From a virus (lineage: Duplodnaviria; Caudoviricetes): a stretch of DNA of 64,000 nt. The DNA lies in the IMG/VR virus record IMGVR_UViG_3300005973_000002; one strand, 5' to 3'. Within the stretch, counting starts at the first letter, position 1. The number at the start of each line of letters is the position of its first letter. The position numbers were made by a program, and so were the translations under genes. Positions 1 to 64,000 of this stretch are shown piece after piece. The notes below the pieces were generated by a model that did no database searches, had not been told where the DNA came from, and saw only the letters and a program-made list of their open reading frames with translations.

Positions 1-1135
1 GAGTCTGTAAATACCAGTTCATCGATTCCATATCCATACCAGTTTCAATCATGGCACTCTTTAGCTTGTCATAGTCTTCTTCACGGACCGAGCCTCCAAC
101 AAGTTCGCCAACATCAGGAAAAATCAAATCAAAACACTCGGCATACAAACCTTCGGTCTTCATATAGAAAGGCTTCATTTGCTTGGGCCAATGTGTGATG
201 AACACCGGACCATTATATAGATCAACAAGCTTACGCTCGCCCTCGGCGCTCAAATCTTCACCCCAAGATTTACCAAGACGATCAATAGCTTGATCATAAG
301 TAATTCGGGGCCAAGACTTGGTCTTGGTGAACAACACCTTTTCCAGATGTTTTTGGTCAGTACGAAGCTTATCAAGTTCGGGTTGCCCAAGCGTCAAAAC
401 TGACGCTAGCGACGCTCGTATCAATTCTTCTGCCAGGTCCATCGTTTCTTCTAGATCATAAAAAGCCATTTCCGGCTCAACCATCCAAAACTCAGAAAGA
501 TGTCGACGACCAGTGGACTTTTCTGCACGGAAACAAGGCCCGAAAGTATAAATCTTACCACATGACATCATGCCAACTTCACCATGCAACTGAGCTGATA
601 CCGTTAGATGACTATCCATCCAATCGGATGAAACCTTGAAAGTTTCTCCGGCACCTTCACAATCAGCTGCGGTAATCAGTGGAGCATAATACTGGATAAA
701 ATCTCTTTTTGTTAGAATTTCATGAATTCGCATTGATAACAGGTGACGAATTCGCCAAACAGCTTGTGTTGCTGCGGTGCGTCCACGCATTCCTGGAATG
801 GACCTCAAAAACTCTGTGGAATGTTCCTTTGGCTGAATAGGAAAATCGTCATCGGAAGCTCCAACAACTGCAAAGGAAGAAACAAGGAATTCATACGAAC
901 CCCTCGGAGTCTTGGAATCCATTCCCACGGCCTCAAAAGAGGCTCCAATCTTGAGTTCACCAAGAACTCGTGCATCTTCATCGTCGCCCTTGTGCTTTAG
1001 GGTAAGTTGATATTCCTCCTTGCCATCGGTTGCAGCAAGGAAAGTAATTTTTTTACTACGACGAATCGAGCGAATCCATCCATGACGAATTCGCTCCCCA
1101 ACGCCAACATCTTTCGGCAAAAATTGCGATACCAT
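1..1135 (-). CDS. asnS: Asparaginyl-tRNA synthetase (3' end runs off the window)
   Basis: Manual translation from ATG 1135, open to the window edge. OB-fold GWIRSIRRSK, motif 2 FRAEKSTGRRHLSEFWMVEPEMAF, PVFITHWPKQMKPFYM and DLIFPDVGELVGGSVREE. Absent from the ORF track because no stop lies in the window. Confidence 0.92.
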   Translation of the reverse strand, partial: MVSQFLPKDVGVGERIRHGWIRSIRRSKKITFLAATDGKEEYQLTLKHKGDDEDARVLGELKIGASFEAVGMDSKTPRGSYEFLVSSFAVVGASDDDFPIQPKEHSTEFLRSIPGMRGRTAATQAVWRIRHLLSMRIHEILTKRDFIQYYAPLITAADCEGAGETFKVSSDWMDSHLTVSAQLHGEVGMMSCGKIYTFGPCFRAEKSTGRRHLSEFWMVEPEMAFYDLEETMDLAEELIRASLASVLTLGQPELDKLRTDQKHLEKVLFTKTKSWPRITYDQAIDRLGKSWGEDLSAEGERKLVDLYNGPVFITHWPKQMKPFYMKTEGLYAECFDLIFPDVGELVGGSVREEDYDKLKSAMIETGMDMESMNWYLQT

Positions 1136-1137
1136 GT

Positions 1138-1284
1138 CTAAAGCTTTTCAGTTAAGAGGGACACCCAAAAAAGTGGTCCAAAAATGGCTCCGAGAATAAT
1201 TCCCAAAACAATCCCTATGACAATTCCTAGCGGAATTGTTAACACAACAAGTGTTAATAACATTTTTTCTTTAAAATTTTTCAT
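1138..1284 (-). CDS. Small hydrophobic peptide (48 aa, Gly-zipper-like)
   Basis: Manual ORF MKNFKEKMLLTLVVLTIPLGIVIGIVLGIILGAIFGPLFW. Confidence 0.45.
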   Translation of the reverse strand: MKNFKEKMLLTLVVLTIPLGIVIGIVLGIILGAIFGPLFWVSLLTEKL

Positions 1285-1313
1285 TATTGACAAGTTTGTT
1301 CAAATGAGGCAAA

Positions 1314-1481
1314 TCAAGGGTATTTAAAAAGCGTGTGAGAAATCCAGGCAACCCAGGCAACAAACCCCTTTGTGACTCCAGTAAAGGCACCAACGATAGC
1401 ACCTATGATCATGCCAATAGGACTTGTAAGAATCGCAAGGCACATTGCCATCAAATATAATACAAGATATAATTTTTCCAT
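1314..1481 (-). CDS. Small hydrophobic peptide (55 aa, Gly-zipper-like)
   Basis: Manual ORF with an ATGA overlap on the nadK stop; SPIGMIIGAIVGAFTG resembles the neighbouring peptide. Confidence 0.5.
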   Translation of the reverse strand: MEKLYLVLYLMAMCLAILTSPIGMIIGAIVGAFTGVTKGFVAWVAWISHTLFKYP

Positions 1482-2389
1482 CACTTGCCCAAAATATTTA
1501 GAAAGTCATCAGACTGAGAAATTTTAATACGGTCCCCGGTAGTTACCGGGAAAGTCAGTGTAGTACCATCACATGATACCACGGCTTTTCTAGTTTTACA
1601 AGTGATTTCTACAGACTCATCTTTCTTAAAGAAACCACTTGTCCAGCGTAAAGTCATACCTCGTTCCAAATTTTTCACTGGCTCTCTTACAACAAATTGA
1701 CCTCTGTCATCTTCTAAATACAAAGGAAGACCGTCAGCACTTAAATTTGCTCCAGTGGAGCCACAAGCTGTAGAAATCCAAATTCCACTAGAACGATGCT
1801 CTTCTTTTACAATCTCCTCTTTATTTTTAGTAATTCTAAAAACATACTTCGTAAGAGCAGCAGGGTGTGACGCTGCAAACAGTACATCATTCAAAATACG
1901 ATCTTGAATCAGCTCACCATTTATTTCAAGTTTGAATCGCTTTACTCGTTTGCTTGGCAATGAGGAAGAAGCAAGGGGGCCGAAACCTTTCCAAAGTCTA
2001 AATTTAGTTTTAAAATTATTGGCATCTGCGCAAGTAAAAAATCCAACAGAACTGCCGGGTGCGGAGTTTACTCCCATTATTGGGACTTTTGTGCCAACAA
2101 ATTTTGATGCCCATAAAAATGTGCCATCACCACCAACCGTAATGACAATATCATAGTTGTCAATCTTTACAGCATTAGCACGATACCGCACATCAACTTT
2201 ATCAAGAGTGAAACTTGACAAATTCTCTTTAACAATTTCTAAAGTTCTCTGGTGTGCTTCATGCGTCACCAATATCGAAGCGACACTTTCATCTCCAGCT
2301 TCGATAAGGTCGAGAAGCTTCTCGTTCTTTCGCTCTTTTGCCAACTGGTAGGCACTTTTTTTATAAATAACGAGAACCTTCTTAGACAT
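1481..2389 (-). CDS. nadK: NAD+ kinase
   Basis: GGDGTFL signature, ND motif, SSGIWISTACGSTGANLSADG. Confidence 0.9.
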   Translation of the reverse strand: MSKKVLVIYKKSAYQLAKERKNEKLLDLIEAGDESVASILVTHEAHQRTLEIVKENLSSFTLDKVDVRYRANAVKIDNYDIVITVGGDGTFLWASKFVGTKVPIMGVNSAPGSSVGFFTCADANNFKTKFRLWKGFGPLASSSLPSKRVKRFKLEINGELIQDRILNDVLFAASHPAALTKYVFRITKNKEEIVKEEHRSSGIWISTACGSTGANLSADGLPLYLEDDRGQFVVREPVKNLERGMTLRWTSGFFKKDESVEITCKTRKAVVSCDGTTLTFPVTTGDRIKISQSDDFLNILGK

Positions 2390-2481
2390 TTTTATTTACT
2401 TAATAGATTGAACTTTTAAATCATTTTTAGCTTAATTTGATGTCAGCAGCTCATAAAATCATAGGATTATTTTAATCCATT

Positions 2482-3366
2482 TCAGATTTCCATGGCGCTC
2501 CAATAATAGCGGAAGCTAAGCATTACCCAGAAATTAAAATCTCTTAATGGTGTTCTTTCTAAACGAATTTCAGCCTCAGGACCCCACCGACCACCATCTG
2601 CTTCATCGTGAACATTTAAAAACAATCGCTCTTGGATAAGAAAACCAGTGGTCTGCCAATTTACTAAACCACCGCCGCCAGACTCAGCTTCTGGATCACG
2701 TGGCGGAACCTCGCACATAAGGTCGCCACCGGCAAGAACTTCGTCGAAGTTGTCACAAACAATTTCTGTTCCTGACAAATCAATTTCTCCGGTGCCCACT
2801 TCCAAATTTTGGTATACAGAGACCTGTAAAAAATTTTCAAACCGCCAAAACTTGGCTCGAATTCTTGCACCTACTTGAATACCCCATTCTTGAAGATTGA
2901 CATTGTTCAATGATTCATCAAAGTAATCTACTCCTAAATTTACATCAACTCTAACAATGTCTTCGTGTGAACGAGTATACGAAAAGCCAGCCAACAGTCT
3001 CAGTTCATCACCATCAAGATATCGACGGTAGGTAATATCAGAAACTCCAATAGCTAAAAGATGTCCATAACCTGAAACCTCTGTAAATAACCAATCATTA
3101 GGAGAGTTACCTAAAGCACCTATGTTGACATTTAATCCCACATATGCCCAATCTGATTGGAAATCAAATCCACCACCACCAACGACACCCGCTGAATCAT
3201 GCCTCGACATTAGACCGAGGCCGCCGTTTAATGTCAATACGGGAAAGTGGGGTTCATTATTTTCTGACTCTTCCGTTGAATTTTGTTCGTTGGTACCGTT
3301 AGTGGCTTGAGCCAATGCAAAATTTGGCACTATGACCAAGAATGTGATTAATGAAATGTATTTCAT
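2482..3366 (-). CDS. Secreted protein, possibly an outer-membrane beta-barrel
   Basis: Signal peptide (ALA-Q), alternating beta-strand pattern, aromatic C-terminus. Confidence 0.55.
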   Translation of the reverse strand: MKYISLITFLVIVPNFALAQATNGTNEQNSTEESENNEPHFPVLTLNGGLGLMSRHDSAGVVGGGGFDFQSDWAYVGLNVNIGALGNSPNDWLFTEVSGYGHLLAIGVSDITYRRYLDGDELRLLAGFSYTRSHEDIVRVDVNLGVDYFDESLNNVNLQEWGIQVGARIRAKFWRFENFLQVSVYQNLEVGTGEIDLSGTEIVCDNFDEVLAGGDLMCEVPPRDPEAESGGGGLVNWQTTGFLIQERLFLNVHDEADGGRWGPEAEIRLERTPLRDFNFWVMLSFRYYWSAMEI

Positions 3367-3761
3367 TCTTTCTCCAGGTTCAGCTGTTTCATAACAAAAG
3401 CAATTTGCTTATCAAGTATTCTTGCAGAATTGCCAACATCTACCAAATTTAATTTGGCAGCTATATAACGATCCTCAGAGGTTTTTCTTTCTAACTCACA
3501 TGTAGCTAGAAATGCAGACTCTAAATAAGCATCACAGGTTTCGGCATGTTCTGCGGCTTTTTGGAGTAAAACTGTTAGTTCTGCTTCTCTGTCCCCTGCG
3601 ACTAGTTTTATATCTTTAAAGTTTTGTTCAGCTACATAATCTTGAACGACCATCATTAATGATTGTTCAATCATTTCTATGAGGCTGGACTCGTCCAATA
3701 GATTTTGATGATTTTTCAGGCGTTCCCAAAGGTCTTCTGCTTCAGACTTGAAGTTCTTCAT
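3363..3761 (-). CDS. Hypothetical protein
   Basis: 132-aa ORF tightly packed in the operon. Confidence 0.55.
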   Translation of the reverse strand: MKNFKSEAEDLWERLKNHQNLLDESSLIEMIEQSLMMVVQDYVAEQNFKDIKLVAGDREAELTVLLQKAAEHAETCDAYLESAFLATCELERKTSEDRYIAAKLNLVDVGNSARILDKQIAFVMKQLNLEKE

Positions 3762-3969
3762 TATCCAATTCCAGTGCTTTTAACACCTTACGGTATCTGG
3801 ATATGATTTTAACCTGGTTCATCACTGCATCAGCAATGGCTGAAAGCTCTTCTTCGGAAAGACCTGGCTTTAGCTTGGGTGTGATATCAATATAAAATTT
3901 CTTATTTGAGATAAGAGGGTCGTCATACTCAAAAACTATCGAATTGCTATTTTTAGTTGATTTTGCCAC
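3742..3969 (-). CDS. Hypothetical protein
   Basis: 75-aa ORF overlapping its neighbour. Confidence 0.45.
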   Translation of the reverse strand: MAKSTKNSNSIVFEYDDPLISNKKFYIDITPKLKPGLSEEELSAIADAVMNQVKIISRYRKVLKALELDNEELQV

Positions 3970-4088
3970 TACTTTTAAGTATTTCTAATACCGTTTCGTA
4001 TCGAATGTAGATTATGAAACTAGACGCTAGCTATCGTCCCCATATTTTACAATAAAATTACTAATTCTTTGGTCTTTAGTTTTGAACA

Positions 4089-4316
4089 TTAACCGCCCAA
4101 AATGCAAATCAAGCTATATGTCTGATATGAAATGCCATCTCTTGGATAGGTGTCCATGCGCCATGTATTTCGATACGCAGCTGCCCACTCTCCTCTTTTC
4201 AGATTCGTAGCAACTTTACGATAAGCTCTTGCATCATCAGAATTAGTTTCTTTGCTTGCAAGATTTTCCAATTCGAAAATTGCTTCTTCGATTCGTCTTT
4301 GGAGTTTTTCTGGCAT
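4089..4316 (-). CDS. Hypothetical protein
   Basis: 75-aa ORF directly after tRNA-Ile. Confidence 0.5.
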   Translation of the reverse strand: MPEKLQRRIEEAIFELENLASKETNSDDARAYRKVATNLKRGEWAAAYRNTWRMDTYPRDGISYQTYSLICILGG

Positions 4317-4326
4317 TTTTATTTAA

Positions 4327-4402
4327 TAGGACGCCCAGGAATCGAACCTGGTGACGACACAGTTTATAAGACTGCCGGCTTGAACCATCGGCCTCACGTC
4401 CT
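4327..4402 (-). tRNA. tRNA-Ile(UAU)
   Basis: Cloverleaf; anticodon arm GCAGT-CTTATAA-ACTGT. Confidence 0.85.
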
Positions 4403-4425
4403 GAACTATTACCAAGTATAGCAGC

Positions 4426-4746
4426 TCACCTTGGATTGTTGAACAGAAAAAGATTTATCCTCTTCCTAAGTTCATTAGCTTTTTTACTATCTTCATCTTC
4501 TGAAGAAATCAGATACTGTAATATATTTCTAAGCTCTTCTCTAAAGAATTGTACACGATCAGCTGACGCATCTCTTTCGTCTATAATTGTTTTAACTGAC
4601 GCTTCAATAGAAAGTCCCGCAGCATTAGGTGCTCTTCTGCTAAGAATTGCCGAAGTCATTTCAAACTTTTTACGCCAAGCAGCATTTTCATTTAATAAAC
4701 GAATCAAAGCTTCATTGAGTTCTTCAACATCTTTTTCTTTTGGCAT
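4426..4746 (-). CDS. Hypothetical protein
   Basis: 106-aa ORF with ATACTTA motif upstream. Confidence 0.55.
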   Translation of the reverse strand: MPKEKDVEELNEALIRLLNENAAWRKKFEMTSAILSRRAPNAAGLSIEASVKTIIDERDASADRVQFFREELRNILQYLISSEDEDSKKANELRKRINLFLFNNPR

Positions 4747-5000
4747 CTAAGATAAGTATGTGAAATATCACTTCGAAAGCATGATAACAATTAAAAACGA
4801 TGACAATACCACAATGTCAATAGGAAATTGGCGTCGCTGGTTTTTTTCCAGATATAGAAGGAAGCTACAACCTAAGCCTATTAACATTATGGTATTGTCA
4901 TCGTGAAAAATGCACAGAGGAAATCAGCAGCGCTGGTTAAAGATTACAATTTAGAAGGAAGCTCTAACTTAAGCCTCTGGCATAAGTATCAGTTAATCTC

Positions 5001-7184
5001 CTATGCTAGGAATTCATTCAAAACTGATTCAATCTCAGTTGCATTGAAGTCGCAGTCCGTAACACCGATCGTAAGATCGGCTTCATCACGGTCCTGAACC
5101 AGGATAGCACCTCGGCCATGAACATTGAACAAGGCAAGGTCAAGCATGTTCGGCTTCGTCTCAGCCATCCTGGAGATTTCTCTCGTAATAGCAGAAACCG
5201 ATTCAAGCGAATTTTCAACTCGGTTGTAAAGAATACGATTCCCCACATAGAGGTCTACAAAGACAATTTCATTAGTGTGCAAGTCTACAATCATTGGAAG
5301 ACTGTATGCGGCACGACCATTCAAGTTGAAAGCATTTTCAACCGTCTTGATATCAAAAGACTTGTACTTTTTATCAACCTTTTTACGGCACATCCAACCA
5401 GCATAGCACTCGTCCATATCAGCAAAGGAATCACCAGCGAAACGATAAATTTGTGGTGCAACATAACGAACGCCCCTCTTCTTTAAGACATCAATCTTGA
5501 CGTCAATGAATTCAGATGCACCATACGGAGCAGAGGTGATATCACCGGAGTGAACAATGCCAGAATCCGAAAGACGGGTGTAGCTAACATGACCCCTAAA
5601 ATTCATATTCTCGTCAAACTGAACCAAGGAAAGGTCAAGGTCTGTACAGGTATTCTTTTGCTTCCACCAAATGAAAAGACGAAGAACTTTTGAATCGTCG
5701 AACTTAAGACGAGTTCCTCGACCAACAGTCAAGAAAGAATCAGAAGCCTTGCGCTGTTGAAGCGGCACAACAAAGCTCTTCAAAATCGGGTCAACCCAAA
5801 CCTTCTTATCGGCCCAGCTTTCCTTTTCCTGTGCAATCTTCTTTTTAATTGCATCAGCCATGATAGCACCAGCAGCTACACCAGTGCGGTCAAGCTTTGG
5901 AAGCTCGTTCTTGAAGATCTTAATTTTGCCCTTTTTATTGATAACAGTACGATAATCGCAGTCATCAACTGTCCAGAAATAACGCTCCAAAACAAGAAGG
6001 GTTTTGAGTGGGACACGCTCTGCAACCTGCTCAAAAGCAGTTAAAACTTCGCCCTCACCACCATGAGCCGAAGCTCGACGAAGAACTGCGTGAAGTCGTC
6101 GAGCGAACTCACCCGGACGCTGCTTGAGCATCTCAAGATCATAAGAACCCGCAGACATAAGCATTTCGATTGTGTTGTTCCACGTGGCAAGCTTTTTCTC
6201 GCTGATTAGAGCGAAACCAGCAACCGCTGTCTTGTATTTGCCAATGTATTCACCAAAGTGAAGACCACGACCAATTGCGATCCAGAGACCACGATAAGTC
6301 TGCATATCCGTTGCCAAGCCTGGGAATTTATCCAAGGTTGCCATGATCAAACGTCGTTGCCTACGAGAAAATTTTGGAAACTTAATCTTTTCAGAAAGCG
6401 AAATGTCGCTATCTGTAAGTGCAGCAAAAAGACGCAAAAGATCTGTCGGGGCAGACGCAAGATTTAGCGCAGCCTCATAGTCCCCCTTGCTCCAGAAATA
6501 CTTCTGGACGTACGCCTTCGTTTCCTTGAAGGAAATTTGGTCACCGGGAATGTAATCTGCGCCATAAAGGTCAAGCAGAGTTTCAATATCTTCCCTGATG
6601 GTTTCTTTGATGGAAGACTTTGCTGTCAAAATATCGTTTAGATACTTCTGCCCAATTTCCCAAGCCTCATGTTCCGTAACAAAACGAAGCTTTGAAAGTG
6701 ACTTGGCCGTGTCTTCTTCACGGGCCTTTTGGTTATCAATTCCCTTGAGAAAGAGACCAAGATCTTGAAATTGAGTAATTGGGTCAACACCGAACTCATT
6801 GAGATCAAAAAGCCATTCAGGTATAATTACGCCCGAATCAAGCGTTTGACCGTTGGTAAACAATCCCAATACATTTCCCATAAGGCCATAAAACCTCTTT
6901 GAGAAATGCTCAAGTTCCGAAGGAACCTTGTTGGGAAAACCGGAAAAGAGCGGTACGTAATCTACATGACCAGCTTTTAACTTCTTAAGTGAGTTGATAA
7001 TCTTTGAATGGTTATCAAGAACAGTGTCAGCATACTTGTGCGTATCAATTGGTTCATAACCAAGAGAAGCCAGGCCGGAAAGGAAAATAAGCTTTTTTGC
7101 TGGAGTGGCACTCGTGCCATCCGGCACAACTAAAATACGCTTTTGACGGAGTAGTACGTCTGCCAATTTTTTGGAATATGTCAT
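5001..7184 (-). CDS. Large TerD-domain stress-response-type protein
   Basis: C-terminal DLDLS...HSGDITSAPYGASEFIDV resembles TerD. Start reset to ATG 7184 because the track ORF extends through two tRNA genes. Confidence 0.7.
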   Translation of the reverse strand: MTYSKKLADVLLRQKRILVVPDGTSATPAKKLIFLSGLASLGYEPIDTHKYADTVLDNHSKIINSLKKLKAGHVDYVPLFSGFPNKVPSELEHFSKRFYGLMGNVLGLFTNGQTLDSGVIIPEWLFDLNEFGVDPITQFQDLGLFLKGIDNQKAREEDTAKSLSKLRFVTEHEAWEIGQKYLNDILTAKSSIKETIREDIETLLDLYGADYIPGDQISFKETKAYVQKYFWSKGDYEAALNLASAPTDLLRLFAALTDSDISLSEKIKFPKFSRRQRRLIMATLDKFPGLATDMQTYRGLWIAIGRGLHFGEYIGKYKTAVAGFALISEKKLATWNNTIEMLMSAGSYDLEMLKQRPGEFARRLHAVLRRASAHGGEGEVLTAFEQVAERVPLKTLLVLERYFWTVDDCDYRTVINKKGKIKIFKNELPKLDRTGVAAGAIMADAIKKKIAQEKESWADKKVWVDPILKSFVVPLQQRKASDSFLTVGRGTRLKFDDSKVLRLFIWWKQKNTCTDLDLSLVQFDENMNFRGHVSYTRLSDSGIVHSGDITSAPYGASEFIDVKIDVLKKRGVRYVAPQIYRFAGDSFADMDECYAGWMCRKKVDKKYKSFDIKTVENAFNLNGRAAYSLPMIVDLHTNEIVFVDLYVGNRILYNRVENSLESVSAITREISRMAETKPNMLDLALFNVHGRGAILVQDRDEADLTIGVTDCDFNATEIESVLNEFLA

Positions 7185-7204
7185 TGTTTCCCTAATAATA
7201 TTAG

Positions 7205-7278
7205 TGTGATCGGGGAGAATTGAACTCCCATTTCCCGAGTCACAGTCGGGCGCCTTAAACCATTGAGACCACGACCAC
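7205..7278 (-). tRNA. tRNA-His(GUG), G-1 opposite A73
   Basis: CCCGA-CTGTGAC-TCGGG anticodon arm; followed by CTAA. Confidence 0.85.
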
Positions 7279-7290
7279 CACAAAATTTGA

Positions 7291-7367
7291 AGACGAGGTA
7301 GGGAATCGAACCCTAATAACATGCGGTTTTGCAGACCGCCGGCAGCAAACCCAGCTACAACCTCGTC
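7291..7367 (-). tRNA. tRNA-Cys(GCA)
   Basis: GCGGT-CTGCAAA-ACCGC; U73. Confidence 0.88.
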
Positions 7368-7410
7368 ATTAGACTTATATTTTTAGCAGGCAATCACTAA
7401 AGTGTAAACC

Positions 7411-8994
7411 CTATTGGCCACTTTTTCCATAATTAGGCAACACTCTAGCACTTGGATCGGTAACCTTGCAATTTTCCCATTCTTGGTTGGGCAACCAAAG
7501 TGCAGGTATAAGCTTGTCACGACCAGGATAATGTTTGTCAAAGATTTGACGGTAAAACAAACCTTCTTTGCTTAGTGGAGGTACATGTTTATATTCAGCA
7601 CTCCATGCTTCAAACTCTTTATCAGAAATCATCATTTCTGCATATGCCTTAATTCCATCAGCAACTGAATGTCCAACTGCGTCAGAAAATGCTGCTTTAT
7701 CTCTAAATAAAACATCTTTAGGCAGAAGTTTGAATTCTTCAAAAGAAGAACGTAGAAGGTGCTTTCCAATGCCTGTTGTGTTCATCTTAACCTGTGGATC
7801 AATTGACATAACGAAATCAACAAATTCAAGATCGCCAAATGGCACACGAGCCTCTAGAGCGTGTGAAGAAATACAACGGTCAGCTCTCAACACGTCATAA
7901 AGATAAAGCTCTCTGATGCGCTTCTGAGCCTCTTCCTGAAAAGCCGCAGGAGTCGGTGCAAAGTCTGTGTACTTGTAACCAAAAAGCTCATCAGAAACTT
8001 CACCAGTCATAAGAACTTTAATATCAGTATTCTCACGAATCCATTTACAAACCAAGTACATTCCGATAGATGCTCTTATTGTTGTTACATCCCAAGTTTC
8101 AAGCTGATAAATCAACTCGTCAAGGGTGTTCATAACTTCCTGTTGAGTGAAAGTTACGGTTGTGTGTTCCGCACCAATATATTCGGCCACCTTTTCAGCC
8201 CATGGGTTATCAATAGCATCAAGCTCTGATCCTACCGAAAAAGTTCTAATTGGAGTTTTCAAAAGTTTTGAAGCGATGGCACAAACCAAACTAGAATCTA
8301 AACCACCGCTAAGCAGGAAACCAATCGGTGCATCTGAATGCAAACGCTTTTCTACAGCTTTTGTAAGTTTGGTTGCAATTCCATCCTTCACTTCTTCAAT
8401 AGGCCGATGAAACGTATGCTGGTCTACCATCGACCGAAAGGGCTTCAATTGTCCATTAATGAGGATATGTCCTGGCGGAAACGGCATTACCGTTTCGAAT
8501 AGATCAGTCAATGCTTTTGCTTCGGATGCTAGTGCATATTCTCCATCTGGATTGACTCCGTAAAATAGAGGTCGAATACCAATTGGATCTCGTGCCGCTT
8601 GCAGATCATCAGAACTTGCATTATAATAAACCAGTGCGAATTCAGCATCTAAGTTTTGGGCCGCACGAAGCATACCGACGTTAGCTATTAACGGCAACAG
8701 TGCTTCACAATCAGAAGTAGATCGATAATCATAGCCAGAATACATCTCTCTTAGATGCTTTTCATTGTAAATCTCACCGTTGCAAACTACGAATGCTTCG
8801 TTAGTGTAATCAACAAATGGCTGGTTTCCACGAAACGTCAAATCCATGATTGATAAACGATGAAATGCAATGAAAACATCATTAACTCTTTGATACGTGG
8901 TCAAGTCAGGTCCACGATGCTTTAACCTTGAAGCAGCTTCTACAAGTTTATGTTCAGGGATTTTTATGCCCTTATACGCAAAGATTCCGCACAT
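7411..8994 (-). CDS. asnB: Asparagine synthetase B (glutamine-hydrolysing)
   Basis: N-terminal MCGIF, HRGPD, NGEIYN, LSGGLDSS, TTIRASIGMY, SDELFGY, LRADR, EARVPF. Confidence 0.95.
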   Translation of the reverse strand: MCGIFAYKGIKIPEHKLVEAASRLKHRGPDLTTYQRVNDVFIAFHRLSIMDLTFRGNQPFVDYTNEAFVVCNGEIYNEKHLREMYSGYDYRSTSDCEALLPLIANVGMLRAAQNLDAEFALVYYNASSDDLQAARDPIGIRPLFYGVNPDGEYALASEAKALTDLFETVMPFPPGHILINGQLKPFRSMVDQHTFHRPIEEVKDGIATKLTKAVEKRLHSDAPIGFLLSGGLDSSLVCAIASKLLKTPIRTFSVGSELDAIDNPWAEKVAEYIGAEHTTVTFTQQEVMNTLDELIYQLETWDVTTIRASIGMYLVCKWIRENTDIKVLMTGEVSDELFGYKYTDFAPTPAAFQEEAQKRIRELYLYDVLRADRCISSHALEARVPFGDLEFVDFVMSIDPQVKMNTTGIGKHLLRSSFEEFKLLPKDVLFRDKAAFSDAVGHSVADGIKAYAEMMISDKEFEAWSAEYKHVPPLSKEGLFYRQIFDKHYPGRDKLIPALWLPNQEWENCKVTDPSARVLPNYGKSGQ

Positions 8995-9192
8995 ATGTGT
9001 CTTCCTACTTTCTCTATGGAAGATATCATCTTATGAAAAAGCTGTTTACCAGCTTTGGAAATTAACAAAGGAAGGTGGACTTGCACCACATACGGATATA
9101 TCCTCACTCCTGAATACTGGAGCTGCTTTCACCATACCCATACCGCACCTCTCCACGAGGTGGTCAGCACGCTTGTCTGATTCATCCAGTGT

Positions 9193-9279
9193 TGGCGGAA
9201 GGCAGAGGAGTTGAACCCCATGGCCGAAACCACTCCACGCTTAGCAGGCGGGACCTGTCACCGTTCAGGATTACCTTCC
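9193..9279 (-). tRNA. tRNA-Ser(GCU)
   Basis: CTGCTAA loop, long variable arm, CCA. Confidence 0.9.
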
Positions 9280-9335
9280 ATGTTGTTTGTTTTCAATAAC
9301 AATACACTCTTTTAAAGAGCTTATTCTTACGTTAG

Positions 9336-9426
9336 CGGAGAGCACTGGAGTCGAACCAGATGCGAGTTTCTCACCCGCACGCACCGCTTTCCAGGCGGCC
9401 CCCATCACCGTCAGGGCTTACTCTCC
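9336..9426 (-). tRNA. tRNA-Ser(GGA)
   Basis: GCCGC-CTGGAAA-GCGGT, long variable arm, followed by CTAA. Confidence 0.9.
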
Positions 9427-9680
9427 AAAATTATTCAAATGAATTTCACAGAAATTACTAAGCATCATTGCCGTATCCTTGTAAGTATGGGACTACAAAG
9501 AAAGAATAGATAGTTCACACCCTGCATTAGCACAATAACGCTTGTAAGTTTAAGCAAATCGTGGTCCACTATTTCAATCAAAAACACAGATTGTTCTTCA
9601 AATGATTTTACATTGAGCACGCATCTAAGATACAGTTACAACTCAAACGTTCTCTGCTTGAGCATCTTTTTCTTGCTTAG

Positions 9681-9817
9681 TCGAGAAGGTAGGGATCGAA
9701 CCTACTATCATCCGTTGGATACGGAAGTCAAGAACATACATGTTCACACAATTATGAGTCATGTAGCACTTGTGGCATCCTTCACTGGGACCGCTTTTCC
9801 AGTAAGCTATCTTCTCG
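9681..9817 (-). ncRNA. tRNA-like RNA with a large internal expansion (137 nt)
   Basis: Acceptor CGAGAAG/CTTCTCG, D arm GCTT-ACTGGAA-AAGC and T arm GTAGG-TTCGATC-CCTAC, with about 85 nt between the D and T arms. Confidence 0.65.
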
Positions 9818-9818
9818 T

Positions 9819-9905
9819 TGGTGGAAGGTTGAGGTGTCGATCCCCACAGCCGAAGCTGCGCACTGTTTTCAAGACAGGCCCCGGAGCCGTCCGGGTTAAC
9901 CTTCC
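9819..9905 (-). tRNA. tRNA-Ser(UGA)
   Basis: CTTGAAA loop, long variable arm, CCA. Confidence 0.88.
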
Positions 9906-10602
9906 AAAATTATCATTGACATGTATCATATCAGTCGTTTATATTCTTACAAACTCTATTACTCGCCTTCTGTAGGTTTGCTTACTTCAAGATTTACTTC
10001 TGCTAAAACTTGTTCAAGGCCCACTTGGTCAGTCTCTTCTTCACCTTTTTTAGTAAGGTTATCACACATAGTTTTGTGATGACATTTCAAACCCTTGTTG
10101 GCTGATACATGAATGATAAGTTGTTTTTGTTGTCAACAAAAACAACCAAGTAGTTACGCAGACCGTGTCTAGAATTATTTACCCATCCATCTTTCTGTTA
10201 GCACCCTCAACCAGCATGCCAAAACTTTCTCGTTCGTTGTTGAATGCTCACAAATCAACGACGTTGCTAAAAGCCCCAAACTAATAAATTAAAAGACGAA
10301 CAGCTTTCTGCTTCTAAAATAGAAACACATCACCTGCTCCACCGAATTGGCGGATAAAGCCTAACGCATAATTCCAACCAGCTTCGTTGGCCTGAAAGAG
10401 TGACACAGAATATCGATTATCTGTGACTTCATCCTCCCAAACCCATCGTATTTCTTTTTTTATTTCAAAAATCTTGCGAAGTTGAACATAGTCAACGTGG
10501 TTTCTATAAACCAATATAATGTTTTTAGTTCTAATAGCAAGAAGTGAACCAAAGATAGCAAATTGCTTTATTTCTTTGTCTTCTGTTAAAAACTTGATTG
10601 CA

Positions 10603-10890
10603 TCAAGTGATGTTTGAGAATGGCCTTGGTTCTCCAGAGATTTTAACTTCACAAGTATGTCCTCGGAAGATTTTGGGGAGTTGCTCGCCAACTTCTTTAT
10701 TTTTGACATAGAAAAAAATCCTATCAGTTCCAATTCCAACAGCTCTAACTCCAGTTGATTCGCCATTCTCTTGTTCTACAAACTGTTCAGAAGCAAGTTT
10801 GGCAGCCTCACGTAAAGGAAGTTCCTCATTGCTGGGATGGGAGTATGGATCAATGTATTTTGTTTGTTTGGTCATCTCTTTCTTACTCAA
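10603..10890 (-). CDS. Hypothetical protein
   Basis: 95-aa ORF with globular composition. Confidence 0.5.
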   Translation of the reverse strand: MSKKEMTKQTKYIDPYSHPSNEELPLREAAKLASEQFVEQENGESTGVRAVGIGTDRIFFYVKNKEVGEQLPKIFRGHTCEVKISGEPRPFSNIT

Positions 10891-10929
10891 TCATAACGCT
10901 TTATGTGCATCAGTTTACCACATGCCTGG

Positions 10930-12795
10930 CTATTCTTCAAGCCTTTTTTCAAAGGCCATACAAGCTTCTCCGTAATCCTTGAGAAGTTTGTCAAAATCTT
11001 CAAAACTAATATATGCACGACCATTTTTGCCCCAGCTGTTTCCAGACCAAACAGCTTTACCATTTCGTCTCACAAAAACAATCTGATTTGGAACACTGAC
11101 ACAGTAAACCTTTCCCTTGTATTGTTCTTTCTGTGGCACCCAACCACAACCAGGACTTGGTGTCCTTTGTATTTCTTTAATACCAACTCTATATTCAACA
11201 AAACGAGTTGTTCCTGATTTGTTTTTTCGACCTACTCTATCAACAAAAGAAACATCGCCACAACGTCCTGTTTTTAAGCACAACTCTTGAAAATCGTCAG
11301 CCAATTTTTTTGAGGAAGTGTAATATGTTCTTTTAATGCTTCCGTTTTTTCCTTCTTTAATAGAGCCATCGCCCAACATCAGTGCCTGATACAATACCTC
11401 TAATTTTGCGGCCGAAAGCGCTTTAATGTTTGCTAGAATGTACTTTTCATGTGATTTTCCGAAATCAATCAAATACTCGTACAATTCTTTGGAGGCGCAG
11501 GTCCATGTGCCACTTTTTTCATTTCTACAAAAATTGAAAGGAAGCCTGCGCAAACATTGTTCAATTTTTTCAATATTTGCCCTACTTTTAGTTTGCGATA
11601 TTGAGGTAATAAATTGCTGTTCGACAACTGCCTTGTTATACGTGGTCGTTTCGACGAATTCCTTTTCGTCTTGACCGAGTAAATACCTACCAGTTGTTAC
11701 GCTTCGTCCAGGTTTGGTTATGAATCGTTCATGTTTTACACGTTTTATTCGAGGTTTGCGTATAAAGGTATTTTTACTGCAATGCCCTTCAGAAAGAAAA
11801 TACCCGAGAAATTCTAACCAGTCCTCTGTCGGTACAACCTTCTTTCCCACTCTAAAGGTGGGAATGTCCTCGCCCTGCCAAAGTGCGTCTTTTTTCATGT
11901 GAAAAAACTTAATTGGTATTTTTCTGGCTTCCTCTAATTGCCAAACTTCTGAGCTTCTTGGCTTGTAATAAATCCTATGATTTGGTGTAATAGCCAAATC
12001 AACGTCACGTGATTTGTAGTTTCACATTTCTCCGACGTAAGGATAGCAGTGATGCTCACTAGGAATTTGGAATTCAAGTTGCTCAGTTTGACTGTTTAGA
12101 GTAGCAACTTTGTCGGACACACATAAATTTCTAAAAAGCTTCCATCCACTTTCTGTAAGTATTTCCGTTTGATCATCGAAACAACGTCCCCAAGAATTCT
12201 TAATCCTGAAGCGCTGCTTTTTTACATTAACACCAGTGATAACATATGCATGGCCACCAGCTTTATGACCCGTCGCTTTAATAAGTCCATTTTTATCGGG
12301 ATAAAACATATCTGAATACCACCAAGTGCCTACAACCATTGGACCAAGGTGCAACACCGTTTGGACAACTTCATCTAAGGTAGATGCCCATCTAAACTCT
12401 GAAACAACACCTAATTGTCGAAGAATTTTGGCACCTGCTCTAACGCTCGTACCATCATAATCCTCACCTACCCATTCGTCAATTTTTTGAGCTTCGTTGT
12501 AAATGCTCGCCGGGTTGAAAAGAGGCTGATGTTTTTCATGACGAGATTCATTAAGGTAGGAAGGATCAAAGTCACGATTCTTGTAGAAATGCGTAATTGG
12601 ACCATCTTCCAACCAATGCACCCAAGAAAATGCAACGCAATGTGGCAAATAACCTTGGTCACCCCACCAAGCAGAATCCCACCAGTAACGATATTCTCTC
12701 TCAGGGGCAGAACCTTTGGGAGGAAGTGCTTTGGAAATTGGATAATTTTTGTCCCGACTATCGGGAATGTGAACACGACCTAATGCATATTTCAT
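10930..12795 (-). CDS. Papain-like (C1) cysteine peptidase with intein; in-frame TGA at 12022-12024
   Basis: GDQG..PHCVAF (Cys), GGHAY (His), KNSWGR|intein|SWGKNG. The two track ORFs are in the same frame, separated by one TGA. Confidence 0.8.
11038..12183 (-). mobile_element. Intein with LAGLIDADG homing endonuclease
   Basis: Starts CFDDQTEILT; TPNH block; FLGYFLSEG and ALMLGDGS motifs; ends VYCVSV..VFVRRNGKAVWSGN followed by Ser. Confidence 0.9.
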
Positions 12796-12829
12796 AATGA
12801 TCTCAAAAATATTTAGGTCGCCGAATGGA

Positions 12830-13270
12830 TTAGAACTTTCTTGTGAACTCATCCACCTTGTTATTAAGCCAAGCTTGCCTTGTATTAGTTTTTTGGTGGC
12901 CTTTCACATGTCTTATCTTTATCAAACAATCCTGAGAGTCCAGCAACTCATAAAGAATTGCACGAATTTTCAACCAATCATTTCTTTTGAGACCTTCGAC
13001 ACCATTGGGGCGATATTTCAAATAATGCATTGCAACTTGAGAATCAGTGCAGACAAGAACACCCTTTATCTCTTCATTGCGCCAAGTTTCAAATATTTCT
13101 ACAACACCAATGAGTATCGCTGCAATCTCAGCAGAGTTACTACATTTGACCCATTTAGGCAATTTTCCATGCTTGGTTATCCGGCCTCTATCACTTTTGG
13201 CCCAAAATCCCCATCCGCCTTCCTTTGTTTCAGGAAACCAGCTCGCATCCGTATAAATGGTGACCCACAT
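12830..13270 (-). CDS. rnhA: Ribonuclease HI
   Basis: IYTDAS, NSAEIAA, CTDSQ, HVKGH, NNKVD. Confidence 0.88.
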   Translation of the reverse strand: MWVTIYTDASWFPETKEGGWGFWAKSDRGRITKHGKLPKWVKCSNSAEIAAILIGVVEIFETWRNEEIKGVLVCTDSQVAMHYLKYRPNGVEGLKRNDWLKIRAILYELLDSQDCLIKIRHVKGHQKTNTRQAWLNNKVDEFTRKF

Positions 13271-13271
13271 G

Positions 13272-13778
13272 TTATCTTTCGTTAAATAAGTAGAGGACTG
13301 CTGCCCAGCCACTATCCAACAATTGAGGAGGTTCATCCCGATCCGTCAATTTATCACCATGTTTGACAATTAAATCCAAAAAAAGTTTTGCATGAAGCAT
13401 TGCTTCTATTTGTGGGCGAGTGTGCTTGAGCCAATCTGAATTATGTGAGAGATCAAAATCATGTCCAGTACCAGCTTTAACGATCTCACGAAACCAATGA
13501 TTAAGTTCCCACTCATCACCAGCAATCTTTTCGAAGAAATTGACCAAACGTTGTGTTAGCTCTTGTGAGCGATATGTTTTAAAACTGCAATGGTAGAAAC
13601 GATAAAACATATCGGCAACACCCCAATCGTCATCAAGATCAGCCTGAAGTTTTTTCGCCTCATCTAGATGTTCTTTGATTTGCTGGAAGAATCGACGGTG
13701 TTTTTCTTCACGTGCTTGTTGTTCCTGGCGAATCTTTTCTCTGCGCTCATTGAGCTTTAACTCTTTGTCTTCGGTCAT
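13272..13778 (-). CDS. Hypothetical protein
   Basis: 168-aa ORF in the operon. Confidence 0.6.
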   Translation of the reverse strand: MTEDKELKLNERREKIRQEQQAREEKHRRFFQQIKEHLDEAKKLQADLDDDWGVADMFYRFYHCSFKTYRSQELTQRLVNFFEKIAGDEWELNHWFREIVKAGTGHDFDLSHNSDWLKHTRPQIEAMLHAKLFLDLIVKHGDKLTDRDEPPQLLDSGWAAVLYLFNER

Positions 13779-13779
13779 C

Positions 13780-14271
13780 TTAAACTCTGCACAAATCTTT
13801 AACTTGTTGTATCACTTCATCCATAGAAACTGCAACCGTTCTACGTGGAAATTGTTTGTTAAATTTATATGCCAAATATCGGCACTTTTCAGCACCAGGG
13901 GGGTAACCTAAAATTATTTTTCTTTTTTTATCTAACCACCAACCGAATTCAACATTCGTTGTAAATCCAGGCATGCCACCTTCAATGTCCCTAGGAATCC
14001 AAAATATTAAAATATCAGAATACCTAATGGCTTCTTCTTCCCAATCTACTTGATCTAAGTAATTTTTGTTCCAAATGCCATTTCGTGGTTCTGGAATAAG
14101 AACTTCAGTGACCATCGAACTCCTCAAGTCCTTGAGCTTTAAAAGCATTTCAGGTCGCCAAGATGGTAATGGAGTATCGGCCCTTGGGGTGGGACCGGCT
14201 AAAAATACAGATTGTCCAATCTTGAGACCCTTGTGTTTAGGCAGCGGCTCCTGTGCATATATGAGTTTCAT
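13780..14271 (-). CDS. Nucleoside 2-deoxyribosyltransferase-like protein
   Basis: VFLAGPTPR..SWR, QVDWEEEA, FWIPRD, TTNVEFG. Confidence 0.8.
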   Translation of the reverse strand: MKLIYAQEPLPKHKGLKIGQSVFLAGPTPRADTPLPSWRPEMLLKLKDLRSSMVTEVLIPEPRNGIWNKNYLDQVDWEEEAIRYSDILIFWIPRDIEGGMPGFTTNVEFGWWLDKKRKIILGYPPGAEKCRYLAYKFNKQFPRRTVAVSMDEVIQQVKDLCRV

Positions 14272-14315
14272 TTTCTACCCTTAGAATTGTTTTCTACTGC
14301 CTTATGAACATAAAG

Positions 14316-14708
14316 TCAAAGACAAATATTACCCCAAGGGATTGTACTGCCAGCGCAATAACCAGAACATCCTATTGCGGTTGAGTATGCTCTGCCCGAG
14401 CAACATCCCGTTGCGGTTCTAATTTGACCCTCATATGCAGGACCCCAACAACCGCAACTTAGAATAACTGCTCCAGGTGGACGGCAAGATGGCGGTGGAG
14501 GTGTTGTACCAGCATCTACTGATGGAGGTGTTGTACTGCAAGTGCAACCGCCCCAACGCTCACCATCATACGAGCAAGTTTGAGAACCAGATTCACCATT
14601 TGGGCAAACGCAAGTCTTTGTGTCACCAGGATCACAAACTCGTTCTCCTCCACTACATTCAACTCCCATGAGTAGTGCAGCTGCCATAACAATACCAATC
14701 ATTCTCAT
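14316..14708 (-). CDS. Cys-rich secreted protein or lipoprotein
   Basis: Signal peptide ending VEC; CDPGDTKTCVCPNGESGSQTC..WGGCTC repeat type. Confidence 0.7.
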   Translation of the reverse strand: MRMIGIVMAAALLMGVECSGGERVCDPGDTKTCVCPNGESGSQTCSYDGERWGGCTCSTTPPSVDAGTTPPPPSCRPPGAVILSCGCWGPAYEGQIRTATGCCSGRAYSTAIGCSGYCAGSTIPWGNICL

Positions 14709-14727
14709 TTCATAATTCTTTTTAGGT

Positions 14728-14803
14728 TGGAGCTAGCGAGGGGAGTCGAACCCCTAGCCTCAGCTTTACAAGAGCCGTGCTCTACCAATTGAGCTACGCT
14801 AGC
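14728..14803 (-). tRNA. tRNA-Thr(UGU)
   Basis: Canonical cloverleaf with CCA. Confidence 0.93.
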
Positions 14804-15102
14804 TTATTGTGGTTTATAAATTGCTCCCACGAAATTCCATATTCGGCAAGCATTGGGGTTAATACTTCTTCAACAGTTGGGTGATATGGAACTTTAATAG
14901 TTGAGCTAAAACTTATAGTCCAACAACAGTCTTCCAAATCACCATTGTGCCTATTTTGAGCTTCTATAAGAATATGTTCTCTTGCTATATCCATAGAAAC
15001 CCCTGCGGTTTCGGACCAAATATAGGTCGCAACAATCGCATGATCAAGAGCTTGTGTCCAATGCTTATACATCTTTTCCTGTTCTGATGACAGAGTTGCC
15101 AC
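14794..15102 (-). CDS. Hypothetical protein
   Basis: 102-aa ORF. Confidence 0.45.
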   Translation of the reverse strand: MATLSSEQEKMYKHWTQALDHAIVATYIWSETAGVSMDIAREHILIEAQNRHNGDLEDCCWTISFSSTIKVPYHPTVEEVLTPMLAEYGISWEQFINHNKLA

Positions 15103-15322
15103 CCCATTTTGATTGTTTGGTCAGTTTCTTCTTTTTTACCCGTCCATTTGGACATATGCAATAAGCTACAACGCCAATATCCTTACCATTCCAAGAAGCA
15201 TTCTGTGTTGTATTGACAATGCCTGAGTTGGCACAAAGGCCACACATGGGTATTTTACACTCAAGGTGATCAGCATAAGCATATACCGTGAATTCTTCCC
15301 ATGCATCTATAGGTTTTCCCAT
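15065..15322 (-). CDS. Hypothetical Cys-motif (Zn-binding?) protein
   Basis: CGLCANSG...YCICPNG. Confidence 0.5.
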   Translation of the reverse strand: MGKPIDAWEEFTVYAYADHLECKIPMCGLCANSGIVNTTQNASWNGKDIGVVAYCICPNGRVKKKKLTKQSKWGGNSVIRTGKDV

Positions 15323-15569
15323 CAAAGTCTCCTTGGTTGCGGGGTTGTGTTGCACCAGACATGAGCAAGATTATGAGCTTTGCTTGAGACTGAGTCTCTC
15401 CTCCCCGCCATAACTTTTAATCAAATTTATGGGTGATCCAGATCGAATTTAAACCGTTGACGTGAAATTTTTCAAAATACATCCACCTGTCAGCAATGAC
15501 TCCAAGGCGCTAGCCTGGTTTCTCGAAGACCTGCATGCTGGTACAGGCAGCCTTCCTTGGAATCATAAC

Positions 15570-15851
15570 CTATGCAGATTTTCTTTTAACTTGTTTTATC
15601 TTTTTTTCTACCCGACGAATTGCTTCTCGCCACAAAGGATGAATTTGTTTAGATTCATGAATTTCCTTTAAAAGGTTGCCTTCCTCATCTTTAAAGGCGT
15701 AAACTTTTCCTTCCTTAGTAACTTGACGATCAACTGATTTCACACGTCTAAGCAGTTCTGTGATCATTTGTGTTACTTCTTCTGGCGTCAACTGAGCTTC
15801 TTTTGGAGCTAAGAATCTAATTCTTCTTGTAAGAGTTATCTTCGGTTCCAT
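15570..15851 (-). CDS. Hypothetical protein
   Basis: 93-aa ORF with ATATTTA motif upstream. Confidence 0.5.
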   Translation of the reverse strand: MEPKITLTRRIRFLAPKEAQLTPEEVTQMITELLRRVKSVDRQVTKEGKVYAFKDEEGNLLKEIHESKQIHPLWREAIRRVEKKIKQVKRKSA

Positions 15852-15874
15852 CTAAGTAAATATCTTTGTTGATG

Positions 15875-16264
15875 TTATCTGCCGTGTCTGCGGTTACCCC
15901 TGCGTCGACCATTAAAACTTTCATCACAGTCCTCATCAACGTCTTCATCGAAGTCTTCGTCAACGTCTTCATCACAATCAAATCCAGCATCAAAACCCGA
16001 ATCAAAGTGTTCGTCAAATCCAGAATCAGATAAAAGTTCTGAACCGCCATCATTCTCATTATTTGAGGCATCTAAAATTTTTGTTCCAGAGTCAGCAGAG
16101 CTGATACTTGCATCAGTATAGATGCTTGCATCAAAGCTGTATCCAGCATCTTCTACTTGCAAGTTTGCATCTTCAAAATCTGTAGATGCAATTTCTCCAG
16201 AACAACTATCACTGCAACCTACAAGCAGAATAGCTATTGTATAACCATATGCATAATACTTCAT
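15875..16264 (-). CDS. Acidic low-complexity lipoprotein
   Basis: Lipobox LLVGC; DAG/DSG and DEDVDEDF repeats. Confidence 0.65.
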   Translation of the reverse strand: MKYYAYGYTIAILLVGCSDSCSGEIASTDFEDANLQVEDAGYSFDASIYTDASISSADSGTKILDASNNENDGGSELLSDSGFDEHFDSGFDAGFDCDEDVDEDFDEDVDEDCDESFNGRRRGNRRHGR

Positions 16265-16358
16265 TATATGACCTTTCGAGAAAAGTATATTCTGTCTAAC
16301 ATTTTTAATTTGTCTGAAATTACAATCCACATAACACACTATTGAATTGCTTCTCCCC

Positions 16359-16598
16359 TTATTGAGACAATTGTTCATCAAGACGATGATGAGAAATTAC
16401 ACGTTCCACGTGAACCTTTTCCCCAAATTTCTCTTTAATATTGAAGATTGCATCTTCTGCTGCTTCGACATGAAGCACATTTTTTCCTACGCCAGTTAGT
16501 TCAACGTTTGAAGCAGGGGTCAAAAAATCAACGATTTCTGTGATCACCACCGTATTTCTAAATTCTGGTTTTATTGCAATAGTGTACGTATTATTCAT
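16359..16598 (-). CDS. Hypothetical protein
   Basis: ORF starting after the tRNA-Arg 3' end. Confidence 0.5.
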   Translation of the reverse strand: MNNTYTIAIKPEFRNTVVITEIVDFLTPASNVELTGVGKNVLHVEAAEDAIFNIKEKFGEKVHVERVISHHRLDEQLSQ

Positions 16599-16613
16599 TG
16601 TGAGTTTCCTTAG

Positions 16614-16685
16614 CATCCCCGGAGAGACTCGAACTCCCAACCACCTGGTTCGAAGCCAGGTGCTCTTCCTTTGAGCTACGGGGAC
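16614..16685 (-). tRNA. tRNA-Arg(UCG)
   Basis: CCTGG-CTTCGAA-CCAGG; followed by CTAA. Confidence 0.9.
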
Positions 16686-16690
16686 AAATG

Positions 16691-16772
16691 AGCACCGAAC
16701 AGGATTCGAACCTGCAAACTTTGACCTAATTTCTCAAATCTCTGGACTTTACCAATTAAGCCTATACGGTGA
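16691..16772 (-). pseudogene. Degenerate tRNA-like element
   Basis: Good D and T arms, mismatched acceptor, poorly paired anticodon arm (possible TTGAGAA loop). Confidence 0.5.
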
Positions 16773-16777
16773 TTCAG

Positions 16778-16849
16778 CAGGCCGGGTAGGGGTCGAACCT
16801 ACATCTTCTCGTTTTGGAGACGAGCATTTTTCCATTAAACTACCGACCT
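16778..16849 (-). tRNA. tRNA-Trp(CCA)
   Basis: CTCGT-CTCCAAA-ACGAG. Confidence 0.9.
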
Positions 16850-16860
16850 ATTTTTTGCTT

Positions 16861-17268
16861 TCAGAGTAATTTTTCTTTAATGCAGTTAAGTAAATCTTTT
16901 CCTTGTTGCTCAACTTCTTTCGAAAGAACTTTAGAATTTTCTGGTCGATGTCTGTGATCGAACCTTTTTGTTAGTTCCCAATAATAGTCCCTATCTTTCG
17001 GAGCATGTTGCTTTTGATATTGTTGTATTGTTTGATACTGTTGCATTATCTTCACGAGATCTACAGTAGCCTCATTCGTTATTGACTTCGGAACTAAATT
17101 GATAATTGCGTCTTGTACAAATTTGGCAGCAGATGAAGCACTATCGGCAGCAGCGGGTATTTCTAAAGTTGTTGGTATCACTTCCTCATTCCCATTTTCG
17201 TCAACTTCAATAACTGCCGTCAAGATACGAATCTTGTATGTCTTGCCGTTTTTACTCTTTTTCTTCAT
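16861..17268 (-). CDS. Hypothetical protein
   Basis: 135-aa ORF. Confidence 0.55.
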   Translation of the reverse strand: MKKKSKNGKTYKIRILTAVIEVDENGNEEVIPTTLEIPAAADSASSAAKFVQDAIINLVPKSITNEATVDLVKIMQQYQTIQQYQKQHAPKDRDYYWELTKRFDHRHRPENSKVLSKEVEQQGKDLLNCIKEKLL

Positions 17269-17701
17269 ACGTTTTTTCCATCATCACTTTAATAGGCTGT
17301 TCCTCAGATATAACTTCATCCTTGGTGTGTCTAACAGTACCATCAGAAAGAATTATATACACAACACCTGGCTTTTTCCACATGTACTTGATTGTTTCCC
17401 AGGTGCCAGAACCTTTTTGTAAAAGTTTGTCAGTTGGAGGCAATCCAATCAAAACATCAGAAACTTCTACCAAATACCGATTTCTAGCCATATGCCCTAA
17501 GTTGTATGGGGTTACGCCCGTAGAAGCTCCCAGGTCCGCCGCTAAAGCTCTAAACATTTTGTCGGCACCTTCGCCATCATTGTGAATACATAACAGCTTG
17601 TGGTTTTTTAGAAAATGAACAAGAAGCTCTTTGAGTTTTTCGATTTGAGCTTCTGTAAAACCTTCTCGTCTGCCAGTAAAACCTACCACTAATCCTTCCA
17701 T
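17252..17701 (-). CDS. SLOG/DprA-like nucleotide-binding protein
   Basis: VGFTGRR, HNDGEGAD, ARNRYLV..SDVLI, GSGTWETI. Confidence 0.7.
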   Translation of the reverse strand: MEGLVVGFTGRREGFTEAQIEKLKELLVHFLKNHKLLCIHNDGEGADKMFRALAADLGASTGVTPYNLGHMARNRYLVEVSDVLIGLPPTDKLLQKGSGTWETIKYMWKKPGVVYIILSDGTVRHTKDEVISEEQPIKVMMEKTYEEKE

Positions 17702-17731
17702 TGGAACACCTTGCAACAAATAGTAATTTAG

Positions 17732-17856
17732 CGGTATCCACAGGAATCGAACCTGTCTTGTGAGTTGCCTCGTCAGGCACCGGTAGCGGTCCCACAATGT
17801 CTCCCAGCACGGCCGTAGCCATGAAAGCGCAATGTTAGCGCTTATTGACGAATACC
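17732..17856 (-). ncRNA. tRNA-like RNA with a large internal expansion (125 nt)
   Basis: Acceptor GGTATTC/GGATACC, G73, T arm ACAGG-TTCGATT-CCTGT, D-like CAAT/ATTG stem, branched insert. Confidence 0.65.
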
Positions 17857-17861
17857 ATATT

Positions 17862-17955
17862 TGGTAGGGCTAGAGGGGCTCGAACCCCCATCTCAGGTTT
17901 ATCAGACCTTAAGCCGGTTATAAACCGGTTGCATTCACCATTATGCTATAGCCCC
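17862..17955 (-). tRNA. tRNA-Ile with two anticodon arms (UAU and GAU)
   Basis: ACCGG-TTTATAA-CCGGC followed by AAGGT-CTGATAA-ACCTG; normal acceptor, D and T arms and CCA. Confidence 0.85.
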
Positions 17956-18129
17956 AAATTTTGTCTGTAAAGGTACCGTTACCTTCAATACCTACCCGCA
18001 ATGGTAGGCCCCACGGGAACTTCCATCGCACGTATTATTCAAACCCAGCGTTTAGGCTGGTTGAATGAATAAACCCTTGAGTTCAGTCATTTTCGGTTAC
18101 AGACAAAGCTCGTAATCCATCGAGCTTAG

Positions 18130-18203
18130 TGGAGTCATCGGGATTCGAGCCCGATTCTTCGGTTTGCAAGACCGAGATTTTACCCAACATAAACTATGAC
18201 CCC
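18130..18203 (-). tRNA. tRNA-Ala(UGC)
   Basis: G3:U70; CTTGCAA loop. Confidence 0.9.
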
Positions 18204-18209
18204 ATTTTA

Positions 18210-18298
18210 CGACACAACGACCGGGATTCGAACCCGGACTAGGAGCCTACTAAACGCAAATGCTGGGCCCCTGTGCTCCCATTACACTATCGTGTGTC
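18210..18298 (-). ncRNA. tRNA-like RNA with an 18-nt anticodon loop and bulged acceptor
   Basis: AGGGGCC/GGCTCCT stem with loop CAGCATTTGCGTTTAGTA; T arm CCGGG-TTCGAAT-CCCGG. Confidence 0.6.
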
Positions 18299-18532
18299 GG
18301 CTTTCGCCGACTTACTTCAACAAGGATACTCACTTCACTACTCTGAAGGCGCCCGACTTCGTGTTCCGCTGCATTACTAACTTGCAAGCCTGTCCAGGCC
18401 CTTCCCCTGGCTCATGGTTTTTTAAGCCTTTGCGTTTGTTACTAACAAACTTTCATGCAGTATTGTGTCCGTTGGCGTTCCAACATTTCGATCCGTTTTC
18501 ACCTGATTATTTCAGAAGGTTACTCGCAAAAT

Positions 18533-18850
18533 TTATCTTATTCTACATCTGACATTGGACCAACCATTCACAAATGGATTCCATAGGTCATTTGTATAGA
18601 CGAAAACATATGCAACTCTTCCTGGGTATACAACGCCCCCAGCGTCTGACCAGAGACGATGCCCAGAACGAAGTTGGCCAATAACTCTGCCACGACAAAC
18701 AATCGGGCGATCAAGACCATTGTAAATGGCACCTACGACTCTTCCAGAAGTTACTTCAACTCGAACATTTGCTTGCCACCAAGCATAAGCAGTAGTAGTG
18801 ACAAAAAATAATAATAGTGCAGCAATTGCTGCTAATACAGCTTTTTTCAT
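18533..18850 (-). CDS. Small secreted protein
   Basis: Signal peptide ending AYA; two Cys. Confidence 0.6.
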   Translation of the reverse strand: MKKAVLAAIAALLLFFVTTTAYAWWQANVRVEVTSGRVVGAIYNGLDRPIVCRGRVIGQLRSGHRLWSDAGGVVYPGRVAYVFVYTNDLWNPFVNGWSNVRCRIR

Positions 18851-18871
18851 TATAGCCTCAATTTAGTTTAG

Positions 18872-18946
18872 TGCCCATGGAGGGAATCGAACCCACATTC
18901 ACCTAATTTTGAGTTAGGCTGCTTTGCCAGATTAGCATACACGGGC
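18872..18946 (-). tRNA. tRNA-Leu(CAA) with short variable loop
   Basis: CCTAA-CTCAAAA-TTAGG; 5-nt variable region. Confidence 0.85.
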
Positions 18947-18998
18947 ATCAATTTACAACATAATTTTTTGTCTTAAAGAAGAGTGTTGTTTATGTTAG

Positions 18999-19079
18999 CG
19001 GAGAGCAGCGGAATCGAACCGCCGTCGGTAGCTATCCGACGCCATCCCCAGGAGCGTTTCACTTCTCCCAAGACTCTCC
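18999..19079 (-). ncRNA. Ser-like tRNA lacking a normal D arm
   Basis: Acceptor GGAGAGT/GCTCTCC, G73, variable arm GTCGG/CCGAC and T arm present; one hairpin replaces the D and anticodon arms. Confidence 0.55.
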
Positions 19080-19081
19080 TA

Positions 19082-19155
19082 ATGGCCCATAAGGAATCGA
19101 ACCTCACTCTCCTGGAAATAAGCTCCAGGCGACCGTCTCAGCAGTCTGCAGCGCA
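19082..19155 (-). pseudogene. Degenerate tRNA-like element
   Basis: T arm and CCTGGA/TCCAGG stem present; acceptor poorly paired. Confidence 0.45.
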
Positions 19156-19257
19156 TGTATGTCTTTCCGTACTGTCATCCTGTTTCTTCAGGCAATAACT
19201 TCTCATTCGGGGAAGTCCCTATTTCTACACGTTGACGTCATTATGCAGAACGGTTAG

Positions 19258-19340
19258 TACCGGCGACAGGATTTGAACCTGCACTCACTTTCGTGAACTG
19301 GCTTCTAAGACCAGCATGTCTTCCATTCCATCACACCGGC
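19258..19340 (-). tRNA. tRNA-Leu(UAG)
   Basis: CTTAGAA loop, long variable arm. Confidence 0.92.
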
Positions 19341-19483
19341 AAATAAAACGTCGGCGTTCACCATCGGACTCGTTGACTATCAGCTAGGCGAACTCACCTC
19401 TTGGCTTACACGTCACATATAAGGAGTTACCATTAATTTCCATCCCCATAATGGTGGAAATTGATTCAGGCTCCGACGTTTAG

Positions 19484-19556
19484 TACACGGTACAGGAATT
19501 GAACCTGTCTAAGCCATCTTGTAAGGATGGTGCCTCCCCAGCCGGACCCACCGTGC
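19484..19556 (-). tRNA. tRNA-Val(UAC)
   Basis: CCATC-CTTACAA-GATGG. Confidence 0.88.
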
Positions 19557-19790
19557 TCATTTCTTACGCTCTGCTCTAAGAGCTTTAGTTTTTTTCAATG
19601 AAAGGTACATAAAATACAAGTTTAAAAAAACAACAATTAAAAGGGCTGTTCCGCTAAAAATTTGCCCTTGAGCTAATATCGTTACACCAACCAGCAAACA
19701 AAATATAATGGACATACTATACCAGTAACACTTGCGACGTTCGTTTTCGATTTCAAGCTCAAGAACTCTGCTTTCTAAATCTAGACTCAT
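19557..19790 (-). CDS. Small two-TM membrane protein
   Basis: Two hydrophobic segments. Confidence 0.55.
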   Translation of the reverse strand: MSLDLESRVLELEIENERRKCYWYSMSIIFCLLVGVTILAQGQIFSGTALLIVVFLNLYFMYLSLKKTKALRAERKK

Positions 19791-19986
19791 GCATTTCCTC
19801 TTTTAGGATTGATTCAATTGCCGTTAAACAATTTGGGCACCCAACAAGCCTACCAACCATTCTATTGTTGTTATACCAGTGATCTATGCTAGTGAAATGA
19901 AACTCCTTTCGGATATCCTTGTCACAAAGTGATTTTCTTTTGTGTTCTTCATGATTTCTAGTAATATGACATTGCCATTCTTTCAT
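19759..19986 (-). CDS. Hypothetical protein
   Basis: 75 aa with a CPNC motif. Confidence 0.5.
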   Translation of the reverse strand: MKEWQCHITRNHEEHKRKSLCDKDIRKEFHFTSIDHWYNNNRMVGRLVGCPNCLTAIESILKEEMHESRFRKQSS

Positions 19987-19999
19987 ATTTTTTCCTTAG

Positions 20000-20074
20000 A
20001 GCGGATAGAGGGATTCGAACCCTTCACCACCTGGTTGGAAGCCAGGCATGCTAGCCGTTAAACACCATACCCGC
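20000..20074 (-). tRNA. tRNA-Gly(UCC)
   Basis: CTTCCAA loop, U73. Confidence 0.92.
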
Positions 20075-20194
20075 ATCTTGAAAGTAACCAACTTTCCATC
20101 ACCTGGTGAGGGTGAGCCCGTTGAGCTTTTCGCATTACAGTGCTCGTACGAGAAACTTCATCTGTCATCAGGTTACCTAGGTAACCTGATGGCG

Positions 20195-20272
20195 TGGGGT
20201 GTCCGACGAGACTTGAACTCGCACTCTCTCGGGTCACAACCGAGCGCTCTAACCAATTAAGCTACGGACACC
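20195..20272 (-). tRNA. tRNA-His(GUG)
   Basis: G-1:C73 and CCA. Confidence 0.93.
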
Positions 20273-20278
20273 ATAATT

Positions 20279-20357
20279 TGGTCAGGGTAGCTGGATTCGA
20301 ACCAGCGGCCTCCTGCGTCCGAGGCAGGCACTCTAAACCAGACTGAGCTATACCCTG
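20279..20357 (-). tRNA. tRNA-Pro(CGG)
   Basis: Canonical, with CCA. Confidence 0.93.
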
Positions 20358-20366
20358 TTATGTTAG

Positions 20367-20440
20367 TCAGAGTGATAGGATTCGAACCTACAGCCTCCCG
20401 GATCCAAACCGGGTACTCTTCCAGATTGAGCTACACTCTG
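20367..20440 (-). tRNA. tRNA-Pro(UGG)
   Basis: Canonical; followed by CTAA. Confidence 0.92.
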
Positions 20441-20449
20441 ATGATTATT

Positions 20450-20527
20450 TGGTCGGGATGGAGGGATTCGAACCCACGACCTCTGGTACCCAAAACCAGC
20501 GCTCTACACAAGCTGAGCCACACCCCG
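20450..20527 (-). tRNA. tRNA-Pro(UGG)
   Basis: CTGGT-TTTGGGT-ACCAG; CCA. Confidence 0.92.
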
Positions 20528-20528
20528 T

Positions 20529-20762
20529 TTATTCACAAAGCTCTGGCAGCTTTGCTCTAAGAAAGTTGTTGTACTTGTTGATTCTCTTTGCTAAGTTGTC
20601 GCTATATTCGAGCAAGGAAGTTAACTCCGCTCTAATCGTATCTTCATATAGATTATGAAACTTTCTTAAATCTTCGACGACTTCAGATTGTTTCATCATC
20701 TGATTTACTTTTTCTTCAAGCGAGCCTTGAAGTTTCAGAGTTTTGTCTTTCTTGACAATCAT
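20529..20762 (-). CDS. Hypothetical coiled-coil protein
   Basis: ORF fills the gap between two tRNAs. Confidence 0.45.
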   Translation of the reverse strand: MIVKKDKTLKLQGSLEEKVNQMMKQSEVVEDLRKFHNLYEDTIRAELTSLLEYSDNLAKRINKYNNFLRAKLPELCE

Positions 20763-20785
20763 ATCATACCGTTCACAGGATTTAG

Positions 20786-20869
20786 CTCCTGGGGTAGGAA
20801 TCGAACCCACATACACCTTTCGGATCACCGGTTAACAGCCGGCCGCTTAAACCATTCAGCCACCCAGGA
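20786..20869 (-). tRNA. tRNA-Asn(GUU) with a 16-nt variable arm
   Basis: GCCGG-CTGTTAA-CCGGT; U1:A72, G73; variable GATCCGAAAGGTGTAT. Confidence 0.85.
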
Positions 20870-21176
20870 AAAAAGAGCCTAAGGCTCAAATCGTTTTTTG
20901 AGAGAGAACTGTTACAATGTCTTTCGGAAAAGAACCTTGGCAGTGTCAAACGCAATATTTCGAGGTCTGGAAGAGAAACCCTATCTCCCAATCAACTAGT
21001 CACAATTCGTCTTATCCAATATGAAAGTCTCTTCGTTACGACTTGCGAGTTTTATTCGTTCGTATCTTCACGTCTTACGGGGTCTAGCCTGCGTTTTCGG
21101 GGTTTAGGCTCCTCAAAATTGAGGATACGAACTAGTCATCTGTACTTCCATCGGCCTACTTTTGTACAGCGAGTTT

Positions 21177-21252
21177 TGGAGCTACCTTCGAGAATCGAAC
21201 TCGAATCTCACCCTTACCAAGGGCGTGTAATTGACCGTTATACTAAGGTAGC
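21177..21252 (-). tRNA. tRNA-Thr(GGU)
   Basis: TTGGTAA loop, CCA. Confidence 0.92.
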
Positions 21253-21260
21253 AAACTTAG

Positions 21261-21332
21261 CAGGGAGAGAAGGACTTCCACCTTCAACTTCCGGCTCAAT
21301 ACGCCGGGCTTTTGTCGTTAAGCTATCTCCCT
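21261..21332 (-). tRNA. Atypical tRNA with AUU (Asn) anticodon
   Basis: Fully paired cloverleaf; loop GTATTGA; non-canonical T loop TGGAAGT; G73. Confidence 0.6.
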
Positions 21333-21518
21333 ATAGTGGGCTTCAACTCTTATCTTTCGACAGCAAATGTTTTCTGTGCCATTCTACGCAGCCACGGTAA
21401 TAAGATAAACTTTGAAACCCAATGAAGTCCCTAACTTTACACGTGTCGTCAACTGCCAAATGACTTCAATTTACAGCGTTCTTTGGCACGTATAAAGCAC
21501 AAGATTTCTCTTGTTGAG

Positions 21519-21589
21519 AGCGGCTAGTGGGAGTCGAACCCACGCTCACAGCTTGGCAAGCTGTTGTACTACCGTAATACTTTAGCCGC
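21519..21589 (-). tRNA. tRNA-Gly(GCC)
   Basis: TTGCCAA loop, U73. Confidence 0.9.
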
Positions 21590-21899
21590 AAATCCCCAAT
21601 ATGGGGCGACACGTTCATTTACATATGTCAAACTTTTCTCTTTCTGTCCAAGGTCGGAAAGTAACCCAATATATCGGTTTACCTTTCTTATCGTATCCCA
21701 CAGGTTCTTTAACCCAAACCGCAAACACATCATATTGTTTTAGATCGGCTGTGCAGTGACCAATTCTACCCTTTTCAAGGTAGAAATCACTGTCAGGGTT
21801 ACCGATATCCTCGGTCAATTTTACCTAATGATTGAGGTATCCTTCATCTTCTATTTTCATATTTGCCTCCATTTGCAAAGTGCGCTCTTGGAGCCTTAG

Positions 21900-21973
21900 C
21901 AAGCTGTCTAGGACTCGAACCTAGAACATTTCCTTCGTAGGGAAGTATGATAATCCAATTTCACCAACAGCCC
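21900..21973 (-). tRNA. tRNA-Arg(ACG)
   Basis: CTACGAA loop. Confidence 0.88.
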
Positions 21974-21976
21974 ATT

Positions 21977-22444
21977 TTAATTATATCCGCCTTTACAATG
22001 TGTAGGTAATGTCGCATTACAATTTGGACATAAAAATCTTAGATTTTCTAATCTGTTATCATTTCTTATTCCATTTATATGGTCAAGAATCAATGATATC
22101 TTTTTTCCATTCCAATTATCATCCAATGGACACATAGAACAAGTGTAAGATATTAGTTTGTCTTTGACAATCCTATTTCTAAGAACAGATCTTGCAACTG
22201 TAGAATTTACTACAAATATATCTTTGTATCCTCTTTTGCTTAGAGATTTTGTCTGATACAAATAATTTGCCATTTCTTTTCTACCTAAAAAATGACTAGT
22301 GTCTATATTCCATTCTTTTATTTTCTTTTTTAGAGTTTTGTACGCAGAACTAGAAGCATTGCGCTCAAATTTATCTAAAACCATCTTGTAGCTCAATGAA
22401 ACTTTCACCGCTTCTTTTAGCGTTTTTTCTGTATATTGTTTCAT
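21977..22444 (-). CDS. HNH homing endonuclease
   Basis: CSMC...LDHINGIRNDNRLENLRFLCPNC; real start ATG 22444. Confidence 0.9.
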   Translation of the reverse strand: MKQYTEKTLKEAVKVSLSYKMVLDKFERNASSSAYKTLKKKIKEWNIDTSHFLGRKEMANYLYQTKSLSKRGYKDIFVVNSTVARSVLRNRIVKDKLISYTCSMCPLDDNWNGKKISLILDHINGIRNDNRLENLRFLCPNCNATLPTHCKGGYN

Positions 22445-22474
22445 AGAAATGCTCTTCCTTTGAGCTATGGGAGC
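22445..22474 (-). pseudogene. Orphan tRNA 5' half fused to the HNH start codon
   Basis: GCTCCCA-TA-GCTCAAAGGAAGAGC-A-TTTCT then ATG; D arm identical to tRNA-Arg(UCG) at 16614. Confidence 0.7.
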
Positions 22475-22500
22475 AAAGATAACTATCCTCAGCAAATCTA

Positions 22501-22588
22501 GTTTGCCGATGGGACTCGAACCCATACTGGACCGGGTTCGAGCTTTCGCCCTACTACCAGCGCCTCTGCCAAATTGGGCTACGGAGGA
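22501..22588 (-). ncRNA. tRNA-like element with an insert in the anticodon loop
   Basis: Leu-type D arm GCCCAATTTGGCAGAGGC; GCTGG/CCGGT stem around a 21-nt loop; T arm present; acceptor partly mismatched. Confidence 0.55.
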
Positions 22589-22592
22589 AAGT

Positions 22593-22669
22593 TGGAGCTG
22601 GCACAGGGAATCGAACCCTGATTTCTCGCTTACGAGGCGAGTGTAATGTGACCGTTATACTATGCCAGC
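22593..22669 (-). tRNA. tRNA-Thr(CGU)
   Basis: CTCGTAA loop, CCA. Confidence 0.92.
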
Positions 22670-22820
22670 AATGATTTAAATAGTTTCAATCTCTAAATTT
22701 CGTCGCTCGGGAAGGACTTCAACCTTCAGGCCCCTGAAAAGGGATTTGTTCCACTGACCTCCAGTGACGACGGAGTTGCACCGTCTACCCGCCCTGTTTC
22801 TCAGGGCGACAAAGATTTAG

Positions 22821-22894
22821 TTCCCAAGGGTGGATTCGAACCACCATCACATGGCTTCAGAGACCAGTATCATAAACCGTTAGACCACTTGGGA
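22821..22894 (-). tRNA. tRNA-Gln(CUG)
   Basis: CTCTGAA loop. Confidence 0.87.
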
Positions 22895-22950
22895 ATATCA
22901 AAAGAAATCTTTAAAATGCCTACTTTACGCCGACACGAGGTTTCTTTTAG

Positions 22951-23021
22951 CTCGGGGTGAGGGAATCGAACCCCCATTCATGGAGTCAAAGGCCATTGTC
23001 CTACCGTTGGACGAACCCCGA
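22951..23021 (-). tRNA. tRNA-Gln(UUG)
   Basis: CTTTGAC loop; U1:A72, G73. Confidence 0.9.
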
Positions 23022-23030
23022 AAAATCTAG

Positions 23031-23103
23031 CTCTGGGAGAGGGACTCGAACCCCCGACCAAGAAGTTAACAGCTTCCCGCTCTACCAACTGAGCTATCCC
23101 AGA
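23031..23103 (-). tRNA. tRNA-Asn(GUU)
   Basis: Canonical; U1:A72, G73. Confidence 0.93.
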
Positions 23104-23239
23104 ATATTGCGTATACCATACGCAGAAACAATAGGTAACCTATCTACTTTATATCTTTTGTCAGGATATCAATGACTATTGTCGTTTGTACCTCATTATT
23201 CAGAACAACTAATCCAAAATAAACTAGTTGAATTCCTTT

Positions 23240-23312
23240 TGGTACCACCGGAGAGAATTGAACTCTCACCCAAGTGCTTATGAAACACTGGTCCACGCCT
23301 TTGGTCGGTGGT
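23240..23312 (-). tRNA. tRNA(CAU), Met or Ile2, with reduced D arm
   Basis: AGTGT-TTCATAA-GCACT; CCA. Confidence 0.75.
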
Positions 23313-23323
23313 GTACCATATCA

Positions 23324-23405
23324 TGTACTCTATGGGATTTGAACCCATTTCTCCCTCCTTTTAAAGGGCGTTTTCTCCTGCCGAACCAAGCCTTTCCAGA
23401 GGTAA
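23324..23405 (-). pseudogene. Degenerate tRNA-like element
   Basis: T arm ATGGG-TTCAAAT-CCCAT intact; other arms poorly paired. Confidence 0.4.
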
Positions 23406-23454
23406 CCATGGATTCTCTAGCGGTATTTTTTCGGCTAAACTAAGAGCACATTAG

Positions 23455-23527
23455 TGGAACCTAAGGGATTTGAACCCTTGACCTTCTGTATGCCATACAG
23501 ATGCTCTCCCAACTGAGCTAAGGCCCC
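23455..23527 (-). tRNA. tRNA-Ala(GGC)
   Basis: G3:U70; ATGGCAT loop. Confidence 0.92.
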
Positions 23528-23538
23528 ATTAATTTGTT

Positions 23539-23614
23539 TGGTGGAGAGAAGGGGAATCGAACCCCTCACACGGTGCTTGCAAGGCGTCCTCGCCCCCTTG
23601 GAACATGCCACCCC
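23539..23614 (-). tRNA. tRNA-Ala(UGC)
   Basis: G3:U70; CCA. Confidence 0.85.
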
Positions 23615-23695
23615 AAATAACAAACCCGAAAGCAATACCCATGATCTGGGGATTGTAAACCACCACGTTCGTGGCCCCTAACTGCTTGGGTTGGT

Positions 23696-23771
23696 TGGTG
23701 TCACCCACAGGACTTGAACCTGTACGCCTCGGGCTTCAACCGAGCGCTCTACCAAATTGAGCTAGGGTGAC
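23696..23771 (-). tRNA. tRNA-Phe(GAA)
   Basis: CTCGG-TTGAAGC-CCGAG; CCA. Confidence 0.92.
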
Positions 23772-23772
23772 G

Positions 23773-24129
23773 TTAGTAGATAACTTTTACTGCGTGTCCT
23801 GCTTTTAGCAGGTCTTCATTTAAGGTTTCAGAAGAATCCTCAGGCGAAACGGTTACTATCCATCTTCCGTATTTACCTTGAAGCTTTTCGGACTCAATCA
23901 AGAATCTGTTTGGCGCTTTGGAAGCGAACCAGTTTTCCACAAATTCTTTAGCAGCCATACCTTTTTGGTATTCTTCGGATTCCTTCTTTACACCATATGT
24001 TTCTGGTGTATCTAATCCAGCAAGTCTTACTCGCACTTTGGTGCAAATTCTAAATCCTAGATCTACTGTAATGTCTAGAGTGTCGCCATCGACAACACGA
24101 TCAAGAGTTGCATAATAGTTGTGTACCAT
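23773..24129 (-). CDS. Thermonuclease (SNase-like) protein
   Basis: VVDGDT, RVRLAGLDTPE, KYGR, LNEDLLKAGHA. Confidence 0.88.
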   Translation of the reverse strand: MVHNYYATLDRVVDGDTLDITVDLGFRICTKVRVRLAGLDTPETYGVKKESEEYQKGMAAKEFVENWFASKAPNRFLIESEKLQGKYGRWIVTVSPEDSSETLNEDLLKAGHAVKVIY

Positions 24130-24154
24130 GTTAGTAAATATGGCACACGTTTAG

Positions 24155-24244
24155 TGTGTCCCTCCGGATTTGAACCAGTCGTCATAACCAACCCCACTTA
24201 TTTTTTGACAACGGTTTTACAGACCGCCGTGAGGAAAGGAACCC
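24155..24244 (-). ncRNA. D-armless Tyr(GUA)-like tRNA with a long variable region
   Basis: GCGGT-CTGTAAA-ACCGT; no D stem; about 32-nt variable region. Confidence 0.55.
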
Positions 24245-24271
24245 ATTCGATATTCAATTTTCAAAGATTAG

Positions 24272-24352
24272 TGGGGACGGTAGGAATCGAACCTACTTGC
24301 CCGAAGGCCACGGGGTTACAGCCCGCTGCCGTACCGTTACGGCGTCGCCCCC
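24272..24352 (-). tRNA. tRNA-Tyr(GUA)
   Basis: Canonical class II. Confidence 0.92.
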
Positions 24353-24470
24353 ATTAGAGATATATTTGCATTTTATATGCAGTGTTAACAAGGTATAAAC
24401 ATACTTTTGTCTTAAAATCGATTCATACAATCTACATTTGTCAGATGCTGGTAAATTAATGTTTGACATT

Positions 24471-24545
24471 TGGTAGCGGGTGAGGGATTCGAACCCCCGT
24501 CTCTTGGTTATGAGCCAAGCGAGATGACCACTTCTCCAACCCGCA
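24471..24545 (-). tRNA. tRNA-Met(CAU), initiator-like 1:72 mismatch
   Basis: T1/T72 mismatch, CTCATAA loop; lacks the three consecutive GC pairs in the anticodon stem. Confidence 0.85.
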
Positions 24546-24670
24546 ACAAAAAACTTATCGAACCGCCAACCTTACCCTTCATGGGTACATGACTGCTGGT
24601 CTCCACACCAGGGAGCCTAGTTGTGGAGAACTAGGCTCTCGTTCCTTAGCTGCTTTAAGGCAGCAAATAT

Positions 24671-24759
24671 TGGTAGCCAGGGCGAGATTCGAACTCGCAC
24701 TCCATTTTACTGGAACTGGATCCTTAGTCCAGCGGGTCTGCCAATTCCCCCACCTGGCC
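24671..24759 (-). tRNA. tRNA-Leu(AAG)
   Basis: CTGGA-CTAAGGA-TCCAG; long variable arm; A73; CCA. Confidence 0.88.
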
Positions 24760-24937
24760 ATATGAGGCTACCCCGATTTAGGGCGATTTAATCTGGATTC
24801 AAGTCCAGAACCTCCAAAAACTTTCATAACTTGTCTGGTGTTTGACGCACCAGGGCGTCAGTGTGGATATTGATACCCGCTTCACGCCATCAGCCTTTCG
24901 GCTTCCAATATTCGTTATGATTAGTGACCTCGACGGG

Positions 24938-25351
24938 TCATCTATATTGTTTTCTTTTCCAAGTTCGTAACCTATGACAATTAGAACAGACTAATTCACA
25001 TTTTTTAATTTCTTCCAAAAGTCGTTTTTGAGAGAAACCATTTACAATCCCATCTGACAATTCGAAACTTTTATTGCCAAGATGATCAAAGTCCATGCAA
25101 ACAGGATGGTATGTTTTTTCACAATCAACACAAGGTGATTTTTTTATCTCCCACAAAAAATCCTTATTAAGTTTTTTTCGTTTGCGATCATAAGCCTTTT
25201 CTTTCTTTTGATTATTTCTATAATAATCAACTCTTGCTTTCGCAGCACAAACTTTACAGTAGGCTTGTAAACCTTTTTTACCAGATTTGTACGTTCTTGA
25301 ATGAAAGGCTTTATTAGATTTTTCTATCTTACATTTTATACATGTTTTCAT
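24938..25351 (-). CDS. HNH endonuclease
   Basis: CxxC motifs; CVDC...DFDH...CELVCSNCHRLR. Confidence 0.88.
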   Translation of the reverse strand: MKTCIKCKIEKSNKAFHSRTYKSGKKGLQAYCKVCAAKARVDYYRNNQKKEKAYDRKRKKLNKDFLWEIKKSPCVDCEKTYHPVCMDFDHLGNKSFELSDGIVNGFSQKRLLEEIKKCELVCSNCHRLRTWKRKQYR

Positions 25352-25356
25352 AATAA

Positions 25357-25428
25357 TGACCCTACGGAGACTCGAACTCCGATCACGAGATTGAAAGACT
25401 CGTATCCTTGCCGTTAGACGATAGGGCC
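25357..25428 (-). tRNA. tRNA-Glu(UUC)
   Basis: CTTTCAA loop. Confidence 0.9.
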
Positions 25429-25475
25429 AAAGGGAAATCCTTATTCAGTTTTCAAGGAAGAAACTTAGTATATCA

Positions 25476-25547
25476 TCGTCCGAACAGGGATTGAACCTGT
25501 GACCTCTTCCGTGTCAAGGAAGCGCTCTCCCACTGAGCTACCGGACG
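25476..25547 (-). tRNA. tRNA-Val(GAC)
   Basis: TTGACAC loop. Confidence 0.92.
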
Positions 25548-25728
25548 GATTGTAAATATTGTTTTGCTCTTTCTAAAATCTCCACAGAATCCCTGAAAAG
25601 ACCTAATCCAGTATTACAACTACTGTAACGCTTGAAACTCCTGTTTGCAACTTTGACAAATCTTCGTTTCTTTTTTCTCTGTATCTCATGGTGTTAACAG
25701 TTTATCATGAGATAAAAAGACTGTTTAG

Positions 25729-25801
25729 TTGGCCCACTGGGAATCGAACCCAGATCTCAGCTTTATCAGAGCTGCGTGCTAAACCGCTCTACTATGGGCC
25801 A
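25729..25801 (-). tRNA. tRNA-Ile(GAU)
   Basis: CAGCT-CTGATAA-AGCTG. Confidence 0.92.
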
Positions 25802-25857
25802 ATAGTTTCATCAGACGGAGGGTGTACTGCCCAATATTTTTAACTATGTTATTTTGT

Positions 25858-26133
25858 TTACTTTTTGTCTAAATCTTCGATATCTTCAGGATACACATTT
25901 CCGTTTTCATCTCTCATGGGCTGATATTCTTCCCAACCCATAATTTCGTTTCTTTTCTGGGCTGCTTCCAGCCTGGTTTTTGCATTATATTCAGCAATCA
26001 GCTGAACCTTTTCTTTGAAAAATCCAAGACGGTATGCAATCGATTCTAGCCGATTTCTACGGCACTCGAAACTGTCTTTGGGTGATAGACTAATGCTGCC
26101 ATCATATTCATTTTCCCAGATTTGAAACAACAT
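25858..26133 (-). CDS. Hypothetical protein
   Basis: ORF starting after tRNA-Lys. Confidence 0.55.
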   Translation of the reverse strand: MLFQIWENEYDGSISLSPKDSFECRRNRLESIAYRLGFFKEKVQLIAEYNAKTRLEAAQKRNEIMGWEEYQPMRDENGNVYPEDIEDLDKK

Positions 26134-26144
26134 TGGTTTTCTCT

Positions 26145-26219
26145 TGGTGGGGCGCCTGGGAATCGAACCCAGCTCATTCGGCTTAAAAGGCCGTTGCATC
26201 GCCTTGATGCTAACACCCC
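26145..26219 (-). tRNA. tRNA-Lys(UUU)
   Basis: CTTTTAA loop, CCA. Confidence 0.92.
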
Positions 26220-26237
26220 AAATTTACATAGTTTATT

Positions 26238-26405
26238 TGGTGGAGCTTATTGAAGCTGTCGCCACCGGAATATTACATCCGAAACGTATTGCCCGGCGTC
26301 GCTTGTTCGGCGTCGGGGCGCCCGCCATTCCCTGCGAATCTCTTATTCTACCCTAGGTCGGCGCCAGTTTCAACCTCGTTTCCAGTTGAAACCTATTGCG
26401 TCTCA
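26238..26405 (-). ncRNA. Possible degenerate tmRNA-like RNA (about 165 nt)
   Basis: 5' GAGACGCAATAGGTTTCAAC resembles tmRNA 5' ends; 3' GCTCCACCA; GC-rich structured middle; no tag ORF seen. Confidence 0.3.
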
Positions 26406-26431
26406 AAATGTAACGAAGAAATTTAAAAGAC

Positions 26432-26653
26432 TCAGACAGTAGTTGCTGTCATTGCAGTCTGCATAGAATACTTCAGGCATTCAAGCTGAATGAGCGTCTT
26501 TTCAAGAACAACACCTGTGAGGCGCTCATCGCCATCCGTGCATTCCAATACAAAACTATGAACTTCACCTACGGTGAGTCGCCCATCTCGAATGGCAATT
26601 GCGAATCCCTTGACGAGATCATCAGCAGTATTAATTTGAAAGTTGCTGTACAT
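26432..26653 (-). CDS. Hypothetical protein
   Basis: 73 aa with upstream GGAGG. Confidence 0.55.
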   Translation of the reverse strand: MYSNFQINTADDLVKGFAIAIRDGRLTVGEVHSFVLECTDGDERLTGVVLEKTLIQLECLKYSMQTAMTATTV

Positions 26654-26730
26654 GTTTCCTCCTTAGGGATTTCTAAGGCTAAGGAAGGATAACATCCCAG
26701 GGTTTGAGAGTAAACCTTATTTCAAATTTC

Positions 26731-27021
26731 TTACCAGCCTGCTGCCTTGAGTTTGGCCTGTACTGCTTGCTTGATAAGTTCTTTTTGCTGAGGATCTTTT
26801 TCACCCTTCATTGCTGCAAGAAGCTGATCAAGATTCATATTTGCATTCAACCAAGGATTTTGGCCTGCTTTTGCAGCCTGGGCACGGCCTGGAGTGCCTC
26901 CGGGCTTAAAACCACTGCGCTGCTGTCCAGCTCCTGGTAAACCAGAAATTTGTTCATCAATTTGCTCACGTACGGCCTCACGGACCATTTCTTTAAGCTG
27001 TTTAAAGGTAAGTTTTGCCAT
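26731..27021 (-). CDS. Hypothetical protein with an N-terminal L-x-E helix motif (possible virion protein)
   Basis: KQLKEMVREAVREQIDEQ. Confidence 0.6.
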   Translation of the reverse strand: MAKLTFKQLKEMVREAVREQIDEQISGLPGAGQQRSGFKPGGTPGRAQAAKAGQNPWLNANMNLDQLLAAMKGEKDPQQKELIKQAVQAKLKAAGW

Positions 27022-27100
27022 TGTGTTTACTCCGATTGCAGTAATCTGCCTGTGAGTAAATAGTTGTCTTTAGGCATTATTCTTTTCTTAGAAAAAATTT

Positions 27101-27774
27101 TGGTCGTTCCGGGAAGAATCGAACTTCCATATTCGCTTTATCAGTCAACCAATCCAAGTTGGCGTAGTTTCTTCTTTACAGCAACGTCAGACACACCGAC
27201 AATTTTGGCTATTTCTGTATAGGTCATCTTGTTTTTTACAGCTAAACTCAAATCAACCTTTTCCCATTTACCTTTGATTTTAGTTTTGCCAACACAAGCC
27301 TGCGAACAATATTTTCGCAAATCAGATTTCAATTTACCACAATGTTTACAAGGTGTTAGATTTATATGTTTTTCTTTGCGATATTTCTCAAAAGAAAAAT
27401 CAAATCTAACAATATCTTTTGGGATTGTTGTGATTTCGTCATGAACTTCACGATGACAATTTGCACAAAGTAAAACACATTTTTTTGCTTCTTTTACTAG
27501 TTTTTCCCATCGTGCTACCTTGTTCCATTTTGAAAATGTGAAATCTTTTTCATCTTTATTTAGATGATGGAATTCTAAAGCTTTTAGTGTTTTACTGTAT
27601 CCACATATTCCGCATTTACTTCCAAAAGCCTCTTTGAGACGTTTAATGGTGCGTTCACGCCATGCTTTTACATACTTGTATTCTGCCATCGTCTAACCTC
27701 AATGCATAACTATATCATAGTTGGATATAAATCTATAGAGGTTCGATGCCCTTAGGCCATTAGACGACGGAACG
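27101..27774 (-). pseudogene. tRNA-Ile(GAU) split by an HNH gene (3' half 27101-27144; 5' half about 27745-27774)
   Basis: 5' acceptor CGTTCCG pairs fully with 3' CGGAACG-A-CCA; D arm upstream and CTGATAA loop plus T arm downstream of the HNH ORF. Confidence 0.85.
27141..27689 (-). CDS. HNH homing endonuclease inside tRNA-Ile
   Basis: CGICG..ALEFHH...KCVLLCANCHREVH; C-terminal HTH-like segment. Confidence 0.9.
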   Translation of the reverse strand: MAEYKYVKAWRERTIKRLKEAFGSKCGICGYSKTLKALEFHHLNKDEKDFTFSKWNKVARWEKLVKEAKKCVLLCANCHREVHDEITTIPKDIVRFDFSFEKYRKEKHINLTPCKHCGKLKSDLRKYCSQACVGKTKIKGKWEKVDLSLAVKNKMTYTEIAKIVGVSDVAVKKKLRQLGLVD

Positions 27775-27788
27775 ATATGCCGGATCAA

Positions 27789-27864
27789 TACAACAACAGT
27801 TGGATTCGAACCAACAACCTGGACTTTCATAGAGCCCCGCTCTACCATTGCAGCTATGTGTTGT
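27789..27864 (-). tRNA. Atypical tRNA with AUG (His) anticodon and bulged acceptor
   Basis: GGGCT-CTATGAA-AGTCC; acceptor ACAACACA/TGT-T-GTTGT. Confidence 0.65.
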
Positions 27865-27875
27865 AAAGGCGACAT

Positions 27876-27950
27876 TGGTCGGTCGCCTGGGAATCGAACC
27901 CAGCTCTGATGGATTAAGAGTCCAGTGCATCGCCTTGATGCTAACGACCG
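27876..27950 (-). tRNA. tRNA-Lys(CUU)
   Basis: CTCTTAA loop, CCA. Confidence 0.9.
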
Positions 27951-28045
27951 AAACGAAAGTTCACTCATGAGAAGTCATGGAATCCTGGCAGTGAACATTT
28001 CCAAAGTAAGCACTCTAGCCATTTTGATTCATTCGAGTTACTTAG

Positions 28046-28118
28046 TGGAGAATAAGGGATTCGAACCCTTGACTCCGGTGTGCAAGACCGGTGTGTTCCC
28101 AATTAGCACCAATTCCCC
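28046..28118 (-). tRNA. tRNA-Ala(UGC)
   Basis: G3:U70. Confidence 0.92.
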
Positions 28119-28314
28119 AAAAAACTTGCAACCGTCAAGCCATGCCCCCAGGGGGACCGCCAGACTGCCTCTCTGCCAAGAGGGAACTTGATGGTGGCAG
28201 CCATCTTGTTTCGTTGCTTGAATTTGCATCGTCTCTCCGACGTGTCAAGTCTAGTGCTCGGGAGTCCTTCAAAGTTTGAAGGGTCCTTTGCTGGGACGTA
28301 CCGACTTTCGAACC

Positions 28315-28390
28315 TGGCGGGACCGACGAGATTTGAACTCGCACCCTCTCCCGTGACAGGGGAGCGCACTGCCAATTATGCTACGGCCCC
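28315..28390 (-). tRNA. tRNA-Asp(GUC)
   Basis: CTGTCAC loop, G73, CCA. Confidence 0.92.
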
Positions 28391-28393
28391 AAA

Positions 28394-28512
28394 ACATGAC
28401 CTATAACAGATGATCAGTCTGTCAGGTGGTTGCCTATGGCAACTCTTACCATTTACATGACCTATAATCAATCGATCTCATTGATCAGGTAGATGTTCTC
28501 CATCTTTTACCA
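28394..28512 (-). repeat. Two tandem 58-nt copies of a covarying two-hairpin motif
   Basis: Copies at 28394-28451 and 28455-28512 share TGGTAARA...ACCTG...TATAGGTCATGT; stems differ in sequence but keep pairing. Confidence 0.75.
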
Positions 28513-28517
28513 GTTAG

Positions 28518-28592
28518 TCAGGATGGCGGGACTCGAACCCACATGATCCCGGCTCCAAACCGGGTGACTCAAACCAATTAGCCTACATCCTG
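28518..28592 (-). tRNA. tRNA-Pro(UGG)
   Basis: TTTGGAG loop. Confidence 0.9.
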
Positions 28593-28705
28593 TTGAAATT
28601 TCCCATTCCATTACCCATTGGACTTGAAGTGTCACGACTTGGCATGAACATTAAGGACTTGTAACCAACTTGCCGCTTCTGATATTCGGGGACACCTGGG
28701 AAATT

Positions 28706-28781
28706 TGGCATCTCTGGTAGGACTCGAACCTACACCCTACCGGGTAGAAGCCGGTGGCTCTTCCAATTGAGCTTCAGAGAC
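28706..28781 (-). tRNA. tRNA-Arg(UCU)
   Basis: CTTCTAC loop, CCA. Confidence 0.92.
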
Positions 28782-28865
28782 AAAAACCTGCCCAGATTAG
28801 GACTGCACTATCCAATCCAGCTCCATAAAGGTTTTTAGCGGTTTATTGACCGACAGGTATTTTAG

Positions 28866-28939
28866 CAGGCCACCAGAGACTCGAACTCTGACCTTCCGGT
28901 TTTGGAGACCGGCGTGCTACGCAATTACACCAATGACCT
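28866..28939 (-). tRNA. tRNA-Trp(CCA)
   Basis: CTCCAAA loop. Confidence 0.9.
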
Positions 28940-28948
28940 ATTATTTAG

Positions 28949-29036
28949 TGGGCCCCTAGGGATTCGAACCCTAAATGGGGATTGGTTACCCGCCTGGTTA
29001 AGAGCCAGGTGCCTTCAACCGTTCAGCCAGAGACCC
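28949..29036 (-). tRNA. tRNA-Lys(CUU) with a 19-nt variable arm
   Basis: CCTGG-CTCTTAA-CCAGG; class II-type D arm; variable CGGGTAACCAATCCCCATT. Confidence 0.85.
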
Positions 29037-29043
29037 ATGTTAG

Positions 29044-29115
29044 CGGGGCAGGTTGGATTCGAACCAACACTTTCTAGCTTCAGCTAGACGTGCTACCAAT
29101 TAACACTACCGCCCC
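29044..29115 (-). tRNA. tRNA-Phe(GAA)-like with a 6-nt anticodon loop
   Basis: TCTAG-CTGAAG-CTAGA; one base short, possibly a sequencing indel. Confidence 0.7.
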
Positions 29116-29193
29116 AAAAGCGTATTCAGTTGTCAAAGAGAACTATACTTTTGTAGCCTCAGGAAGCGCTACAAACAAATAAAAAGATTTTAG

Positions 29194-29266
29194 TGACCCC
29201 AGGGGGACTTGAACCCGCCACCTCATGCTTGAGAGGCATGCCACCTACCATTAGTTAGATGGGGCC
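29194..29266 (-). tRNA. tRNA-Glu(CUC)
   Basis: CTCTCAA loop. Confidence 0.9.
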
Positions 29267-29317
29267 AAAAAGATTTGATTGTGTAAAATCGTTCTCTGTT
29301 TCAAGAACGTAAGATAC

Positions 29318-29346
29318 AGTGTAGTACGTTATAAATAGGATGTCAA
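29318..29346 (-). promoter_or_regulatory. Sigma70-type promoter heading the tRNA array
   Basis: TTGACA, 17-nt spacer, TACACT, about 50 nt upstream of the first tRNA. Confidence 0.7.
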
Positions 29347-29446
29347 CCGGTTTTTTCCGGCCCCTGTGATTTTTCTCTCTTCGATTTCATCGAAAATTTA
29401 TTTCTCACAGGGATTATGACAACTTAGACGCCTTATTTGTATTGAG

Positions 29447-29761
29447 TCAGGCTTCAGTTTTTGTCAATTGACGTTGAGCATGCTCTCCCGAGCCTTCAAT
29501 TGCTGTTCCAGAACCCGATTCGCTTTCAGCATCAATCCATTCAATTACAGTCTTTCCACCATGTCCATGAATGTGGATCATTTCCACTGTACTATGGTAA
29601 ATACCAATACTCCGAGTATCAGTAAGCCAACTAATGACACACTGTCCGTCGGAGAACTTGATACCTTCGGCTACATAACCAGTGCCCGAAACACCACTCT
29701 CATCTTCATTACGCTTGAGGCGAAATCGACGAAGTTCTACTTTCCTTTTAGGTTCAGCCAT
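29447..29761 (-). CDS. Phage-type hypothetical protein
   Basis: RFRLKRNEDESGVSGTGYVAEG..FSDG..HGHGGKT. Confidence 0.65.
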   Translation of the reverse strand: MAEPKRKVELRRFRLKRNEDESGVSGTGYVAEGIKFSDGQCVISWLTDTRSIGIYHSTVEMIHIHGHGGKTVIEWIDAESESGSGTAIEGSGEHAQRQLTKTEA

Positions 29762-29838
29762 TGCTAGCTCCTGTTGTTTTAAGAAGGAGATGATTGGAGA
29801 ATAACCCAGAACACCTAAGATGTGAACCAAAAAATTTC

Positions 29839-30198
29839 TTAGAGATATCCACATGTTGCAAATAACAATAAATTTGCTACAAACCACACCATTAATATAG
29901 CATACAAAACAAAAGTGAAAACAATACCAAATGTAGCCAAAGGTTGAGAACGAATTTTATAAAGAAAAGCAACTAGGATAGGTATTATTACAAGTTTAAA
30001 GCCTAGAAACCATAATACACCCTTTTCCATAAGGAAGCCCATTACGGGGTTCGCTTCGGTGGCAATTCCCTTAAAAAGGATCAAATACCAAGAAAGACCA
30101 CCATCAATGAAATTAAAAAGGATAAGCAATATTGCTATTACAAGCAGCACCCGATCGCTTGTAATCCATGATTTAAACAATTTCCAACGTTCATTCAC
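29839..30198 (-). CDS. Small membrane protein (DUF5658-like)
   Basis: NFIDG..EANPVM..FLGFKL with three TM segments. Confidence 0.6.
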   Translation of the reverse strand: MNERWKLFKSWITSDRVLLVIAILLILFNFIDGGLSWYLILFKGIATEANPVMGFLMEKGVLWFLGFKLVIIPILVAFLYKIRSQPLATFGIVFTFVLYAILMVWFVANLLLFATCGYL

Positions 30199-30235
30199 AT
30201 TAGAAGTATTGAATCATACCATAACAAAAGAATAA

Positions 30236-30763
30236 TCAAGCAGCACCAACTCCGGCGGCTCCGGCGGCTTGTTGTGCTCCAGGCATTGGAGCAGTTTGCT
30301 GTGCTGCTTCAGGTGGTGGTCCTGGGGGTGTTGGTTGTTGCTGCTGGGCCTGTCCTTGTTGTGTCTGTTGTTCAATATCATCTACACCGGTCACAAGCTT
30401 AGCAATTTGACTGAGAAGATTATCAAGATTTGATTTTTCCTCTTCTTCTAGATTTTTAAAGAACGTGACAAGCGTACCATAAACTTCGGGGTCGGTAAAC
30501 GAACGACCACCTCTGATAGTATTTAGTTCGTCTATCATATCATCAACAGTATATTGGTTGGGAACTTCAGTATCAGGCGTAGCTACCGGCGGCGGGTCCC
30601 CGACCTCAGGTTGAGGTACTTGTTGATCTGCGGGTTGTTGAGCGACTGGTTGATTTGCAGCTTGTTCCGCCAATACATTTATTACAGCTTCTTCGATCAT
30701 GTTTTTAATAAAGCGTTGGCGTCGCTCTTTGTGAATTTTGTACTCTTTTCTGAGTTCGCTCAT
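30236..30763 (-). CDS. Hypothetical Q/P-rich protein (possible virion protein)
   Basis: IKNMIEEAVINVLAEQ motif with low-complexity flanks. Confidence 0.65.
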   Translation of the reverse strand: MSELRKEYKIHKERRQRFIKNMIEEAVINVLAEQAANQPVAQQPADQQVPQPEVGDPPPVATPDTEVPNQYTVDDMIDELNTIRGGRSFTDPEVYGTLVTFFKNLEEEEKSNLDNLLSQIAKLVTGVDDIEQQTQQGQAQQQQPTPPGPPPEAAQQTAPMPGAQQAAGAAGVGAA

Positions 30764-30795
30764 TGCAAATCCTTATTTTACTTTGATAAGTATCA

Positions 30796-31359
30796 TTACC
30801 AATGGATTGATCCAAAGACGATTTCCACGTAAGCAATATCTTTATGACGTTTTGAACACATTGGAGAAATCTTAACTCGCTCTAATTTTTGCGAAGTTAT
30901 TCCCTTGCTTCCTTTAGGCGGAACATGTTCAAATTTTTCTCCATTATTCCATTCAATAATAGATTTAAGTAATAATATACGTTTTCCTTGTACCCCCGAG
31001 CGAGCTTGTGCTTTTAACATAATTTGTTGAAGTTTCATGGCCTCAGTAAATCGCATCATCAATTTGTAACAACTAGTATGCTCAATTACTTCCGAGCGGC
31101 GGTAATCTCCCTTGAAATAATAAACACGTTTAGCAAATTTGAGAACGAACGTAATAGTAGGTCTGAGTCGGGATTGTGTTTGGTCCGACTTTTTTTCATT
31201 TTTAGTTAATTGATTGCTCAGTAAATTAGCGTAGGGACTTTTGACAATCAACTCGACCTGTTGGTTTTTTTCAACCATGTTTTCAGTATCAAGTTGTTCG
31301 AAATCAACATCTTCACTTACTATGTAAGTTTCACCATCTAAATTTACTTTTTTGGGCAT
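30796..31359 (-). CDS. Hypothetical protein
   Basis: 187-aa ORF. Confidence 0.6.
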   Translation of the reverse strand: MPKKVNLDGETYIVSEDVDFEQLDTENMVEKNQQVELIVKSPYANLLSNQLTKNEKKSDQTQSRLRPTITFVLKFAKRVYYFKGDYRRSEVIEHTSCYKLMMRFTEAMKLQQIMLKAQARSGVQGKRILLLKSIIEWNNGEKFEHVPPKGSKGITSQKLERVKISPMCSKRHKDIAYVEIVFGSIHW

Positions 31360-31586
31360 GTGTATGAGTATGAATTATCAAAAAAATTCTTGATAAATTT
31401 CTTCTATTTCTATTAGAACTTCTCGTACTTTTTCTTTCATTATTGGTTCATATACGAGCATAACATCAACGATATTTTCATTATAGGATGGCGAAGCCTG
31501 CATATGAATTTCCTTGTGGGTTTTAATCTTGGTAAGCTTTACAAGGAAAGATTTTGCTTCGTATTCAACATTAAATTGAAATGCTT

Positions 31587-31622
31587 TAAAACACTAAAGG
31601 GTGGCTTGGAACTGCCACCCTT
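31587..31622 (-). terminator. Intrinsic terminator
   Basis: AAGGGTGGC-AGTTCCAA-GCCACCCTT followed by a T-rich tract, 35 nt after a stop codon. Confidence 0.7.
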
Positions 31623-31657
31623 GCTTTTTATCGAAATTCGATAAATTTTCGCTCATA

Positions 31658-32524
31658 TCAATCTTTCTTTTTCTTAGGTCTTCCACGCTTACCAGGAGGG
31701 AATACCTTTTTGGACACGAGGGACTGATAACTTTTGAAGAGGTTATCATCATCCTCGATGTCCTGCAAAAGAATGAGCATGATGTTTTCTAGTGGCTTTG
31801 ACTTCAGGATTTCCAATCCCTCAAGTTCTTCGGGTTCGATAATCTTGAGATCCGTAGGAGTAAGAACCTGGCCTTTAGCCAGGTTTCGAAGAAATTCTGC
31901 GACCGAAGACGCAGACTTTAACATTTCAGCAAATTCAGCTGCGCCTTCGGCACGAGCTGCCTTGATCTTACGAAGAAATGCTTCCAAATCTTCATCGTCT
32001 AGATCTTCAGGGTGTTTCCCACCTGTAAGCTTTGCAAACTTACCCATACCAGATGTTGCAAGCTTGTTAATCATAGTAGGTGTAACACCACCAAGCTCTT
32101 TGCCAATATCCTTGAGTGAAACATCTCCAGTTTGATACTTGGCCTTTTCATCATCTTCTTCTGATTCATCCCGAGTGTCAAGATCATCAGCAGCAGAACC
32201 AAGCTTAGCTGTAAGATCAACTTTGGCCTTCCAGAGATTAACCAAGTTCCTTGGAGAAGAAGGGAAAAGTTTACCACCTTTTGCAGAACTAATATAGTCT
32301 AAAACATTGTTCTGAGTTACAGAAGGATCATACCAAGGCTTATCTTCATGCTTGACAGGATCAAAATACTGCCTCATGATCCATGCCTTAAATTCACCCA
32401 TTTGAGATTTAGGCACCTTATTAAAGAGGGGATTGACGTCTTCTTTCAAAGCCCTCTGAACCTCTTCCTTGACAAGTTCTGCAATACGATTGCGAAGTGT
32501 TGTTACTGGAGTCTTCTTAGCCAT
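31658..32524 (-). CDS. Protein with a sigma70 region-4-like HTH
   Basis: VSLKDIGKELGGVTPTMINKL; N-terminal IAELVKEEV motif. Confidence 0.6.
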   Translation of the reverse strand: MAKKTPVTTLRNRIAELVKEEVQRALKEDVNPLFNKVPKSQMGEFKAWIMRQYFDPVKHEDKPWYDPSVTQNNVLDYISSAKGGKLFPSSPRNLVNLWKAKVDLTAKLGSAADDLDTRDESEEDDEKAKYQTGDVSLKDIGKELGGVTPTMINKLATSGMGKFAKLTGGKHPEDLDDEDLEAFLRKIKAARAEGAAEFAEMLKSASSVAEFLRNLAKGQVLTPTDLKIIEPEELEGLEILKSKPLENIMLILLQDIEDDDNLFKSYQSLVSKKVFPPGKRGRPKKKKD

Positions 32525-32613
32525 ATAACCTTTCCCCGTTTCTCAGTGAGGTACGCACTATACCTCATAAGTATCGTGGTGTGAACCCTTTTCTTAAGGG
32601 GTTATTTTTATAG

Positions 32614-32898
32614 TTATGCTACGTCGTCATCTGAGGAATTCCGACCACGCTCACGTTCACCGACACCTTCAGCTGTGACTTTGCCGTTGTTGCTGGTCCA
32701 TCGTCTACCAAAATAAAGTGCTAAAATGGGTGACAAGTAAGCCATGGCAGTTGCTGCGTCAAAAGCTGGTACTGGTACGCCAAAAGGCGATGCAATAAGC
32801 CAAGCTAATAACCAAAAAGTTACAGTAACGAAAGAAATAACCGACATTGTCAAGGAAGCACTTGGCTCACCTTCAGTATTTTTGATCCAAATTCCCAT
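32614..32898 (-). CDS. Two-TM holin-like protein
   Basis: Two TM helices and a charged tail, next to transglycosylases. Confidence 0.5.
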   Translation of the reverse strand: MGIWIKNTEGEPSASLTMSVISFVTVTFWLLAWLIASPFGVPVPAFDAATAMAYLSPILALYFGRRWTSNNGKVTAEGVGERERGRNSSDDDVA

Positions 32899-32959
32899 TT
32901 TTACCTCTTGTTGAGGTAAATATATTGTTATGAAAGTTTAGGTATAATATTTCAAATTA

Positions 32960-33664
32960 TTAAAGATCAAATTCAATTCCATATAATACATCTTCACACA
33001 TTAGCGGATGTATTTCACAGACATCAACATCTTCAATAGCTTCGGCATTTTGTTGAAGTTCCCTCATGTTTCGCAGTACGTGCCTTGCAAAACGAGGAGA
33101 GTTTCCACAACGACCACCAATATATCTTTGAAGACCTCGTCTAACATTGTTTGAACAGCGTTCAATAGAAGCTCTTAATATTGTCGCAGAATTTGCAATG
33201 ATAGACTCTTGACAAGCATCCGGTTGCTGCCGACATGTCCGTCTATAATCAATGCTAGTAAAAAATCGATCGTATCGTCGATAACTTGTATCAAAGGGAA
33301 TCCCCATAATTCCGCTTGCTAAATTTTCTTCAATATTAAATGGATTAAAATTAGAAGCTTCAATAGCTAATCCCAACAAAAGCCATGGATCTAAATCGTT
33401 TCGCCTCGCCTCTCTGAAAATCAAATTGACTAAAGCTTCAACACGACTTTCACAGCCCATTGGCGCATATTCGTCTCTGCAAAAATTCATATATTCACCA
33501 TTGGGCAACCTTAGGTGATTCAATACTACTTCTTTTGCTTTGTTTTTTTGATTATATGAATACATCGTGTCCATTGGGTCATCACCGACTTGTGCAAATG
33601 TCGTCGATGGTATTAAAAAGAACAATATCAACATAATTTTTTTCATGTAAATTCTCATATGCAT
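32960..33664 (-). CDS. Lytic transglycosylase-like protein with degenerate motifs
   Basis: LDPWLLLGLAIEASNFNPF; lacks the canonical ES and GLMQ motifs; signal peptide. Confidence 0.65.
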   Translation of the reverse strand: MHMRIYMKKIMLILFFLIPSTTFAQVGDDPMDTMYSYNQKNKAKEVVLNHLRLPNGEYMNFCRDEYAPMGCESRVEALVNLIFREARRNDLDPWLLLGLAIEASNFNPFNIEENLASGIMGIPFDTSYRRYDRFFTSIDYRRTCRQQPDACQESIIANSATILRASIERCSNNVRRGLQRYIGGRCGNSPRFARHVLRNMRELQQNAEAIEDVDVCEIHPLMCEDVLYGIEFDL

Positions 33665-33727
33665 TAATAACTGGCGACCACACTATCATGCAATGTTGAT
33701 CTTGTTGAACACCAATACTCTTCTAAA

Positions 33728-34474
33728 TCATTCCTTGACGAAAATGCGTTCATTATTCGGTTGCGTAAAAACAAAAAAATTATTTTCTACAATCGCCTTT
33801 GCTCGGTTTGTAATATCTGCCATGGCAGCAAATACGGCTCTGGGGTATCGACGAGGTCCATTGCATCTACCTGAATTGTACATTCTTAACCCATCATGAA
33901 CGGAGCCACAATGTTCGATAGAACGCTTAAGCCAATACACTGCTCGCTCTACAATCGGTCGTTGACAGGAACCAAATTCTCTACGGCATTGTTGTCTATA
34001 CCAACGTTGTCGAACGAATTGAAGCCCTTGAGACCAGCGAGACCGACGAAGTATCTGCACTAAACCCACAGCGCCTTCACTAGATTCAGCAAATGGATTG
34101 AACCGAGATTCATGCCAGGCAATGGCTGCAAGTAACCAAGGATCAAATCCTGCCTGTATTGACACATCAAAAATGTAGTCAACCAGCACAGAAATTTCTT
34201 TTTCGCAACCATAAGTTAGTTGACGACAGTGTCTAGCGTATATTTGACTATCATCTGCCGGTCTAGTCCACACTGTTAGTTTTTGCAGAACAGCATTTGT
34301 CATAAGCGTCCTATCCACAGCAAATTCAGCTTGATCTATTTCAGAAATTTCATATTCGTATGAATAGCATCCTTCGCCGCTTCTTTCATCACATTCGGTT
34401 GCCTGTGCGACTCCAATTGACGTGGTAAAAACAACTGTCAAAAAGGCAGTCATTGCCACTTGAAAAGTTTTCAT
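33728..34474 (-). CDS. Lytic transglycosylase (SLT domain)
   Basis: DPWLLAAIAWHESRFNPFAES.EGAVGLVQI; YNSG; signal peptide. Confidence 0.85.
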   Translation of the reverse strand: MKTFQVAMTAFLTVVFTTSIGVAQATECDERSGEGCYSYEYEISEIDQAEFAVDRTLMTNAVLQKLTVWTRPADDSQIYARHCRQLTYGCEKEISVLVDYIFDVSIQAGFDPWLLAAIAWHESRFNPFAESSEGAVGLVQILRRSRWSQGLQFVRQRWYRQQCRREFGSCQRPIVERAVYWLKRSIEHCGSVHDGLRMYNSGRCNGPRRYPRAVFAAMADITNRAKAIVENNFFVFTQPNNERIFVKE

Positions 34475-34477
34475 ATT

Positions 34478-35227
34478 TCACCTAAGTTGGTTGAGAATGC
34501 AATTCTCAATACGAGGGATTACCCTACTAGCCCAATCGTTTGCACCCTCAAAAGTAAAATGTAAGCCATCCCCCGTTCTACCAAAAGTTCCGGTGATATC
34601 TCTTGATTCAATATAATGTTCTGGTCCAACTACCTCATGAATAATTCTTGCAGCTTGATCTCTGCCTCGTTGTTTTTCTCTCGCTCGTTCGTCATCTCCG
34701 ACAATTACAGCAGGGGATATCCAACAGTAACTAACTGTTTGCCCCGATGGCTTGTTCGCCTCAGCTTTTTCTCTAATATATTCCCAGAGCTGCTCAACCT
34801 CATTATGATAATTTGGATTTCTGGACCGTTGCCAATCATTGCCACCAAGTTCAATTAAAACTAAAGTAGGTTGATGATTCCCCATAAAACGATTAATATT
34901 ATGTCGATGTACCCACCAATTTCTCACGCCCCAACCAGGTTGTCCTGCACGAGCATAATAACTAGCACCTGCGCCAGTAACGTGTGCAAGCATTGCCACT
35001 CCAAAAGAACCAGCGACTTGTGAATTTCCCAAAAGAAAAACTCTCTGATTGTCAATAGGAGATCTCGGGGAGCCTTGAGCCTCAACATATTCATTTGAAT
35101 ATGAGTCCTCCTGGGCTAAACTTGGCAAGGCTACGACTAATATTAGTGTTGCAAAACTAACAAAATAAACTATGGCACTTAATCGTTTCATCAAAACTCC
35201 GACAGTTAAACTGTATCGCTCACACAT
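34478..35227 (-). CDS. SGNH/GDSL-family esterase
   Basis: LLGNSQ, LGGND, DGLH blocks; signal peptide. Confidence 0.75.
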   Translation of the reverse strand: MCERYSLTVGVLMKRLSAIVYFVSFATLILVVALPSLAQEDSYSNEYVEAQGSPRSPIDNQRVFLLGNSQVAGSFGVAMLAHVTGAGASYYARAGQPGWGVRNWWVHRHNINRFMGNHQPTLVLIELGGNDWQRSRNPNYHNEVEQLWEYIREKAEANKPSGQTVSYCWISPAVIVGDDERAREKQRGRDQAARIIHEVVGPEHYIESRDITGTFGRTGDGLHFTFEGANDWASRVIPRIENCILNQLR

Positions 35228-35232
35228 AAATT

Positions 35233-35508
35233 TTAACGTTTTTCTTCATGAAGATATAACACATTGCTTTCATCTGCCACAACAACTTCAAAGTTATTGC
35301 GTGATAGATCGTAAGATACGCCTACAGGTACTTTCCACACAGAGTTAGACTCTTTTTTTTGCATTTTTTCTTGCAGTGCTTCTAAATCACGTATAATCAA
35401 CTCTATTCTTGCAGGTGTAAGAAGTTGTCCAAGATGCTTTTCATAAAGCTGACTTGTATACCACATCAACGCTTTTGTCATGTGAGATTTTATGATTCTT
35501 AACTTCAT
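35233..35508 (-). CDS. Hypothetical protein
   Basis: 91-aa ORF in the operon. Confidence 0.5.
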   Translation of the reverse strand: MKLRIIKSHMTKALMWYTSQLYEKHLGQLLTPARIELIIRDLEALQEKMQKKESNSVWKVPVGVSYDLSRNNFEVVVADESNVLYLHEEKR

Positions 35509-35524
35509 ATTCTATAGTATTAGC

Positions 35525-35761
35525 TCATTTGTCAGACTTGTTCGATTTTGCTTCATGTAGTCGAATCATCCACCAATTAGCGATTCCACCCATAAGAAAA
35601 CAAATTCCATTGGCAAGAAAAAGCTGTGCATACACGTGAGATAAACCGATAAAAAAACATACAAGTGCAAAAATCATGTTCAGGACAACCATAAACAAAC
35701 AAAACTTGTACATGCGATGAGGGTTTAGAATTTGTTTTAATTTATTGATCGTCTTCATCAA
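35525..35761 (-). CDS. Small two-TM membrane protein
   Basis: Two hydrophobic segments. Confidence 0.5.
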   Translation of the reverse strand: MMKTINKLKQILNPHRMYKFCLFMVVLNMIFALVCFFIGLSHVYAQLFLANGICFLMGGIANWWMIRLHEAKSNKSDK

Positions 35762-36035
35762 ACTTTATACCAAAATAATTGATTGGTACTACCATACCCG
35801 GATTATCATCTGATATGAATAAGCAATAGTGAAACCACCAGTCAAATGTGTTGGGATAGATATAATCTCTGCTACGACAGTTCCGACATGACCATCCCAA
35901 ACTGCATCTGTAGACCAAAACATACCCCTCTGTATCCGGGTTTTTTGTTGAGCATCTTTTTCTCGAAGATAACCCCGTCTTTAACTTTTCTCATTTAATA
36001 GCCTGATGATATTCTTCAGTGTATACGGTATAGGA

Positions 36036-36716
36036 TTACTTTAATCCTGTTATTTTACCACGATAATAATCTTTGTAGGATATTTTCTTACCAGTAATGT
36101 GACAACTTACAATGTTGTGCTTTACCTGGATGGTGCGAATCTTATCTCCACGCATTCCGGAGCCGACCTGTTCTTGACGAATTTGCTCACGCTTTTTCGA
36201 ATATATTTTTTTCTTTTCACTTAAGAGCTTTGCTTTTAAGATTGCAAGAGCATTTTCTCGGTTAGTTTTTTGACTTTTTGAACTCTCAGCTCTTACAGTA
36301 ACACCAGATGGTAGATGTGTTAACTGAACAGCGGTTGCATTCTTGTTTCGATGTTGGCCACCAGGCCCACTTCCGCAAGTAAACGATTCTTTTAAATCCT
36401 TAGGATCTATATGAATTTCCTGCTGCTTTGCCTCAGGTAACACAGCTACCGTAATAGTGCTGGTATGTACTCGCCCACGTTTTTCGGTTGGTGGTACACG
36501 TTGCCAACGCAAGCCACCAGCTTCACTTTCAAAGAATCTTATTACTCCTTTTCCAGAAACCTTAAAAACAACAATATTTTCGTTAATTGTTATTTCTTCT
36601 ATAGAAAAATTCATAAGATTACAAGCTTTCCCATAAATTCCAAATTGTACGTGTATCAAATCACGGGCATCGGCACCACCCTCTCCGGGCCTTATTTCTA
36701 CAATTATACTTTCCAT
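36036..36716 (-). CDS. Short RF1-like peptide chain release factor
   Basis: VEIRPGEGG, QRVPPTEKRGRVHTS (PxT), SGPGGQHRNK, GMRGDKIRT; no N-terminal domain 1. Confidence 0.88.
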   Translation of the reverse strand: MESIIVEIRPGEGGADARDLIHVQFGIYGKACNLMNFSIEEITINENIVVFKVSGKGVIRFFESEAGGLRWQRVPPTEKRGRVHTSTITVAVLPEAKQQEIHIDPKDLKESFTCGSGPGGQHRNKNATAVQLTHLPSGVTVRAESSKSQKTNRENALAILKAKLLSEKKKIYSKKREQIRQEQVGSGMRGDKIRTIQVKHNIVSCHITGKKISYKDYYRGKITGLK

Positions 36717-36984
36717 TTTTTTCTCCTATTTGGAGAGAGGAAATAGATATCAACACCAGACCAACTCCATGTCCTGAATGTTCTTCTGAAGAACCATTTC
36801 GTAATGGGTTCTATCGTGGACGTGCTGGTGTCAAACAAGCTCAACGTATGATTTGTAAAACTTGCAACTATAAATGGAAGATAAAGGTCAAAGCCAATCC
36901 AATAAGCTGATTTGTACAAGCTTGTACGAGTTATCACACTCAGCAGCACGGATTTCTACGATAATTGACATTTTCTTCTCCTGT

Positions 36985-37060
36985 TGGTGCCCAGGAAGGG
37001 ATTCGAACCCTCACTGTGCCGGTTCTGAGCCGACTGCCTCTGCCATTGGGCTACCTGGGC
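36985..37060 (-). tRNA. tRNA-Leu(CAG) with short variable loop
   Basis: GTCGG-CTCAGAA-CCGGC; 5-nt variable region; A73; CCA. Confidence 0.88.
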
Positions 37061-37181
37061 GTGCGACAGCGTACCCTATAAGTATACTGTCTTTTACTCT
37101 ATTGTTCCAAACTTAGGAATAGCCGATCAATGCCAATGGTCCAACCGACACCTTCACAATTTTCGCTCCTTAAAAGATTCC

Positions 37182-38005
37182 TCACTCTTTCAGTCTGAGC
37201 TTCTTCAATTCTCGGGAGCTAATTTGACGAAGTTGCCAACAATATACGCTCTTTCCATAAGTCTGTTCACACTTGCGAGCGCCCTCACGTCCATCATATC
37301 CCTCAGTAAAATTAGAAACTTTGAGATAAACGTCGTAAAAATCTCCATGACGCCACATTTCACGAACAAATTCCCGTCCTCCGTAACCGATTCGTCGATC
37401 TTGGTACGATTCAGCCTTGGGAATCTTTTTTAGAGCGGTCTTGTACCAGATTCCGTGTTTACGAACGTAAATCTTTCCCTGATATTTAAATACGTCAGGG
37501 TTATCTTTGCGAGGTTTTCTTTTTGGCAATCGAGGAGCACGACGAAGGATGCCATCAGAATCAACATAAAAGGAATTGTCTCGACCACGATCGATTACCT
37601 CGTGTTCCAAACCCCAAACGTCAAGCGCATAGAGTTTGCCATCATCCTTGTAATAGGCAACACGATCAACATATCCCCAAAGATGTTGATAAATGTGTGC
37701 ATTCACAGCATTATCGTTAGGGCAAACCTTTCGAATTTCCGAGTAAACGTCATCCCACTTACGGCCAATCGAACTACGCAAAAATCGAACCAGAGGACCA
37801 AGGTGTTCGCCAAAAGACTTGTCACCACGGGCACGCTTGCCAAACATAGATTCCTTACGAGGAAGGGACCACTCATCGTAGTCACCTTTCGTAGCTTGTT
37901 GAATCTTTTTTTTAGAACCTTTTCTTTTATTAAGAGCTTTTTTTTGTTAATCCAACCCTGATAGCGAGGTTCCTCGCAGAGTACCTTTTTGAAATCTTTT
38001 CTCAT
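37182..38005 (-). CDS. Hypothetical protein spanning a -1 frameshift at an A8 run
   Basis: MRKDFKKVLCEEPR joins LGPLVRFLRSSIGRKWDDVYSEI if one base is added at 37938-37945 or 37906-37913. Confidence 0.6.
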
Positions 38006-38117
38006 AAACCTTTTCTCCTGCTAAAGTACATATCAACCATATCCCTGTCGAATGGGTTGTAGTCTCAAAATGATTACTTTGCAGTAGATGGTTCACTGAT
38101 TTCTCCAAAAGAGGCGA

Positions 38118-38423
38118 TCACTTAGACTGAAGTACCAATCCTCGGTCGAAACCGCCTCGAAGTTGTAATTTTTTAATTCTAGTTTGCTCTATTTCAACAG
38201 AATTGTGTCCAAGAGCCTTAGCCAAGGAGTAAACGACTTCTATCACATCAGCCATTTCTTCTAAACTCGGTTCAGCAACAAGTTCAGAAGCTTCCTCAAT
38301 TACCTTGTCAAGTAAGAGAGGGATTTTTTCATTGTCATGACACGAGATAATTTCAAGGTTATCAGAGAGACCGCCATTATCATCAATAATTTTAGGTATC
38401 TTATCTCGTATTAACTTTCTCAT
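38118..38423 (-). CDS. MazG-like NTP pyrophosphohydrolase
   Basis: KLIRDKIP, KVIEEASE, EEMADVIEV, RGGF. Confidence 0.85.
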   Translation of the reverse strand: MRKLIRDKIPKIIDDNGGLSDNLEIISCHDNEKIPLLLDKVIEEASELVAEPSLEEMADVIEVVYSLAKALGHNSVEIEQTRIKKLQLRGGFDRGLVLQSK

Positions 38424-38432
38424 GTTATGAGT

Positions 38433-38523
38433 TGGCGGAAGGCAGAGGACTTGAACCCCAACGGTTGTTGACCGTCCATCCGCTTTCGAGACGGCGGCGA
38501 TCACCCGGATCGCTTTACCTTCC
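38433..38523 (-). tRNA. tRNA-Ser(CGA)
   Basis: CTCGAAA loop, long variable arm, CCA. Confidence 0.9.
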
Positions 38524-38540
38524 AAAGGTTTGTGTAATTA

Positions 38541-38816
38541 TTATTTGTCTTCCAATTCGCCAAGGATTTCTCCAGTGCTTATGCTATATTCATAGCGTGA
38601 TGGAGGTAATGTAAAAGTTGCCACAAATTGATCATAACAATCTTCACAAATGTCCCAAGCATGCTTTTGCATGTCTTTGCGAGACCAAAATCCCCAATGA
38701 ACCTCTAAGGAGGCGTAATCTTTCTCAGTTTCATGGTCACACTGACTCCCACACTTGTTGCAGTAAACTGCATCAGTCTCTTGAACTTGGATAGTTTTTA
38801 TCGTAAATGTTTTCAT
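38541..38816 (-). CDS. Hypothetical Zn-ribbon protein
   Basis: CNKC...CEDC. Confidence 0.65.
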   Translation of the reverse strand: MKTFTIKTIQVQETDAVYCNKCGSQCDHETEKDYASLEVHWGFWSRKDMQKHAWDICEDCYDQFVATFTLPPSRYEYSISTGEILGELEDK

Positions 38817-39016
38817 TATTTTCGCCTAAAGGTCCAAACCCAGGCAGCAATATGCTCAACGATATCGTTGTGCAGGGCTGATTTTGTAGCGAATTCTCGT
38901 ATCACCTGTGCGTTTTCCCACGCATCTCTGGAGATGCCCTGCATCTTCGCTGATTTAGCTGATAGCATCAACCTTTTTCTAGCTTCAATTTTGGACTGAA
39001 CATCTATTTCAGACAT
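38816..39016 (-). CDS. Hypothetical protein
   Basis: 66-aa ORF coupled to its neighbour. Confidence 0.45.
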   Translation of the reverse strand: MSEIDVQSKIEARKRLMLSAKSAKMQGISRDAWENAQVIREFATKSALHNDIVEHIAAWVWTFRRK

Positions 39017-39029
39017 AATGGAGATTAGA

Positions 39030-40205
39030 TCACTTTACAAGTTTTGTAAACAGCTCAGTCTCACGTCGTTCAATTTCTTGTCCGATTTCTCGTCCCTTTA
39101 AACCCTGAGCCATCAACTCTTGTCCACTCACGGATGGTTCGTATTTAATAAATGCATCTACCAAATTCATGTCCGGCTCACCACTAAGTTGAGCAAATTC
39201 CTTCAAGTCCTCAGGAGAAAGTCGTGTCGGCTTCCACAATTTTTTCAAATGATAAGCATTCTCGGGAGAAAGGTTTTGAAAAAGATTAAGAAAAGCAATT
39301 TGCCTAGTTTCAACTACACTGTATTTTAAGTTGTTTAACTTTTGAGACAAAACTTTAGGATTGTTATCTCGTGTAAGAAGAGCAAGTTGCACTGGGATGT
39401 TCTTTGTTTCTTCATACCACGTGTTTAGCTTTAACCCAGGTAAAATCTTTTCCCATAAATTGAAAGAGTCATAAAGACGATGTAAGGCCCTGACGGATTG
39501 GGCACTCTTAATGCTTTTCAAGAATTCATCTCTGATTCTTTCAGGCGACACACCCTCTAAGGAATTATTTGCCCTAATGGCGTCTTCGGTCGGTTTATCA
39601 AGCCCAGCACCCATACGAGCTGCAAATCTAATAGCTCGCAAAATTCTCAGTCTGTCCTCATCAAATCTTTCTGAGGGATCTCCAACAGCTCTAACCACAC
39701 CTTTTTCTAGATCTTCAAGACCGCCTACCAAGTCCACAACTTCTTGACTGTCGATGTCATAAAAAAGTGCGTTAATTGTAAGATCACGACGTTTCACATC
39801 ATTTTCAATAGTAGTAAACTCAACTGCATCGGGTCGTCGACCCACCAAAGACTTAAATTCTCGATATTCTTCTGGAAAAAGTTGTGCGGCTTTATTTTTC
39901 CAATTAGCCGACTCTGTCAACTTGTTTGTGGTTGTTGGGGTAAATGTGATAAAGATACCATCTGTAGGATCACCCTCCACGACACTGATACTATCAGTGC
40001 TGTACTCATCGAAAATTTTATAGTGTTCATCCCACCAATCTTCTTCGGGTGTACCTGCTTCATATCGACATCCGAGTGTATGAGTTTCAATGAACCAGCC
40101 ATTTACAATAACAGTATCACCACAAGTTCTTGCAGTCTTCAATTTAGCCAGAAGGTCATTTCCAGCCTTTTGAACGGTTGCAGGTAAATCTTCATACTTG
40201 GTCAT
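39030..40205 (-). CDS. cca: CCA-adding enzyme (tRNA nucleotidyltransferase), C-terminal piece
   Basis: DVKRRDLTINALFY, RFDEDRLRILRAIRF, VSPERIRDE; probable start ATG 40205 with GGAG 8 nt upstream. Confidence 0.85.
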   Translation of the reverse strand: MTKYEDLPATVQKAGNDLLAKLKTARTCGDTVIVNGWFIETHTLGCRYEAGTPEEDWWDEHYKIFDEYSTDSISVVEGDPTDGIFITFTPTTTNKLTESANWKNKAAQLFPEEYREFKSLVGRRPDAVEFTTIENDVKRRDLTINALFYDIDSQEVVDLVGGLEDLEKGVVRAVGDPSERFDEDRLRILRAIRFAARMGAGLDKPTEDAIRANNSLEGVSPERIRDEFLKSIKSAQSVRALHRLYDSFNLWEKILPGLKLNTWYEETKNIPVQLALLTRDNNPKVLSQKLNNLKYSVVETRQIAFLNLFQNLSPENAYHLKKLWKPTRLSPEDLKEFAQLSGEPDMNLVDAFIKYEPSVSGQELMAQGLKGREIGQEIERRETELFTKLVK

Positions 40206-40920
40206 CAACATATCTCCACATAAAACCACCAGCTTGTTTCCTGTACTTTTTGTTTCTGGCAGCACAGCTAATGTTTCTAATTCCCAAGTCTTTTTGAGCT
40301 TTATCAACACTTTCCCAAATTTGGATCATTTCACCGTCTAAAGTCATTTGCATTACTTTTTTCTTGTTCCAAGCTGATTTTCCTCTACGAGCTTTAGAAA
40401 TCTTCTGCTTTTGTGCTTCTGTACAAGGTTTTCCAAGTCTTCTGGTGTTACCTATAAGTGACTTGGAAATATTTTTCTTGTGTACAGAAGTTAATTTTCG
40501 ACCCTTATGCTGTCTAGCAACTTGTGCTATTTTTTGCTTCGCCTTCTCACTGTGCTTATAACCGTGAGATCCAACCTCTCCTCCAGAAGTGACATTTGTT
40601 AAATCACAACCTTTGTCTTTGAAATATTGAATCCAATACCGCTCTCGTTCTGTCAACAAACTTTCTTCACATTTTTCAATGGCAATTATCCTCAGTTTGG
40701 AGAGCAATCCTTTTCTCTCCAATAATCGCAACCAATTATTCTTATGCGAGTTATTCTTGTTCCTTCGATGCTTATGCTTAGAGAGTCTAACGTTTAGCTT
40801 TGATACAGTTTTACCAACATATCTGACCTCATTAGTCATTGGGCATACGAGCGAGTAGACGCAGCCTTTTCTTCCAGTTTTCTGGCTGTTTTTCTTGGAT
40901 GAATTTAACGAAACTTTCAT
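40192..40920 (-). mobile_element. GIY-YIG homing endonuclease inserted in cca
   Basis: VYSL..RYVGKT, RLSKH, ERYWI, NUMOD-like repeats. Confidence 0.9.
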
Positions 40921-41779
40921 AATCATCTTTTAAATATGAATCTTCACGGAAAGTTGCTATTTCATATTCATTGCCCTCAGGGGTTATAACATTGATAACA
41001 CCAAATGCCTTCCCAACTTCCATTGTTTTGTACTCTGGGAATTTCCTGATTATTTCAAGAATGCGATTAGGATTAGCATCTGTGGCCACATCATAATCCT
41101 TAGGTTCTTTACCCAGCAATGCATCCCGTACTGCTCCACCTACAACGTAAAGTTGATGTCCAGCTTTTGAAAAGATTTGTGATAATCTTTGAATGTCAGC
41201 AGGTATTTTCATATTAAAGGGCTTTCGCACTGATTCAACTAAGAAATTGAAATTTTCATTTAAAATTTCATCAATAAGCCATTTAACGCTTTCGTTTTTA
41301 GCCTCAGTTTCTTGGTTGTCTTTTTTTGGCACCTGATCCAGTGGCGAAGGTTGCTTTTTCTGCAAATATTTTTTAAACTTGCGCTCCCGTTTTTTGCGAG
41401 GTACAGTGTAATGTTTTTTTAACAACTGATCAATGGTAGATTGGTACCAGCGCTTTGCCTGTCCAGCAAGTTTGTTGTCATCTACAAAATGATCAATATA
41501 AAGACGCACTCCGTGCGTATCACCGGATTGACGTGGGTCCATATCTGGATCCATTTTAAGCAAGCCTGACAACTGGTCGAGTTTCTTGGTTGGAGAGTAT
41601 CCTCCCCTGACTGATGACACGGAAAACTTAGCAAGTTTAGTCAAATCATCATGAATTTCGGGAAAATTTTTCTTCATGTGATTAACGTAATCTTGCGATA
41701 GCTCCTCACGGTGTTCGAGCATGACTTCATCAAGCACTTCCTCAATCAAATATACAAGGTCTTTCTTTTTCATGGACAT
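40832..41779 (-). CDS. cca: CCA-adding enzyme, N-terminal catalytic piece with about 180 extra N-terminal residues
   Basis: LYVVGGAVRDALLGKEPKDYDVATDA, VGKAFGV, EIATFR. Confidence 0.88.
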   Translation of the reverse strand: MSMKKKDLVYLIEEVLDEVMLEHREELSQDYVNHMKKNFPEIHDDLTKLAKFSVSSVRGGYSPTKKLDQLSGLLKMDPDMDPRQSGDTHGVRLYIDHFVDDNKLAGQAKRWYQSTIDQLLKKHYTVPRKKRERKFKKYLQKKQPSPLDQVPKKDNQETEAKNESVKWLIDEILNENFNFLVESVRKPFNMKIPADIQRLSQIFSKAGHQLYVVGGAVRDALLGKEPKDYDVATDANPNRILEIIRKFPEYKTMEVGKAFGVINVITPEGNEYEIATFREDSYLKDDYESFVKFIQEKQPENWKKRLRLLARMPND

Positions 41780-41808
41780 AACTAAATATTATTTCTAAAA
41801 CTAACAAC

Positions 41809-42120
41809 ATGAATGATTGGATTAAAACTGAAGACGGCAAAAAAATTAAAACATTATATAATGGAAAAATTGCCGTTGTTGGACCAGAAGATACATCTAG
41901 TATTGTTCCTTTGTTTTGTTCTTGTTGTAATTTTCCAATGAGAACTACTGATGATAGTGTCAGTTATCGTAAATATGGCGTTTGTAGCAAATGCGATAAT
42001 CGTTGGACTTCAAAACCTGGGGTGACGTGGCCTGAAGGACCTGATAAATCATCTGTGGACTGGCGAGAATATCTTGAACACAGACTGATACTTGAAAAAC
42101 CTGTAATAAACTTCAAATAA
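41809..42120 (+). CDS. Hypothetical Zn-binding protein
   Basis: CSCC..CSKC. Confidence 0.6.
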   Translation: MNDWIKTEDGKKIKTLYNGKIAVVGPEDTSSIVPLFCSCCNFPMRTTDDSVSYRKYGVCSKCDNRWTSKPGVTWPEGPDKSSVDWREYLEHRLILEKPVINFK

Positions 42121-42171
42121 TAAAACTACTTGTATGTCACGCTCTAATTATCTTGAGCCAAGGATATAAAG

Positions 42172-42570
42172 ATGGAAACCGATTACAAGAAACTTCTTAG
42201 AATCTCACAAGTTCTCAATAACACATTTGGTACTGATGGACCTGGATACCAACATATAAGCGGAATGAATGTCAGGCTTGATCCAATCGACAGCGGGCTA
42301 CTGAAAGCACGTTGTATTATGACCGTTACTTTTCGTTCCGATCAAATGATGAGAGAAAGACTTCGCAAACACAGAGATGAAGCTGTTGCTATGATCAAAG
42401 GAGCACTTGATCGCTTCAAAGACGATTATCAAGCTCGATTTGACGAGGAAATAAGTTACGAAATGGATGATAAAGCTCTTGAAGAGAGCACAGAGTTTAT
42501 TCATGTTTCCCAATACACAGCTTTGAGTCGGGCTTTTTATAGAGTTAATACTCTAGTACGAATAAAATAA
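42172..42570 (+). CDS. Hypothetical protein
   Basis: 132-aa ORF. Confidence 0.6.
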   Translation: METDYKKLLRISQVLNNTFGTDGPGYQHISGMNVRLDPIDSGLLKARCIMTVTFRSDQMMRERLRKHRDEAVAMIKGALDRFKDDYQARFDEEISYEMDDKALEESTEFIHVSQYTALSRAFYRVNTLVRIK

Positions 42571-42581
42571 TTTCCAATGGT

Positions 42582-43361
42582 ATGAATAACCAAATTTATA
42601 AAAAATGTCAAAAGGATTTTGAATTCTACTGTGAATACTCACTGAGTATCGAATCACCGATTTATGGCGAAGTGCCATTTAAAATAGGCGAAGTGCCATT
42701 TAAACTATTTGATTACCAAAAATATGTTTCCAGACTCTTAGATAATAAGAAAAAAATGGTGGTTGTTACACCTAGGCAAATGGGTTTTACCAGTTTAGTT
42801 GCTGCTCGCTGCTTTTGGGAAATACAGTCTAAACCTAATATAAATGTGTTGGTTGTTGTACCAGGACATCACATGGTTAAATATTTTATGTCCATAATTG
42901 ATCGTTGGATCTCATACGGGAAGTATTTCAAACAAAGTCCTAACGGTCATTGGTCTACAAAAGTTGGAGAAATCAAATGTATTGCCAACAACAGCACCTT
43001 AACATGTCATTCTTCAATATCGACATTTCATAATATTCGTGGAAAATCTATTGACATACTGGTGCTGCTTGATTTTGCCTGGTGTGATACCGCACAGGAA
43101 ATAATAAAAACATTATTTCCGGCGTTGACGCCAAGTTCTAAAGTTTTGATGGTTTCTACACCTGCAAATACTTCCAAGGTGGAATCAGCAAAAGTCTTCA
43201 AAGAATTTTATTTCGATGCCCAAAAGGGCAAAAATGATTTTTATCCATACCGAGTGCCCTGGTGGTCCAAACCAGGGCATAGTATAAATAAGTTCGCCGA
43301 TATCGTTAGTAACTTTAGCATTAATGATTATGATTATGAAATCTTAGCAAAGTTTGACTAA
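42582..43361 (+). CDS. Truncated terminase-ATPase-like paralog
   Basis: FKLFDYQ, PRQMGFTS, RGKSIDILVLLDFAW, VSTP; no nuclease domain. Confidence 0.75.
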   Translation: MNNQIYKKCQKDFEFYCEYSLSIESPIYGEVPFKIGEVPFKLFDYQKYVSRLLDNKKKMVVVTPRQMGFTSLVAARCFWEIQSKPNINVLVVVPGHHMVKYFMSIIDRWISYGKYFKQSPNGHWSTKVGEIKCIANNSTLTCHSSISTFHNIRGKSIDILVLLDFAWCDTAQEIIKTLFPALTPSSKVLMVSTPANTSKVESAKVFKEFYFDAQKGKNDFYPYRVPWWSKPGHSINKFADIVSNFSINDYDYEILAKFD

Positions 43362-43389
43362 AATCTCAAGTCACATACTTACTTGAGTA

Positions 43390-45081
43390 ATGCCAAGGAG
43401 AAAAAATCACAAAGGAAAGAGCAAGGCTCCTTCCAAAAAGATACAAATGCAAGAAATTGTGAAGTGTGGCTCAGATGCTGCTTACTTCATCAATAATTAT
43501 GTAAAAATCCCACATCCAATTAAGGGAATGATTCCCTTTAAGACATACCCATTCCAGGATGACTGTTTAAAAGCATTTCAACAAAATAAAAACGTAATTG
43601 TAAACAAAAGTCGTCAGTTAGGATTATCAACAATTGTAGCTGCTTATTCTCTTTGGATGGCTCTTTTCCAAAAGGAAAAGAGCATTCTTGTTATTGCTAT
43701 TAAACTTGAGACGGCAAAACTTTTCATCAAAAAGGTTGAGGCTATGCTTGCCGGTTTGCCGGATTGGCTTGTTATGCCACAAATCCGAGCACAATCCGTT
43801 AGATATATCATCTTCTCTAACGGTAGTAAAATTCAAGCAATTCCAACATCTCCTGGAGCTGGTCGTGGTGAAGCCCTTTCTTTACTCATTGTCGATGAAG
43901 CTGCGCACGTTGAAGGAATTGATGATATTTGGCTTGGTCTACAACCAACGCTTTCTACTGGTGGTTCATCTATCTTGATTTCAACACCTTCTGGTGTTGG
44001 TACTCTGTTCCACAAAATTTGGACAGCCTCTAAAGAGGAGAGAAATGATTTCCACGCTATCGAACTTCCTTGGACTGTTCACCCTGAACGAGATCAAGAA
44101 TGGTTCGAAGAGCAAAGAAGAGGCATTATTGAAGCACACGGAGAGCGTGGCGTAGCTCAAGAACTTCTATGTTCCTTTGCAGCATCAGGTGACACGTTTC
44201 TTAGAAGCGATGTCATGGAAAAAATATATGTTGACATCAAAGACCCAATTTCTTATTGGGGGCCAGAAGGTGTTGCCAAAAAAGATACGTGGATTTGGAA
44301 GCATCCAGTAACAAATCACAAATATGTAATTGCTGCTGACGTAGCAAGGGGCGATGGCGAAGATTTTTCAGCGTTTCATGTCATTGATATAGATGCGGAT
44401 GAGGTTGTAGCTGAATTCAAAGGTAAAGTTGCACCGGATAAATTAGCAGAAATGCTTGTACAAGTTGGCATGAGATATAACATGGCAATGATCTGTCCTG
44501 AGAAGAACTCTATTGGCATCGGTTGCGTTCTTAAATTAAAAGAACTCAACTATCCGAATCTTTATTATGACAAATTACACAAGAATATTTACATGGTTTA
44601 TTCGACTATGGACACTGAAAACGAAATACCAGGCTTTGATACAAACCCTAAAACTCGTATAGAAGCACTTGTAAAACTTGAAGATGTACTAAGAAACAGA
44701 AGACTTAAAACATATTCTAAACGTCTCTATGAGGAACTCCAAACCTTCATCTGGAAAGGTAATAAGCCAATGGCGCAAAAGGGCTATCATGACGACCTTG
44801 TTATGGCTCTTGCTATTGGTAATTCTTTATATGAAGCTAGTGGTACAAACACTTATAGTAACGACGATTTAGCCAAAGCCATGATCGCAGGTATGTCTGT
44901 AGCACACAACTCTATGGATTCAAACCCAACTCCAAATTCAACTCCGATGCCACCAGTTATGACCGACGGTTCTCTTTCCAGTTTTCTCGATCAAGCGAGA
45001 GCAAAATCTATGCGAAACTCCAAAATTCAAAATTATAACGATCCGTACTGGCAGCAATTTAATTGGCTTTGGAAAGATTGA
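43390..45081 (+). CDS. terL: Terminase large subunit (T4 gp17-like)
   Basis: YPFQ, KSRQLGLST, LIVDEAAH, ISTPSG, ADVARGDGEDFSA, HDDLVMALAI. Confidence 0.93.
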   Translation: MPRRKNHKGKSKAPSKKIQMQEIVKCGSDAAYFINNYVKIPHPIKGMIPFKTYPFQDDCLKAFQQNKNVIVNKSRQLGLSTIVAAYSLWMALFQKEKSILVIAIKLETAKLFIKKVEAMLAGLPDWLVMPQIRAQSVRYIIFSNGSKIQAIPTSPGAGRGEALSLLIVDEAAHVEGIDDIWLGLQPTLSTGGSSILISTPSGVGTLFHKIWTASKEERNDFHAIELPWTVHPERDQEWFEEQRRGIIEAHGERGVAQELLCSFAASGDTFLRSDVMEKIYVDIKDPISYWGPEGVAKKDTWIWKHPVTNHKYVIAADVARGDGEDFSAFHVIDIDADEVVAEFKGKVAPDKLAEMLVQVGMRYNMAMICPEKNSIGIGCVLKLKELNYPNLYYDKLHKNIYMVYSTMDTENEIPGFDTNPKTRIEALVKLEDVLRNRRLKTYSKRLYEELQTFIWKGNKPMAQKGYHDDLVMALAIGNSLYEASGTNTYSNDDLAKAMIAGMSVAHNSMDSNPTPNSTPMPPVMTDGSLSSFLDQARAKSMRNSKIQNYNDPYWQQFNWLWKD

Positions 45082-45109
45082 ACCAGGTTAGGATATTTAA
45101 GAATAAACA

Positions 45110-46110
45110 ATGTCAAACTATATCTTTTCAGCATCATTATCGCCAGGCAATGGAGCCGACGCTTTTTTCTTTTAAAAGAAACGTTAGTTGCTGCTGGTTT
45201 TACTGTTCCATCATCAAGCGATGGTTCTTCCCTTTCGGCTGGCGATATTATTAACACTTCTGCGGACTTAAATAACAACAATGCTTGGTTCATTGTTCGT
45301 CAGCCACAAAGTGCTACTTCGTCTCATGGCGGTGTACAGCGAGAATATGCTTTTCAACGTGGAACAACTTCAAGAACCTGGAGAGCAAAATATTCTTATA
45401 GCGCAAGTTTCACAGGTAGTGCTAATGCTACAACAATGCCTACTGCTGCTGATGAAGTACGTTTAATCGGCTCTGAGCTTCCTTCATTTGCATTTGACTC
45501 TAATACACTTTTAACAGATGGCACCTATAGACTTAATATTGCTGTTGATCAAGAACCGCCACATTCGTTTTACTGGGTTACCTTTCCTAATGGTGGTGGC
45601 GATCCAGGCAACTGTTTATTAGTTGATGGAATGCTTAGCGGTACTTTTGCGCCAGGCGACAATGATCCATATGTGCAATATTGGGCTGATATTAGTGTAT
45701 TAAGCGGCGAGGTATCAACAGGAGGACCTGCTCTTTCCATAACAGCTTCAGCCATTACAAGCCCGGCATGTTGGACTCGCAAGGGTGAGTCTGATGAAGT
45801 TTATGGTGGAATAGGACTGCTGATATATACTCTGTACGATACCCTTCAGCGTGAATTTGTTGACGGCTGTGGAACAACAAATGGTCATAATGGTAAAGAT
45901 GATCTTTTGCCAGCAATATGGTTTAGATCAGCTAATTCAAACCCGACGGGACCTGGTGGTTACAAAGGCGTTAGTTCATTACTTAAAATTCCATCTGGTC
46001 CAGATCGATCAACCGGGGACACCTATTCAACCACAGCGTCCGGCTCAAAAGACTTTATAAGATTAGGTGATATGGCATTGCCTTGGAACGGAACTGATCC
46101 AACAATATAA
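45110..46110 (+). CDS. Probable virion (tail-type) protein with a -1 frameshift at 45163-45169
   Basis: ATG 45110 frame stops at 45173; the -1 frame is open to 46110; G/S/T-rich beta composition. Confidence 0.55.
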
Positions 46111-46118
46111 TTTAAACT

Positions 46119-46373
46119 ATGGCAAATTTTGATAGCGCAGAACCGGTTAGTAGCTCTCTTTCTTTGATATTGTCAAGTGACAATACTAAAGCAAATACCG
46201 GAATTGGAGGTAATACCTTTGCCAAATTCGAAGTTATAACTCAGGAAGTTCAAGTAGGTGGAGGTACAACACTGACGCCCATCTATCGAGGGCTTGTAGG
46301 AAGTAACTACGTAATTTCCCTGGGATCTCCACCAGTTGGAGCCACATTTGTTACCATTGTTGGATTCCAATGA
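46119..46373 (+). CDS. Hypothetical protein
   Basis: 84-aa ORF. Confidence 0.55.
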   Translation: MANFDSAEPVSSSLSLILSSDNTKANTGIGGNTFAKFEVITQEVQVGGGTTLTPIYRGLVGSNYVISLGSPPVGATFVTIVGFQ

Positions 46374-46887
46374 TCCAAAAGTGATCTAGTTTCAATTACT
46401 TAGAAAACCACAAGGTATCCATTTCAATTTCTGTTAATTAAACTCAAGATCGTTCGTCAATTCGTTCGAATCGAACTTATAGACAGAACTCCTCTGCCAA
46501 GTCAGAGTATTTCTTAGTCTAATCGAACTATAGCCGATCAATCTTTCGTTTTAAATCTTAATTTATTAATTTAACAAGTTTAAATTAAACTATAGATCTA
46601 CTGGAGGTAGGAATTCCAGGTTCAAATTCAGGTTGAATTGCTCATAACACTATGGTATCATGCCTTCATGAACAAAACTGGAGAAGTTTGGCTATGTCCA
46701 GCTTGTGAGACCAATGCTAGATCTTGCAGGATCTGTGATGGATCTGGATTTTTAACTAATCTGGAATTCCTTCATTATGAAGCAAGCAAGTTACCTAAAC
46801 AGGCAAACAAACTGAGCAACTCTTGTAATGAGAAACAAACTCTACTTACACTAGACTTGTCTGAATTCGAAAGCGAGAAATAAACTT

Positions 46888-47778
46888 ATGACGATGAAAG
46901 TTCAGGAACATACCATCCAGGTGGAACGTAAGGATCATCCAAATGCAACACGATATCCTTGCCGTTCAACTCATGAAGTCCTTGAGGCAGGTAGAAAACT
47001 TCTAACCTCCCTTCCCCCAGCTGATCTTGATCTTTTGTCTGAAAGACAGCTCATCGTTGATGAAGAAGATACTGAAGAACTCTTTGATGAATTCAAAGAG
47101 AATGACATTATCGGATTGGGAGTTGTAAAGCCTGATGGATTCTACGCAAATACCTACAGAATTGAAAAGATCCACAAGGGTGAAGATTGGATGGAATGCG
47201 AAAACGCCTATACTAAGTTAACTGAAGAAATTTCTTTTCAGGACGTTTCCGTTGGAATGGCTCTGGGCTTTGCAGAGATCCTTTATAGGGATGACAAACC
47301 TTTTGGTGTTTCCAGCCATTATGACTTCACCATCAAGTACGAAGTCGATGAGGTTGAAGATGAAGAAGAAGACAACTCCGGAAATAGTACCGCTTCGGCT
47401 GGAAGACATGACGGAAGCGCAGATGCGAAACGTGAAGGCACTGTTGAACGAATCGAAGAAAATTCTACAACGTCCGAGACTTCGAAAGAGGTATCTGAAA
47501 GTGCTATTGAACCTTCGCTTGACTTCAACGAATGTTGCTATGCTTTTGGATTCGACGCATCCACAATGACACATTATGTGGTAATAACGCCAATCAAATT
47601 GTGGAATGACGAGAATTTGATTTGCAACCAAGGATCAGCTGATCACTTAGCCAAAAAGCTTGGTTTACTTCCTTTCAAGGAAAGCATGTACGAATATGAA
47701 CATCAGTATAATGAATCACAACTTCGACAGCTTATGACAGCTTTTAGAGCACAAGAAATCACTGCTCTAATTGCATAA
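46888..47778 (+). CDS. Hypothetical acidic protein
   Basis: 296-aa ORF. Confidence 0.6.
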   Translation: MTMKVQEHTIQVERKDHPNATRYPCRSTHEVLEAGRKLLTSLPPADLDLLSERQLIVDEEDTEELFDEFKENDIIGLGVVKPDGFYANTYRIEKIHKGEDWMECENAYTKLTEEISFQDVSVGMALGFAEILYRDDKPFGVSSHYDFTIKYEVDEVEDEEEDNSGNSTASAGRHDGSADAKREGTVERIEENSTTSETSKEVSESAIEPSLDFNECCYAFGFDASTMTHYVVITPIKLWNDENLICNQGSADHLAKKLGLLPFKESMYEYEHQYNESQLRQLMTAFRAQEITALIA

Positions 47779-47851
47779 TATGTCTCGAAATTTGGTAACT
47801 CAGTGCAAGTATTCGAAAATGGTGCTATCCTGAATTGTACAGGAGATAAAA

Positions 47852-48304
47852 ATGACAGAACGTAAAGTTGTAATCATGCGTGGTCCATCCGGTTCAGGAA
47901 AGTCCACCTACATCAAATCTCATCTGCCCAATGCATATGTGTGCTCGGCAGATCACTTTTTCTATGATGACGAGGGCAATTACTCGTTTGATCCGAGTAA
48001 GCTCGGTGCAGCACACGAGACATGCAAGCGCAAGTTCAAAAAGGCTCTACAACAAGGTAAGTCGCTCGTCGTCGTCGACAATACCAACACGAAGATGTGG
48101 GAAATGAAGCCCTACATCATGGCAGCCAAGAGCGCAGGATACGAAATCGAATTCGTGAGGCTTAATACGCCCGCTGATGTGGCTGCATCCCGAAACGTTC
48201 ATGGTGTACCGCTTGACGCTGTAAAGCGTATGGCTGACCGAATGCAAGATCTTCCACCCGACCTAGCACGCAAGGAAAAGGTTGTGGAAGGTGTCAGTCA
48301 ATAA
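47852..48304 (+). CDS. P-loop polynucleotide-kinase-like protein (AAA_33/N4BP2-like)
   Basis: MRGPSGSGKST, SADHFF, VVVDNTN, RNVHGVP. Confidence 0.85.
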   Translation: MTERKVVIMRGPSGSGKSTYIKSHLPNAYVCSADHFFYDDEGNYSFDPSKLGAAHETCKRKFKKALQQGKSLVVVDNTNTKMWEMKPYIMAAKSAGYEIEFVRLNTPADVAASRNVHGVPLDAVKRMADRMQDLPPDLARKEKVVEGVSQ

Positions 48305-49744
48305 TAACGTGCTCAAAGAAATAAGACGCTTGAGTCAAAGTATTAGATCCTATCTTGGTCAGATGCTTTGGTACAAGTGTATTGAATACGATAGCAAGTT
48401 TAATATGTTTGCATTGCTTTGGAAGCCTGTAATGATTGTCTCGGTATCCGAAGTTTGTTTAGGTGAACAACCCTATTTTATAACAATAGTTTTCTATCTC
48501 GATGGGGAAATAAAAAAGTTGCGAGTATTCAGTAATCATCAATTTCACAGTTATTTCAAAATAGATGACCCTCGAAGAGAGACAAAAGTTCTTAAATGAA
48601 CATTACACTGGTCGATTAGTTCAGCTTCCCAACAACATTGGGCTTACTACGAAATTCAAAATCGCAAGAGAAAATCTAATTTACGTCGGAATACTCATAA
48701 AAGAAAAAGTTTCTATAAGAAGATGGCAAGGTGACACTACTTCACTTGTGAAGTGGATAAATGAAAAATCTAATGAAATTCAGAACAAAGAGAACAAAGC
48801 AAAAGAAAATGGGAGCTGACACTCGTAGCTCAGACCTTTATTTTGAAGCCTTCTCTTATGTCATGAAAAATGTCGTGGGCGGTCTTTATTTTAAAAATGG
48901 CAAACCTGTACTGATTTCCAGTGTAGAAGTTATCGACTCTTATAACAAAAGAGTAGAAATACATTATCTTATTGACTCAAAAACTAATGATTGCACCGTT
49001 GACTCAATAGATGAATTTCATAATATGTTCCTAACAAAAGAAGAATACGAAAAACGACAAAGTGCGCTAAAAATATTTGGATTTGATGAAGAAACCGAAT
49101 GAAATAAAACCGATTAAAGATATCGATAAGATATACTTCAATGCTGTTCAAGAAGCATTAAATGAGCTTGTCGGACAAGTTATGCACCGACGTAGCAACG
49201 ATTACGAGCCCTTGCTGATAGTTTCAGCAAAAGTTGAAAGTCTTGGCCGAAAAGATCTTTTGAAAATTGAGCTTTTGATAGATGAGAAAGTTCACAAGGT
49301 TTCTTACGAAAACTGGAAAAGTTTAAGAAAAGACCTCATTACTAATGAAGAATATGAAGCTCGAAAAGATGGAATTGAAGCCTTGCAGAGAATGCGAGAA
49401 GCTTTTAAAAAAGTTTCAATGAAACGATTAGGTCGACGACCTTCTAAACAACACATTAGATATAAATGAATGCTTCCCTTTCAGTAGTAAAACCACATAT
49501 TGGAAAATTATTTAGAGCAAACACTAAATTAAGTTCGATATTTGCTCATACGACATCTGTTGTAAAGACAGTGCCTAAAGATGCTGTGTTGTTGTTGTAC
49601 AGTGTTGAAGACCTTGGAGTTGTAACATATGAATTGCCCAACCAAATAGTTTGTCATTTTATTTACCAAGACTGTCGCTTTGTTGAAGTATTTAAACATA
49701 GTGGTGACTTATTTGACAAAATGTGCCTTATCAACAATGACTAA
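48282..49744 (+). other. Run of five small hypothetical ORFs, at least three probably paralogous
   Basis: 48282-48599, 48565-48819, 48761-49102, 49077-49469, 49466-49744; shared P-V/L-L/M-I-x-S...L/I-D-x-K pattern. Confidence 0.55.
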
Positions 49745-49755
49745 AGCTATTGAGG

Positions 49756-49783
49756 TTTACAAAAAAACCAAGCTCTATATAAT
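49756..49783 (+). promoter_or_regulatory. Sigma70-like promoter for tRNA-Val
   Basis: TTTACA, 16-nt spacer, TATAAT, 12 nt upstream of the tRNA. Confidence 0.55.
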
Positions 49784-49795
49784 AAGAAGATGTTC

Positions 49796-49867
49796 GGGCG
49801 ATTAACTCAGTGGAAGAGTGGCTGCTTTACACGCAGTAGGTCGGCGGTTCGAATCCGTCATCGCCCA
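49796..49867 (+). tRNA. tRNA-Val(UAC)
   Basis: Canonical cloverleaf; TTTACAC loop. Confidence 0.95.
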
Positions 49868-49871
49868 CAAA

Positions 49872-50000
49872 GCAATGCTCGCCAGAGCCCCGAGAATAAA
49901 CTCGATTCCTTAAAAATTAAGGTGTGATTGACCTAATCAATTTAGCTATGGAGTCCCTGTGCTCCTATTCGCAGGGTGGTCGGGGCGAGCACTATTGTGC
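49872..50000 (+). ncRNA. Candidate structured ncRNA
   Basis: TGCTCGCC/GGCGAGCA and CCCCGA/TCGGGG closing stems with internal hairpins, between tRNA and terminator. Confidence 0.5.
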
Positions 50001-50032
50001 AAAAAAAGACGGGCTTGATCCCGTCTTTTTTT
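50001..50032 (+). terminator. Intrinsic (bidirectional) terminator
   Basis: A7-GACGGG-CTTGAT-CCCGTC-T7. Confidence 0.9.
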
Positions 50033-50410
50033 ATGGAGTGATATGAGTTGGCCAAATGAATTATCGAAAATTTCGGGACTGCAATCTTCTCTTTTTAGAA
50101 GACTTGAGGTTAGAAGAAGGTATATCAAATTTCTCAATTCTGGTATTGTTCATATTCATGCTAATGATATCGCAGAGAAAAAACGTTGGAGTCAAAATGT
50201 GTATTTACCTTCTTTTGTCATAGCACCCACTAAACCAGTCGAATATATTAAAATGAACTTCCATCTCTTCAACAAATAAAATGAAGATGATGCTTGATAA
50301 ACATTACTGTAAACGAGTTTTTTACTAGACATGATATTTCGTTTAGCTGATAATCGATTTCTAAATGTCTTGAAATAGTATGATGAATGTGATGGTATAG
50401 ACGAGTCCCA

Positions 50411-50650
50411 TTGGCAAAAAACAACTATATGCAGCAGGTAGCTCAAGTAAAAAATAAAGCGGAATGGACTGGTTATGTAATTGGAAACGAAAAAAACCAT
50501 GAGCGCTGTGAAAGACGTATTAGAAACACTGATGTTCTAATTAAGCTGCCAATTCCAACAGAACAATTGCCTGAATGGGTTAAGCAACGTCGTGATTTTA
50601 TCGAAAACATCGATAAAATCGATGAAGTCTTTAAGAAAATGACGAATTAG
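50411..50650 (+). CDS. Hypothetical protein
   Basis: 79-aa ORF. Confidence 0.5.
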   Translation: MAKNNYMQQVAQVKNKAEWTGYVIGNEKNHERCERRIRNTDVLIKLPIPTEQLPEWVKQRRDFIENIDKIDEVFKKMTN

Positions 50651-50661
50651 ACTGAACTGTT

Positions 50662-51570
50662 ATGATTGCACCTAAAGTTTTCTATATTCCTCAAAAAGTT
50701 GATTATGTAGTTGTCAGTGACATGTTTGCTGAAGATTACCCAGGCGGCGCCGAGTTAACGCTCGAAGCTCTAATGTCAAAAGCCCCAGGCCAAGTATATA
50801 AGCTACATTCACAGCTTGTTACAACTGAATTGATTGAGAATCACAAGGAGAAAGTGTGGATTATCGGAAACTTTTCCCAAATGTCAAAAACCAGTCTAAT
50901 AGAATTGGTAGCATCGGGGGTAAAGTTTTTTGTAATTGAGTGTGATTACAAATATTGCAAACACCGCTCTTCACACCTTCACAAGCTTCAGGAAAAACAA
51001 GAATGTAACTGTCATACTCAGCAGCACGGCATATTTGTTCGTGCTCTTTATCAGAGGGCACAAAAAGTATTCTTCATGTCCGAAGCGCAAATGAACGAGT
51101 ATGTCCATTTGTTCCCACAAGCAAAGCCAAACAATTTTATTGTTCAAAGTTCCACATTTAAAGACGAGACACTTGACAAATTAAAAGAATTGCGTGAGTT
51201 GAGAAAAACTAGAAAACCTAACGAGCGCTGGGCAATTATGAGCGGCGGTTCTTGGATTAAAGCCGAAAGAGCTACTATAGAGTGGTGTGAAAGCAAAGGA
51301 TTAGAGTATGATTTAATTGGCGGCCTCACACATTCAAGTTTTTTAGAAAAGCTTTCTACGATGAAAGGACTGGTATTTAGACCAGCAGGATATGATACAT
51401 GTCCACGACTCGTTATTGAAGCAAAGCTTCTAGGACTTGAGCTTGAACTGAATGATAATGTTCAACATAAAGACGAGAGTTGGTTTAGTGGTTCTATCAA
51501 TTGCACCGAAAAATACCTCAAGGACCGAACCAAATTCTTTTGGGATAAAGTAAATGAAAAAGATATCTAA
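50662..51570 (+). CDS. Glycosyltransferase-like protein (GT-B-like C-terminus)
   Basis: GGAELT near the N-terminus; GLVFRP.GYDTCPRLVIEAKLLG. Confidence 0.6.
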   Translation: MIAPKVFYIPQKVDYVVVSDMFAEDYPGGAELTLEALMSKAPGQVYKLHSQLVTTELIENHKEKVWIIGNFSQMSKTSLIELVASGVKFFVIECDYKYCKHRSSHLHKLQEKQECNCHTQQHGIFVRALYQRAQKVFFMSEAQMNEYVHLFPQAKPNNFIVQSSTFKDETLDKLKELRELRKTRKPNERWAIMSGGSWIKAERATIEWCESKGLEYDLIGGLTHSSFLEKLSTMKGLVFRPAGYDTCPRLVIEAKLLGLELELNDNVQHKDESWFSGSINCTEKYLKDRTKFFWDKVNEKDI

Positions 51571-51898
51571 AAGCTCGAAAATTGACAAGAACCTACCACC
51601 TCCCCAAGCACTATCCAAAGAAGAAGCCAGAAGATTGCTAAAGGAGGGTCAAAAAGCTGTCAAATCTTTTGACAAGCCAAAATTACCAGGTGATTATGAT
51701 ATCGATTCAGGATTTTCAAAACTACGTGGGCAACGCTTGGAAAGAAAATGTGTGGTTTGTTCAGAGTCGTTAGAACATGTTTTTCATAAAGTAAATTCAC
51801 GTCCCGATTTTATCGGTTCTGGTTATACGTCCTGGCAACTTAAATGCACACGTTGTTCGAGCTGTGGTTTAAAGTATGATCTGGTTGGTATAGAGTAA
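51554..51898 (+). CDS. Hypothetical Zn-ribbon protein
   Basis: CVVC...CSSC. Confidence 0.55.
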   Translation: MKKISKSSKIDKNLPPPQALSKEEARRLLKEGQKAVKSFDKPKLPGDYDIDSGFSKLRGQRLERKCVVCSESLEHVFHKVNSRPDFIGSGYTSWQLKCTRCSSCGLKYDLVGIE

Positions 51899-51919
51899 TT
51901 TTGCCTAACAGGAGATTGT

Positions 51920-52867
51920 ATGCCAGAATATAATGATGTTTATATTGTTCCACAATATTCGGATGTGACATCGAGAAGCAGGGTAGATACAACATCAGTT
52001 TTAGACCCCAAACACCGCAAGACGACTATTAAAGTTCCAGTAATTTCGGCAAATATGGACACTGTTACTGATGGCTATATGGCGCTCAAAATAGCAGAAG
52101 CTGGCGCCTTAGGTGCAATTCATCGTTTTATGTCAATTGGTGACAATGTTGAAGAGTGGGTGAAAGCCAAAGGAATGCCCTGCCTTGTCTCGGTAGGAGT
52201 TTCTGAGAGAGCAAGAGAACGGGCCGAAGCCTTATATGCGGCCGGCGCTAGATATTTTGTCATTGATATTGCTCACGGACATCATTTCTTGATGAAGCAA
52301 ATGATTTCCTTTTTTAGAAAGGAATTGCCAGAAGCATATGTTATGGCAGGAAATGTAGCAACACCTTCGGGCGCTGAAGACCTTGTTAGGTGGGGTGCAG
52401 ATGCTATAAAAGTTGGCATTGGGCCTGGAGCAGCTTGCACGACTAAAAATGTCACTGGAGTTACCATCCCTCAGTTTTTAGCTGTGAGATATTGTGCCGC
52501 CGCTGCTAAATCAGTAGACCCACAGACAGTGGTTGTCGCTGATGGTGGAGTAAAAGAAATAGGCGATATAGCCAAAGCCCTTGGTGCAGGAGCAGATTTT
52601 GTTATGTGCGGACGCATGTTTGCAAGTTGCCCCGAGGCACCTCATCCGGGTGTATACCGTGGCATGGCTTCTTTGGATGCTATGAAAAATGTAAGACTAA
52701 GTGATGAGCTGCCTACACCAGAGGGCAAAACACTAGCTTTGAAAACTGATAAACATGTAGATGAAGTTGTTTCTCTTATTGCTGGTGGCCTAAGGAGTGC
52801 TTTCTCTTATTCAAACTCATTAACTTTAAATGAATTTCACGAGAAATGTAAGTTCGGATATAGATGA
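51920..52867 (+). CDS. IMP dehydrogenase / GMP reductase family, no CBS domains
   Basis: [42 protein letters not shown]. Confidence 0.9.
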
Positions 52868-53779
52868 TTGAATAACATGACTGCAAAAAATCCAAATAAA
52901 ATACAACTTTCACTGTTCGAAGATACTACAATTTTACCAACACAAAAGTTTCATATTTCATATTCTGAACTATCTGATTGGTATGAATGTTCTTATCGAC
53001 ACAAGCTAAAACATGTAGAAAAAATTGATCTAGACGGTCCGTCTATTCACACCACCTTTGGCTCGGTTCTTCATGATGCTCTAGAACAATATGTAAAAAC
53101 TGGCAAAACTCCTTCGACTGATGAGACAGTTAAAAAACTTAAAGCCGGCATAGCTGAGCTTATGTTCACTGAGAATGCAGTTACAGCAGAGGAGGCACAA
53201 GAGTTTATTGATGTCGTAGAACCTATATTGGAACAAGCTCCAAAGTGGTTGGATGAGGAATTTCCTGGTTGGAAACTCGTATCAGCTGAAGAAATGTTAT
53301 TTGAGCCAATTGAAGGTCAAAAAAACAAACACTTCAAGGGATACATCGATCTTGTTATCAAAGTACCTAAAAAGAAGAAGGGTAAGGGAACCCGACTAAG
53401 TGGAATTAAGGGTGAAGTGGTTGCTGGGGAGTGGGTTTATTGGATTATTGACTGGAAGACAACCAATTGGGGTTGGCGAGCTGAACAAAAGCGTTCTTTC
53501 CAAAAACACATGCAGTTAATATTCTACAAGCATTTTTGGTGTGCAAAACATGGAATTGACCTGAAAGAAGTTCGTTGCGGATTTGCTTTTCTGCGTAGAC
53601 GAGCACGGAAAGACGGAACAAGAATTGATATTCTTCCTGTGTCTGTTGGTCCCAAAGCTATAGAGAAAGCGTTGACAACGCTACATGATTGTCTCAACCA
53701 AATTCAAGCAGGAATGCATATTAAAAATAAGATGTCATGTCGATTCTGCAAATATGCGGGTACAAAACACTGTCCATAA
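52868..53779 (+). CDS. PD-(D/E)XK nuclease (RecB/Cas4-like)
   Basis: SYSEL..C..R, GYIDL, IDWKT, QL..Y, C-terminal CRFC..C. Confidence 0.85.
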   Translation: MNNMTAKNPNKIQLSLFEDTTILPTQKFHISYSELSDWYECSYRHKLKHVEKIDLDGPSIHTTFGSVLHDALEQYVKTGKTPSTDETVKKLKAGIAELMFTENAVTAEEAQEFIDVVEPILEQAPKWLDEEFPGWKLVSAEEMLFEPIEGQKNKHFKGYIDLVIKVPKKKKGKGTRLSGIKGEVVAGEWVYWIIDWKTTNWGWRAEQKRSFQKHMQLIFYKHFWCAKHGIDLKEVRCGFAFLRRRARKDGTRIDILPVSVGPKAIEKALTTLHDCLNQIQAGMHIKNKMSCRFCKYAGTKHCP

Positions 53780-54182
53780 GAATCTACTTGTTATTAAAAG
53801 TAGATTAATAGTATTTAAAATCAGACTAACCTACACAGTTAAGTGGACCTGGATATTCTCTCCAGCTTGGAACTTAACATTAGCACCACTATCACTGTTT
53901 ATTTTTGTTATTTCTTTTATAAATTTACCGACAAATTCACTGTTGGTATTCTTATCTTCTTCTTTAGGAATTTTGTACGCAGTTGGGGTTCTGTTGTTTT
54001 TAATTTTGAGTCATTGGCAAATGTTTCGTCGAATTTGGAATTTTCATAAAAAACATTCACAATGATGCCATAATCCATGTTTGGAATTGGCAATAAACAA
54101 TTTAACAACTTTTCTAATAGAAATTAGACTATTACAAGAAAACACTAAAAATTTTGCTTTAAGCAAATAACTGAGGCAATAA

Positions 54183-55190
54183 ATGAAAATTTCGGGATAC
54201 TGCACAACTAGGAATTGTGTTCAGATGGATTACCCATTTGTAGAAGCAATTGAAAGCTTGCTGGACTTCTGTGATGAAGTTGTTGTAGCAGACAGTTCAG
54301 ACGGTACAGATAACACGCTTAATAAGCTCGAAGAGCTTATGGATAAACATTCTAAACTACGTGTAGTTCATGTGGATGTTCCATGGGATGCTCCAAACCA
54401 TGGTATTTACGACGGCCAAATGAAAGCTGTTGCTCGTTCTAAATGCACAGGAGATTATCTTTGGCAATTAGATGTTGATGAGATCGTTGAGCCTGGCTCA
54501 AGAATGAAAATTGAAAGCTTAATCAACCAAGCAGCTCCGTTTATGGATCAAAGCCCAATAATTGCATTGCCAGTTGTAGAATATTGGGGTTCAAAGGACA
54601 AAGTAAGAATCGATGTAAACCCATGGAAATGGCGACTCAGCAAGAATCTTCCTTATATTACCCATGGAATCCCTAAGCAATTGAGAAAAGTTGAGAATGG
54701 GCTTTTGTATGCCAAGAAAGGCACAGATGGTTGCGATTACATCCATGCTGAAACGGGAGAGATAATTGCATTTTCTAATTTTGTGACACCGGAAGTCGAG
54801 CAGCTACGTCGTAAAGCTATCACTGATGAAAATGCTGCAAGGGACTACCAAAACTGGTTTAATATGATTAACACTCACCTTCCAGTGACACATCACTTCT
54901 CATGGTTTTCAATTGAATCAAAGATTCTAAAGTTCAAGCACTTTTGGAATGATTCTTGGTTGTCACTCTATAACGAAAAGAAACCTGAGGGTTGGAATCC
55001 ATTTTTCGCTGACAAATCACTTGAAGAAGCTTCAGTTAAAGAAATAAAAGCTCTTGGAAAGAAATTGGCTACTGAAACTGGTGGGCATATTTTTCACACG
55101 CCTTGGAATGGCACTAAAACAAATCATGTCACTCTGGAGTGTGACATTCCACCAGTTATCAAAGATTGGTGTAAGAGACACAGCCAATAA
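54183..55190 (+). CDS. Glycosyltransferase family 2-like
   Basis: CDEVVVADS, ARSKCTGDYLWQLDVDE. Confidence 0.8.
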   Translation: MKISGYCTTRNCVQMDYPFVEAIESLLDFCDEVVVADSSDGTDNTLNKLEELMDKHSKLRVVHVDVPWDAPNHGIYDGQMKAVARSKCTGDYLWQLDVDEIVEPGSRMKIESLINQAAPFMDQSPIIALPVVEYWGSKDKVRIDVNPWKWRLSKNLPYITHGIPKQLRKVENGLLYAKKGTDGCDYIHAETGEIIAFSNFVTPEVEQLRRKAITDENAARDYQNWFNMINTHLPVTHHFSWFSIESKILKFKHFWNDSWLSLYNEKKPEGWNPFFADKSLEEASVKEIKALGKKLATETGGHIFHTPWNGTKTNHVTLECDIPPVIKDWCKRHSQ

Positions 55191-55199
55191 GGATAGCAA

Positions 55200-55949
55200 A
55201 TGACCGATCCAAAAATCTCAGTAATTGTAGCAAATTACAATCATGAAAAATACATCGAACAAGCAGTTAAATCGCTTTTAAATCAGACTTATCAAAATTT
55301 TGAGGTTGTCATCGTTGATGATTGCTCAACTGACAATAGCAAGGAAGTTATCACTGAACTAATAAAACTAGACAAACGAATCATTCAGCCGCTTTTCCTT
55401 GACAAAAATACTGGTAAATGGAACGCACTAAATCAAGCTATTGCACAGAGAGCATCGGGGCAATTGATAACCACACAGGACGCAGACGACGCTTCTACAC
55501 CGCAAAGATTAGAATGGACGCTAAGAGTCATGCAGAAAATGAACAGCTATCATACGCTTTGTGGATTTTATAACTGTGGCTCTCAAGAAGAAATGGATAA
55601 AGCTGAGAGTCGCCTCATTAAAAGCCCTGGACCTCATGAAGATATGGTCATGAACCATCAAGAGGTTCTGAAAAGCGTCTTTACCGGATATTACACCCAA
55701 GGCATTAATCACTACTTTACTGGGCAGTATGAAGTTCATGGTGCTAGCGCATTGTTTTATAAACAACTTTGGACACATGGAATGAAATTCATGCCGGGAA
55801 ACATGGGACTTCGTTGTCAAAAAGCAGAAGACAGCGATTTCAACACCAAATTGACTTTATTGCTCCAGAGAACAAGTATTTTGAAGGTCCCACTTTATTG
55901 TTATCGTCGTGGAACGACGACAAACCCTGCATATTTAGAGGGATTGTGA
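55200..55949 (+). CDS. Glycosyltransferase family 2
   Basis: ISVIVANYN, VVIVDDCSTD, QDADD, EDSDF. Confidence 0.9.
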   Translation: MTDPKISVIVANYNHEKYIEQAVKSLLNQTYQNFEVVIVDDCSTDNSKEVITELIKLDKRIIQPLFLDKNTGKWNALNQAIAQRASGQLITTQDADDASTPQRLEWTLRVMQKMNSYHTLCGFYNCGSQEEMDKAESRLIKSPGPHEDMVMNHQEVLKSVFTGYYTQGINHYFTGQYEVHGASALFYKQLWTHGMKFMPGNMGLRCQKAEDSDFNTKLTLLLQRTSILKVPLYCYRRGTTTNPAYLEGL

Positions 55950-56066
55950 CATTTTGAAAGAGTCGGATTGAATACTTGTTGCTTCTACACTATAGTTTAA
56001 AATAAACAATAAGAAAAACTGGAGACCTTAAAACATAGTTATCCTTGCAATAAAGAAGGATGACAA

Positions 56067-56846
56067 ATGAAAAAAGAGTTTGCAGGAAATGCGAATAAGG
56101 GTGGTGTTTACCAAATTCGCAACCTAACCAATGATAAAATTTATATTGGTTCTGCTAAGTCGTTTAAAAAACGAGCAAATCAGCATGAAAGTCGTCTAAA
56201 CGCAGGCAAGCATCACAATAAGCATTTGTTAGCAAGTTGGAACAAACATGGAGAAGATGTTTTTCTGTTTGAGATTTTGGAAGTTGTAAACGGTTCCACA
56301 AGAGAGAGAAGAAAGCGAGAACAGTATTTTATTGATCAATACCTCAACAACTGGGAAATATGTTATAATTTGAATAGACATGTAAATCAAAAGGTTGGTC
56401 CCTGGTCCAAAAATCCTGAACTTACAAGATTAAAAATGAGGATGGCCAAACTTGGCAAAGTTAGAGGCCCTCACTCTAAAGAAACAAGAGAAAAAATAGG
56501 AAAAGCAAATTCAAAAAAGAAACGAACCGAAAAGGAAAAAAATCATTTACGTATTGTGATGTCCGGTAGAAAACAACCTGAAAAGGTAAAACAGAAAATT
56601 AGCAAAACAATGAAAGAAAAGGGTTTAAGGCCGCCTTCTTGGAAAAATAAAAAACATTCTATAGAAACGAAACTTAAATTGTCAAAAAAGGTCCATCAAA
56701 TGGATATTAATGATAATCTAATTGCAGAGTTTGTTTCTATTTCAAAAGCTTCACAAAGCACAAAAATTGCTATTTCAAGTATTGTGAAATGCTGTAAAAA
56801 GCAAAGAAAAACAGCTGGTGGGTTTGTTTGGAAATATGCAAATTGA
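56067..56846 (+). CDS. GIY-YIG homing endonuclease
   Basis: GVYQI..IYIGSA, REQYFI, NUMOD-like repeats. Confidence 0.92.
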   Translation: MKKEFAGNANKGGVYQIRNLTNDKIYIGSAKSFKKRANQHESRLNAGKHHNKHLLASWNKHGEDVFLFEILEVVNGSTRERRKREQYFIDQYLNNWEICYNLNRHVNQKVGPWSKNPELTRLKMRMAKLGKVRGPHSKETREKIGKANSKKKRTEKEKNHLRIVMSGRKQPEKVKQKISKTMKEKGLRPPSWKNKKHSIETKLKLSKKVHQMDINDNLIAEFVSISKASQSTKIAISSIVKCCKKQRKTAGGFVWKYAN

Positions 56847-56891
56847 CTTTATTGCTGTACTGAATACGTTTGAATAAACGTATTTACAAAT

Positions 56892-57140
56892 ATGCTTATA
56901 TCACTTTCTAATTCACTCGATCATTATCAAAAACAGCTTGCAGAGCTAAAAGCGCTTTTTGTTGAAGTGTTGTGGCAGTTCCGCAGTGGGCAAATGGACC
57001 TATCAAAGTCAACCATAAACAAGATCGTTCACGAAATTGCTGTTCATGAGACAAGGATCAGAACGATAAGAATTGCTGAAAGGCTCGGTTTTACTAAACA
57101 ATTTGTACAAACGAAATACAAAGAACGTCAGACTGCGTAA
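56892..57140 (+). CDS. Hypothetical protein
   Basis: 82-aa ORF. Confidence 0.45.
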   Translation: MLISLSNSLDHYQKQLAELKALFVEVLWQFRSGQMDLSKSTINKIVHEIAVHETRIRTIRIAERLGFTKQFVQTKYKERQTA

Positions 57141-57678
57141 TGCTTCTATCATGTTCGACAACGAAGAAGGTTCCAAAGGAAAGACTAGAAAAAACCGTGT
57201 TAAAAATCTGAAAAAATTTGGGTTAGAAGTAGGAAAGCTTTACCAATTCAATGGCAGATTTCGCAAAGTCTATAGAACCAAACAGCCAAACGCCACCTAC
57301 CAAGAGCGCATGGAGAAGGATTATAAAGTTTATAAAGGCGACCATCTGATATTCATCTCAGCAGATCTTTGGGTTACTTCAACCGTTAAACGGGTTCGTT
57401 CACTCTCAGAAGATTTAAAAGAAGTGAAAGCAAGGCTAGAAGCTAAAGGCATGAAGGTTATTCGTACCGAGGGCTATCGAATGTCAGGTTCCAATTGGAG
57501 AAGAAGGTGGATAAAGGATAATGAAAATCCAAGATATTATTTCGTCTTTTACAAAGTACCTGAAGAAAGATTTAGTGGACGACTTTATATTGGACATAGC
57601 GAGAAGTTCGGATGGATCAACATTTCACAGATGACAAAAGAAGAAATAATGAGTCAATTTCAAAAGATTGATATTTAA
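57073..57678 (+). CDS. Hypothetical basic protein
   Basis: About 200-aa ORF; true start uncertain. Confidence 0.55.
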   Translation: MLKGSVLLNNLYKRNTKNVRLRNASIMFDNEEGSKGKTRKNRVKNLKKFGLEVGKLYQFNGRFRKVYRTKQPNATYQERMEKDYKVYKGDHLIFISADLWVTSTVKRVRSLSEDLKEVKARLEAKGMKVIRTEGYRMSGSNWRRRWIKDNENPRYYFVFYKVPEERFSGRLYIGHSEKFGWINISQMTKEEIMSQFQKIDI

Positions 57679-58603
57679 ATGCTTGGGAAAAAATATGATA
57701 GACGTAACTTGGAGAAAATTTAGGTCATGGTCCGGTGCAAAGATAGCCGGAGTAAAAGATTTTGAGCTTAACTCAGAACAGAAAAAACGTCATATGTGGC
57801 GAGCTGTTTGGCTTACGGCTCAAGTCGAAGGTGGTGGCAAATTTGGTGCTGTTCAATCATATGATGGTGCAGGTATTTCTGCTGGACTTGAACACAAGAT
57901 TGCAGTTCTGCCCAAAACAATGAAACAAGGTTCGCTTTGGGGTCTGCTTCGAAAAATGGAAGTAAATGCACCTTGCACTGCTCTTGATCGCCTTTGGGAT
58001 GCGCTTAAACAAGAAAACATGTACGTTGCGCAAGATGGCTACCTGAGAGAATGGAAATCAGGGAAATTGATTTCTGCTAAAGCTATTAGAGATTTGGTAG
58101 CACCGCCTAATGGACGAACACCACGCAGTGGCCCAGATTGGGAAAGGTGCAAGCAGTGGGCAATTCTTTTTCATGATCTGTTTTCTGATGAAGCAACTTA
58201 TGAGACTCAGGTCAATTCAACTATCGAATATCTTGTTTCTAACAATAAAAGAGATGAAGAAGAGGCTTATGAGGTATCAGTAGGGGTTAGTCATCCAACT
58301 GCTGCAATTCATGGTAAAAATATCTCAGATGAGCATGATCTCGCTTGGTGTGTTTATCACAGCTTTACACCAAATGCTCCAAGCCTAGCCAGAAGGCGAC
58401 TCGCTGCTTCAAAACCCGATGGAACCTCTGCATGGCCCAAACGTTTAATTAAAACGCTTGGAATGACCAATTATGGTAGATGGCATGACACGTTTGATGG
58501 CGGCAATCGTTACGATCGTACCCGTGTCTATGCTATACGTAGTGGTATGTGGCCTGAAAATTTATTCAATGGCCCAAATGCGATAATGCCACAAAATCTA
58601 TAG
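57668..58603 (+). CDS. Putative lysozyme-fold peptidoglycan hydrolase
   Basis: QVEGGG.FGAVQSYDGAGISAG resembles endolysin E-G-x-x-AV-x-YD motifs. Confidence 0.4.
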   Translation: MIFKCLGKNMIDVTWRKFRSWSGAKIAGVKDFELNSEQKKRHMWRAVWLTAQVEGGGKFGAVQSYDGAGISAGLEHKIAVLPKTMKQGSLWGLLRKMEVNAPCTALDRLWDALKQENMYVAQDGYLREWKSGKLISAKAIRDLVAPPNGRTPRSGPDWERCKQWAILFHDLFSDEATYETQVNSTIEYLVSNNKRDEEEAYEVSVGVSHPTAAIHGKNISDEHDLAWCVYHSFTPNAPSLARRRLAASKPDGTSAWPKRLIKTLGMTNYGRWHDTFDGGNRYDRTRVYAIRSGMWPENLFNGPNAIMPQNL

Positions 58604-58731
58604 ACATCAAGCTAATTGCTTAGCTATAGATAATTTCTTAAAATTGCTGTTTATCTTCTTTTGCGGACGAACTATACTAAAATACAGGTTGATACTTATG
58701 GTTCTGTTTGAACCTAGCGCAAAGGATATTA

Positions 58732-60480
58732 ATGAGCAATTACCCCAAGAAATTCGTTGGGCTTCATAGCCATAGCACATTCTCGATTGGGGATGCTATC
58801 GGCATGCCTCAAGATCATATTGACTTTGCCAGAGAAAACGGCATGGATGCGATAGCTCTTACTGATCATGGAAACATGAACGGATATTCGCATCAATATT
58901 TTCATGGGCAGAAACTTAAGAAAGAAGGCATAAACTTCAAGGCCATCCCTGGAATTGAAGCATATTTTGTTGATTCACTTTCAAAGTGGCGTGAACTTTA
59001 CGAGTCGGATAAAGAAAAGAAAAGACTCAAGAAGCTGGCTGAAAAGGGGGATCAAGATGCCTTGGAGGCGCTAAAGCGCAAAGGTGAACTTCTAGGAGAT
59101 CCATTTGCCGAAACAAAAGAACAGATGGATGAAGACATGGCTGGAGGCACAGTCGTTGAAAACGAAGAAGAATCAAAATCCAACAAGTTCAAAGACCCGA
59201 TTAAACAGCGCAATCACCTTGTTCTTCTCCCAAAAAACAACGAAGGGTTACAAGCACTATTCCAGCTCGTCACCGAGTCTTACATAAACGGCTTTTATCG
59301 TTATCCTCGAATCGATCTTGACCTACTTAAGAAGTATTCAAAAGGAAACATCATTGCACTTACAGCCTGTATTGCTGGTGTTCCAGCTCGCAAGGTGTTT
59401 GATCACCAGACAGAACCCGACTGGGAAAAATGGGGACCAACGCAAGAAAACTTCGAGCTGATTCAAAAAGATTTGAAAGAAATGGCTGACCAGTTCAAAT
59501 GGGCTCTCGGTGATGAGAATTTCTATTTGGAAATTCAGTTTAACGCACTTGGTGCGCAGCATCTGGTAAATCAACATCTTATTGAATGCAGCAAGAGAAC
59601 CAACACACTATTAGTTTGCACGGTTGATGCTCACTATTCCCACCCTGACCACTGGAAGGAAAGAGAAATTTACAAGATGATGGCTTGGTCTTCAAAGGGC
59701 CAGGCGATGGACAAATCCAAACTGCCCCAGAAAATCGATGAGCTTAAGTGTGAACTTTACCCCAAGAATGCTGAACAAGTTTGGGATTCATACAAGCGAT
59801 ACACTGATGGAAAAGGGTGGGATTTTTATGATGATGATGTAGTCCGAGAAGCAATTGAACGTTCGCACATTATTGCTCACGAGCAAATTGACACCATAGA
59901 TCCTGACACTTCTGTGAAACTACCTTCGATTTCATCAATGGTTGACGAATGCAGCATGAAAGAAATCGTAAGCAAGTACGGCAAAGAACTTGGCGATGAT
60001 GAAATTGCGTTTCAAGAATTGAAACGTCAGGCAATAGCTGGTATCAAGTCTCGTGGACTCGCAAATAACCAAGAATATGTTGATAGGCTCAAACACGAGT
60101 TACGTGTCGTGAAGTACCTTGGATTCTCCAAGTATTTCTTGACTTACTCCAAGATTATGGAAATAGTTTCTGAACACATGCTTATTGGTAACGCACGTGG
60201 ATGTTTCCTTCCAGGCTCTCGTGTTATGATGGCAGATGAAATGTTTGCCGAAATTGAAAATATTCTTGTCGGAGACAAAGTTATAGATGCCTTTGGTAAG
60301 GAGCAGACAGTTGAAAACACATTTGAATACGATGTGGATGAAGAGTGTATTGAACTGGAATTTGATGATGGCAGAGTGATTAAATGCACGAAGGACCATG
60401 AAATTCTAACGACAAATAGAGGTTGGGTAGAGGCTCAACATCTAACAGAAGAAGATAATGTGGCAGAAGTTAAACTTTAA
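58732..60480 (+). CDS. dnaE: DNA polymerase III alpha, N-part (PHP domain) plus split-intein N fragment
   Basis: LHSHSTFS, LTDHG, HLVLL, YRYPRID, DAHY; GNARG then CFLPGS. Confidence 0.93.
   Translation: MSNYPKKFVGLHSHSTFSIGDAIGMPQDHIDFARENGMDAIALTDHGNMNGYSHQYFHGQKLKKEGINFKAIPGIEAYFVDSLSKWRELYESDKEKKRLKKLAEKGDQDALEALKRKGELLGDPFAETKEQMDEDMAGGTVVENEEESKSNKFKDPIKQRNHLVLLPKNNEGLQALFQLVTESYINGFYRYPRIDLDLLKKYSKGNIIALTACIAGVPARKVFDHQTEPDWEKWGPTQENFELIQKDLKEMADQFKWALGDENFYLEIQFNALGAQHLVNQHLIECSKRTNTLLVCTVDAHYSHPDHWKEREIYKMMAWSSKGQAMDKSKLPQKIDELKCELYPKNAEQVWDSYKRYTDGKGWDFYDDDVVREAIERSHIIAHEQIDTIDPDTSVKLPSISSMVDECSMKEIVSKYGKELGDDEIAFQELKRQAIAGIKSRGLANNQEYVDRLKHELRVVKYLGFSKYFLTYSKIMEIVSEHMLIGNARGCFLPGSRVMMADEMFAEIENILVGDKVIDAFGKEQTVENTFEYDVDEECIELEFDDGRVIKCTKDHEILTTNRGWVEAQHLTEEDNVAEVKL
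60202..60477 (+). mobile_element. Split intein N fragment (92 aa)
   Basis: CFLPGSRV...CTKDHEILT.RGWVEA..L. Confidence 0.9.
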
Positions 60481-60592
60481 ACACCAGAAAAAAACACTTG
60501 AAGCGTTAATAAACGCTGTTTCTATTGTTCGGTAAAATTAATAGGTAAAACACCCCCAGGAGTGTTTCCAATAAACAAGCATAATTAAAAAT

Positions 60593-61512
60593 ATGGGTGG
60601 AAAAGTAACTTGTCCTAAGTTAACAAACGAACAAATTAAAGTTGTCAAGCAATTAAAGATCCATGTCTCACAGAAGAATTACTCAAACCGTATCTTTTAA
60701 AATGGGATTTGTCTTGGCATTCATTTAAACGTAGATTACGACGTTCTGGCTTAAGCCAAACATTTGCTTATTCCTGGAATGAGTTTCAAACTAACCCAAA
60801 ACTTCATAGCAAATACAATAAAAACAATCTCTATATAAGGTGCCCTTGTGGCAAAGATTATGTTTGTATAGTTTTTGGTTTTGTTAATAGAAAATACCAA
60901 GTTCCAGTTTGTGATGAATGTTATAAAACACAATATTCTTATGATGAAGAGTGGCGACAGAACAACAGTAAGGCACAGCTAATAGCCCAAAATAACCCAA
61001 AAACAATTGCCAAACAAAGAGCTTCGCAGAAGAAACGACATGCTCAACCTGGTATGAAAGAAAAATATAGAAAAATTGGGCTAAAACTGTGGGAAGATAA
61101 GAACTATCGTAAAAAAGTAATCAAAAATTCTTCCATAACCATGTCTGGTATTTACAAGAAAATTGAATATCAGAGTTCATATGAACTTGCTTTCATAATG
61201 TGGAACCTTGAACAAGGCAACGACATTAAACGGTTTGATTTGGAAGGTATTCCTTATTTGTGGGAAGGCAAAGAGCATAGATACTATTCTGATTTCATTG
61301 TTAATGAAAACAAAATAGTAGAGGATAAAGGTAAAGGAAGCATCTATAACAAACATAAAGAATTGTGCGCTACCAAAAACAAAGCATTGAAAGTTTGGTG
61401 CAGAAGCAATAGCTTTTATGATAGACTTGTATTTGATACAGACCTTTCAAAAGACCTAATCAAGAAGGCGAGAAAATGGCACAAGGAGAACTCCATTGGC
61501 AAAATTAGTTAG
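60593..61512 (+). CDS. Free-standing PD-(D/E)XK (TnsA-like) endonuclease between the dnaE halves, with a -1 indel near 60655
   Basis: YQSSYE..F, RYYSDFIV..IVEDKG; ATG 60593 joins the 60709 frame if one A is added at 60655-60657. Confidence 0.75.
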
Positions 61513-63820
61513 AAAAACACCCTTTCAATACAAGGGCAAAGTTCACGATCTTACCGTAAGTGAAAGCCACTCTTACAATATTGAAGGTTTAGGTGTTCAT
61601 AATTCAGCCGGCGGGTCTTTGCTTTCATACGTGTTAAACGTGACTCAACTTGATCCGATCAAGCATGGTCTTTTGTTCGAGCGTTTTCTTACCAGATTTA
61701 AGAAGGGCTTCCCAGACATCGACTCTGATTTTGCTGATCGAGAAAAGGCTGTTAAGCTAATCACAGAGCACTTTGGAGAAGAAAACGTCATTCCAATTTC
61801 AAACTTCAACCAGCTTCAATTGCGTTCCCTTATTAAGGATTTGTGTCGCTTGAACGGTGTTCCATTTGATGAGGTGAACAAATATACGAAGAAAATTGAG
61901 GCTGAAGCACTTTCAGAAGCTAAAAAGAAGCCAGGATTTGACGCACAGCAGTGGACCTTGACTTTCGATGAAGCTGATGATAAATCCGAAACCTTCCGCA
62001 AGCTTATGAAGGAATACCCGGATTTAGAGACACACATCAAAGTGCTCTTCAAGCAGATGCGAAATGTAAGTCGACATGCTGGCGGTGTCATTATCACTGA
62101 AAGTCCTGAACAACACATGCCGATTATCAAAAGTGGCGGTGTTTTACAAACGCCTTGGCAGGAAGGTCTTAACTTCCGTCATCTTGAGGGATTCGGGCTG
62201 TTAAAGTTCGACATCCTTGGCCTTGGAACACTCCGCATGTTTGAGAACTGCATTAAGCGAATCTTGAAGAAGCAGGGTATTAAGTACCCAACTTTCCGTC
62301 AAGTTAATAAGTGGTTCTATGAAAATCTCCATCCAGACAATAACTCGCTTGATGATATTGAAGTCTACAAGAATGTGTATTGGGAAGGCAATTGGGCTGG
62401 TGTTTTTCAGTTTGTACAGCCGCCTGTACAAAAGTTCGTAAAGAAAATGAAACCAGAAAGCATTCTGGACATCGCAACCGCAACATCTATCTTCCGCCCA
62501 GGTCCGCTTGGTATTGGCGCTGATAAGATGTATTTGAAAAACAGAAAAAACCCTGAAAGCATCCTTTATAAGCATCCACTACTCGAAGAAGTTCTTGCAC
62601 CAACTTGCGGTCTTCTCGTATTCCAGGAGCAGTTGCAACTCATTTACCACAAGCTTGCGGGTGTTCCATTAGAAGAAACGGATGGCATTCGTAAAGCTCT
62701 CTTGAAGAAGGACAAGTCTAACAAGAAAGAGCAAGAAAGATACTTGCGTGAATTACGAGAAGAATTTGCTAATAAAGCACTTGAAACTAATAATATTCCT
62801 AAGTCTACCAGCTATGACATTTTCGAGGAAATGGCCACATTCGTAGCGTATTCATTCAATAAATCTCACGCTACAGCATACGCAATTACATCATATCAGT
62901 GTGCATGGTTGCTTACACGCTACCCTGAGGAGTGGGTTGCTTCTTATATTGATTATTGTGCCACAGAAAAAGGTACGGTTACAGGTAAAGAGTCTCCTCT
63001 ATCGGTAGCACTTGGAGAGGCTAAGGGGTTGGGCTTTAAGATCGGTAAACCAGATATCAATAAGTCCGAGATTGATTACCAGGTAAAAGACAAGACTCTG
63101 GTGCCCAGCTTCCAAGCATTGAAACATGTAGGTTTGCCAGCCCTTAGAGAAATTGATCAATATCGCCCATACGAAAAGATTGAAGACCTCTTGTGGAATC
63201 CTGATGAAAGCTGGCGTCATAGCAAGTTCAACAAGAGAGCAATGTCTACGCTTGTAAAGCTAGAGGCTTTCAATTCTATGGGACTGGTTGGACCAGATAA
63301 AGAATTCAAAAACTATCGACAACTTTACTATGTTTTGGTTGATCAGGTTGATGAAATTAAGCGAGCCTGCAACAGAAAGAAAGCGCCAAGACCACCAGAA
63401 GTTCTAGCTAAACTTATAAGGGAAGCTCAAGAGCTTGAAGATTGGTCAGTTGATGAAAAGATCAAACACAGTCAAAATCTATCAGGAACTGTGGACATCA
63501 GTTTAATTCTAACAGAGCAAATCAGAAGTTATCTTGAGTCACAGGGAATTGGTTCGGTTGATGAGTGGAAGTTTGATAATCAAGTTCTATGGTGTGTGGT
63601 AAAGCGAAGCATGGTAGCCAAGACTAGAAACGGAAAACCATACCTTCGTATGAAAGTTTATGGTGAATCTGGCCAAGAACAGCATTGTTTCGTTTGGGGA
63701 TACAAGCCTGGGCAGCACGGCATAGTCCCTAACAACACTTTGATAATTGGCAAGTTCAAAAAAAGTGATTTTGGTCTTTCAAGTTTCTATGCTAGTATTG
63801 ATGTTCTTGAACGCAAATAG
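61496..63820 (+). CDS. dnaE: Split-intein C fragment (36 aa) plus DNA polymerase III alpha C-part
   Basis: VHDLTV.ESHSYNIEGLGVHN|SAGGSLL; FPDIDSD, RHAGG, KFDILGL, AYSFNKSHA; TTG start with AAGGAG upstream. Confidence 0.93.
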   Translation: MAKLVRKTPFQYKGKVHDLTVSESHSYNIEGLGVHNSAGGSLLSYVLNVTQLDPIKHGLLFERFLTRFKKGFPDIDSDFADREKAVKLITEHFGEENVIPISNFNQLQLRSLIKDLCRLNGVPFDEVNKYTKKIEAEALSEAKKKPGFDAQQWTLTFDEADDKSETFRKLMKEYPDLETHIKVLFKQMRNVSRHAGGVIITESPEQHMPIIKSGGVLQTPWQEGLNFRHLEGFGLLKFDILGLGTLRMFENCIKRILKKQGIKYPTFRQVNKWFYENLHPDNNSLDDIEVYKNVYWEGNWAGVFQFVQPPVQKFVKKMKPESILDIATATSIFRPGPLGIGADKMYLKNRKNPESILYKHPLLEEVLAPTCGLLVFQEQLQLIYHKLAGVPLEETDGIRKALLKKDKSNKKEQERYLRELREEFANKALETNNIPKSTSYDIFEEMATFVAYSFNKSHATAYAITSYQCAWLLTRYPEEWVASYIDYCATEKGTVTGKESPLSVALGEAKGLGFKIGKPDINKSEIDYQVKDKTLVPSFQALKHVGLPALREIDQYRPYEKIEDLLWNPDESWRHSKFNKRAMSTLVKLEAFNSMGLVGPDKEFKNYRQLYYVLVDQVDEIKRACNRKKAPRPPEVLAKLIREAQELEDWSVDEKIKHSQNLSGTVDISLILTEQIRSYLESQGIGSVDEWKFDNQVLWCVVKRSMVAKTRNGKPYLRMKVYGESGQEQHCFVWGYKPGQHGIVPNNTLIIGKFKKSDFGLSSFYASIDVLERK

Positions 63821-64000
63821 GATTAATATGTCATGAACTTTGTAGCAAACTTTCCAAAAGAAATAGTTTTTAGATTGGTATTGCCAAATGAGGATGAATA
63901 TTTTATAACCAACAACAATTGGTTTGATTTACCTGAAGCACATCCTTGTCAAAAGGATGTGCAAAAGTTTCAATTTGAAACGATACCCGCATATCCTTTT

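Follow-up and report, generated by a model that had tools for sequence, protein, structure and literature searches.

The window, which is the whole 64,000-nt stretch of DNA analyzed here, derives from a salt-lake giant phage and encodes 49 tRNA genes predicted by ARAGORN, most of them in one main array (Table 1). All tRNA genes of this array are on the minus strand, separated in places by small ORFs and by endonuclease genes of the HNH or LAGLIDADG type. Weak tRNA-like genes were recovered by relaxed or intron-tolerant ARAGORN runs. The window is AT-rich (40% GC). We also identified a putative class II tRNA nucleotidyltransferase gene (39030-41779) that is split by a homing endonuclease gene. 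Both halves score under the equivalog cut-offs, and the best NCBIfam match of the C-terminal half, also below cut-off, is CCA tRNA nucleotidyltransferase. Along with a small P-loop kinase gene (47852-48304), these correspond to the CCA-enzyme and PNK-like kinase genes reported in an earlier note on this DNA. No gene for RNase Z, BN, T, PH, or D was found within the window.

Table 1. Features of the window; for ARAGORN genes of the main array with CTA tails, coordinates are those of the tail.
Feature	Position	Strand	Remark
Main tRNA array	4327..29266	-	46 ARAGORN tRNA genes and ~9 weaker tRNA-like genes
tRNA-His(gtg), CTAA tail	7201..7204	-	C74-T75-A76-A77
tRNA-Ser(gga), CTAA tail	9332..9335	-	
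tRNA-like gene, CTAA tail	9677..9817	-	Large insert; relaxed/intron-tolerant ARAGORN (tail at 9680)
tRNA-Arg(tcg), CTAA tail	16610..16613	-	
tRNA-Ala(tgc), CTAA tail	18126..18129	-	
tRNA-Leu(caa), CTAA tail	18868..18871	-	
Weak tRNA-like gene, CTAA tail	18995..19079	-	Relaxed/intron-tolerant ARAGORN (tail at 18998)
tRNA-Leu(tag), CTAA tail	19254..19257	-	
tRNA-Val(tac), CTAA tail	19480..19483	-	
tRNA-Gly(tcc), CTAA tail	19996..19999	-	
tRNA-Pro(tgg), CTAA tail	20363..20366	-	Both adjoining tRNA-Pro genes (20279, 20450) CCAA
tRNA-Asn(gtt), CTAA tail	20782..20785	-	
tRNA-Asn(att), CTAA tail	21257..21260	-	
tRNA-Arg(acg), CTAA tail	21896..21899	-	
Weak tRNA-like gene, CTAG tail	22498..22588	-	Relaxed/intron-tolerant ARAGORN (tail at 22501)
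tRNA-Gln(ctg), CTAA tail	22817..22820	-	
tRNA-Gln(ttg), CTAA tail	22947..22950	-	
tRNA-Asn(gtt), CTAG tail	23027..23030	-	
tRNA-Ala(ggc), CTAA tail	23451..23454	-	
tRNA-Tyr(gta), CTAA tail	24268..24271	-	
tRNA-Ile(gat), CTAA tail	25725..25728	-	
tRNA-Ala(tgc), CTAA tail	28042..28045	-	
tRNA-Pro(tgg), CTAA tail	28514..28517	-	
tRNA-Trp(cca), CTAA tail	28862..28865	-	
tRNA-Lys(ctt), CTAA tail	28945..28948	-	
tRNA, CTAA tail	29040..29043	-	Odd anticodon loop (ARAGORN '?')
tRNA-Glu(ctc), CTAA tail	29190..29193	-	
Outlying tRNA-Leu(cag) and tRNA-Ser(cga)	36985..38523	-	Both CCAA
Nucleotidyltransferase, C-terminal half	39030..40310	-	Rest of head and RNA-binding domain
GIY-YIG/NUMOD3 homing endonuclease	40192..40926	-	Splits nucleotidyltransferase gene
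Class II tRNA nucleotidyltransferase, N-terminal half	40832..41779	-	PolyA_pol head, profile positions 1-77
Small P-loop kinase (AAA_33)	47852..48304	+	Weak similarity to kinase domains of polynucleotide kinase-phosphatase
tRNA-Val(tac), CAAA tail	49796..49868	+	Sole plus-strand tRNA

Positions 73-84 were taken from the genome sequence past the end of each acceptor stem. After the discriminator, 24 of the 49 genes have CTA (23 CTAA and one CTAG) and 17 have CCA (15 of them CCAA); the other eight have one each of TTA, TCA, CTG, CTC, TAT, TGA, GTA, and CAA. The CAAA tail of the plus-strand tRNA gene is the commonest type in other phages. With weak tRNA-like genes added, the window holds ~27 CTA, 21 CCA, and 10 other tails, the added CCA ends being read at tRNA-like genes 9819, 23240, and 23539 and at an HNH-split gene (27101-27774). 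These counts agree with the earlier claim that about half of the tRNA genes end in CTA(A) and are close to its tally of 29, 21, and 10; all 21 coordinates it listed are discriminator positions of CTA-tailed genes. For the genes that ARAGORN predicts, Rfam tRNA matches likewise stop at the discriminator, so the tail register is independent of ARAGORN. C74 is present in 44 of the 49 genes (its non-CCA tails are the 24 CTA plus CTG, CTC, and CAA), and position 75 is a pyrimidine (C or U) in 44 of 49. CTA and CCA genes are interleaved; they neither form blocks of their own nor fall into evidently distinct transcription units.

The tail pattern is significant and limited to positions 74-77. CTA has an expected probability of 0.016 from strand composition and makes up 24 of the 32 non-CCA tails (p ~4e-37). 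Both CTA and TCA are C>T transitions of CCA, and they occur at 24:1 (p = 1.5e-6), which bears out the earlier observation that C74 and A76 are retained while position 75 alone is altered, as drift would be unlikely to produce. Among C74 tails lacking C75, the T:A:G ratio at position 75 is 26:1:0. Of the 41 CCA or CTA tails, 38 have A77 as the next base (p ~8e-17), and the CT tails have A76 in 24 of 26 and A77 in 25 of 26. Information content at positions 74-77 is 1.81, 0.77, 1.32, and 1.04 bits, falling to ~0.1 from position 78 on. The 13.5-kb array is near-identical in contigs from three hypersaline-lake metagenomes, one of which is not a candidate source of this DNA; none of the differences listed falls in a tail, and the tails show no C/T polymorphism. 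These contigs are from DNA runs, and no public RNA run was found to contain the region.

Judging by predicted structure and homology, the CTA(A)-tailed genes are real tRNA genes with C at position 74, not CCA. Most have full cloverleaves and normal discriminators in the ARAGORN structures, and the discriminators of the window's tRNA genes obey bacterial identity rules. The gathering cut-off of Rfam RF00005 is cleared by 21 of the 24 CTA genes, 20 of which score 44-68 bits and one of which (19999) scores 32 bits, only slightly lower than the CCA class; no register-matched Rfam match over the cut-off was found for genes 9335, 19483, and 23030. For Ala, Asn, Gln, Trp, Tyr, and Gly, CTA genes are the sole copies in the window. 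We considered tRNA pseudogenes; the good structures and scores of most CTA genes and the sole-copy genes for six amino acids rule against them.

The trait is not special to this phage, which weakens the phage-specific purposes suggested as possible in the earlier note. Across IMG/VR phage arrays, ~90% of non-CCA tRNA genes retain C74, and the alteration is almost always at position 75, with CAA commonest and then CTN. At CTAA-seeded IMG/VR loci, C74 is kept in 373 of 402 other tRNAs. In a tail-independent IMG/VR sample the non-CCA tails differ only at position 75 in 41 cases, at 74 in 2, and at 76 in 5, and C74 is kept in 48 of 54 non-CCA tails in arrays of at least eight tRNAs. One record (LR756508.1) has C74 in 30/30 tRNAs and CCA in only 3, and a relative (G001) has four CTAA, three CCA, two CCG, and two CAA tails. 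Two bacterial MAGs have C74 in 16/16 (G005) and 23/23 (G007) tRNA genes, a result with which a T-loop-anchored pattern search made without ARAGORN agrees. These uncultured phages (CAAA, CTAA, CTN) and MAGs resemble the window in having N73-C74, then a base other than C75, often followed by A76-A77. With C74-only tails so regular in many phage arrays and certain bacteria, C74 needs no phage-specific purpose. What sets the window apart is that CCA and CTA tails are mixed about equally, which is unusual, and that U is fixed at 75: sampled phage arrays are mostly all-CCA or C74-only, and the C74-only ones are almost wholly so and mostly A75, whereas the window is ~40% CCA and ~50% CTA and almost never A75.

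Many C74-only phage records carry a cca-like gene, as does the window. The co-occurrence of tail type and cca raised in the earlier note was found: among near-complete records, PF01743 genes are present in 9/10 whose arrays are C74-only or mixed versus 0/3 whose arrays are all-CCA (Fisher p = 0.014, for a small sample with kinship ignored). PF01743 genes are also present in 10/10 bacterial control genomes, so a host CCA enzyme is probably available. No cca gene was found in G009, a complete phage whose tRNA array is C74-only. This phage and T4 have non-CCA tRNA genes without cca, so the host enzyme evidently can suffice.

Among the nearest known parallels is phage T4, which like the window phage mixes CCA-encoding and CCA-less tRNA genes in one array. 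T4 tRNA-Pro, tRNA-Ser, and tRNA-Ile precursors lack encoded CCA, and their maturation involves RNase P, tRNA nucleotidyltransferase, and the BN nuclease (RNase BN/Z) of the host; maturation of the Pro-Ser precursor requires BN nuclease and nucleotidyltransferase (PMC11143913). In the T4 genome tRNA-Pro reads A-CTG and tRNA-Ser G-TAA. The A-C-U-G of tRNA-Pro has C74-U75, as do the CTA tails, and A77 follows CCA in the CCA genes of both phages. T4 non-CCA precursors are trimmed at the 3' end and rebuilt (PMC11143913), the same need that we propose for the window tails. However, the four non-CCA tails among the eight T4 tRNAs all differ (CGC, CTG, TAA, and TAT), whereas 24-27 window genes share CTAA, and T4 uses the host CCA enzyme and has no cca gene, whereas the window phage encodes its own split putative enzyme. 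The T5 array is likewise large and minus-strand, with HNH endonuclease genes between tRNAs and A77 after CCA in 21/22 genes, but all 22 of its tRNAs encode the full CCA. Partial-CCA genes of chloroplasts and mycobacteria template C74 or CC and the rest is added; C74 is templated in the window too. In Mycobacterium tuberculosis most tRNAs require full or partial CCA addition (PMC10673834), and in chloroplasts a 3' nuclease is reported to cleave past C74 and the transferase to supply the remainder (PMC3161902). Yet only ~17-32% of chloroplast genes have C74 or more, near chance, whereas C74 is nearly universal in the window and many phage arrays, and the window, unlike these partial-CCA genes, also fixes positions 75-77.

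We think it fairly probable that the genes with CTA(A) tails are intact tRNA genes of the partial-CCA kind, whose transcripts would have the trailer trimmed and the end rebuilt by a CCA-adding enzyme. From the sequence pattern, its non-randomness and spread, and the presence of enzyme genes, we infer each of the following RNA-level steps. The CTA genes would template only C74, making U75-A76-A77 the first 3' trailer bases. RNase P would cleave the 5' side after transcription; U is conserved at position -1 of the window tRNA genes. The trailer would then be removed back to C74 or N73, either by 3'-5' exonucleases that pass readily through A/U and stall at C, or by an RNase Z/BN-type enzyme that removes the wrong residue from tRNA-C-N or cuts past C74. 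RNase T is known from only some bacteria, which tempers the earlier suggestion of RNase T-type trimming. The broader proposal that CUA precursors are cut back and rebuilt is the most economical reading and fits the T4 and chloroplast pathways (PMC11143913, PMC3161902). RNase T is reported to be inhibited by C and to favor A trailers (PMC6961547), and RNase BN of E. coli works on tRNA with CA or CU ends, according to a statement in PMC7479834 that cites Asha 1983. The missing C75-A76 (or CCA) could be added by the host CCA-adding enzyme or by the split one of the phage.

Retention of C74 would follow from a rule that genes of this type obey generally, in many phages and in certain bacteria. The base probably takes part in the RCCA contact with RNase P and shows where trimming stops or the cut falls. 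The GGU loop of RNase P pairs with N73-C74-C75 (PMC11143913); U75 could wobble-pair with this loop yet break the CC pair, and A76-A77 may be retained as a readily trimmed trailer. The partial-CCA reading gives no account of the full CCA at 17-21 genes of the same array, or of U75 over A75, the base most other phages use.

Alternatively, the constant availability of a CCA-adding enzyme may have freed C75 from selection, so that CCA drifts neutrally to CTA by C>T change, a common transition, and only C74 remains under selection. A single transition turns CCA into CTA, the genome is rich in A and T, a putative CCA-enzyme gene is encoded by the phage itself, and the many remaining CCA genes would be expected mid-process. 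We regard this as rather unlikely, since the 26:1:0 ratio at position 75 requires transitions to be favored at least 8-fold over each transversion (for kappa 4, p = 2.6e-4; for kappa 8, p = 0.019), and A76 and A77 are fixed in the CT tails despite being would-be trailer bases. In addition, the transversion product CAA is fixed in other phages, and the tails are free of C/T polymorphism in the three metagenomes.

It is unlikely that the CUA tails tie half of the tRNA set to the CCA-adding enzyme of the phage, perhaps delivered in the virion, and so place activation on the phage's schedule. The putative enzyme gene near the array, the co-occurrence of non-CCA arrays with cca-like genes, and the unusual half-and-half array would suit such control. 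Against it, bacterial controls uniformly carry PF01743, C74-only genes in bacteria point to a housekeeping pathway, and CTA and CCA genes are interleaved. The examples of T4 and G009 weaken the earlier idea that activation depends on the phage enzyme. Two further purposes had been suggested. Evasion of CCA-targeting toxins does not follow, since the mature tRNA would bear CCA anyway, and the removal of integrase attachment sites found no support in this analysis. In a stronger form, which we consider improbable, the fixed C-U-A-A tail would be a lineage-specific processing signal, with half of the tRNA set licensed solely by the possibly virion-delivered CCA enzyme of the phage; U75 would hold the RNase P contact via a G-U pair and block direct use of the transcript.

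It is quite improbable that U75 lifts the CCA block on RNase Z, permitting an endonucleolytic cut after the discriminator and then addition of the full CCA. RNase Z enzymes do cut trailers starting with CC or CCA poorly (PMC7479834), and the CC pair is lost whichever base replaces C75. However, C74 is the strongest anti-determinant reported for standard tRNase Z (PMC3161902) and is kept, so a simple model in which U75 relieves inhibition does not fit, and it predicts neither selection of A76-A77 nor U over A/G at 75. We rejected the view of these genes as RNase Z substrates freed of the anti-determinant, C74 being not lost but the best conserved tail position. That the CUA-ended RNAs stay unrepaired, as uncharged tRNA-like decoys or regulators, or that the genes are decaying pseudogenes, is scarcely credible: a few tRNA-like genes of the array are clearly aberrant, but most CTA genes are sound, six amino acids have only CTA copies, and the C74-only tail is the norm across whole bacterial tRNA sets.

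The CTAA tails are a local flavor of something widespread, the encoding of the first C alone; their ends are most likely trimmed and rebuilt as in phage T4. About half of the tRNAs of this phage would be unusable as transcribed, and trimming and rebuilding would give its CCA-enzyme gene a concrete job. If the tail instead proved to be a processing signal, the phage would have a switch over which codons are readable and when. More broadly, the comparison suggests three rules: phage tRNA arrays tend to be all-CCA or C74-only; C74-only arrays keep the first C in ~90% of genes and change almost solely at position 75; and a phage cca gene tends to accompany C74-only arrays. We did not find these rules stated in the literature searched. 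If they hold in a full phylogenetically corrected census, they would account for the CCA-adding enzymes in so many large phages, and tail type could be a cheap marker of host tRNA 3' processing and a clue for host prediction.

We identified 49 tRNA genes in the window with ARAGORN, reading the tail of each (the bases from position 74) as the genomic bases that follow its predicted acceptor stem. The three bases after the discriminator (N73) are CTA in 24 genes (23 CTAA and one CTAG) and CCA in 17 (15 of them CCAA); the remaining eight tails are TTA, TCA, CTG, CTC, TAT, TGA, GTA and CAA, one apiece. Relaxed ARAGORN searches added tRNA-like genes with CTA(A/G) in intergenic gaps at 9680, 18998 and 22501, and tRNA-like genes with CCA at 9819, 23240, 23539 and, split by HNH, 27101-27774. 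The resulting totals, about 27 CTA and 21 CCA, are near the manual tally of an earlier note, and all 21 coordinates that it had assigned to CTA genes are discriminators of such genes. All three Thr genes carry CCA and all Ala, Asn and Gln genes carry CTA, with both tails found among the Pro, Leu, Lys, Arg, Ser, His and Ile genes. The two types are interleaved along the array, so an arrangement in separate blocks was dropped.

tRNA genes and other features located in the window
Feature	Coordinates	Strand	Remark
46 tRNA genes (the array)	4327-29266	-	ARAGORN
Asparagine synthase (AsnB) gene	7411-8994	-	inside tRNA array
Release-factor-like gene, 226 aa	36036-36716	-	adjoins tRNA-Leu(cag)
Two further tRNA genes	36985 and 38433		ARAGORN
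Single tRNA gene	49796	+	ARAGORN
DnaE-type polymerase, two ORFs	58708-63820	+	end of first ORF is Hint/intein-like sequence
ORF between the DnaE halves	60709-61512		weak similarity to phage endonuclease I

Among the 24 CTA genes, 21 pass the Rfam cut-off; one of these scores 32 bits and the other 20 score 44-68, against 44-71 bits for CCA genes. An artefact of the ARAGORN register was rejected, as the register is the same by the ends of the Rfam tRNA model and by a T-loop-anchored pattern. Two other explanations of the tail were also dropped: a role of the TAA of CTAA as a stop for overlapping ORFs, since it is absent from CCAA genes and the tail lies at the tRNA end, and leader-trailer pairing, since positions -2 and -3 are unable to pair with C74 and U75. 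The leaders have U at -1 in 37 of 49 cases, the usual bacterial form.

The analysis confirmed the excess of CTA, with strong statistical support. From the base composition of the tRNA strand, CTA would be expected in 1.6% of tails, versus 24 of the 32 non-CCA tails observed, and among C>T transitions of CCA there are 24 CTA to one TCA (p = 1.5e-6). Where C74 is followed by a base other than C, that base is T in 26 tails and A in one, and never G; of the 26 CT tails, 24 have A76 and 25 have A77. A77 also follows CCA in 15 of 17 genes. Information content at positions 74-77 is 1.81, 0.77, 1.32 and 1.04 bits and falls to about 0.1 from 78 on, and therefore the constrained unit is N73-C-Y-A-A. Along 13.5 kb of the array, the window differs at one or two positions from the contigs of three lake metagenomes (one of them not a candidate source); from the main lake-metagenome contigs it differs solely by G>A at 16604 and by C>T at 21128. 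No listed difference falls in a tRNA tail, and no tail polymorphism was seen in these contigs. This agreement indicates that T75 is not an assembly error.

We scanned IMG/VR in two ways. Seeding with a T-loop followed by CTAA and counting the other tRNAs of matched loci gave C74 in 373 of 402 (CAA 150, CTA 54, CCA 42). A tail-independent scan, with a T-arm word as seed, retrieved 321 distinct tRNAs (including CCA 186, CAA 29, CTT 11, CTG 10, CTA 8 and TCA 2); non-CCA tails that differ from CCA at one position do so at 75 in 41 cases, at 74 in two and at 76 in five, and in arrays of at least eight tRNAs C74 is present in 48 of 54 non-CCA tails. Phage arrays are largely bimodal, either all-CCA (L290, L316, L370, L375, L287 and, with 22/22, T5) or C74-only, with the first C encoded and another base at 75 (L217, L154, L164, L212, L189). 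Among cultured phages, tails are CCA, CAG and CAA in Flavobacterium phage immuto, CAA in Microcystis phage Mel-JY01 and CAG in Rhodothermus phage RM378; cyanophage S-CBWM1 has nine CTT and 11 TTN among 36 tRNAs, and T4 has four CCAA tails together with Pro A-CTG, Ser G-TAA, Ile TAT and Gln CGC. Two side observations were made. Amber-reading tRNAs with anticodon CTA (called Pyl by ARAGORN) occur in C74-only arrays (LR756508.1 at 434334, L021; L151; L187), and in L292 (IMGVR_UViG_3300012012_000956, 1507-2398) eight copies of the T-arm word lie at regular intervals, about 125 bases apart, resembling tandem copies of a single tRNA or tRNA-like unit.

Some bacteria show the same pattern. In a Neomarinimicrobiota MAG, C74 is present in 16/16 tRNA genes and CCA in none; in a MAG labelled Gammaproteobacteria, C74 is present in 23/23 and CCA in four. 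A T-loop-anchored pattern search, independent of ARAGORN, reproduced the tails of MAGs G005 and G007. Overall, about 90-100% of CCA-less tRNA genes retain C74, and their departure from CCA lies almost only at 75, CAA being more frequent than CTN (IMG/VR loci L148-L381, LR756508.1, G005 and G007). Retention of C74 with a changed 75 is thus what CCA-less tRNA genes normally show in many phages and in some bacteria, and is no peculiarity of this phage. We did not find this rule, or the split into all-CCA and C74-only arrays, stated in the literature searched. What is distinctive about the window is, first, a near-even mix of full-CCA and C74-only genes and, second, U75-A76-A77 in almost all of the C74-only genes, where most other phages prefer A75. 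CTA accounts for 49% of tails in the window but for 2.5% of those from the tail-independent IMG/VR scan (Fisher p ~1e-17).

The window comes from a very large phage related to T4. Its genes include those for a large terminase of the T4 type, a DnaE polymerase that is split, asparagine synthase, a tRNA nucleotidyltransferase and a fragment of a class II aminoacyl-tRNA synthetase. The release-factor-like product comprises the end of the PCRF domain and the RF-1 (GGQ) domain, lacks the N-terminal part and is nearest RF1 at 192 bits, under the 400-bit cut-off. The tRNA array is present in five hypersaline-lake DNA metagenomes; no public RNA run contained it. Megablast of the array against deposited and cultured phages found no close relative, only a 39-base tRNA match, and single-protein searches of IMG/VR found no relatives of the 773-aa array protein or of the N-half of the CCA enzyme. 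A terminase search identified the closest relative, the 36.6-kb fragment G001 (74% terminase identity), whose tRNAs are only about 70% identical to those of the window; its 12 tails are CTAA (4), CCA (3), CCG (2), CAA (2) and one of uncertain register. The more distant, 484-kb LR756508.1 (terminase 38%) has C74 in 30/30 tRNAs and CCA in only three (CTT 9, CAT 4, CTA 3, CAC 3, CAA 3). Only three of 80 metagenome loci retrieved by terminase profile carry tRNAs. One terminase homologue, at 43% identity (L002, IMGVR_UViG_3300011013_000137, 3891-5510), has one in-frame stop under table 11, for which recoding, a frameshift or a sequencing error could account.

AsnB offers a possible clue to the host or to a donor: its nearest cellular homologues, at 54% identity, belong to Halobacteriovorax and Bacteriovoracaceae MAGs. 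Halobacteriovorax-like MAGs have CCA in 25 of 27 tRNA genes, followed by T-rich trailers; the two exceptions are CTA and CCT. These tails speak neither for nor against such bacteria as hosts. A Bacteriovoracaceae MAG with otherwise CCA tails has a tandem tRNA-Met pair with tails CCT and CTAA (G002:C2:7837-7989, L144).

How might CUAA-ended transcripts mature? Pellegrini and colleagues (2003) reportedly attributed most RNase Z inhibition to the first C, and Ceballos-Chavez and Vioque (2005) are said to have found the Synechocystis RNase Z cut shifted to after C74. In chloroplasts a 3' nuclease cleaves after C74, leaving the remainder to be added by the nucleotidyltransferase (PMC3161902), and most tRNAs of M. 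tuberculosis require full or partial CCA addition (PMC10673834). A passage of PMC7479834, citing Asha 1983, has E. coli RNase BN/Z taking ends off tRNA-CA and tRNA-CU. RNase T is fastest on trailers that start with A and is inhibited by C (PMC6961547), and the GGU loop of RNase P RNA pairs with N73-C74-C75 (PMC11143913). By analogy, the best reading is that CUAA transcripts would lose their trailer, by cutting or trimming, as far as C74 (or N73) before a CCA-adding enzyme completes them. C74 would be both a contact for RNase P and a stop or cut mark; with a pyrimidine at 75 a G-U pair with RNase P could persist while the CC pair is broken, and A76-A77 would be a trailer that is easy to remove. 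With these direct precedents, the trim-and-rebuild core of the earlier note is plausible.

Both enzyme genes that the note had reported are in the window: a small PNK-like kinase, and a class II nucleotidyltransferase split into two halves by a GIY-YIG endonuclease gene. No genes for RNase Z, BN, T, PH or D were found within the 64 kb. Profile PF01743 detects a gene like that of the CCA-adding enzyme (cca) alongside C74-only or mixed arrays in the window, S-CBWM1, LR756508.1 and six further records (G008, G011, G018-G021), and detects none in the all-CCA complete phages G013 and G014 or in T5. The co-occurrence appears in 9/10 C74-only or mixed versus 0/3 all-CCA near-complete records (Fisher p = 0.014, which ignores kinship and genome size), in a small sample where tails of large records were read near seed loci only; the exception is G009, a complete phage with non-CCA tRNA genes and no PF01743 gene. 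That cca travels with non-CCA arrays is therefore a lead. The phage's own enzyme could possibly license CUA-tailed tRNAs, although this is not required: T4, like G009, has non-CCA genes without cca, and all ten bacterial control genomes have a PF01743 gene.

A neutral origin by C>T drift, with position 75 relaxed, is disfavoured by the 26:1:0 ratio of T, A and G, the fixed A76-A77, the prevalence elsewhere of CAA, a transversion product, and the invariance of tails in lake-metagenome contigs. That the CUA-tailed RNAs are decoys, or their genes pseudogenes, is unlikely given good structures and isotypes present as sole copies. Simple relief of an RNase Z block does not fit, because C74, the reported main anti-determinant (PMC3161902), is the best-kept base. 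The note's special-purpose ideas, toxin evasion and removal of att sites, find no support because the mature tRNA would end in CCA regardless.

Partial-CCA tRNA genes are known. What is new is a uniform CUAA tail, half-and-half with CCA, in a phage that carries its own CCA enzyme gene.

Follow-up and report, generated by a model that had tools for sequence, protein, structure and literature searches.

A conserved gene for an expanded tRNA-like RNA in a phage tRNA array

We analyzed a 64,000-nt stretch of DNA from a giant phage (the window) that contains an array of ~50 tRNA genes, nearly all on the same strand. Within this array lies a real, selected and conserved gene for an expanded tRNA-like RNA, here called the 9681 element. 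Three hairpins occupy the place of a working anticodon arm, so the RNA is not expected to decode. The best explanation, to which we give an even chance of being right, is that the element specifies a stable RNA that does not decode and is matured by the tRNA machinery; we infer its processing, the retention of its insert and its inability to decode. Phage tRNA arrays are usually seen as kits for codon supply or counter-defence, and whatever fails tRNA models is discarded by annotation pipelines. The 9681 element indicates that these arrays also include tRNA-shaped RNAs that are conserved and strongly selected, yet unable to decode as they stand.

The window encodes a T4-type large terminase, an intein-bearing DNA polymerase III alpha subunit, an RF1-like protein and homing endonucleases. 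It is present in five hypersaline-lake metagenome DNA runs, its probable source, and in no listed RNA run; an identical AsnB is encoded on contigs of up to 461 kb. Searches of INPHARED phages, by DNA or by AsnB protein, gave no close relative. The gene at 36036–36716 (minus strand) encodes a 226-aa protein with PCRF and RF-1 domains, resembling class I release factors, and adjoins tRNA-Leu(CAG). The parts of the 9681 element, with the two genes most relevant to its predicted maturation, are as follows.

9681–9817, minus strand: the whole expanded tRNA-like RNA gene, 137 nt, from sequence reading; ARAGORN in intron mode spans 9680–9817
9811–9817, minus strand: 5' strand of the acceptor stem, CGAGAAG, 7 bp with 9682–9688
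9808–9810, minus strand: connector ATA, 3 nt and unusual, preceding the D arm
9793–9807, minus strand: D arm, GCTT-ACTGGAA-AAGC, with a 4-bp stem and GG retained in the loop
9777–9791, minus strand: hairpin 1, GTCC-CAGTGAA-GGAT, with a 4-bp stem, beginning 1 nt (G) past the D stem, where an anticodon stem starts
Between hairpin 1 and the long hairpin, minus strand: linker GCCA, from sequence reading
9729–9772, minus strand: long irregular hairpin, 44 nt with 17 pairs, from covariation
Between the long hairpin and hairpin 2, minus strand: linker ACT, from sequence reading
9711–9725, minus strand: hairpin 2, TCCGT-ATCCA-ACGGA, holding the CCA that ARAGORN takes as a Trp anticodon
9706–9710, minus strand: linker TGATA, 5 nt, from hairpin 2 to the T arm, from sequence reading
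9689–9705, minus strand: T arm, GTAGG-TTCGATC-CCTAC, its stem invariant among close homologs
9681–9688, minus strand: 3' strand of the acceptor stem, CTTCTCG, and discriminator A, from sequence reading
9677–9680, minus strand: 3' trailer CTAA, common to array tRNAs without encoded CCA
9819–9905, minus strand: tRNA-Ser(UGA) with encoded CCA, called by relaxed ARAGORN only and ending 1 nt before the first base of the 9681 element
39030–41779, minus strand: split gene of the CCA-adding enzyme/poly(A) polymerase family; a GIY-YIG homing endonuclease ORF (40192–40926) lies between its two pieces or overlaps them

This anatomy agrees with the preliminary description of a 137-nt tRNA-like RNA having acceptor, D and T arms and a CTAA trailer. 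The three middle hairpins reported there were all found, with hairpin 2 better drawn as TCCGT-ATCCA-ACGGA; what had been taken for a 4-nt variable loop ahead of the T arm is actually the 5-nt TGATA. The 7-bp acceptor, the GG-bearing D arm and the T arm with its TTCRA loop are those of a canonical tRNA upper half. Below them, no conserved anticodon arm (5-bp stem, 7-nt loop with U33, stable anticodon) is present; in the window, A would stand at position 33 of both small hairpins. The RNA is predicted to be stabler than shuffled sequence (MFE z-score –2.9). Default ARAGORN called no gene at 9681–9817, ARAGORN in tmRNA mode found no tmRNA, and Rfam gave no match to the region, including RF00005, at gathering score or at E ≤ 10. 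Two other features were considered and rejected. An ORF on the opposite strand (9613–9975, 120 aa) overlaps two RNA genes and contains several 1-nt indels among homologs. A 7-bp pairing between the D loop and the hairpin 1 loop, seen in the MFE fold of the window, is missing in relatives.

Relatives were reached through homologs of the neighbouring asnB gene, which led to syntenic contigs. Four distinct homologs of the 9681 element were found in other metagenomes, on contigs L029, L030, L080 and L031; a further contig, L077, carries an element identical to that of L030. In carriers, the homolog sits between tRNA-Ser(UGA) and tRNA-Ser(GGA). AsnB identity to the window is 83% for L029, 82% for L030 and L077, and 78% for L031. 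A covariance model, R1, scored 133 bits on the window and 150–155 bits on L029, L030, L077 and L080. Part of a fifth homolog was recovered from a hot-spring run (X7), where both ends of the element are present and positions 9710–9787 have no coverage at a likeness of at least 80%. In the window, a 245-nt spacer (9432–9676) separates the element from tRNA-Ser(GGA). This spacer is missing from L029, L030, L080 and run X7, and the two genes there lie ~6 nt apart.

The L031 homolog (L031:973–1194) is longer, at 222 nt, and its 5' half is fully canonical (U8 A9). It encloses a nested mini-tRNA-like unit (L031:1091–1147), with an acceptor-like TTGGATA/TATCAAA, a D-like hairpin and a perfect T arm, TTAGG-TTCGAAT-CCTAA, at 1123–1139. 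Homology between this middle region and the long hairpin of the window was not established. Three other contigs (L025, L081 and L082), whose AsnB is 87% identical to that of the window, lack the whole gene: tRNA-Ser(UGA) is followed by ~15 nt and then tRNA-Ser(GGA). The 9681 element is thus dispensable, being absent from these relatives.

An exact 25-mer of the element had no match in IMG/VR. Pattern searches of that database gave 5 matches for the long hairpin and 34 for the T-arm region, none homologous under model R1; the long R1 matches among them were pairs of adjacent tRNAs. No homolog was found at JGI metagenome and IMG/VR loci with AsnB of 40–60% identity (L001–L024). One of these, L022 (92% over the first 24 residues), starts at tRNA-Ser(GGA), so the site falls outside it. 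More distant AsnB carriers (L032–L036) have no upstream tRNA array.

RNAalifold, applied to the window, L029 and L030, gave six helices with 42 pairs. Homologs in four other contigs retain all six, and the proportion of paired cells is 99.2% for three sequences and 98.8% for the four distinct sequences. Compensatory changes occur at 9 of the 42 pairs: five in the long hairpin, two in the acceptor, and one each in the D stem and hairpin 2. Shuffled controls yielded 3.1–3.3 such pairs, with none of 500 reaching nine, and sliding the 3' partners yielded at most one. The acceptor double changes in relatives are G-C to A-U and A-U to U-A. In the long hairpin (9729–9772), 97–98% of cells are paired, and the innermost pair of hairpin 2 changes from U-A to C-G in L030 and L077. 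In L031, hairpin 1 contributes two more compensatory pairs (GCGCC/GGCGT) and the T stem another (U-A to C-G). The sample is small, with the signal spread over every variable helix, and the covariation supports all six. The preliminary description had named a lack of homologs with covarying stems as part of what would refute it; such homologs exist, and their stems covary.

The loops of the middle hairpins behave differently from the stems. The 4-bp stem of hairpin 1 is kept in all homologs, with loops of CAGTGAA, TTC(G), TGAG and ATGTGA (7, 3, 4 and 6 nt). This variation in length rules out an anticodon loop for hairpin 1. In hairpin 2, the loop reads ATCCA (5 nt) in the window, L029 and L080, and ATATTCCG (8 nt) in L030 and L077. 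None of the three middle hairpins has a conserved 7-nt loop with U33 among the homologs. Thus the two small hairpins, called anticodon-like at the outset, have loops that vary in length and sequence, and neither is a conserved anticodon arm. It follows that the unspliced RNA cannot be a normal decoder.

To assess constraint, we compared L029 with L030. Four-fold degenerate sites of asnB differ at a level of 0.49 (49%) between the two, and both flanking tRNA-Ser genes are 100% identical. In the top half of the element (acceptor, D, linker and T), just 1 of 58 positions differs. In the middle (hairpin 1 through hairpin 2, ~85 nt), 30 of 84 positions differ, 13 of them among the 52 paired positions and 17 among the 32 unpaired. 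Constraint on the top half thus equals that on a working tRNA, and at ~0.5 neutral divergence this excludes a decaying pseudogene, a reading that we rejected on the strength of the 1/58 difference. In the middle, the contrast between paired and unpaired positions shows that the fold is constrained and the loop sequence free, unpaired positions changing at about the neutral rate. Loop variation and near-neutral change at unpaired positions together weaken two of the three options first offered for this gene, an anticodon-mimicry decoy and a conserved spliced decoder. The third, a new non-coding RNA, fits best, with the addition that it has the top half of a tRNA.

Two versions of the middle module circulate together. 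L030 and L080 have asnB genes that are 98.9% identical, and their 1.3-kb upstream regions are identical except for five differences at the far end and for the element itself (L030:1532–1673 versus L080:766–902), where 30 differences fall within the ~85-nt middle. Here L080 has the L029 version. The flanking tRNA-Ser genes are identical in L029, L030 and L080, so ordinary recombination explains the swap, and a single event cannot show selection. This exchange bears on the idea that the element is a decoy or sponge, whose hairpins, resembling anticodon arms, absorb anticodon nucleases or other tRNA-targeting defence proteins. We consider this very unlikely. The setting, a very large phage tRNA array, is one linked to counter-defence, two of the hairpins have the size of an anticodon arm, and the presence of different modules in such near-identical phages could reflect selection for exchange. 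But recombination across 100%-identical flanking tRNA-Ser genes accounts for the swap equally well, and the loops on which mimicry would depend are the least conserved part of the element, ranging from 3 to 8 nt and including a TTCG-type cap in L029.

A different possibility is that the 9681 element is an intron-bearing tRNA. A non-ribozyme insert of ~65–67 nt would follow position 31, at the 5' edge of the anticodon loop; proteins would excise it and a phage RNA ligase would rejoin the halves, giving CCA/Trp in the window and perhaps another anticodon in relatives. Several observations make this worth weighing, though we judge it unlikely. ARAGORN in intron mode, at its default threshold, reports a tRNA-Trp(CCA) with U33 and A37 once nt 32–98 are removed, and this 67-nt removal leaves a formally valid anticodon loop, CTCCAAC. 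A 4-bp exon–exon stem, formed by the 5' strand of hairpin 1 and the sequence 3' of hairpin 2, is possible in the window, L029, L030, L077 and L080. An intron would be expected to look like this insert, structured but with free loops, and other tRNA genes of the window have inserts, of 13 or 14 nt or containing an HNH gene, at or next to the 31/32 junction. Moreover, "enigmatic" tRNA introns are known from Lak phages (PMC6784885).

Yet the putative anticodon loop is not conserved, reading TCCAAC in one version and TCCGGC plus a 3-nt insertion in another, between elements whose top halves differ at 1 of 58 positions. Intron-mode ARAGORN calls disagree accordingly: Trp for the window, Gln(CTG) for L029 and Gly(TCC) for L030, which means that there is no consistent spliced tRNA. 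When all deletions across the region were enumerated, none at common alignment columns gave a tRNA in all three. The spliced stem has merely 4 pairs, including one or two wobbles, and a G·G; in L031 it is impossible, and the local hairpin 1 covaries there instead. Identity elements also differ, with C1-G72 and A73 in the 9681 element versus A1-U72 and G73 in the two normal tRNA-Trp genes of the window. As for known splicing signals, Rfam gave no group I core (RF00028) or other ribozyme at gathering score or at E ≤ 10, and direct reading of the sequence revealed no bulge–helix–bulge (3-nt bulges 4 bp apart). The junctions proposed by ARAGORN, 31/32 and 98/99, fall in the terminal loops of separate hairpins, and nt 33–36 cannot pair with nt 92–95. 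No relative was found to carry an insert-free (middle-less) allele. The more specific proposal, that the 65–67-nt module is a new kind of protein-dependent intron at the 31/32 edge of the anticodon loop, with neither ribozyme nor bulge–helix–bulge, removed by an unknown endonuclease and sealed by a phage RNA ligase, is in our view quite unlikely. Should the middle prove to be removed by splicing, a bacterial virus would offer evidence of tRNA splicing that depends on proteins.

Interrupted tRNA genes occur elsewhere in the window. Those at 18210–18298 and 22501–22588 (both minus strand) are tRNA-like genes with inserts of 13 nt and 14 nt, respectively, where the 5' strand of the anticodon stem meets the loop. 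ARAGORN puts the insertion points at 29/30 and 32/33, adjacent to 31/32. Two HNH endonuclease genes lie at or near the 31/32 junction of split or half tRNA genes. At 21977–22476 (minus strand), an HNH endonuclease ORF directly follows a 5' half-tRNA (ending TTTCT, then ATG), and a complete tRNA-Arg(ACG) comes after its stop. At 27100–27775 (minus strand), a tRNA with perfectly matching acceptor halves, CGTTCCG...CGGAACG-A-CCA, is split by ~640 nt holding a 182-aa ORF. Neither locus has a group I match at Rfam gathering score.

Several features of the array bear on how the 9681 element would be matured. Among the 49 tRNAs called by ARAGORN in the window, 23 end in N73-C-TAA and 17 have an encoded CCA, followed by A in 15 of the 17. 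This arrangement resembles that of T4 precursors, which lose a UAA tail ahead of CCA repair. The trailer of the element matches the N73-C-TAA class, as the preliminary description had observed of its CTAA; it reads A-CTAA in the window and G-CTAA in close relatives (L029, L030), the discriminator being A in the window and G in L029, L030 and L080. Given this common trailer and the CCA-adding enzyme gene of the window, the earlier suggestion that the element is processed like the neighbouring tRNAs seems reasonable. Upstream, tRNA-Ser(UGA) at 9819–9905 escaped both default ARAGORN and Rfam (E ≤ 10). The same gene precedes the homolog in L029, L030, L031, L077 and L080; the L029 and L030 copies are 100% identical to each other and 84–86% identical to that of the window. 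A promoter-like site lies at 9952–9925 on the minus strand. The tRNA-Ser(UGA) and the element probably form a dicistronic precursor.

On the reading that we prefer, a non-decoding stable RNA, the element and the tRNA-Ser(UGA) ahead of it would most likely share a transcript. RNase P would generate the 5' end of the element, and its 3' end would undergo trimming and addition of CCA, as in the other CTAA-ending tRNAs of the array; the phage encodes a CCA-adding enzyme. The product would be a stable RNA of ~140 nt with the normal upper half of a tRNA and, in place of a working anticodon arm, three self-contained hairpins that would preclude decoding. It may act through its upper half, by binding tRNA-handling proteins or being acted on by them, and the middle module would be required only to stay folded.

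The closeness of the two genes also suits another explanation. The element could be a relic tRNA gene kept as a processing signal only, where the RNase P cut frees the 3' CCA end of tRNA-Ser(UGA) and the middle need only fold on itself without disturbing cleavage. In all carriers, the CCA of tRNA-Ser(UGA) lies only 1–2 nt ahead of the first base of the element, and in L025-type phages, which are without the element, tRNA-Ser(UGA) has no encoded CCA. The pattern of constraint, strict in the top half and limited to the fold in the middle, fits as well. Even so, we hold this explanation to be distinctly improbable: elsewhere in the array, tRNAs mature with no partner of this kind, the D arm and the 44-nt hairpin, with its five compensatory pairs, go beyond what a cleavage signal requires, and the middle region of L031 is larger still.

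The location within a cluster of three tRNA-Ser genes raises a further possibility, that the element is a chargeable tRNA with giant extra arms, recognized by an anticodon-blind enzyme such as SerRS and put to a non-decoding use. SerRS reads the long variable arm of tRNA-Ser by shape, and recognition of this kind would match stems that are kept and loops that are free. Against this, the D arm is of class I (4-bp stem, 7–8-nt loop) and the neighbouring tRNA-Ser genes are of class II, the discriminator varies between A and G, and the element has no sequence likeness to the adjacent tRNA-Ser genes. We regard such a role as extremely unlikely.

Among known RNAs, the closest analogue of the 9681 element is RNA C of phage T4 (species 1 RNA, rnaC), judging by architecture and setting. 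T4 is related to the window phage by terminase type. Like the element, RNA C (139 nt) is encoded among the tRNA genes of a T4-type phage, shares their strand and measures ~140 nt. Folding and alignment to model R1 give RNA C a 7-bp acceptor-like stem, CGGAACG/CGUUUCG, which leads straight into a perfect T arm (UUCGAAU loop), so that in both RNAs an acceptor-like stem and T arm enclose extra hairpins. The two are not homologous in sequence; the mere 21 bits that model R1 assigns to rnaC come from the generic acceptor and T arm. Also, RNA C is extended at its 5' end and lacks a recognisable D arm, whereas the 9681 RNA has a full cloverleaf top half, with its own ends forming the acceptor. Rfam holds no family for either. 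The puzzle of RNA C dates from the 1970s and is unanswered. T4 RNA C and RNA D are stable RNAs whose genes adjoin the T4 tRNA genes; both are expressed, with function unknown (PMC3014915; PMC9697503). The 9681 element would be a second, independent case like RNA C, with clear covariation and natural variants.

Other comparisons are more partial. The tRNA introns of Lak megaphages are, like the 9681 insert, short and non-ribozyme, found in very large uncultivated phages, conserved among relatives and detected only under eukaryote or intron settings (PMC6784885). For Lak phages, insert-bearing and insert-free alleles were aligned, and one of the inserts looks like a tRNA (Devoto et al. 2019, PMC6784885). 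The 9681 insert, by contrast, has no insert-free allele in relatives, no T-arm-like part and no conserved putative anticodon. Unlike the tRNA-Thr insert of Lak phages, the insert region of the window does not form an acceptor-like stem with a T arm, no T-loop motif is present in 9711–9791, and the consensus fold of the region is three plain hairpins. Group I introns in the anticodon loops of bacterial and phage tRNAs likewise interrupt the anticodon stem-loop region, but 67 nt is far too short for one and the insert has no Rfam ribozyme match. Class II tRNAs (Ser, Leu, Tyr, Sec) share with the element an extra helix before the T arm whose fold is kept and whose sequence is free. The element differs in having two extra helices, one of 44 nt, together with a class I D arm and no conserved 7-nt anticodon loop. 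A full-text literature search found no description of the element or its architecture. The availability of carriers, non-carriers and two exchangeable middle modules makes the question of its role open to experiment.

The window holds a second expanded tRNA-like gene, of 125 nt, at 17732–17856 (minus strand), directly after a 94-nt tRNA-Ile(UAU). This gene has no sequence in common with the 9681 element. Its acceptor is GGTATTC/GGATACC and its T arm CAGG-TTCGATT-CCTG, and it ends with a G-CTAA trailer.

Follow-up and report, generated by a model that had tools for sequence, protein, structure and literature searches.

A tRNA-Ile(UAU) gene with a second, GAU-bearing arm in a huge phage, and its relatives in phage and bacterial tRNA arrays

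The tRNA gene at 17862-17955 raises the question of why a tRNA with the isoleucine anticodon UAU should carry an additional hairpin that displays another isoleucine anticodon, GAU. The gene lies in a 64,000-nt stretch of viral DNA (Caudoviricetes; IMG/VR record IMGVR_UViG_3300005973_000002), the whole of which was analysed and is referred to below as the window. The codon AUA is usually read by a tRNA with the anticodon CAU, which TilS converts to lysidine. Ordinary bacterial IleRS reads position 34 via a conserved Trp and accepts G34 or lysidine, but U34 only poorly.

Structure and setting of the gene

ARAGORN called a 94-nt tRNA-Ile(UAU) with a long variable arm at 17862-17955 (Table 1). The Rfam tRNA model (RF00005) matched the gene at 57.6 bits over model positions 1-71 of 71, with a gathering threshold of 29, and aligned the second hairpin as a 20-nt insertion within the variable region. 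All five helices were present in the minimum-energy fold (-34.4 kcal/mol, z = -2.45). The gene is confirmed as a real tRNA, more than a chance match, and its remaining arms and CCA are intact, as an earlier reading made from the letters alone (the sequence-only reading) had stated. The account given there of a UAU arm followed by a 23-nt variable region that forms a hairpin with the loop CUGAUAA also proved exact to the letter. Its description of two complete anticodon arms was accurate in that both arms are there, but each stem consists of four Watson-Crick pairs and a non-standard closing pair (A.C in arm 1, A.G in arm 2). Both 7-nt loops, UUUAUAA and CUGAUAA, are complete isoleucine anticodon loops in the window gene, as proposed; in arm 1, UAU occupies positions 34-36, with U33 and A37 present.

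Table 1. Features of the two-arm tRNA gene, with positions in the window.
Feature	Position	Strand	Remarks
Whole tRNA gene, 94 nt	17862-17955	(-)	ARAGORN tRNA-Ile(UAU); Rfam; family model R1
Encoded CCA; discriminator A73	17862-17864; 17865	(-)	
T arm GGGGG/UUCGAGC/CCCUC and acceptor 3' strand	17866-17889	(-)	All pairs covary
AGAU, 3' of arm 2	17890-17893	(-)	Resembles an ordinary short variable loop
Arm 2, variable-region hairpin AAGGU/CUGAUAA/ACCUG	17894-17910	(-)	Closing pair A.G
GAU triplet of arm 2	17901-17903	(-)	
UU linker joining arms 1 and 2	17911-17912	(-)	Positions 44-45 in a class II reading
Arm 1, canonical anticodon arm ACCGG/UUUAUAA/CCGGC	17913-17929	(-)	Directly after position 26
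Anticodon UAU of arm 1	17920-17922	(-)	
Acceptor 5' strand, U8-A9, 4-bp D stem with 8-nt D loop, A26	17930-17955	(-)	

On the minus strand, the acceptor stem reads GGGGCUA/UAGCCCU (7 bp) and is followed by UA, and the D arm reads GCAU-AAUGGUGA-AUGC, with the 4-bp stem and 8-nt loop of the class I type. The acceptor/T configuration is 7/5 in the window gene and in all aligned relatives. Within the arrays, the closest relatives of the tRNA body were class I tRNAs, and a Leu, Ser or Tyr tRNA never ranked first. The hairpin-containing variable region (23 nt) is not of the short 4-5 nt type. The UU linker can form two further pairs, U-A and U.G, beyond the A.G pair and so lengthen arm 2, as in the minimum-energy fold. 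The AGAU that follows arm 2 also stands after the anticodon arm in the ordinary Ile-GAU tRNA of the window.

The region 17600-18400 was covered without a single difference in Logan contigs of four separately assembled hypersaline-lake metagenome runs, some of which are possibly the source sample; the pieces were 19-181 kb long in three of them. This identical stretch, together with the recurrence of the same design in distant phages and bacteria, excluded the misassembly that the sequence-only reading had named as a possible refutation. An assembly artefact or a dead gene is also extremely improbable given the agreement of the four runs, the encoded CCA and the intact helices, which covary across dozens of independent assemblies.

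The window belongs to a huge phage, and proteins identical to those of the window were found on contigs of up to 461 kb. The window encodes a large terminase, an intein-interrupted DnaE-type polymerase, a class II aminoacyl-tRNA synthetase and an asparagine synthase, as well as a CCA-adding enzyme, a release-factor-like protein and HNH endonucleases. ARAGORN identified 49 tRNA genes in the window, and 43 scored above the Rfam threshold. AUA accounts for 18% of the isoleucine codons in the window ORFs. The sole other candidate AUA decoder of the window, a tRNA-Ile(UAU) at 4327-4402 (-), has G in the place of U8 and several mismatches; its score of 28.0 bits is marginal, just below the 29-bit threshold of Rfam, and it may be non-functional. 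In the GenBank phage collection, there was no near match to the window, and a distant search returned only an ordinary tRNA-Ala.

A family of two-arm tRNA-Ile genes

Searching phage genomes for tandem isoleucine arms, as the sequence-only reading had suggested, recovered the same design in divergent tRNAs. The first pattern, applied to IMG/VR, required a UAU loop, then a CUGAUAA loop and then a T loop. The UAU-then-GAU design was found on phage contigs of 32-380 kb, always within tRNA arrays, in tRNAs that differed greatly from one another in the acceptor, D and T stems. A metagenome scan added at least 10 members of this design, which brought the total to at least 16 distinct genes. In an alignment of 12 sequences including the window gene, every helix covaried; three of the five pairs changed on both sides in the stem of arm 1 and likewise in that of arm 2, and the basal A.G pair of arm 2 was non-standard in all 12. 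The linker between the arms was mostly UU, or otherwise ended in U, in the relatives. AG(A/G)U after arm 2 was conserved across the family. A73 was found in all examined members from phages and metagenomes; among the bacterial members, only L315 and L335 lacked it, with U in this column. The family was defined by a UAU arm, 1-5 nt and then a hairpin with GAU at loop positions 3-5, with the A.G closing pair, AG(A/G)U after the hairpin and A73 as further features, all of which occur in the window gene.

A covariance model (R1) was built from the 12-sequence alignment. The window gene, one of the training sequences, scored 94.1 bits, a value that is partly due to this construction, and the next score in the window was that of the ordinary Ile-GAU tRNA (56.3 bits). 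Training members scored 83-100 bits and independently found members 54-88 bits; ordinary tRNAs almost all scored 57 bits or less, with one Lys tRNA at 63.6, so that they overlap with members at the low end. Applied to 43 viral contigs (40 from unrelated chance pattern matches and three known carriers), R1 identified one further variant (L248).

Of five large carrier contigs, a single one had a match to the window TerL (37% identity), and the carriers are therefore not one close clade; the two-arm tRNA is spread over distant phages. A TerL-based search for relatives in IMG/VR yielded only five short contigs, too few for mapping on a phage tree. An ordinary tRNA-Ile(GAU) usually accompanies the two-arm gene in the carrier arrays, often as its direct neighbour. 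Bacterial copies (L315-L336) were found in chromosomal arrays of Pyrinomonadaceae, Heliomicrobium and Dehalococcoidaceae MAGs. These arrays are dense, with 15-34 tRNA genes within 8 kb, and the two-arm gene is usually next to an ordinary tRNA-Ile(GAU). Of the 401 Acidobacteriota genomes sampled, the starting genome alone had the two-arm tRNA, and three other matches were chance matches outside tRNAs.

Arm order proved strict, as did the association with UAU. The reversed order, GAU-then-UAU, gave 18 pattern matches and CAU-then-GAU gave nine, none of which was a tRNA; among the 114 new matches listed for UAU followed by CUNNNAA, none was a two-arm tRNA whose second triplet differed from GAU. 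Plain tRNA-Ile(UAU) genes with a short variable loop occur in other phages (L223, L228 and L250), so a UAU tRNA need not have the extra arm.

The sequence-only reading had explained the gene as a recombination product of the two isoleucine genes of the window. This explanation was not upheld. Arm 2 differs from the Ile-GAU gene (25728-25801) at three of five stem pairs and arm 1 differs from the marginal Ile-UAU gene, indicating that the two-arm gene is not a recent local recombinant, and the design is that of an old and widespread family. We conclude that the two-arm gene is a real, conserved and new structural variant of tRNA-Ile, with high confidence in its anatomy.

Several known tRNAs share some of these features. 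The variable arms of known class II tRNAs have short loops and no conserved sequence. As in class II tRNAs (Leu, Ser, Tyr and Sec), a base-paired arm stands between the anticodon and T arms of the two-arm tRNA (ARAGORN, Infernal); unlike them, the two-arm tRNA combines a class I D arm with an isoleucine anticodon, its extra arm ends in a 7-nt loop in which a triplet is conserved, and 4-5 unpaired bases follow that arm. Assignment to the Leu, Ser or Tyr class was rejected: the long paired arm is present, but the anticodon is UAU and the body is of the class I type. The TilS-independent bacterial tRNA-Ile(UAU), or tRNA-Ile3, of Mycoplasma mobile, Bifidobacterium and Neorickettsia (PMC3575796; PMC8450103) resembles the two-arm tRNA in having UAU in a normal 7-nt loop and A73, and it reads AUA without lysidine. 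However, tRNA-Ile3 has an ordinary short variable loop in place of the 23-nt region with the GAU hairpin. Moreover, M. mobile has an altered IleRS in which Arg replaces the Trp that stacks on the wobble base (PMC3575796), whereas the two bacterial two-arm carriers have a Trp-type IleRS.

Nematode nev-tRNA-Ile(UAU) likewise has both a UAU anticodon and a long variable arm, but nev-tRNAs are derived from tRNA-Leu and charged with leucine (PMC3333845), whereas the two-arm tRNA has a class I-like body and displays an isoleucine anticodon on its arm. The nev-tRNAs were set aside as a match, as the two-arm tRNA occurs in phages and bacteria and its body is not closest to tRNA-Leu. The allo-tRNAs(UAU) share the origin from metagenomes, the location in tRNA polycistrons, the long arm and the frequent UAU (Mukai et al., PMC5389517). 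They have 8/4 or 9/3 configurations and serine identity, in contrast to the 7/5 configuration and A73 of the two-arm tRNA, and the paper describing them mentions neither a GAU loop nor IleRS (PMC5389517). An allo-tRNA was ruled out by the 7-bp acceptor stem and 5-bp T stem of the window gene and every aligned relative. The genomic setting of the two-arm genes, tRNA arrays that are transferred horizontally in phages and bacteria, is itself known (PMC8421152, PMC4758250, PMC6582537). The papers on these arrays describe no extra arm on an Ile(UAU) gene; one finding among them is that Mycobacterium mucogenicum expresses a tRNA-Ile(TAT) from such a cluster. A full-text search of the published literature found no description of a GAU-bearing arm on tRNA-Ile(UAU), in line with the sequence-only reading, which knew of no described equivalent.

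Conservation of the loops and possible roles of the second arm

Since the first scans demanded both loops, they were silent on loop conservation. Scans blind to one loop at a time were therefore performed, with the conserved flanks (AG...CGAG-purine) and the T loop as anchors. With loop 1 left free, 64 viral matches were obtained, of which 45 were tRNAs (25 distinct); U33-U34-A35-U36-A37 was invariant in all 25, and only positions 32 and 38 varied. In the scan blind to loop 2, the long-armed tRNA-Ile(UAU) accounted for 24 of 29 viral matches and 15 of 22 matches in prokaryote genomes, giving 39 tRNAs, 31 of which were distinct. These carried ten different second loops (CUGAUAA, CAGAUUA, CAGAUCA, CAGAUGA, CCGAUUA, CGGAUUA, UAGAUUG, CUGAUAC, CUGAUAU and CGGACUG). 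The full CUGAUAA loop was a minority form (5/31). G and A of the triplet were present in 31/31 and U in 30/31, the single exception (L325) having GAC in place of GAU. The equivalent of U33 was U in only seven of the 31, the equivalent of the purine at position 37 was a purine in nine, and positions 2 and 6 of the loop each showed all four bases. On a tree built without these columns, parsimony gave 2, 10, 0, 0, 1, 10 and 5 changes along loop 2, that is, 27 changes at the four flanking positions and one within the GAU triplet. Covariation between loop positions 2 and 6 (U-A, A-U, G.U) is frequent and could reflect a GAU triloop with another partner.

We conclude with high confidence that selection acts on the GAU of arm 2. 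Arm 1, which keeps all features of a decoding loop, is the presumptive decoding arm, and arm 2 appears to be an element for the display of GAU rather than, in general, a second decoding arm. The reading that we favour, with a probability approaching an even chance, is that GAU serves as an identity tag through which an ordinary Trp-type IleRS could charge a TilS-independent AUA decoder. That identity is split from decoding, with one arm reading AUA and the synthetase reading a GAU copy on the other, is a tentative proposal, somewhat short of an even chance. The gene would then supply a functional tRNA-Ile that reads the rare AUA codon. Decoding on the ribosome would be the task of arm 1, which stacks beneath the D stem in the canonical position, and the GAU at loop positions 3-5 of arm 2, which is the anticodon of the major tRNA-Ile, would be offered to IleRS. 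We infer that the tRNA is charged with isoleucine, that IleRS is the reader of GAU and that arm 2 docks in the anticodon-binding site of this enzyme, probably by alternative stacking of the five-way junction; arm 2 may replace arm 1 under the D stem during charging. Such stacking is required by the identity-tag reading because, in the standard L-shape, a variable arm is directed away from the IleRS domain that binds the anticodon. The resulting AUA decoder would be independent of TilS and of a specialised IleRS and portable between hosts, which fits the location of the genes in mobile tRNA arrays.

Data on E. coli IleRS bear on this reading. Charging of a UAU variant reached 1.1% of the value for native tRNA-Ile2(LAU) and was 360-fold lower than that of the corresponding LAU transcript, and this poor charging is caused by the conserved Trp that stacks on base 34 (PMC3575796). 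The IleRS of two bacterial carriers retains the R-C-W (Arg-Cys-Trp) motif. An IleRS-like enzyme was sought on five large carrier phage contigs and none was found on four of them, where a host enzyme must therefore charge the two-arm tRNA; the fifth contig had a weak class I synthetase match of 548 aa. Several observations count against an identity tag, namely the plain phage tRNA-Ile(UAU) genes, the single GAC member and the covariation of positions 2 and 6. E. coli IleRS also relies on t6A37 (PMC3575796), and the pyrimidine at the equivalent of position 37 in most second loops implies that there is no t6A there, which likewise argues against this reading. The meaning of AUA was compared in homologue columns of DnaE and TerL, which provided 12 usable AUA sites, all in poorly conserved columns; these sites had an intermediate score of 0.09, compared with 0.78 for Ile columns and -0.70 for Leu columns.

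Arm 2 might instead be read by a partner other than IleRS: it could serve as a decoy or shield against a nuclease acting on tRNA-Ile(GAU), offer a point of attachment to a modification enzyme, or bind an isoleucine-specific RNA sensor, for example a T-box leader whose specifier is AUC. We consider this group of explanations, taken together, unlikely. The sequence-only reading had likewise put forward a nuclease decoy, along with a conformational switch and continued function after one loop is cut, as possibilities. The retention of GAU alone in a hairpin of fixed size would suit any reader of GAU, and phage tRNA arrays are thought to oppose host attack on tRNAs, which favours a role of this kind. 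However, no RNA repair or ligase gene was found among the 30 window ORFs scanned, and the two-arm tRNA is also present in bacterial chromosomal arrays. A decoy, moreover, would have no reason for a constant tie to UAU, yet all 25 distinct genes in the scan blind to loop 1 have UAU. This strict link would also be left unexplained if arm 2 had no sequence-specific partner and was a structural arm or a relic of an old duplicated tRNA-Ile(GAU) anticodon arm, with GAU kept for folding, for example as a triloop. The sequence from arm 2 onward, with a stem ending in G and then AGAU or AGGU, is like the 3' half of tRNA-Ile(GAU), which suggests that arm 2 may have originated by an old insertion or duplication, and the frequent pairing of loop positions 2 and 6 is consistent with a structural role. 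Nevertheless, even drift would be expected in a relic, but the changes were concentrated at the flanking positions (27 versus 1 at G-A-U), and inspection of the alignment by eye revealed no conserved complement of GAU elsewhere in the tRNA. We regard a structural arm or relic as improbable.

The sequence-only reading held that the two anticodons together cover AUA, AUC and AUU. The completeness of both loops in the window gene stands, but the claim is weakened by the retention of only G-A-U in loop 2 across the family. For both arms to decode, the arm under the D stem would have to switch, with AUA read by one and AUC and AUU by the other. Arm 2 has the dimensions of an anticodon arm, and its loop matches an anticodon loop at every position (C32 U33 G A U A37 A38) in at least 16 distinct genes with very different acceptor stems; these genes, however, came from the pattern that demanded CUGAUAA, and in the scan blind to loop 2, U33 and purine 37 occurred in only 7/31 and 9/31, respectively. 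An ordinary tRNA-Ile(GAU) is usually present in the carrier arrays, so that a second reader of AUC and AUU is unneeded, and decoding by both arms is accordingly quite unlikely. Charging of the long-armed tRNA with Leu, Ser or Tyr, with AUA partly recoded, has a still smaller probability. It is suggested by the long variable arm and by A73, which is a requirement of LeuRS. Additionally, nev-tRNA(UAU) takes leucine (PMC3333845), allo-tRNAs often have UAU (PMC5389517) and the AUA columns were intermediate between Ile-like and Leu-like at the 12 poorly conserved sites. In contrast, the configuration is 7/5 and not 8/4 or 9/3, position 73 is A and not the G73 of Ser, the D arm and the nearest relatives of the body are of class I, the arm displays an isoleucine anticodon, and Leu made up 21% of the homologue columns at AUA sites versus 65% at true Leu codons.

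If GAU is indeed an identity tag for IleRS, it would be, to our knowledge, the first known natural anticodon identity element placed outside the decoding anticodon. It would also account for the supply of AUA decoders by phages and mobile arrays without host TilS or a specialised IleRS, and would offer a ready design for tRNAs with changeable codon reading and retained charging. For annotation, tRNA finders either miss such genes or label them as long-armed but otherwise plain Ile(UAU), and a long arm with an anticodon other than that of Leu, Ser or Tyr can be misread as a sign of recoding.

Other features of the window and related arrays

Unusual variable regions were also observed in other tRNA genes. 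The window contains a tRNA-Asn(GUU) with a paired long variable arm and a GAAA loop (20785-20869, -), and such long-armed tRNA-Asn(GUU) genes of 85-88 nt were present in three unrelated huge-phage arrays (the window, L002:2259-2346 and L005:1455-1541). The window also encodes a class II synthetase of the Asp/Lys/Asn type (2-1135) and an asparagine synthase (7411-8994). An 89-nt tRNA-Lys(CUU) at 28948-29036 (-; Rfam 51 bits) has a 21-nt hairpin in its variable region, with no evident anticodon-like triplet in the extra loop. In other phages, an 86-nt tRNA-Ile(GAU) has an unexpectedly long variable region (L065:3815-3900), and the extra region of an 89-nt tRNA-Pro(UGG) contains CUGAUAA without a clear hairpin with a 7-nt loop (L250:1054-1142).

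Among the remaining tRNA genes of the window, a weak one at 18213-18295 (-; Rfam 32.4 bits), directly upstream of tRNA-Ala, has approximately 19 nt where the anticodon loop belongs, possibly owing to a small insertion or decay of the gene. The intron mode of ARAGORN reported a tRNA-Glu(CUC) split by a 574-nt insert at 27101-27774 (-). The insert holds a 182-aa ORF (27141-27689), and no Rfam group I intron was found at threshold within the window. Two tRNAs have A at the wobble position, Asn(AUU) at 21260-21332 and His(AUG) at 27792-27864 (-), and ARAGORN assigned a two-base 'anticodon' to the gene at 29043-29115.

Several protein-coding genes of the window were short or divided. A 226-aa ORF with PCRF and RF-1 domains (36036-36716, -) encodes a short release-factor-like protein beside the tRNA array. 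The head domain of the CCA-adding enzyme (39030-41779, -) is divided over two ORFs, with profile positions 1-77 in 40832-41779 and 74-126 in 39030-40310, and an overlapping 244-aa ORF lies between them. The DnaE-type polymerase (58708-63820, +) is likewise in two ORFs, with Hint/intein signatures at the end of the first and a 267-aa ORF (60709-61512) between the two.

Follow-up and report, generated by a model that had tools for sequence, protein, structure and literature searches.

The 64-kb stretch of phage DNA analysed here (hereafter the window) carries 49 tRNA genes according to ARAGORN, and all those in the tRNA part around the locus described below lie on the minus strand. At 27101-27774, a minus-strand tRNA-Ile(GAU) gene is divided by an insert of about 599 nt, which is made up of a 54-nt leader and an ORF of 182 aa encoding an HNH protein (Table 1). 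The HNH gene of the window is thus found not between genes, but inside a tRNA gene. An earlier note on this DNA, made from the letters alone, had described the acceptor strands of the two halves as fully complementary, the HNH stop codon as part of the anticodon loop and about 55 nt of the insert as non-coding. These descriptions hold. The acceptor strands pair 7/7 on the minus strand, the stop codon TGA (27143-27141) coincides with U33-G34-A35 of the anticodon loop, and the non-coding part of the insert amounts to about 52-54 nt, all of it 5′ leader, the insert having no untranslated stretch at its 3′ end. The intact Ile(GAU) gene that the note had placed elsewhere in the window was also found by ARAGORN (last line of Table 1). 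When introns are allowed, the same program reports the split gene, closing its anticodon arm only by a poor ad hoc solution.

Table 1. Features of the divided tRNA-Ile(GAU) gene, its insert and the intact paralog (positions in the window)
Feature	Position	Strand	Basis
tRNA-Ile(GAU) 5′ half	27741..27774	(-)	ARAGORN with introns allowed; alignment with L094
5′ half: acceptor strand CGTTCCG	27768-27774	(-)	
5′ half: D arm GTCT/GGGC	27748-27765	(-)	
5′ half: A26	27747	(-)	
5′ half: anticodon-stem bases 27-29 (TCG); the next bases, AA and C, are insert or junction	27744-27746	(-)	
Hairpin 5′ arm: CCGTCGTCTAAT, equal to tRNA positions 5-16	27759..27770	(-)	
AACCTC, alternative pairing partner of GAGGTT	27738-27743	(-)	
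Inserted homing-endonuclease cassette, about 599 nt, replacing tRNA positions 30-31	27145..27743	(-)	
TGATATAGT, extended -10-like element between the hairpin arms	27709..27717	(-)	by eye only
Shine-Dalgarno GAGG (27697-27700), spacer and ATG (27687-27689)	27686..27700	(-)	
GTTAGACGATGG, 3′ arm of the 12-bp helix	within 27686..27700	(-)	
HNH homing endonuclease gene, 182 aa	27141..27689	(-)	PHROG matches; Cys/His columns; dN/dS
tRNA-Ile(GAU) 3′ half	27101..27144	(-)	ARAGORN; alignment with uninterrupted alleles
3′ half: loop CTGATAA	27138-27144	(-)	
3′ half: 3′ anticodon strand AGCGA	27133-27137	(-)	
3′ half: variable ATAT		(-)	
3′ half: T arm GGAAG/CTTCC	27112-27128	(-)	
3′ half: acceptor strand CGGAACG	27105-27111	(-)	
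3′ half: discriminator A, then CCA (27101-27103)		(-)	
Intact paralogous tRNA-Ile(GAU)	25728..25801	(-)	ARAGORN

The 182-aa ORF matches HNH-endonuclease families of PHROG at E-values of 1e-27 to 1e-21, and Pfam HNH models match it weakly. At its N-terminus the protein has an HNH region of the pattern CxxC...HH...CxxCH; a Cys4 finger occupies the center and a helix-turn-helix the C-terminus. In an alignment of 26 homologs, residues C26, C29, H41, H42, C75, C78 and H79 are invariant. Moreover, dN/dS values of 0.17-0.26 among the window and two related contigs, L011 and L012, indicate that the gene is under purifying selection. In the 26-homolog alignment, the C-termini of the family members fall within two codons of one another. 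Since the family members end so close to a common place, the stop codon of the HNH gene now comes from the anticodon loop.

A profile of homologs run against IMG/VR returned 524 relatives, and 80 loci were kept. In 76 of these 80 loci, tRNA genes are present within 1.5 kb of the HNH relative, very often directly abutting its ORF. A tRNA-Ile(GAU)-like gene comes 17 nt after the homolog that is 71% identical to the window protein (L010, L013), and tRNA-Ala comes 10 nt after the one that is 61% identical. In phage Felix O1 (NC_005282.1), the ORF44 product shares 47% identity with the window HNH protein over the N-terminal 93 residues, and ORF44 overlaps the first 7 nt, that is, the 5′ end, of tRNA-Ile(GAU). 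The Felix O1 genome paper lists six HNH genes and the tRNA-Ile(GAU) without connecting them (PMC3185647). On the strength of these neighborhoods, the window protein can be assigned to a family of putative tRNA-cluster homing endonucleases that has a tRNA-Ile-linked branch and looks like an HNH counterpart of T4 SegB.

Judged by its gene content, the window belongs to a very large phage of bacteria. Its gene products include an SLT transglycosylase along with a polymerase of the DnaE type and a terminase of the T4 type, and its HNH gene has a Shine-Dalgarno sequence. An identical HNH protein is encoded on hypersaline-lake metagenome contigs of up to 461 kb, and the locus region is 100% identical in six hypersaline-lake metagenome contigs. 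Because the SLT transglycosylase, the bacterial DnaE-type polymerase and the T4-type terminase all point to a bacterial host, splicing of the bulge-helix-bulge type would not be expected here. Megablast against GenBank phages gave no match, exact and degenerate patterns of the 5′ half found none in IMG/VR and JGI metagenomes, and a single-protein search for the locus in IMG/VR returned nothing.

The contigs L011 and L012, which also carry the cassette, were retrieved via the HNH protein cluster. L011 is a compost contig, coming from the contigs of four weakly matching runs, and covers 27100-27797 at about 95% identity. A three-way alignment revealed that the junctions of the cassette are identical in the window, L011 and L012, and that its DNA is 96% identical to that of the window in L011 and 91% in L012. 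The genomic surroundings are far less alike. The HNH genes of the window and L012 have 91.4% nucleotide identity and a dS of 0.285 (0.107 for L011), whereas the adjacent gene, encoding 96 aa, is only 55.7% identical at the nucleotide level, with dS saturated and dN of 0.435, and sequence similarity between the two stops at the tRNA 3′ end. Given 91% identity for the cassette versus 56% for the neighboring gene, the cassette has evidently moved between phages.

The 96-aa gene, located just downstream of the divided tRNA, has two diverged homologs, on contigs L094 and L095. Upstream of its ortholog, L094 has an uninterrupted tRNA-Ile(GAU) at 2211-2282 (Rfam tRNA, 57.7 bits), with acceptor, D and T arms as in the window and a perfect anticodon arm, TGCCG CTGATAA CGGCA. 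In the alignment of the two, the window and L094 are identical through GGGCAT and then diverge. L095 begins inside a second uninterrupted allele, of which only a part, including the anticodon arm CCGCT CTGATAA AGCGG, is available. Each of these two contigs also carries a second Ile(GAU) paralog. Since L094 and L095 feature an uninterrupted tRNA-Ile at the same locus, aligning the two halves to these alleles places the insert after tRNA position 29 and shows that AA at positions 30-31 has taken the place of two bases of the tRNA, CT in an allele like that of L095.

The earlier note had also doubted that a mature tRNA is made, as simple rejoining was seen to leave two mismatches in the anticodon stem, and the comparison of alleles bears out this doubt. 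Although the simply rejoined sequence is called tRNA-Ile(gat) by ARAGORN, it contains A·G at 30-40 and A·A at 31-39. Both mismatches are located beside the anticodon loop and would widen it to 11 nt. The window, L011 and L012 all have AA at positions 30-31, and in none of them does it pair with positions 39-40. Nowhere is the three-way alignment more variable than in the 3′ strand of the anticodon stem (AGCGA, CGTGG and (A)GCGAC); the stem has two mismatches in the window and in L011, and the situation in L012 is worse. We looked for another splice register that leaves each of the three alleles with a 5-bp anticodon stem and found that none exists. The split-gene solutions of ARAGORN disagree with each other and have poor stems, being Glu(ctc) in the window and Ala(cgc) in L011. 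As the anticodon stem is faulty in each of the three alleles and an intact Ile(GAU) paralog is at hand, the split copy is most likely dead. The presence of this paralog makes the split copy dispensable.

Could the insert, nevertheless, be a real intron, either an unrecognised self-splicing RNA or one removed by protein, so that a working tRNA-Ile is made? Bacterial tRNA group I introns are located in the anticodon arm (Williams 2020, bioRxiv 10.1101/2020.01.27.920355), HNH relatives in two loci (L081 and L086) sit within genes for tRNA-Asn and tRNA-His from which the exons can be rejoined perfectly, and the rejoined sequence does pass as tRNA-Ile in ARAGORN. The earlier note had argued that the insert has no room for a group I core, and the non-coding length measured here leads to the same view. 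The Rfam model Intron_gpI found no match over 26000-29500 (E up to 1) or over 27080-27790 (711 nt; E up to 10). However, this model is insensitive to ORF-bearing phage introns. It also missed the ORF-bearing insert of another locus, L076, which is group I-like by eye, and a group I model specific to bacterial tRNAs was built by Williams for the same reason (bioRxiv 10.1101/2020.01.27.920355). The absence of an Intron_gpI match is therefore weak evidence alone, and because of such misses in the comparison loci two tests were added, namely, the spread of synonymous sites and the comparison of the junction with intact alleles. With the dN/dS values given above, the ORF evolves like a protein gene. 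There are 8, 9, 5 and 6 codons that vary only synonymously in the four successive quarters of the ORF, and this even spread implies that no conserved RNA core is hidden in the coding sequence. At the candidate junctions (5′ G29|A or C32|C, 3′ A|C32 or C32|T33), both U(-1) and G(omega) are absent. Considering also the lack of a canonical rejoining, we rejected a group I intron. For an intron of any kind, it is further unfavorable that two tRNA bases have been replaced, that in none of the three alleles would an excision bring back a 5-bp anticodon stem, and that in a bacterial host the bulge-helix-bulge machinery is not expected. A search for RNA runs covering the locus returned none. On balance, a working tRNA-Ile produced by removal of the insert is very improbable.

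The 5′ half of the tRNA has a second peculiarity, which involves the translation start of the HNH gene. The earlier note had proposed that tRNA bases pair 12/12, with two G·U pairs, with the segment spanning the ATG, and that AACCTC pairs with the GAGGTT Shine-Dalgarno sequence. We recovered both pairings. Positions 27770..27759 pair with 27697..27686, covering the spacer and the AUG, exactly as proposed, and both the 12-bp helix and the AACCTC/GAGGTT helix are present in the minimum free energy fold (-28.2 kcal/mol). The fold of the whole region, or leader, is unexceptional on its own (z = -1.79). By contrast, contiguous pairing of at least 12 bp is rare in shuffled sequences (P = 0.00125 for the segment from Shine-Dalgarno to AUG and 0.0034 for the whole leader). 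The duplex energy in the window, -22.7 kcal/mol, compares with -12.3 ± 3.0 kcal/mol in shuffles; in the three alleles the energies are -22.7, -21.7 and -19.5 kcal/mol versus about -11 to -13 kcal/mol in shuffles (P from 0.0005 to 0.02).

The note had counted a loss of the complementarity in homologs against its reading, and the helix survives in both L011 and L012. The free (3′) arm has a C to T substitution in L011 and two A to G substitutions in L012, all three being transitions that keep the pairing as G·U. The chance of three out of three changes preserving the pairing is, by a rough estimate, about 0.03, and the changes are one-sided G·U ones. Double compensations are not seen in the hairpin because its other arm is tRNA sequence. 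In the 61% and 71% identical HNH homologs the leaders are unrelated, which means that the complementary arm belongs to this cassette in this setting. We take the hairpin to be real and probably repressive, lowering the synthesis of the nuclease. In T4, homing endonuclease genes have their ribosome-binding site (RBS) sequestered on read-through transcripts (PMC2330249), and by analogy this simpler, known model is plausible here as well.

Between the two hairpin arms there is an element, TGATATAGT (27717..27709), which is conserved in L011 and L012 and was noticed by eye only. If this candidate is a promoter, the transcripts starting from it would be without the inhibitory 5′ arm. A consensus promoter scan, which requires a -35 box, reported no promoter on the HNH strand, TGATATAGT included. 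We also considered and discarded a phage promoter motif, TATTTACT, which is conserved upstream of the neighboring gene; the window shows no enrichment of this motif, and the HNH leader lacks it.

The acceptor, D and T arms of the divided gene look intact, and there is more than one way to account for it. The acceptor stems pair 7/7 in all three alleles (CGTTCCG/CGGAACG, CGTGCCG/CGGCACG and CCTCCCG/CGGGAGG), the three acceptor-pair changes between the alleles are all fully compensatory, and the D and T stems are unchanged across the window, L011 and L012. Compensatory acceptor changes and undamaged stems are also what selection on the split RNA is expected to produce. The halves might then be kept as a tRNA-like structure serving the HNH transcript, either through RNase P and 3′ processing or as a switch that gates translation. 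Such a role would agree with the decay of the anticodon stem alone and with the fact that the conserved hairpin and the cloverleaf are mutually exclusive; moreover, the T4 SegB paper proposes that expression is limited by processing of the tRNA where the ORF ends (PMC2330249). However, stem diversity of this kind is also seen among the uninterrupted alleles of the locus (the acceptor strand is CGTTCCG in L094 and the 3′ strand TGGGACG in L095, and the T and anticodon stems differ), and the flanks are far more diverged than the cassette. The acceptor covariation can thus come from working recipient alleles, and we do not accept it as proving that selection acts on the split RNA. In addition, the acceptor partners are separated by about 600-640 nt with a translated ORF in between, and close HNH homologs manage without flanking halves (L007, L010 and L013). 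We therefore consider a maintained tRNA-like structure unlikely. It is quite unlikely that selection keeps a tRNA-shaped frame in which the competition of the hairpin with a long-range cloverleaf, or RNase P/CCA processing, times nuclease synthesis; if true, the cassette would carry its own homology arms, immunity and riboregulator. Nothing here supports gating of expression by folding or processing of the cloverleaf, yet it is conceivable. The simplest reading of the intact-looking halves, simpler than gating, would be that the cassette recently spread, by horizontal transfer, into tRNA-Ile alleles that worked. Positions 39-47, which directly follow the loop on its 3′ side and are 8-16 nt from the junction, differ between the alleles more than synonymous sites do. 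This divergence is not predicted by simple co-conversion and could result from patchy repair or from escape from re-cleavage.

It may also be asked whether the hairpin has any effect at all. The tRNA could be disrupted by a mobile gene in the way we propose below, with the hairpin being accidental and without effect, for example, an inverted D-arm-like remnant in the leader. The plus strand at 27686-27700 does resemble a tRNA D-arm segment (ATCGTCTAAC; compare tRNA-Glu at 25356-25429), the fold of the whole leader is not significantly stable, as its z-score indicates, and the substitutions are of the G·U type only. On the other hand, at least 12 contiguous pairs would arise by chance with a probability of only about 0.001-0.003, the helix falls exactly on the spacer and AUG with the second helix on the Shine-Dalgarno sequence, and the low duplex energy is common to all three alleles. 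RBS sequestration is, besides, a known rule for T4 homing endonuclease genes. We give little credence to an accidental hairpin.

The explanation we regard as probable is that a mobile HNH gene inserted in the 5′ strand of the anticodon stem and killed a redundant tRNA-Ile(GAU), whose halves now provide immunity, homology arms and a mask for the RBS. According to this explanation, a live mobile HNH gene of the free-standing tRNA-cluster type would have entered one of two redundant tRNA-Ile(GAU) genes. The insert would split the enzyme's own target site, thereby sparing the carrier genome from cleavage. The tRNA halves (34 and 44 nt) may serve as portable homology arms for homing into intact tRNA-Ile alleles. 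Homing might reach even distantly related phages, with the halves being the only shared homology. In each homing event, the outer tRNA parts, including both acceptor strands, would be taken from a single working recipient allele, and this origin would explain the pristine acceptor, D and T arms and the apparent acceptor covariation. Finally, tRNA positions 5-16 and AACCTC would mask the spacer with AUG and the Shine-Dalgarno sequence, respectively, on read-through transcripts, probably keeping nuclease synthesis low. Such transcripts would stem from the heavily transcribed tRNA array.

Several known systems resemble this locus in part. T4 SegB cuts inside the tRNA genes of relatives that lack segB, and hairpins at the RBS and/or tRNA processing of the transcript are thought to limit its expression (PMC2330249). 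The T5 enzymes F-TflI, -II and -IV are free-standing HNH endonucleases in phage tRNA clusters (Akulenko 2004, as cited in PMC2330249). As in these two cases, the window has a nuclease gene in a phage tRNA array, with presence and absence among related phages. Unlike segB and the F-Tfl genes, which lie between tRNA genes, the HNH gene of the window is inside a tRNA and destroys it, and the partner in its hairpin is the tRNA's own 5′ half. SegB also differs in being a GIY-YIG enzyme, whereas the window enzyme is of the HNH type and its cleavage is putative. The hairpins of T4 I-TevI and the seg genes (PMC2330249) likewise hide the Shine-Dalgarno sequence together with the AUG when the transcript begins upstream, but in the window the upstream arm is a piece of a tRNA gene and the internal promoter is only a candidate, TGATATAGT. 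Felix O1 ORF44 has in common with the window the HNH family, the tRNA species and the contact between the end of the ORF and the tRNA gene. However, in Felix O1 the tRNA-Ile is intact and downstream of the ORF, whereas the ORF of the window lies within the tRNA and has its stop codon in the anticodon loop. Introns of group I that lie within tRNA genes share with the window the interruption of the anticodon arm. In contrast to them, the window insert has no catalytic core and no U(-1)/G(omega), two tRNA bases are lost and the rejoining is non-canonical. In Aeromonas phage Aeh1, a case mentioned in PMC2330249, nrdA is reportedly split by the HNH gene mobE, and the NrdA halves are said to reassemble into a working enzyme. 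The two cases are alike in that an endonuclease gene of the free-standing type resides in a host gene and neither an intron nor an intein goes with it. Yet, while the NrdA halves work, the tRNA halves of the window form no working anticodon arm, and the paralog covers the function. In the literature searched, endonucleases are described beside or between tRNA genes, not inside them; here, the gene is within its probable target.

The halves of the tRNA appear to do three jobs, as they may confer immunity through the split target, act as short conserved homology arms and contribute an arm to the RBS hairpin. The locus suggests a concrete mechanism by which tRNA genes turn over and decay within the large tRNA arrays that huge phages carry. 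For annotators, it means that when a tRNA finder calls a tRNA with a long intron in a phage array, the gene may be dead. With both intact and invaded alleles available in public data, cleavage and homing can be tested directly.

The tRNA array of the window includes two further HNH genes, at 21977-22525 and 24938-25351. Other genes split by mobile elements are also present in the window.

Relatives of the HNH gene were also found inside two other tRNA genes, tRNA-Asn(GTT) in the IMG/VR locus L081 and tRNA-His(GTG) in L086, and in both cases the exons yield perfect tRNAs on rejoining. The two inserts have a 5' motif, AATGTAAGTAGCA, in common, and each carries a T-arm-like hairpin directly ahead of the 3' exon. 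The stems flanking TTCAAAT in this hairpin differ by compensatory changes, TTGAG/CTCAA versus ATAAG/CTTAT, and no group I core was detected in either insert by Rfam. The inserts could be true ORF-bearing introns or, alternatively, cassettes that carry a fragment of an earlier tRNA host.

A different arrangement accompanies the 71%-identical HNH homolog of L010 and L013, which is followed by a tRNA-Ile(GAU)-like gene. This gene has a perfect acceptor stem (CCACGCT/AGCGTGG, with ACCA) and a perfect anticodon arm (TTCGC CTGATAA GCGAA), together with a non-canonical T loop (GGCAGTA) and a non-canonical D region; it is absent from the calls of both ARAGORN and the Rfam tRNA model. It could represent a spare tRNA, either cleavage-resistant or rewired.

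Coordinates of the features discussed, in the window and in related loci
Feature	Location	Details
tRNA positions 39-47	window 27129-27137	3' strand of anticodon stem and variable loop of split tRNA-Ile
TATTTACTC	window 27055-27062	~35 nt upstream of 96-aa gene start
HNH-interrupted tRNA-Asn(GTT)	L081:1360-2181	insert 747 nt
HNH-interrupted tRNA-His(GTG)	L086:1347-2155	insert 735 nt
tRNA-Ile(GAU)-like gene	L013:1443-1570; L010:1104-1203	17 nt past stop of 71%-identical HNH
Longer RBS hairpin	L011:1884-1990	14 contiguous pairs
Second HNH gene of array	window 21977-22525, with 22526-22592	PHROG E 1e-41
Third HNH gene of array	window 24938-25351	start 5 nt past tRNA-Glu(UUC)
Split genes	window 39030-41779; 58708-63820	CCA-adding enzyme and DnaE-type polymerase, each in two ORFs
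tRNA-Ile(UAU) call	window 17862-17955	94 nt
Two insert-bearing tRNAs and tmRNA gene	L076:168-861, 996-1279, 2703-3398	one IMG/VR phage contig

At the split tRNA-Ile itself, the three HNH-bearing alleles (the window, L011 and L012) reach their variability maximum at tRNA positions 39-47 (AGCGAATAT / CGTGGATAT / GCGACAAAC), which diverge more than the synonymous sites of the HNH gene. This stretch might mark the recognition or nicking site of the HNH nuclease. In L011, a change of acceptor T4 to G, with a compensating 3' change, extends the hairpin between the tRNA 5' half and the HNH ribosome-binding region to 14 contiguous pairs, the extra pairing being with codon 2 (GCA) of the HNH gene; this extension may be coincidental. 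Upstream of the neighbouring 96-aa gene, TATTTACTC is conserved in all four very diverged relatives (the window, L012 and the uninterrupted L094 and L095), and it is not enriched across the whole window. It may serve as a gene-specific promoter or operator.

Many genes of the window's genome are split by mobile elements. The second HNH gene of the tRNA array starts within a T-arm-like sequence (ATG GGTTCGAGTCCC), with tRNA-like remnants before it and tRNA-Arg(ACG) 3 nt after it. The two ORFs of the CCA-adding enzyme (PolyA_pol head domain) have another ORF between them, and the first ORF of the DnaE-type polymerase ends in an intein-splicing-like segment. On the phage contig L076, two further tRNAs have inserts of ~600 nt each with non-HNH ORFs inside, the first insert containing a group I-like GTCCAGACTACA element; a tmRNA gene lies on the same contig (Rfam, 61.5 bits). 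Finally, the tRNA-Ile(UAU) call in the window includes a second complete stem-loop displaying GAU.
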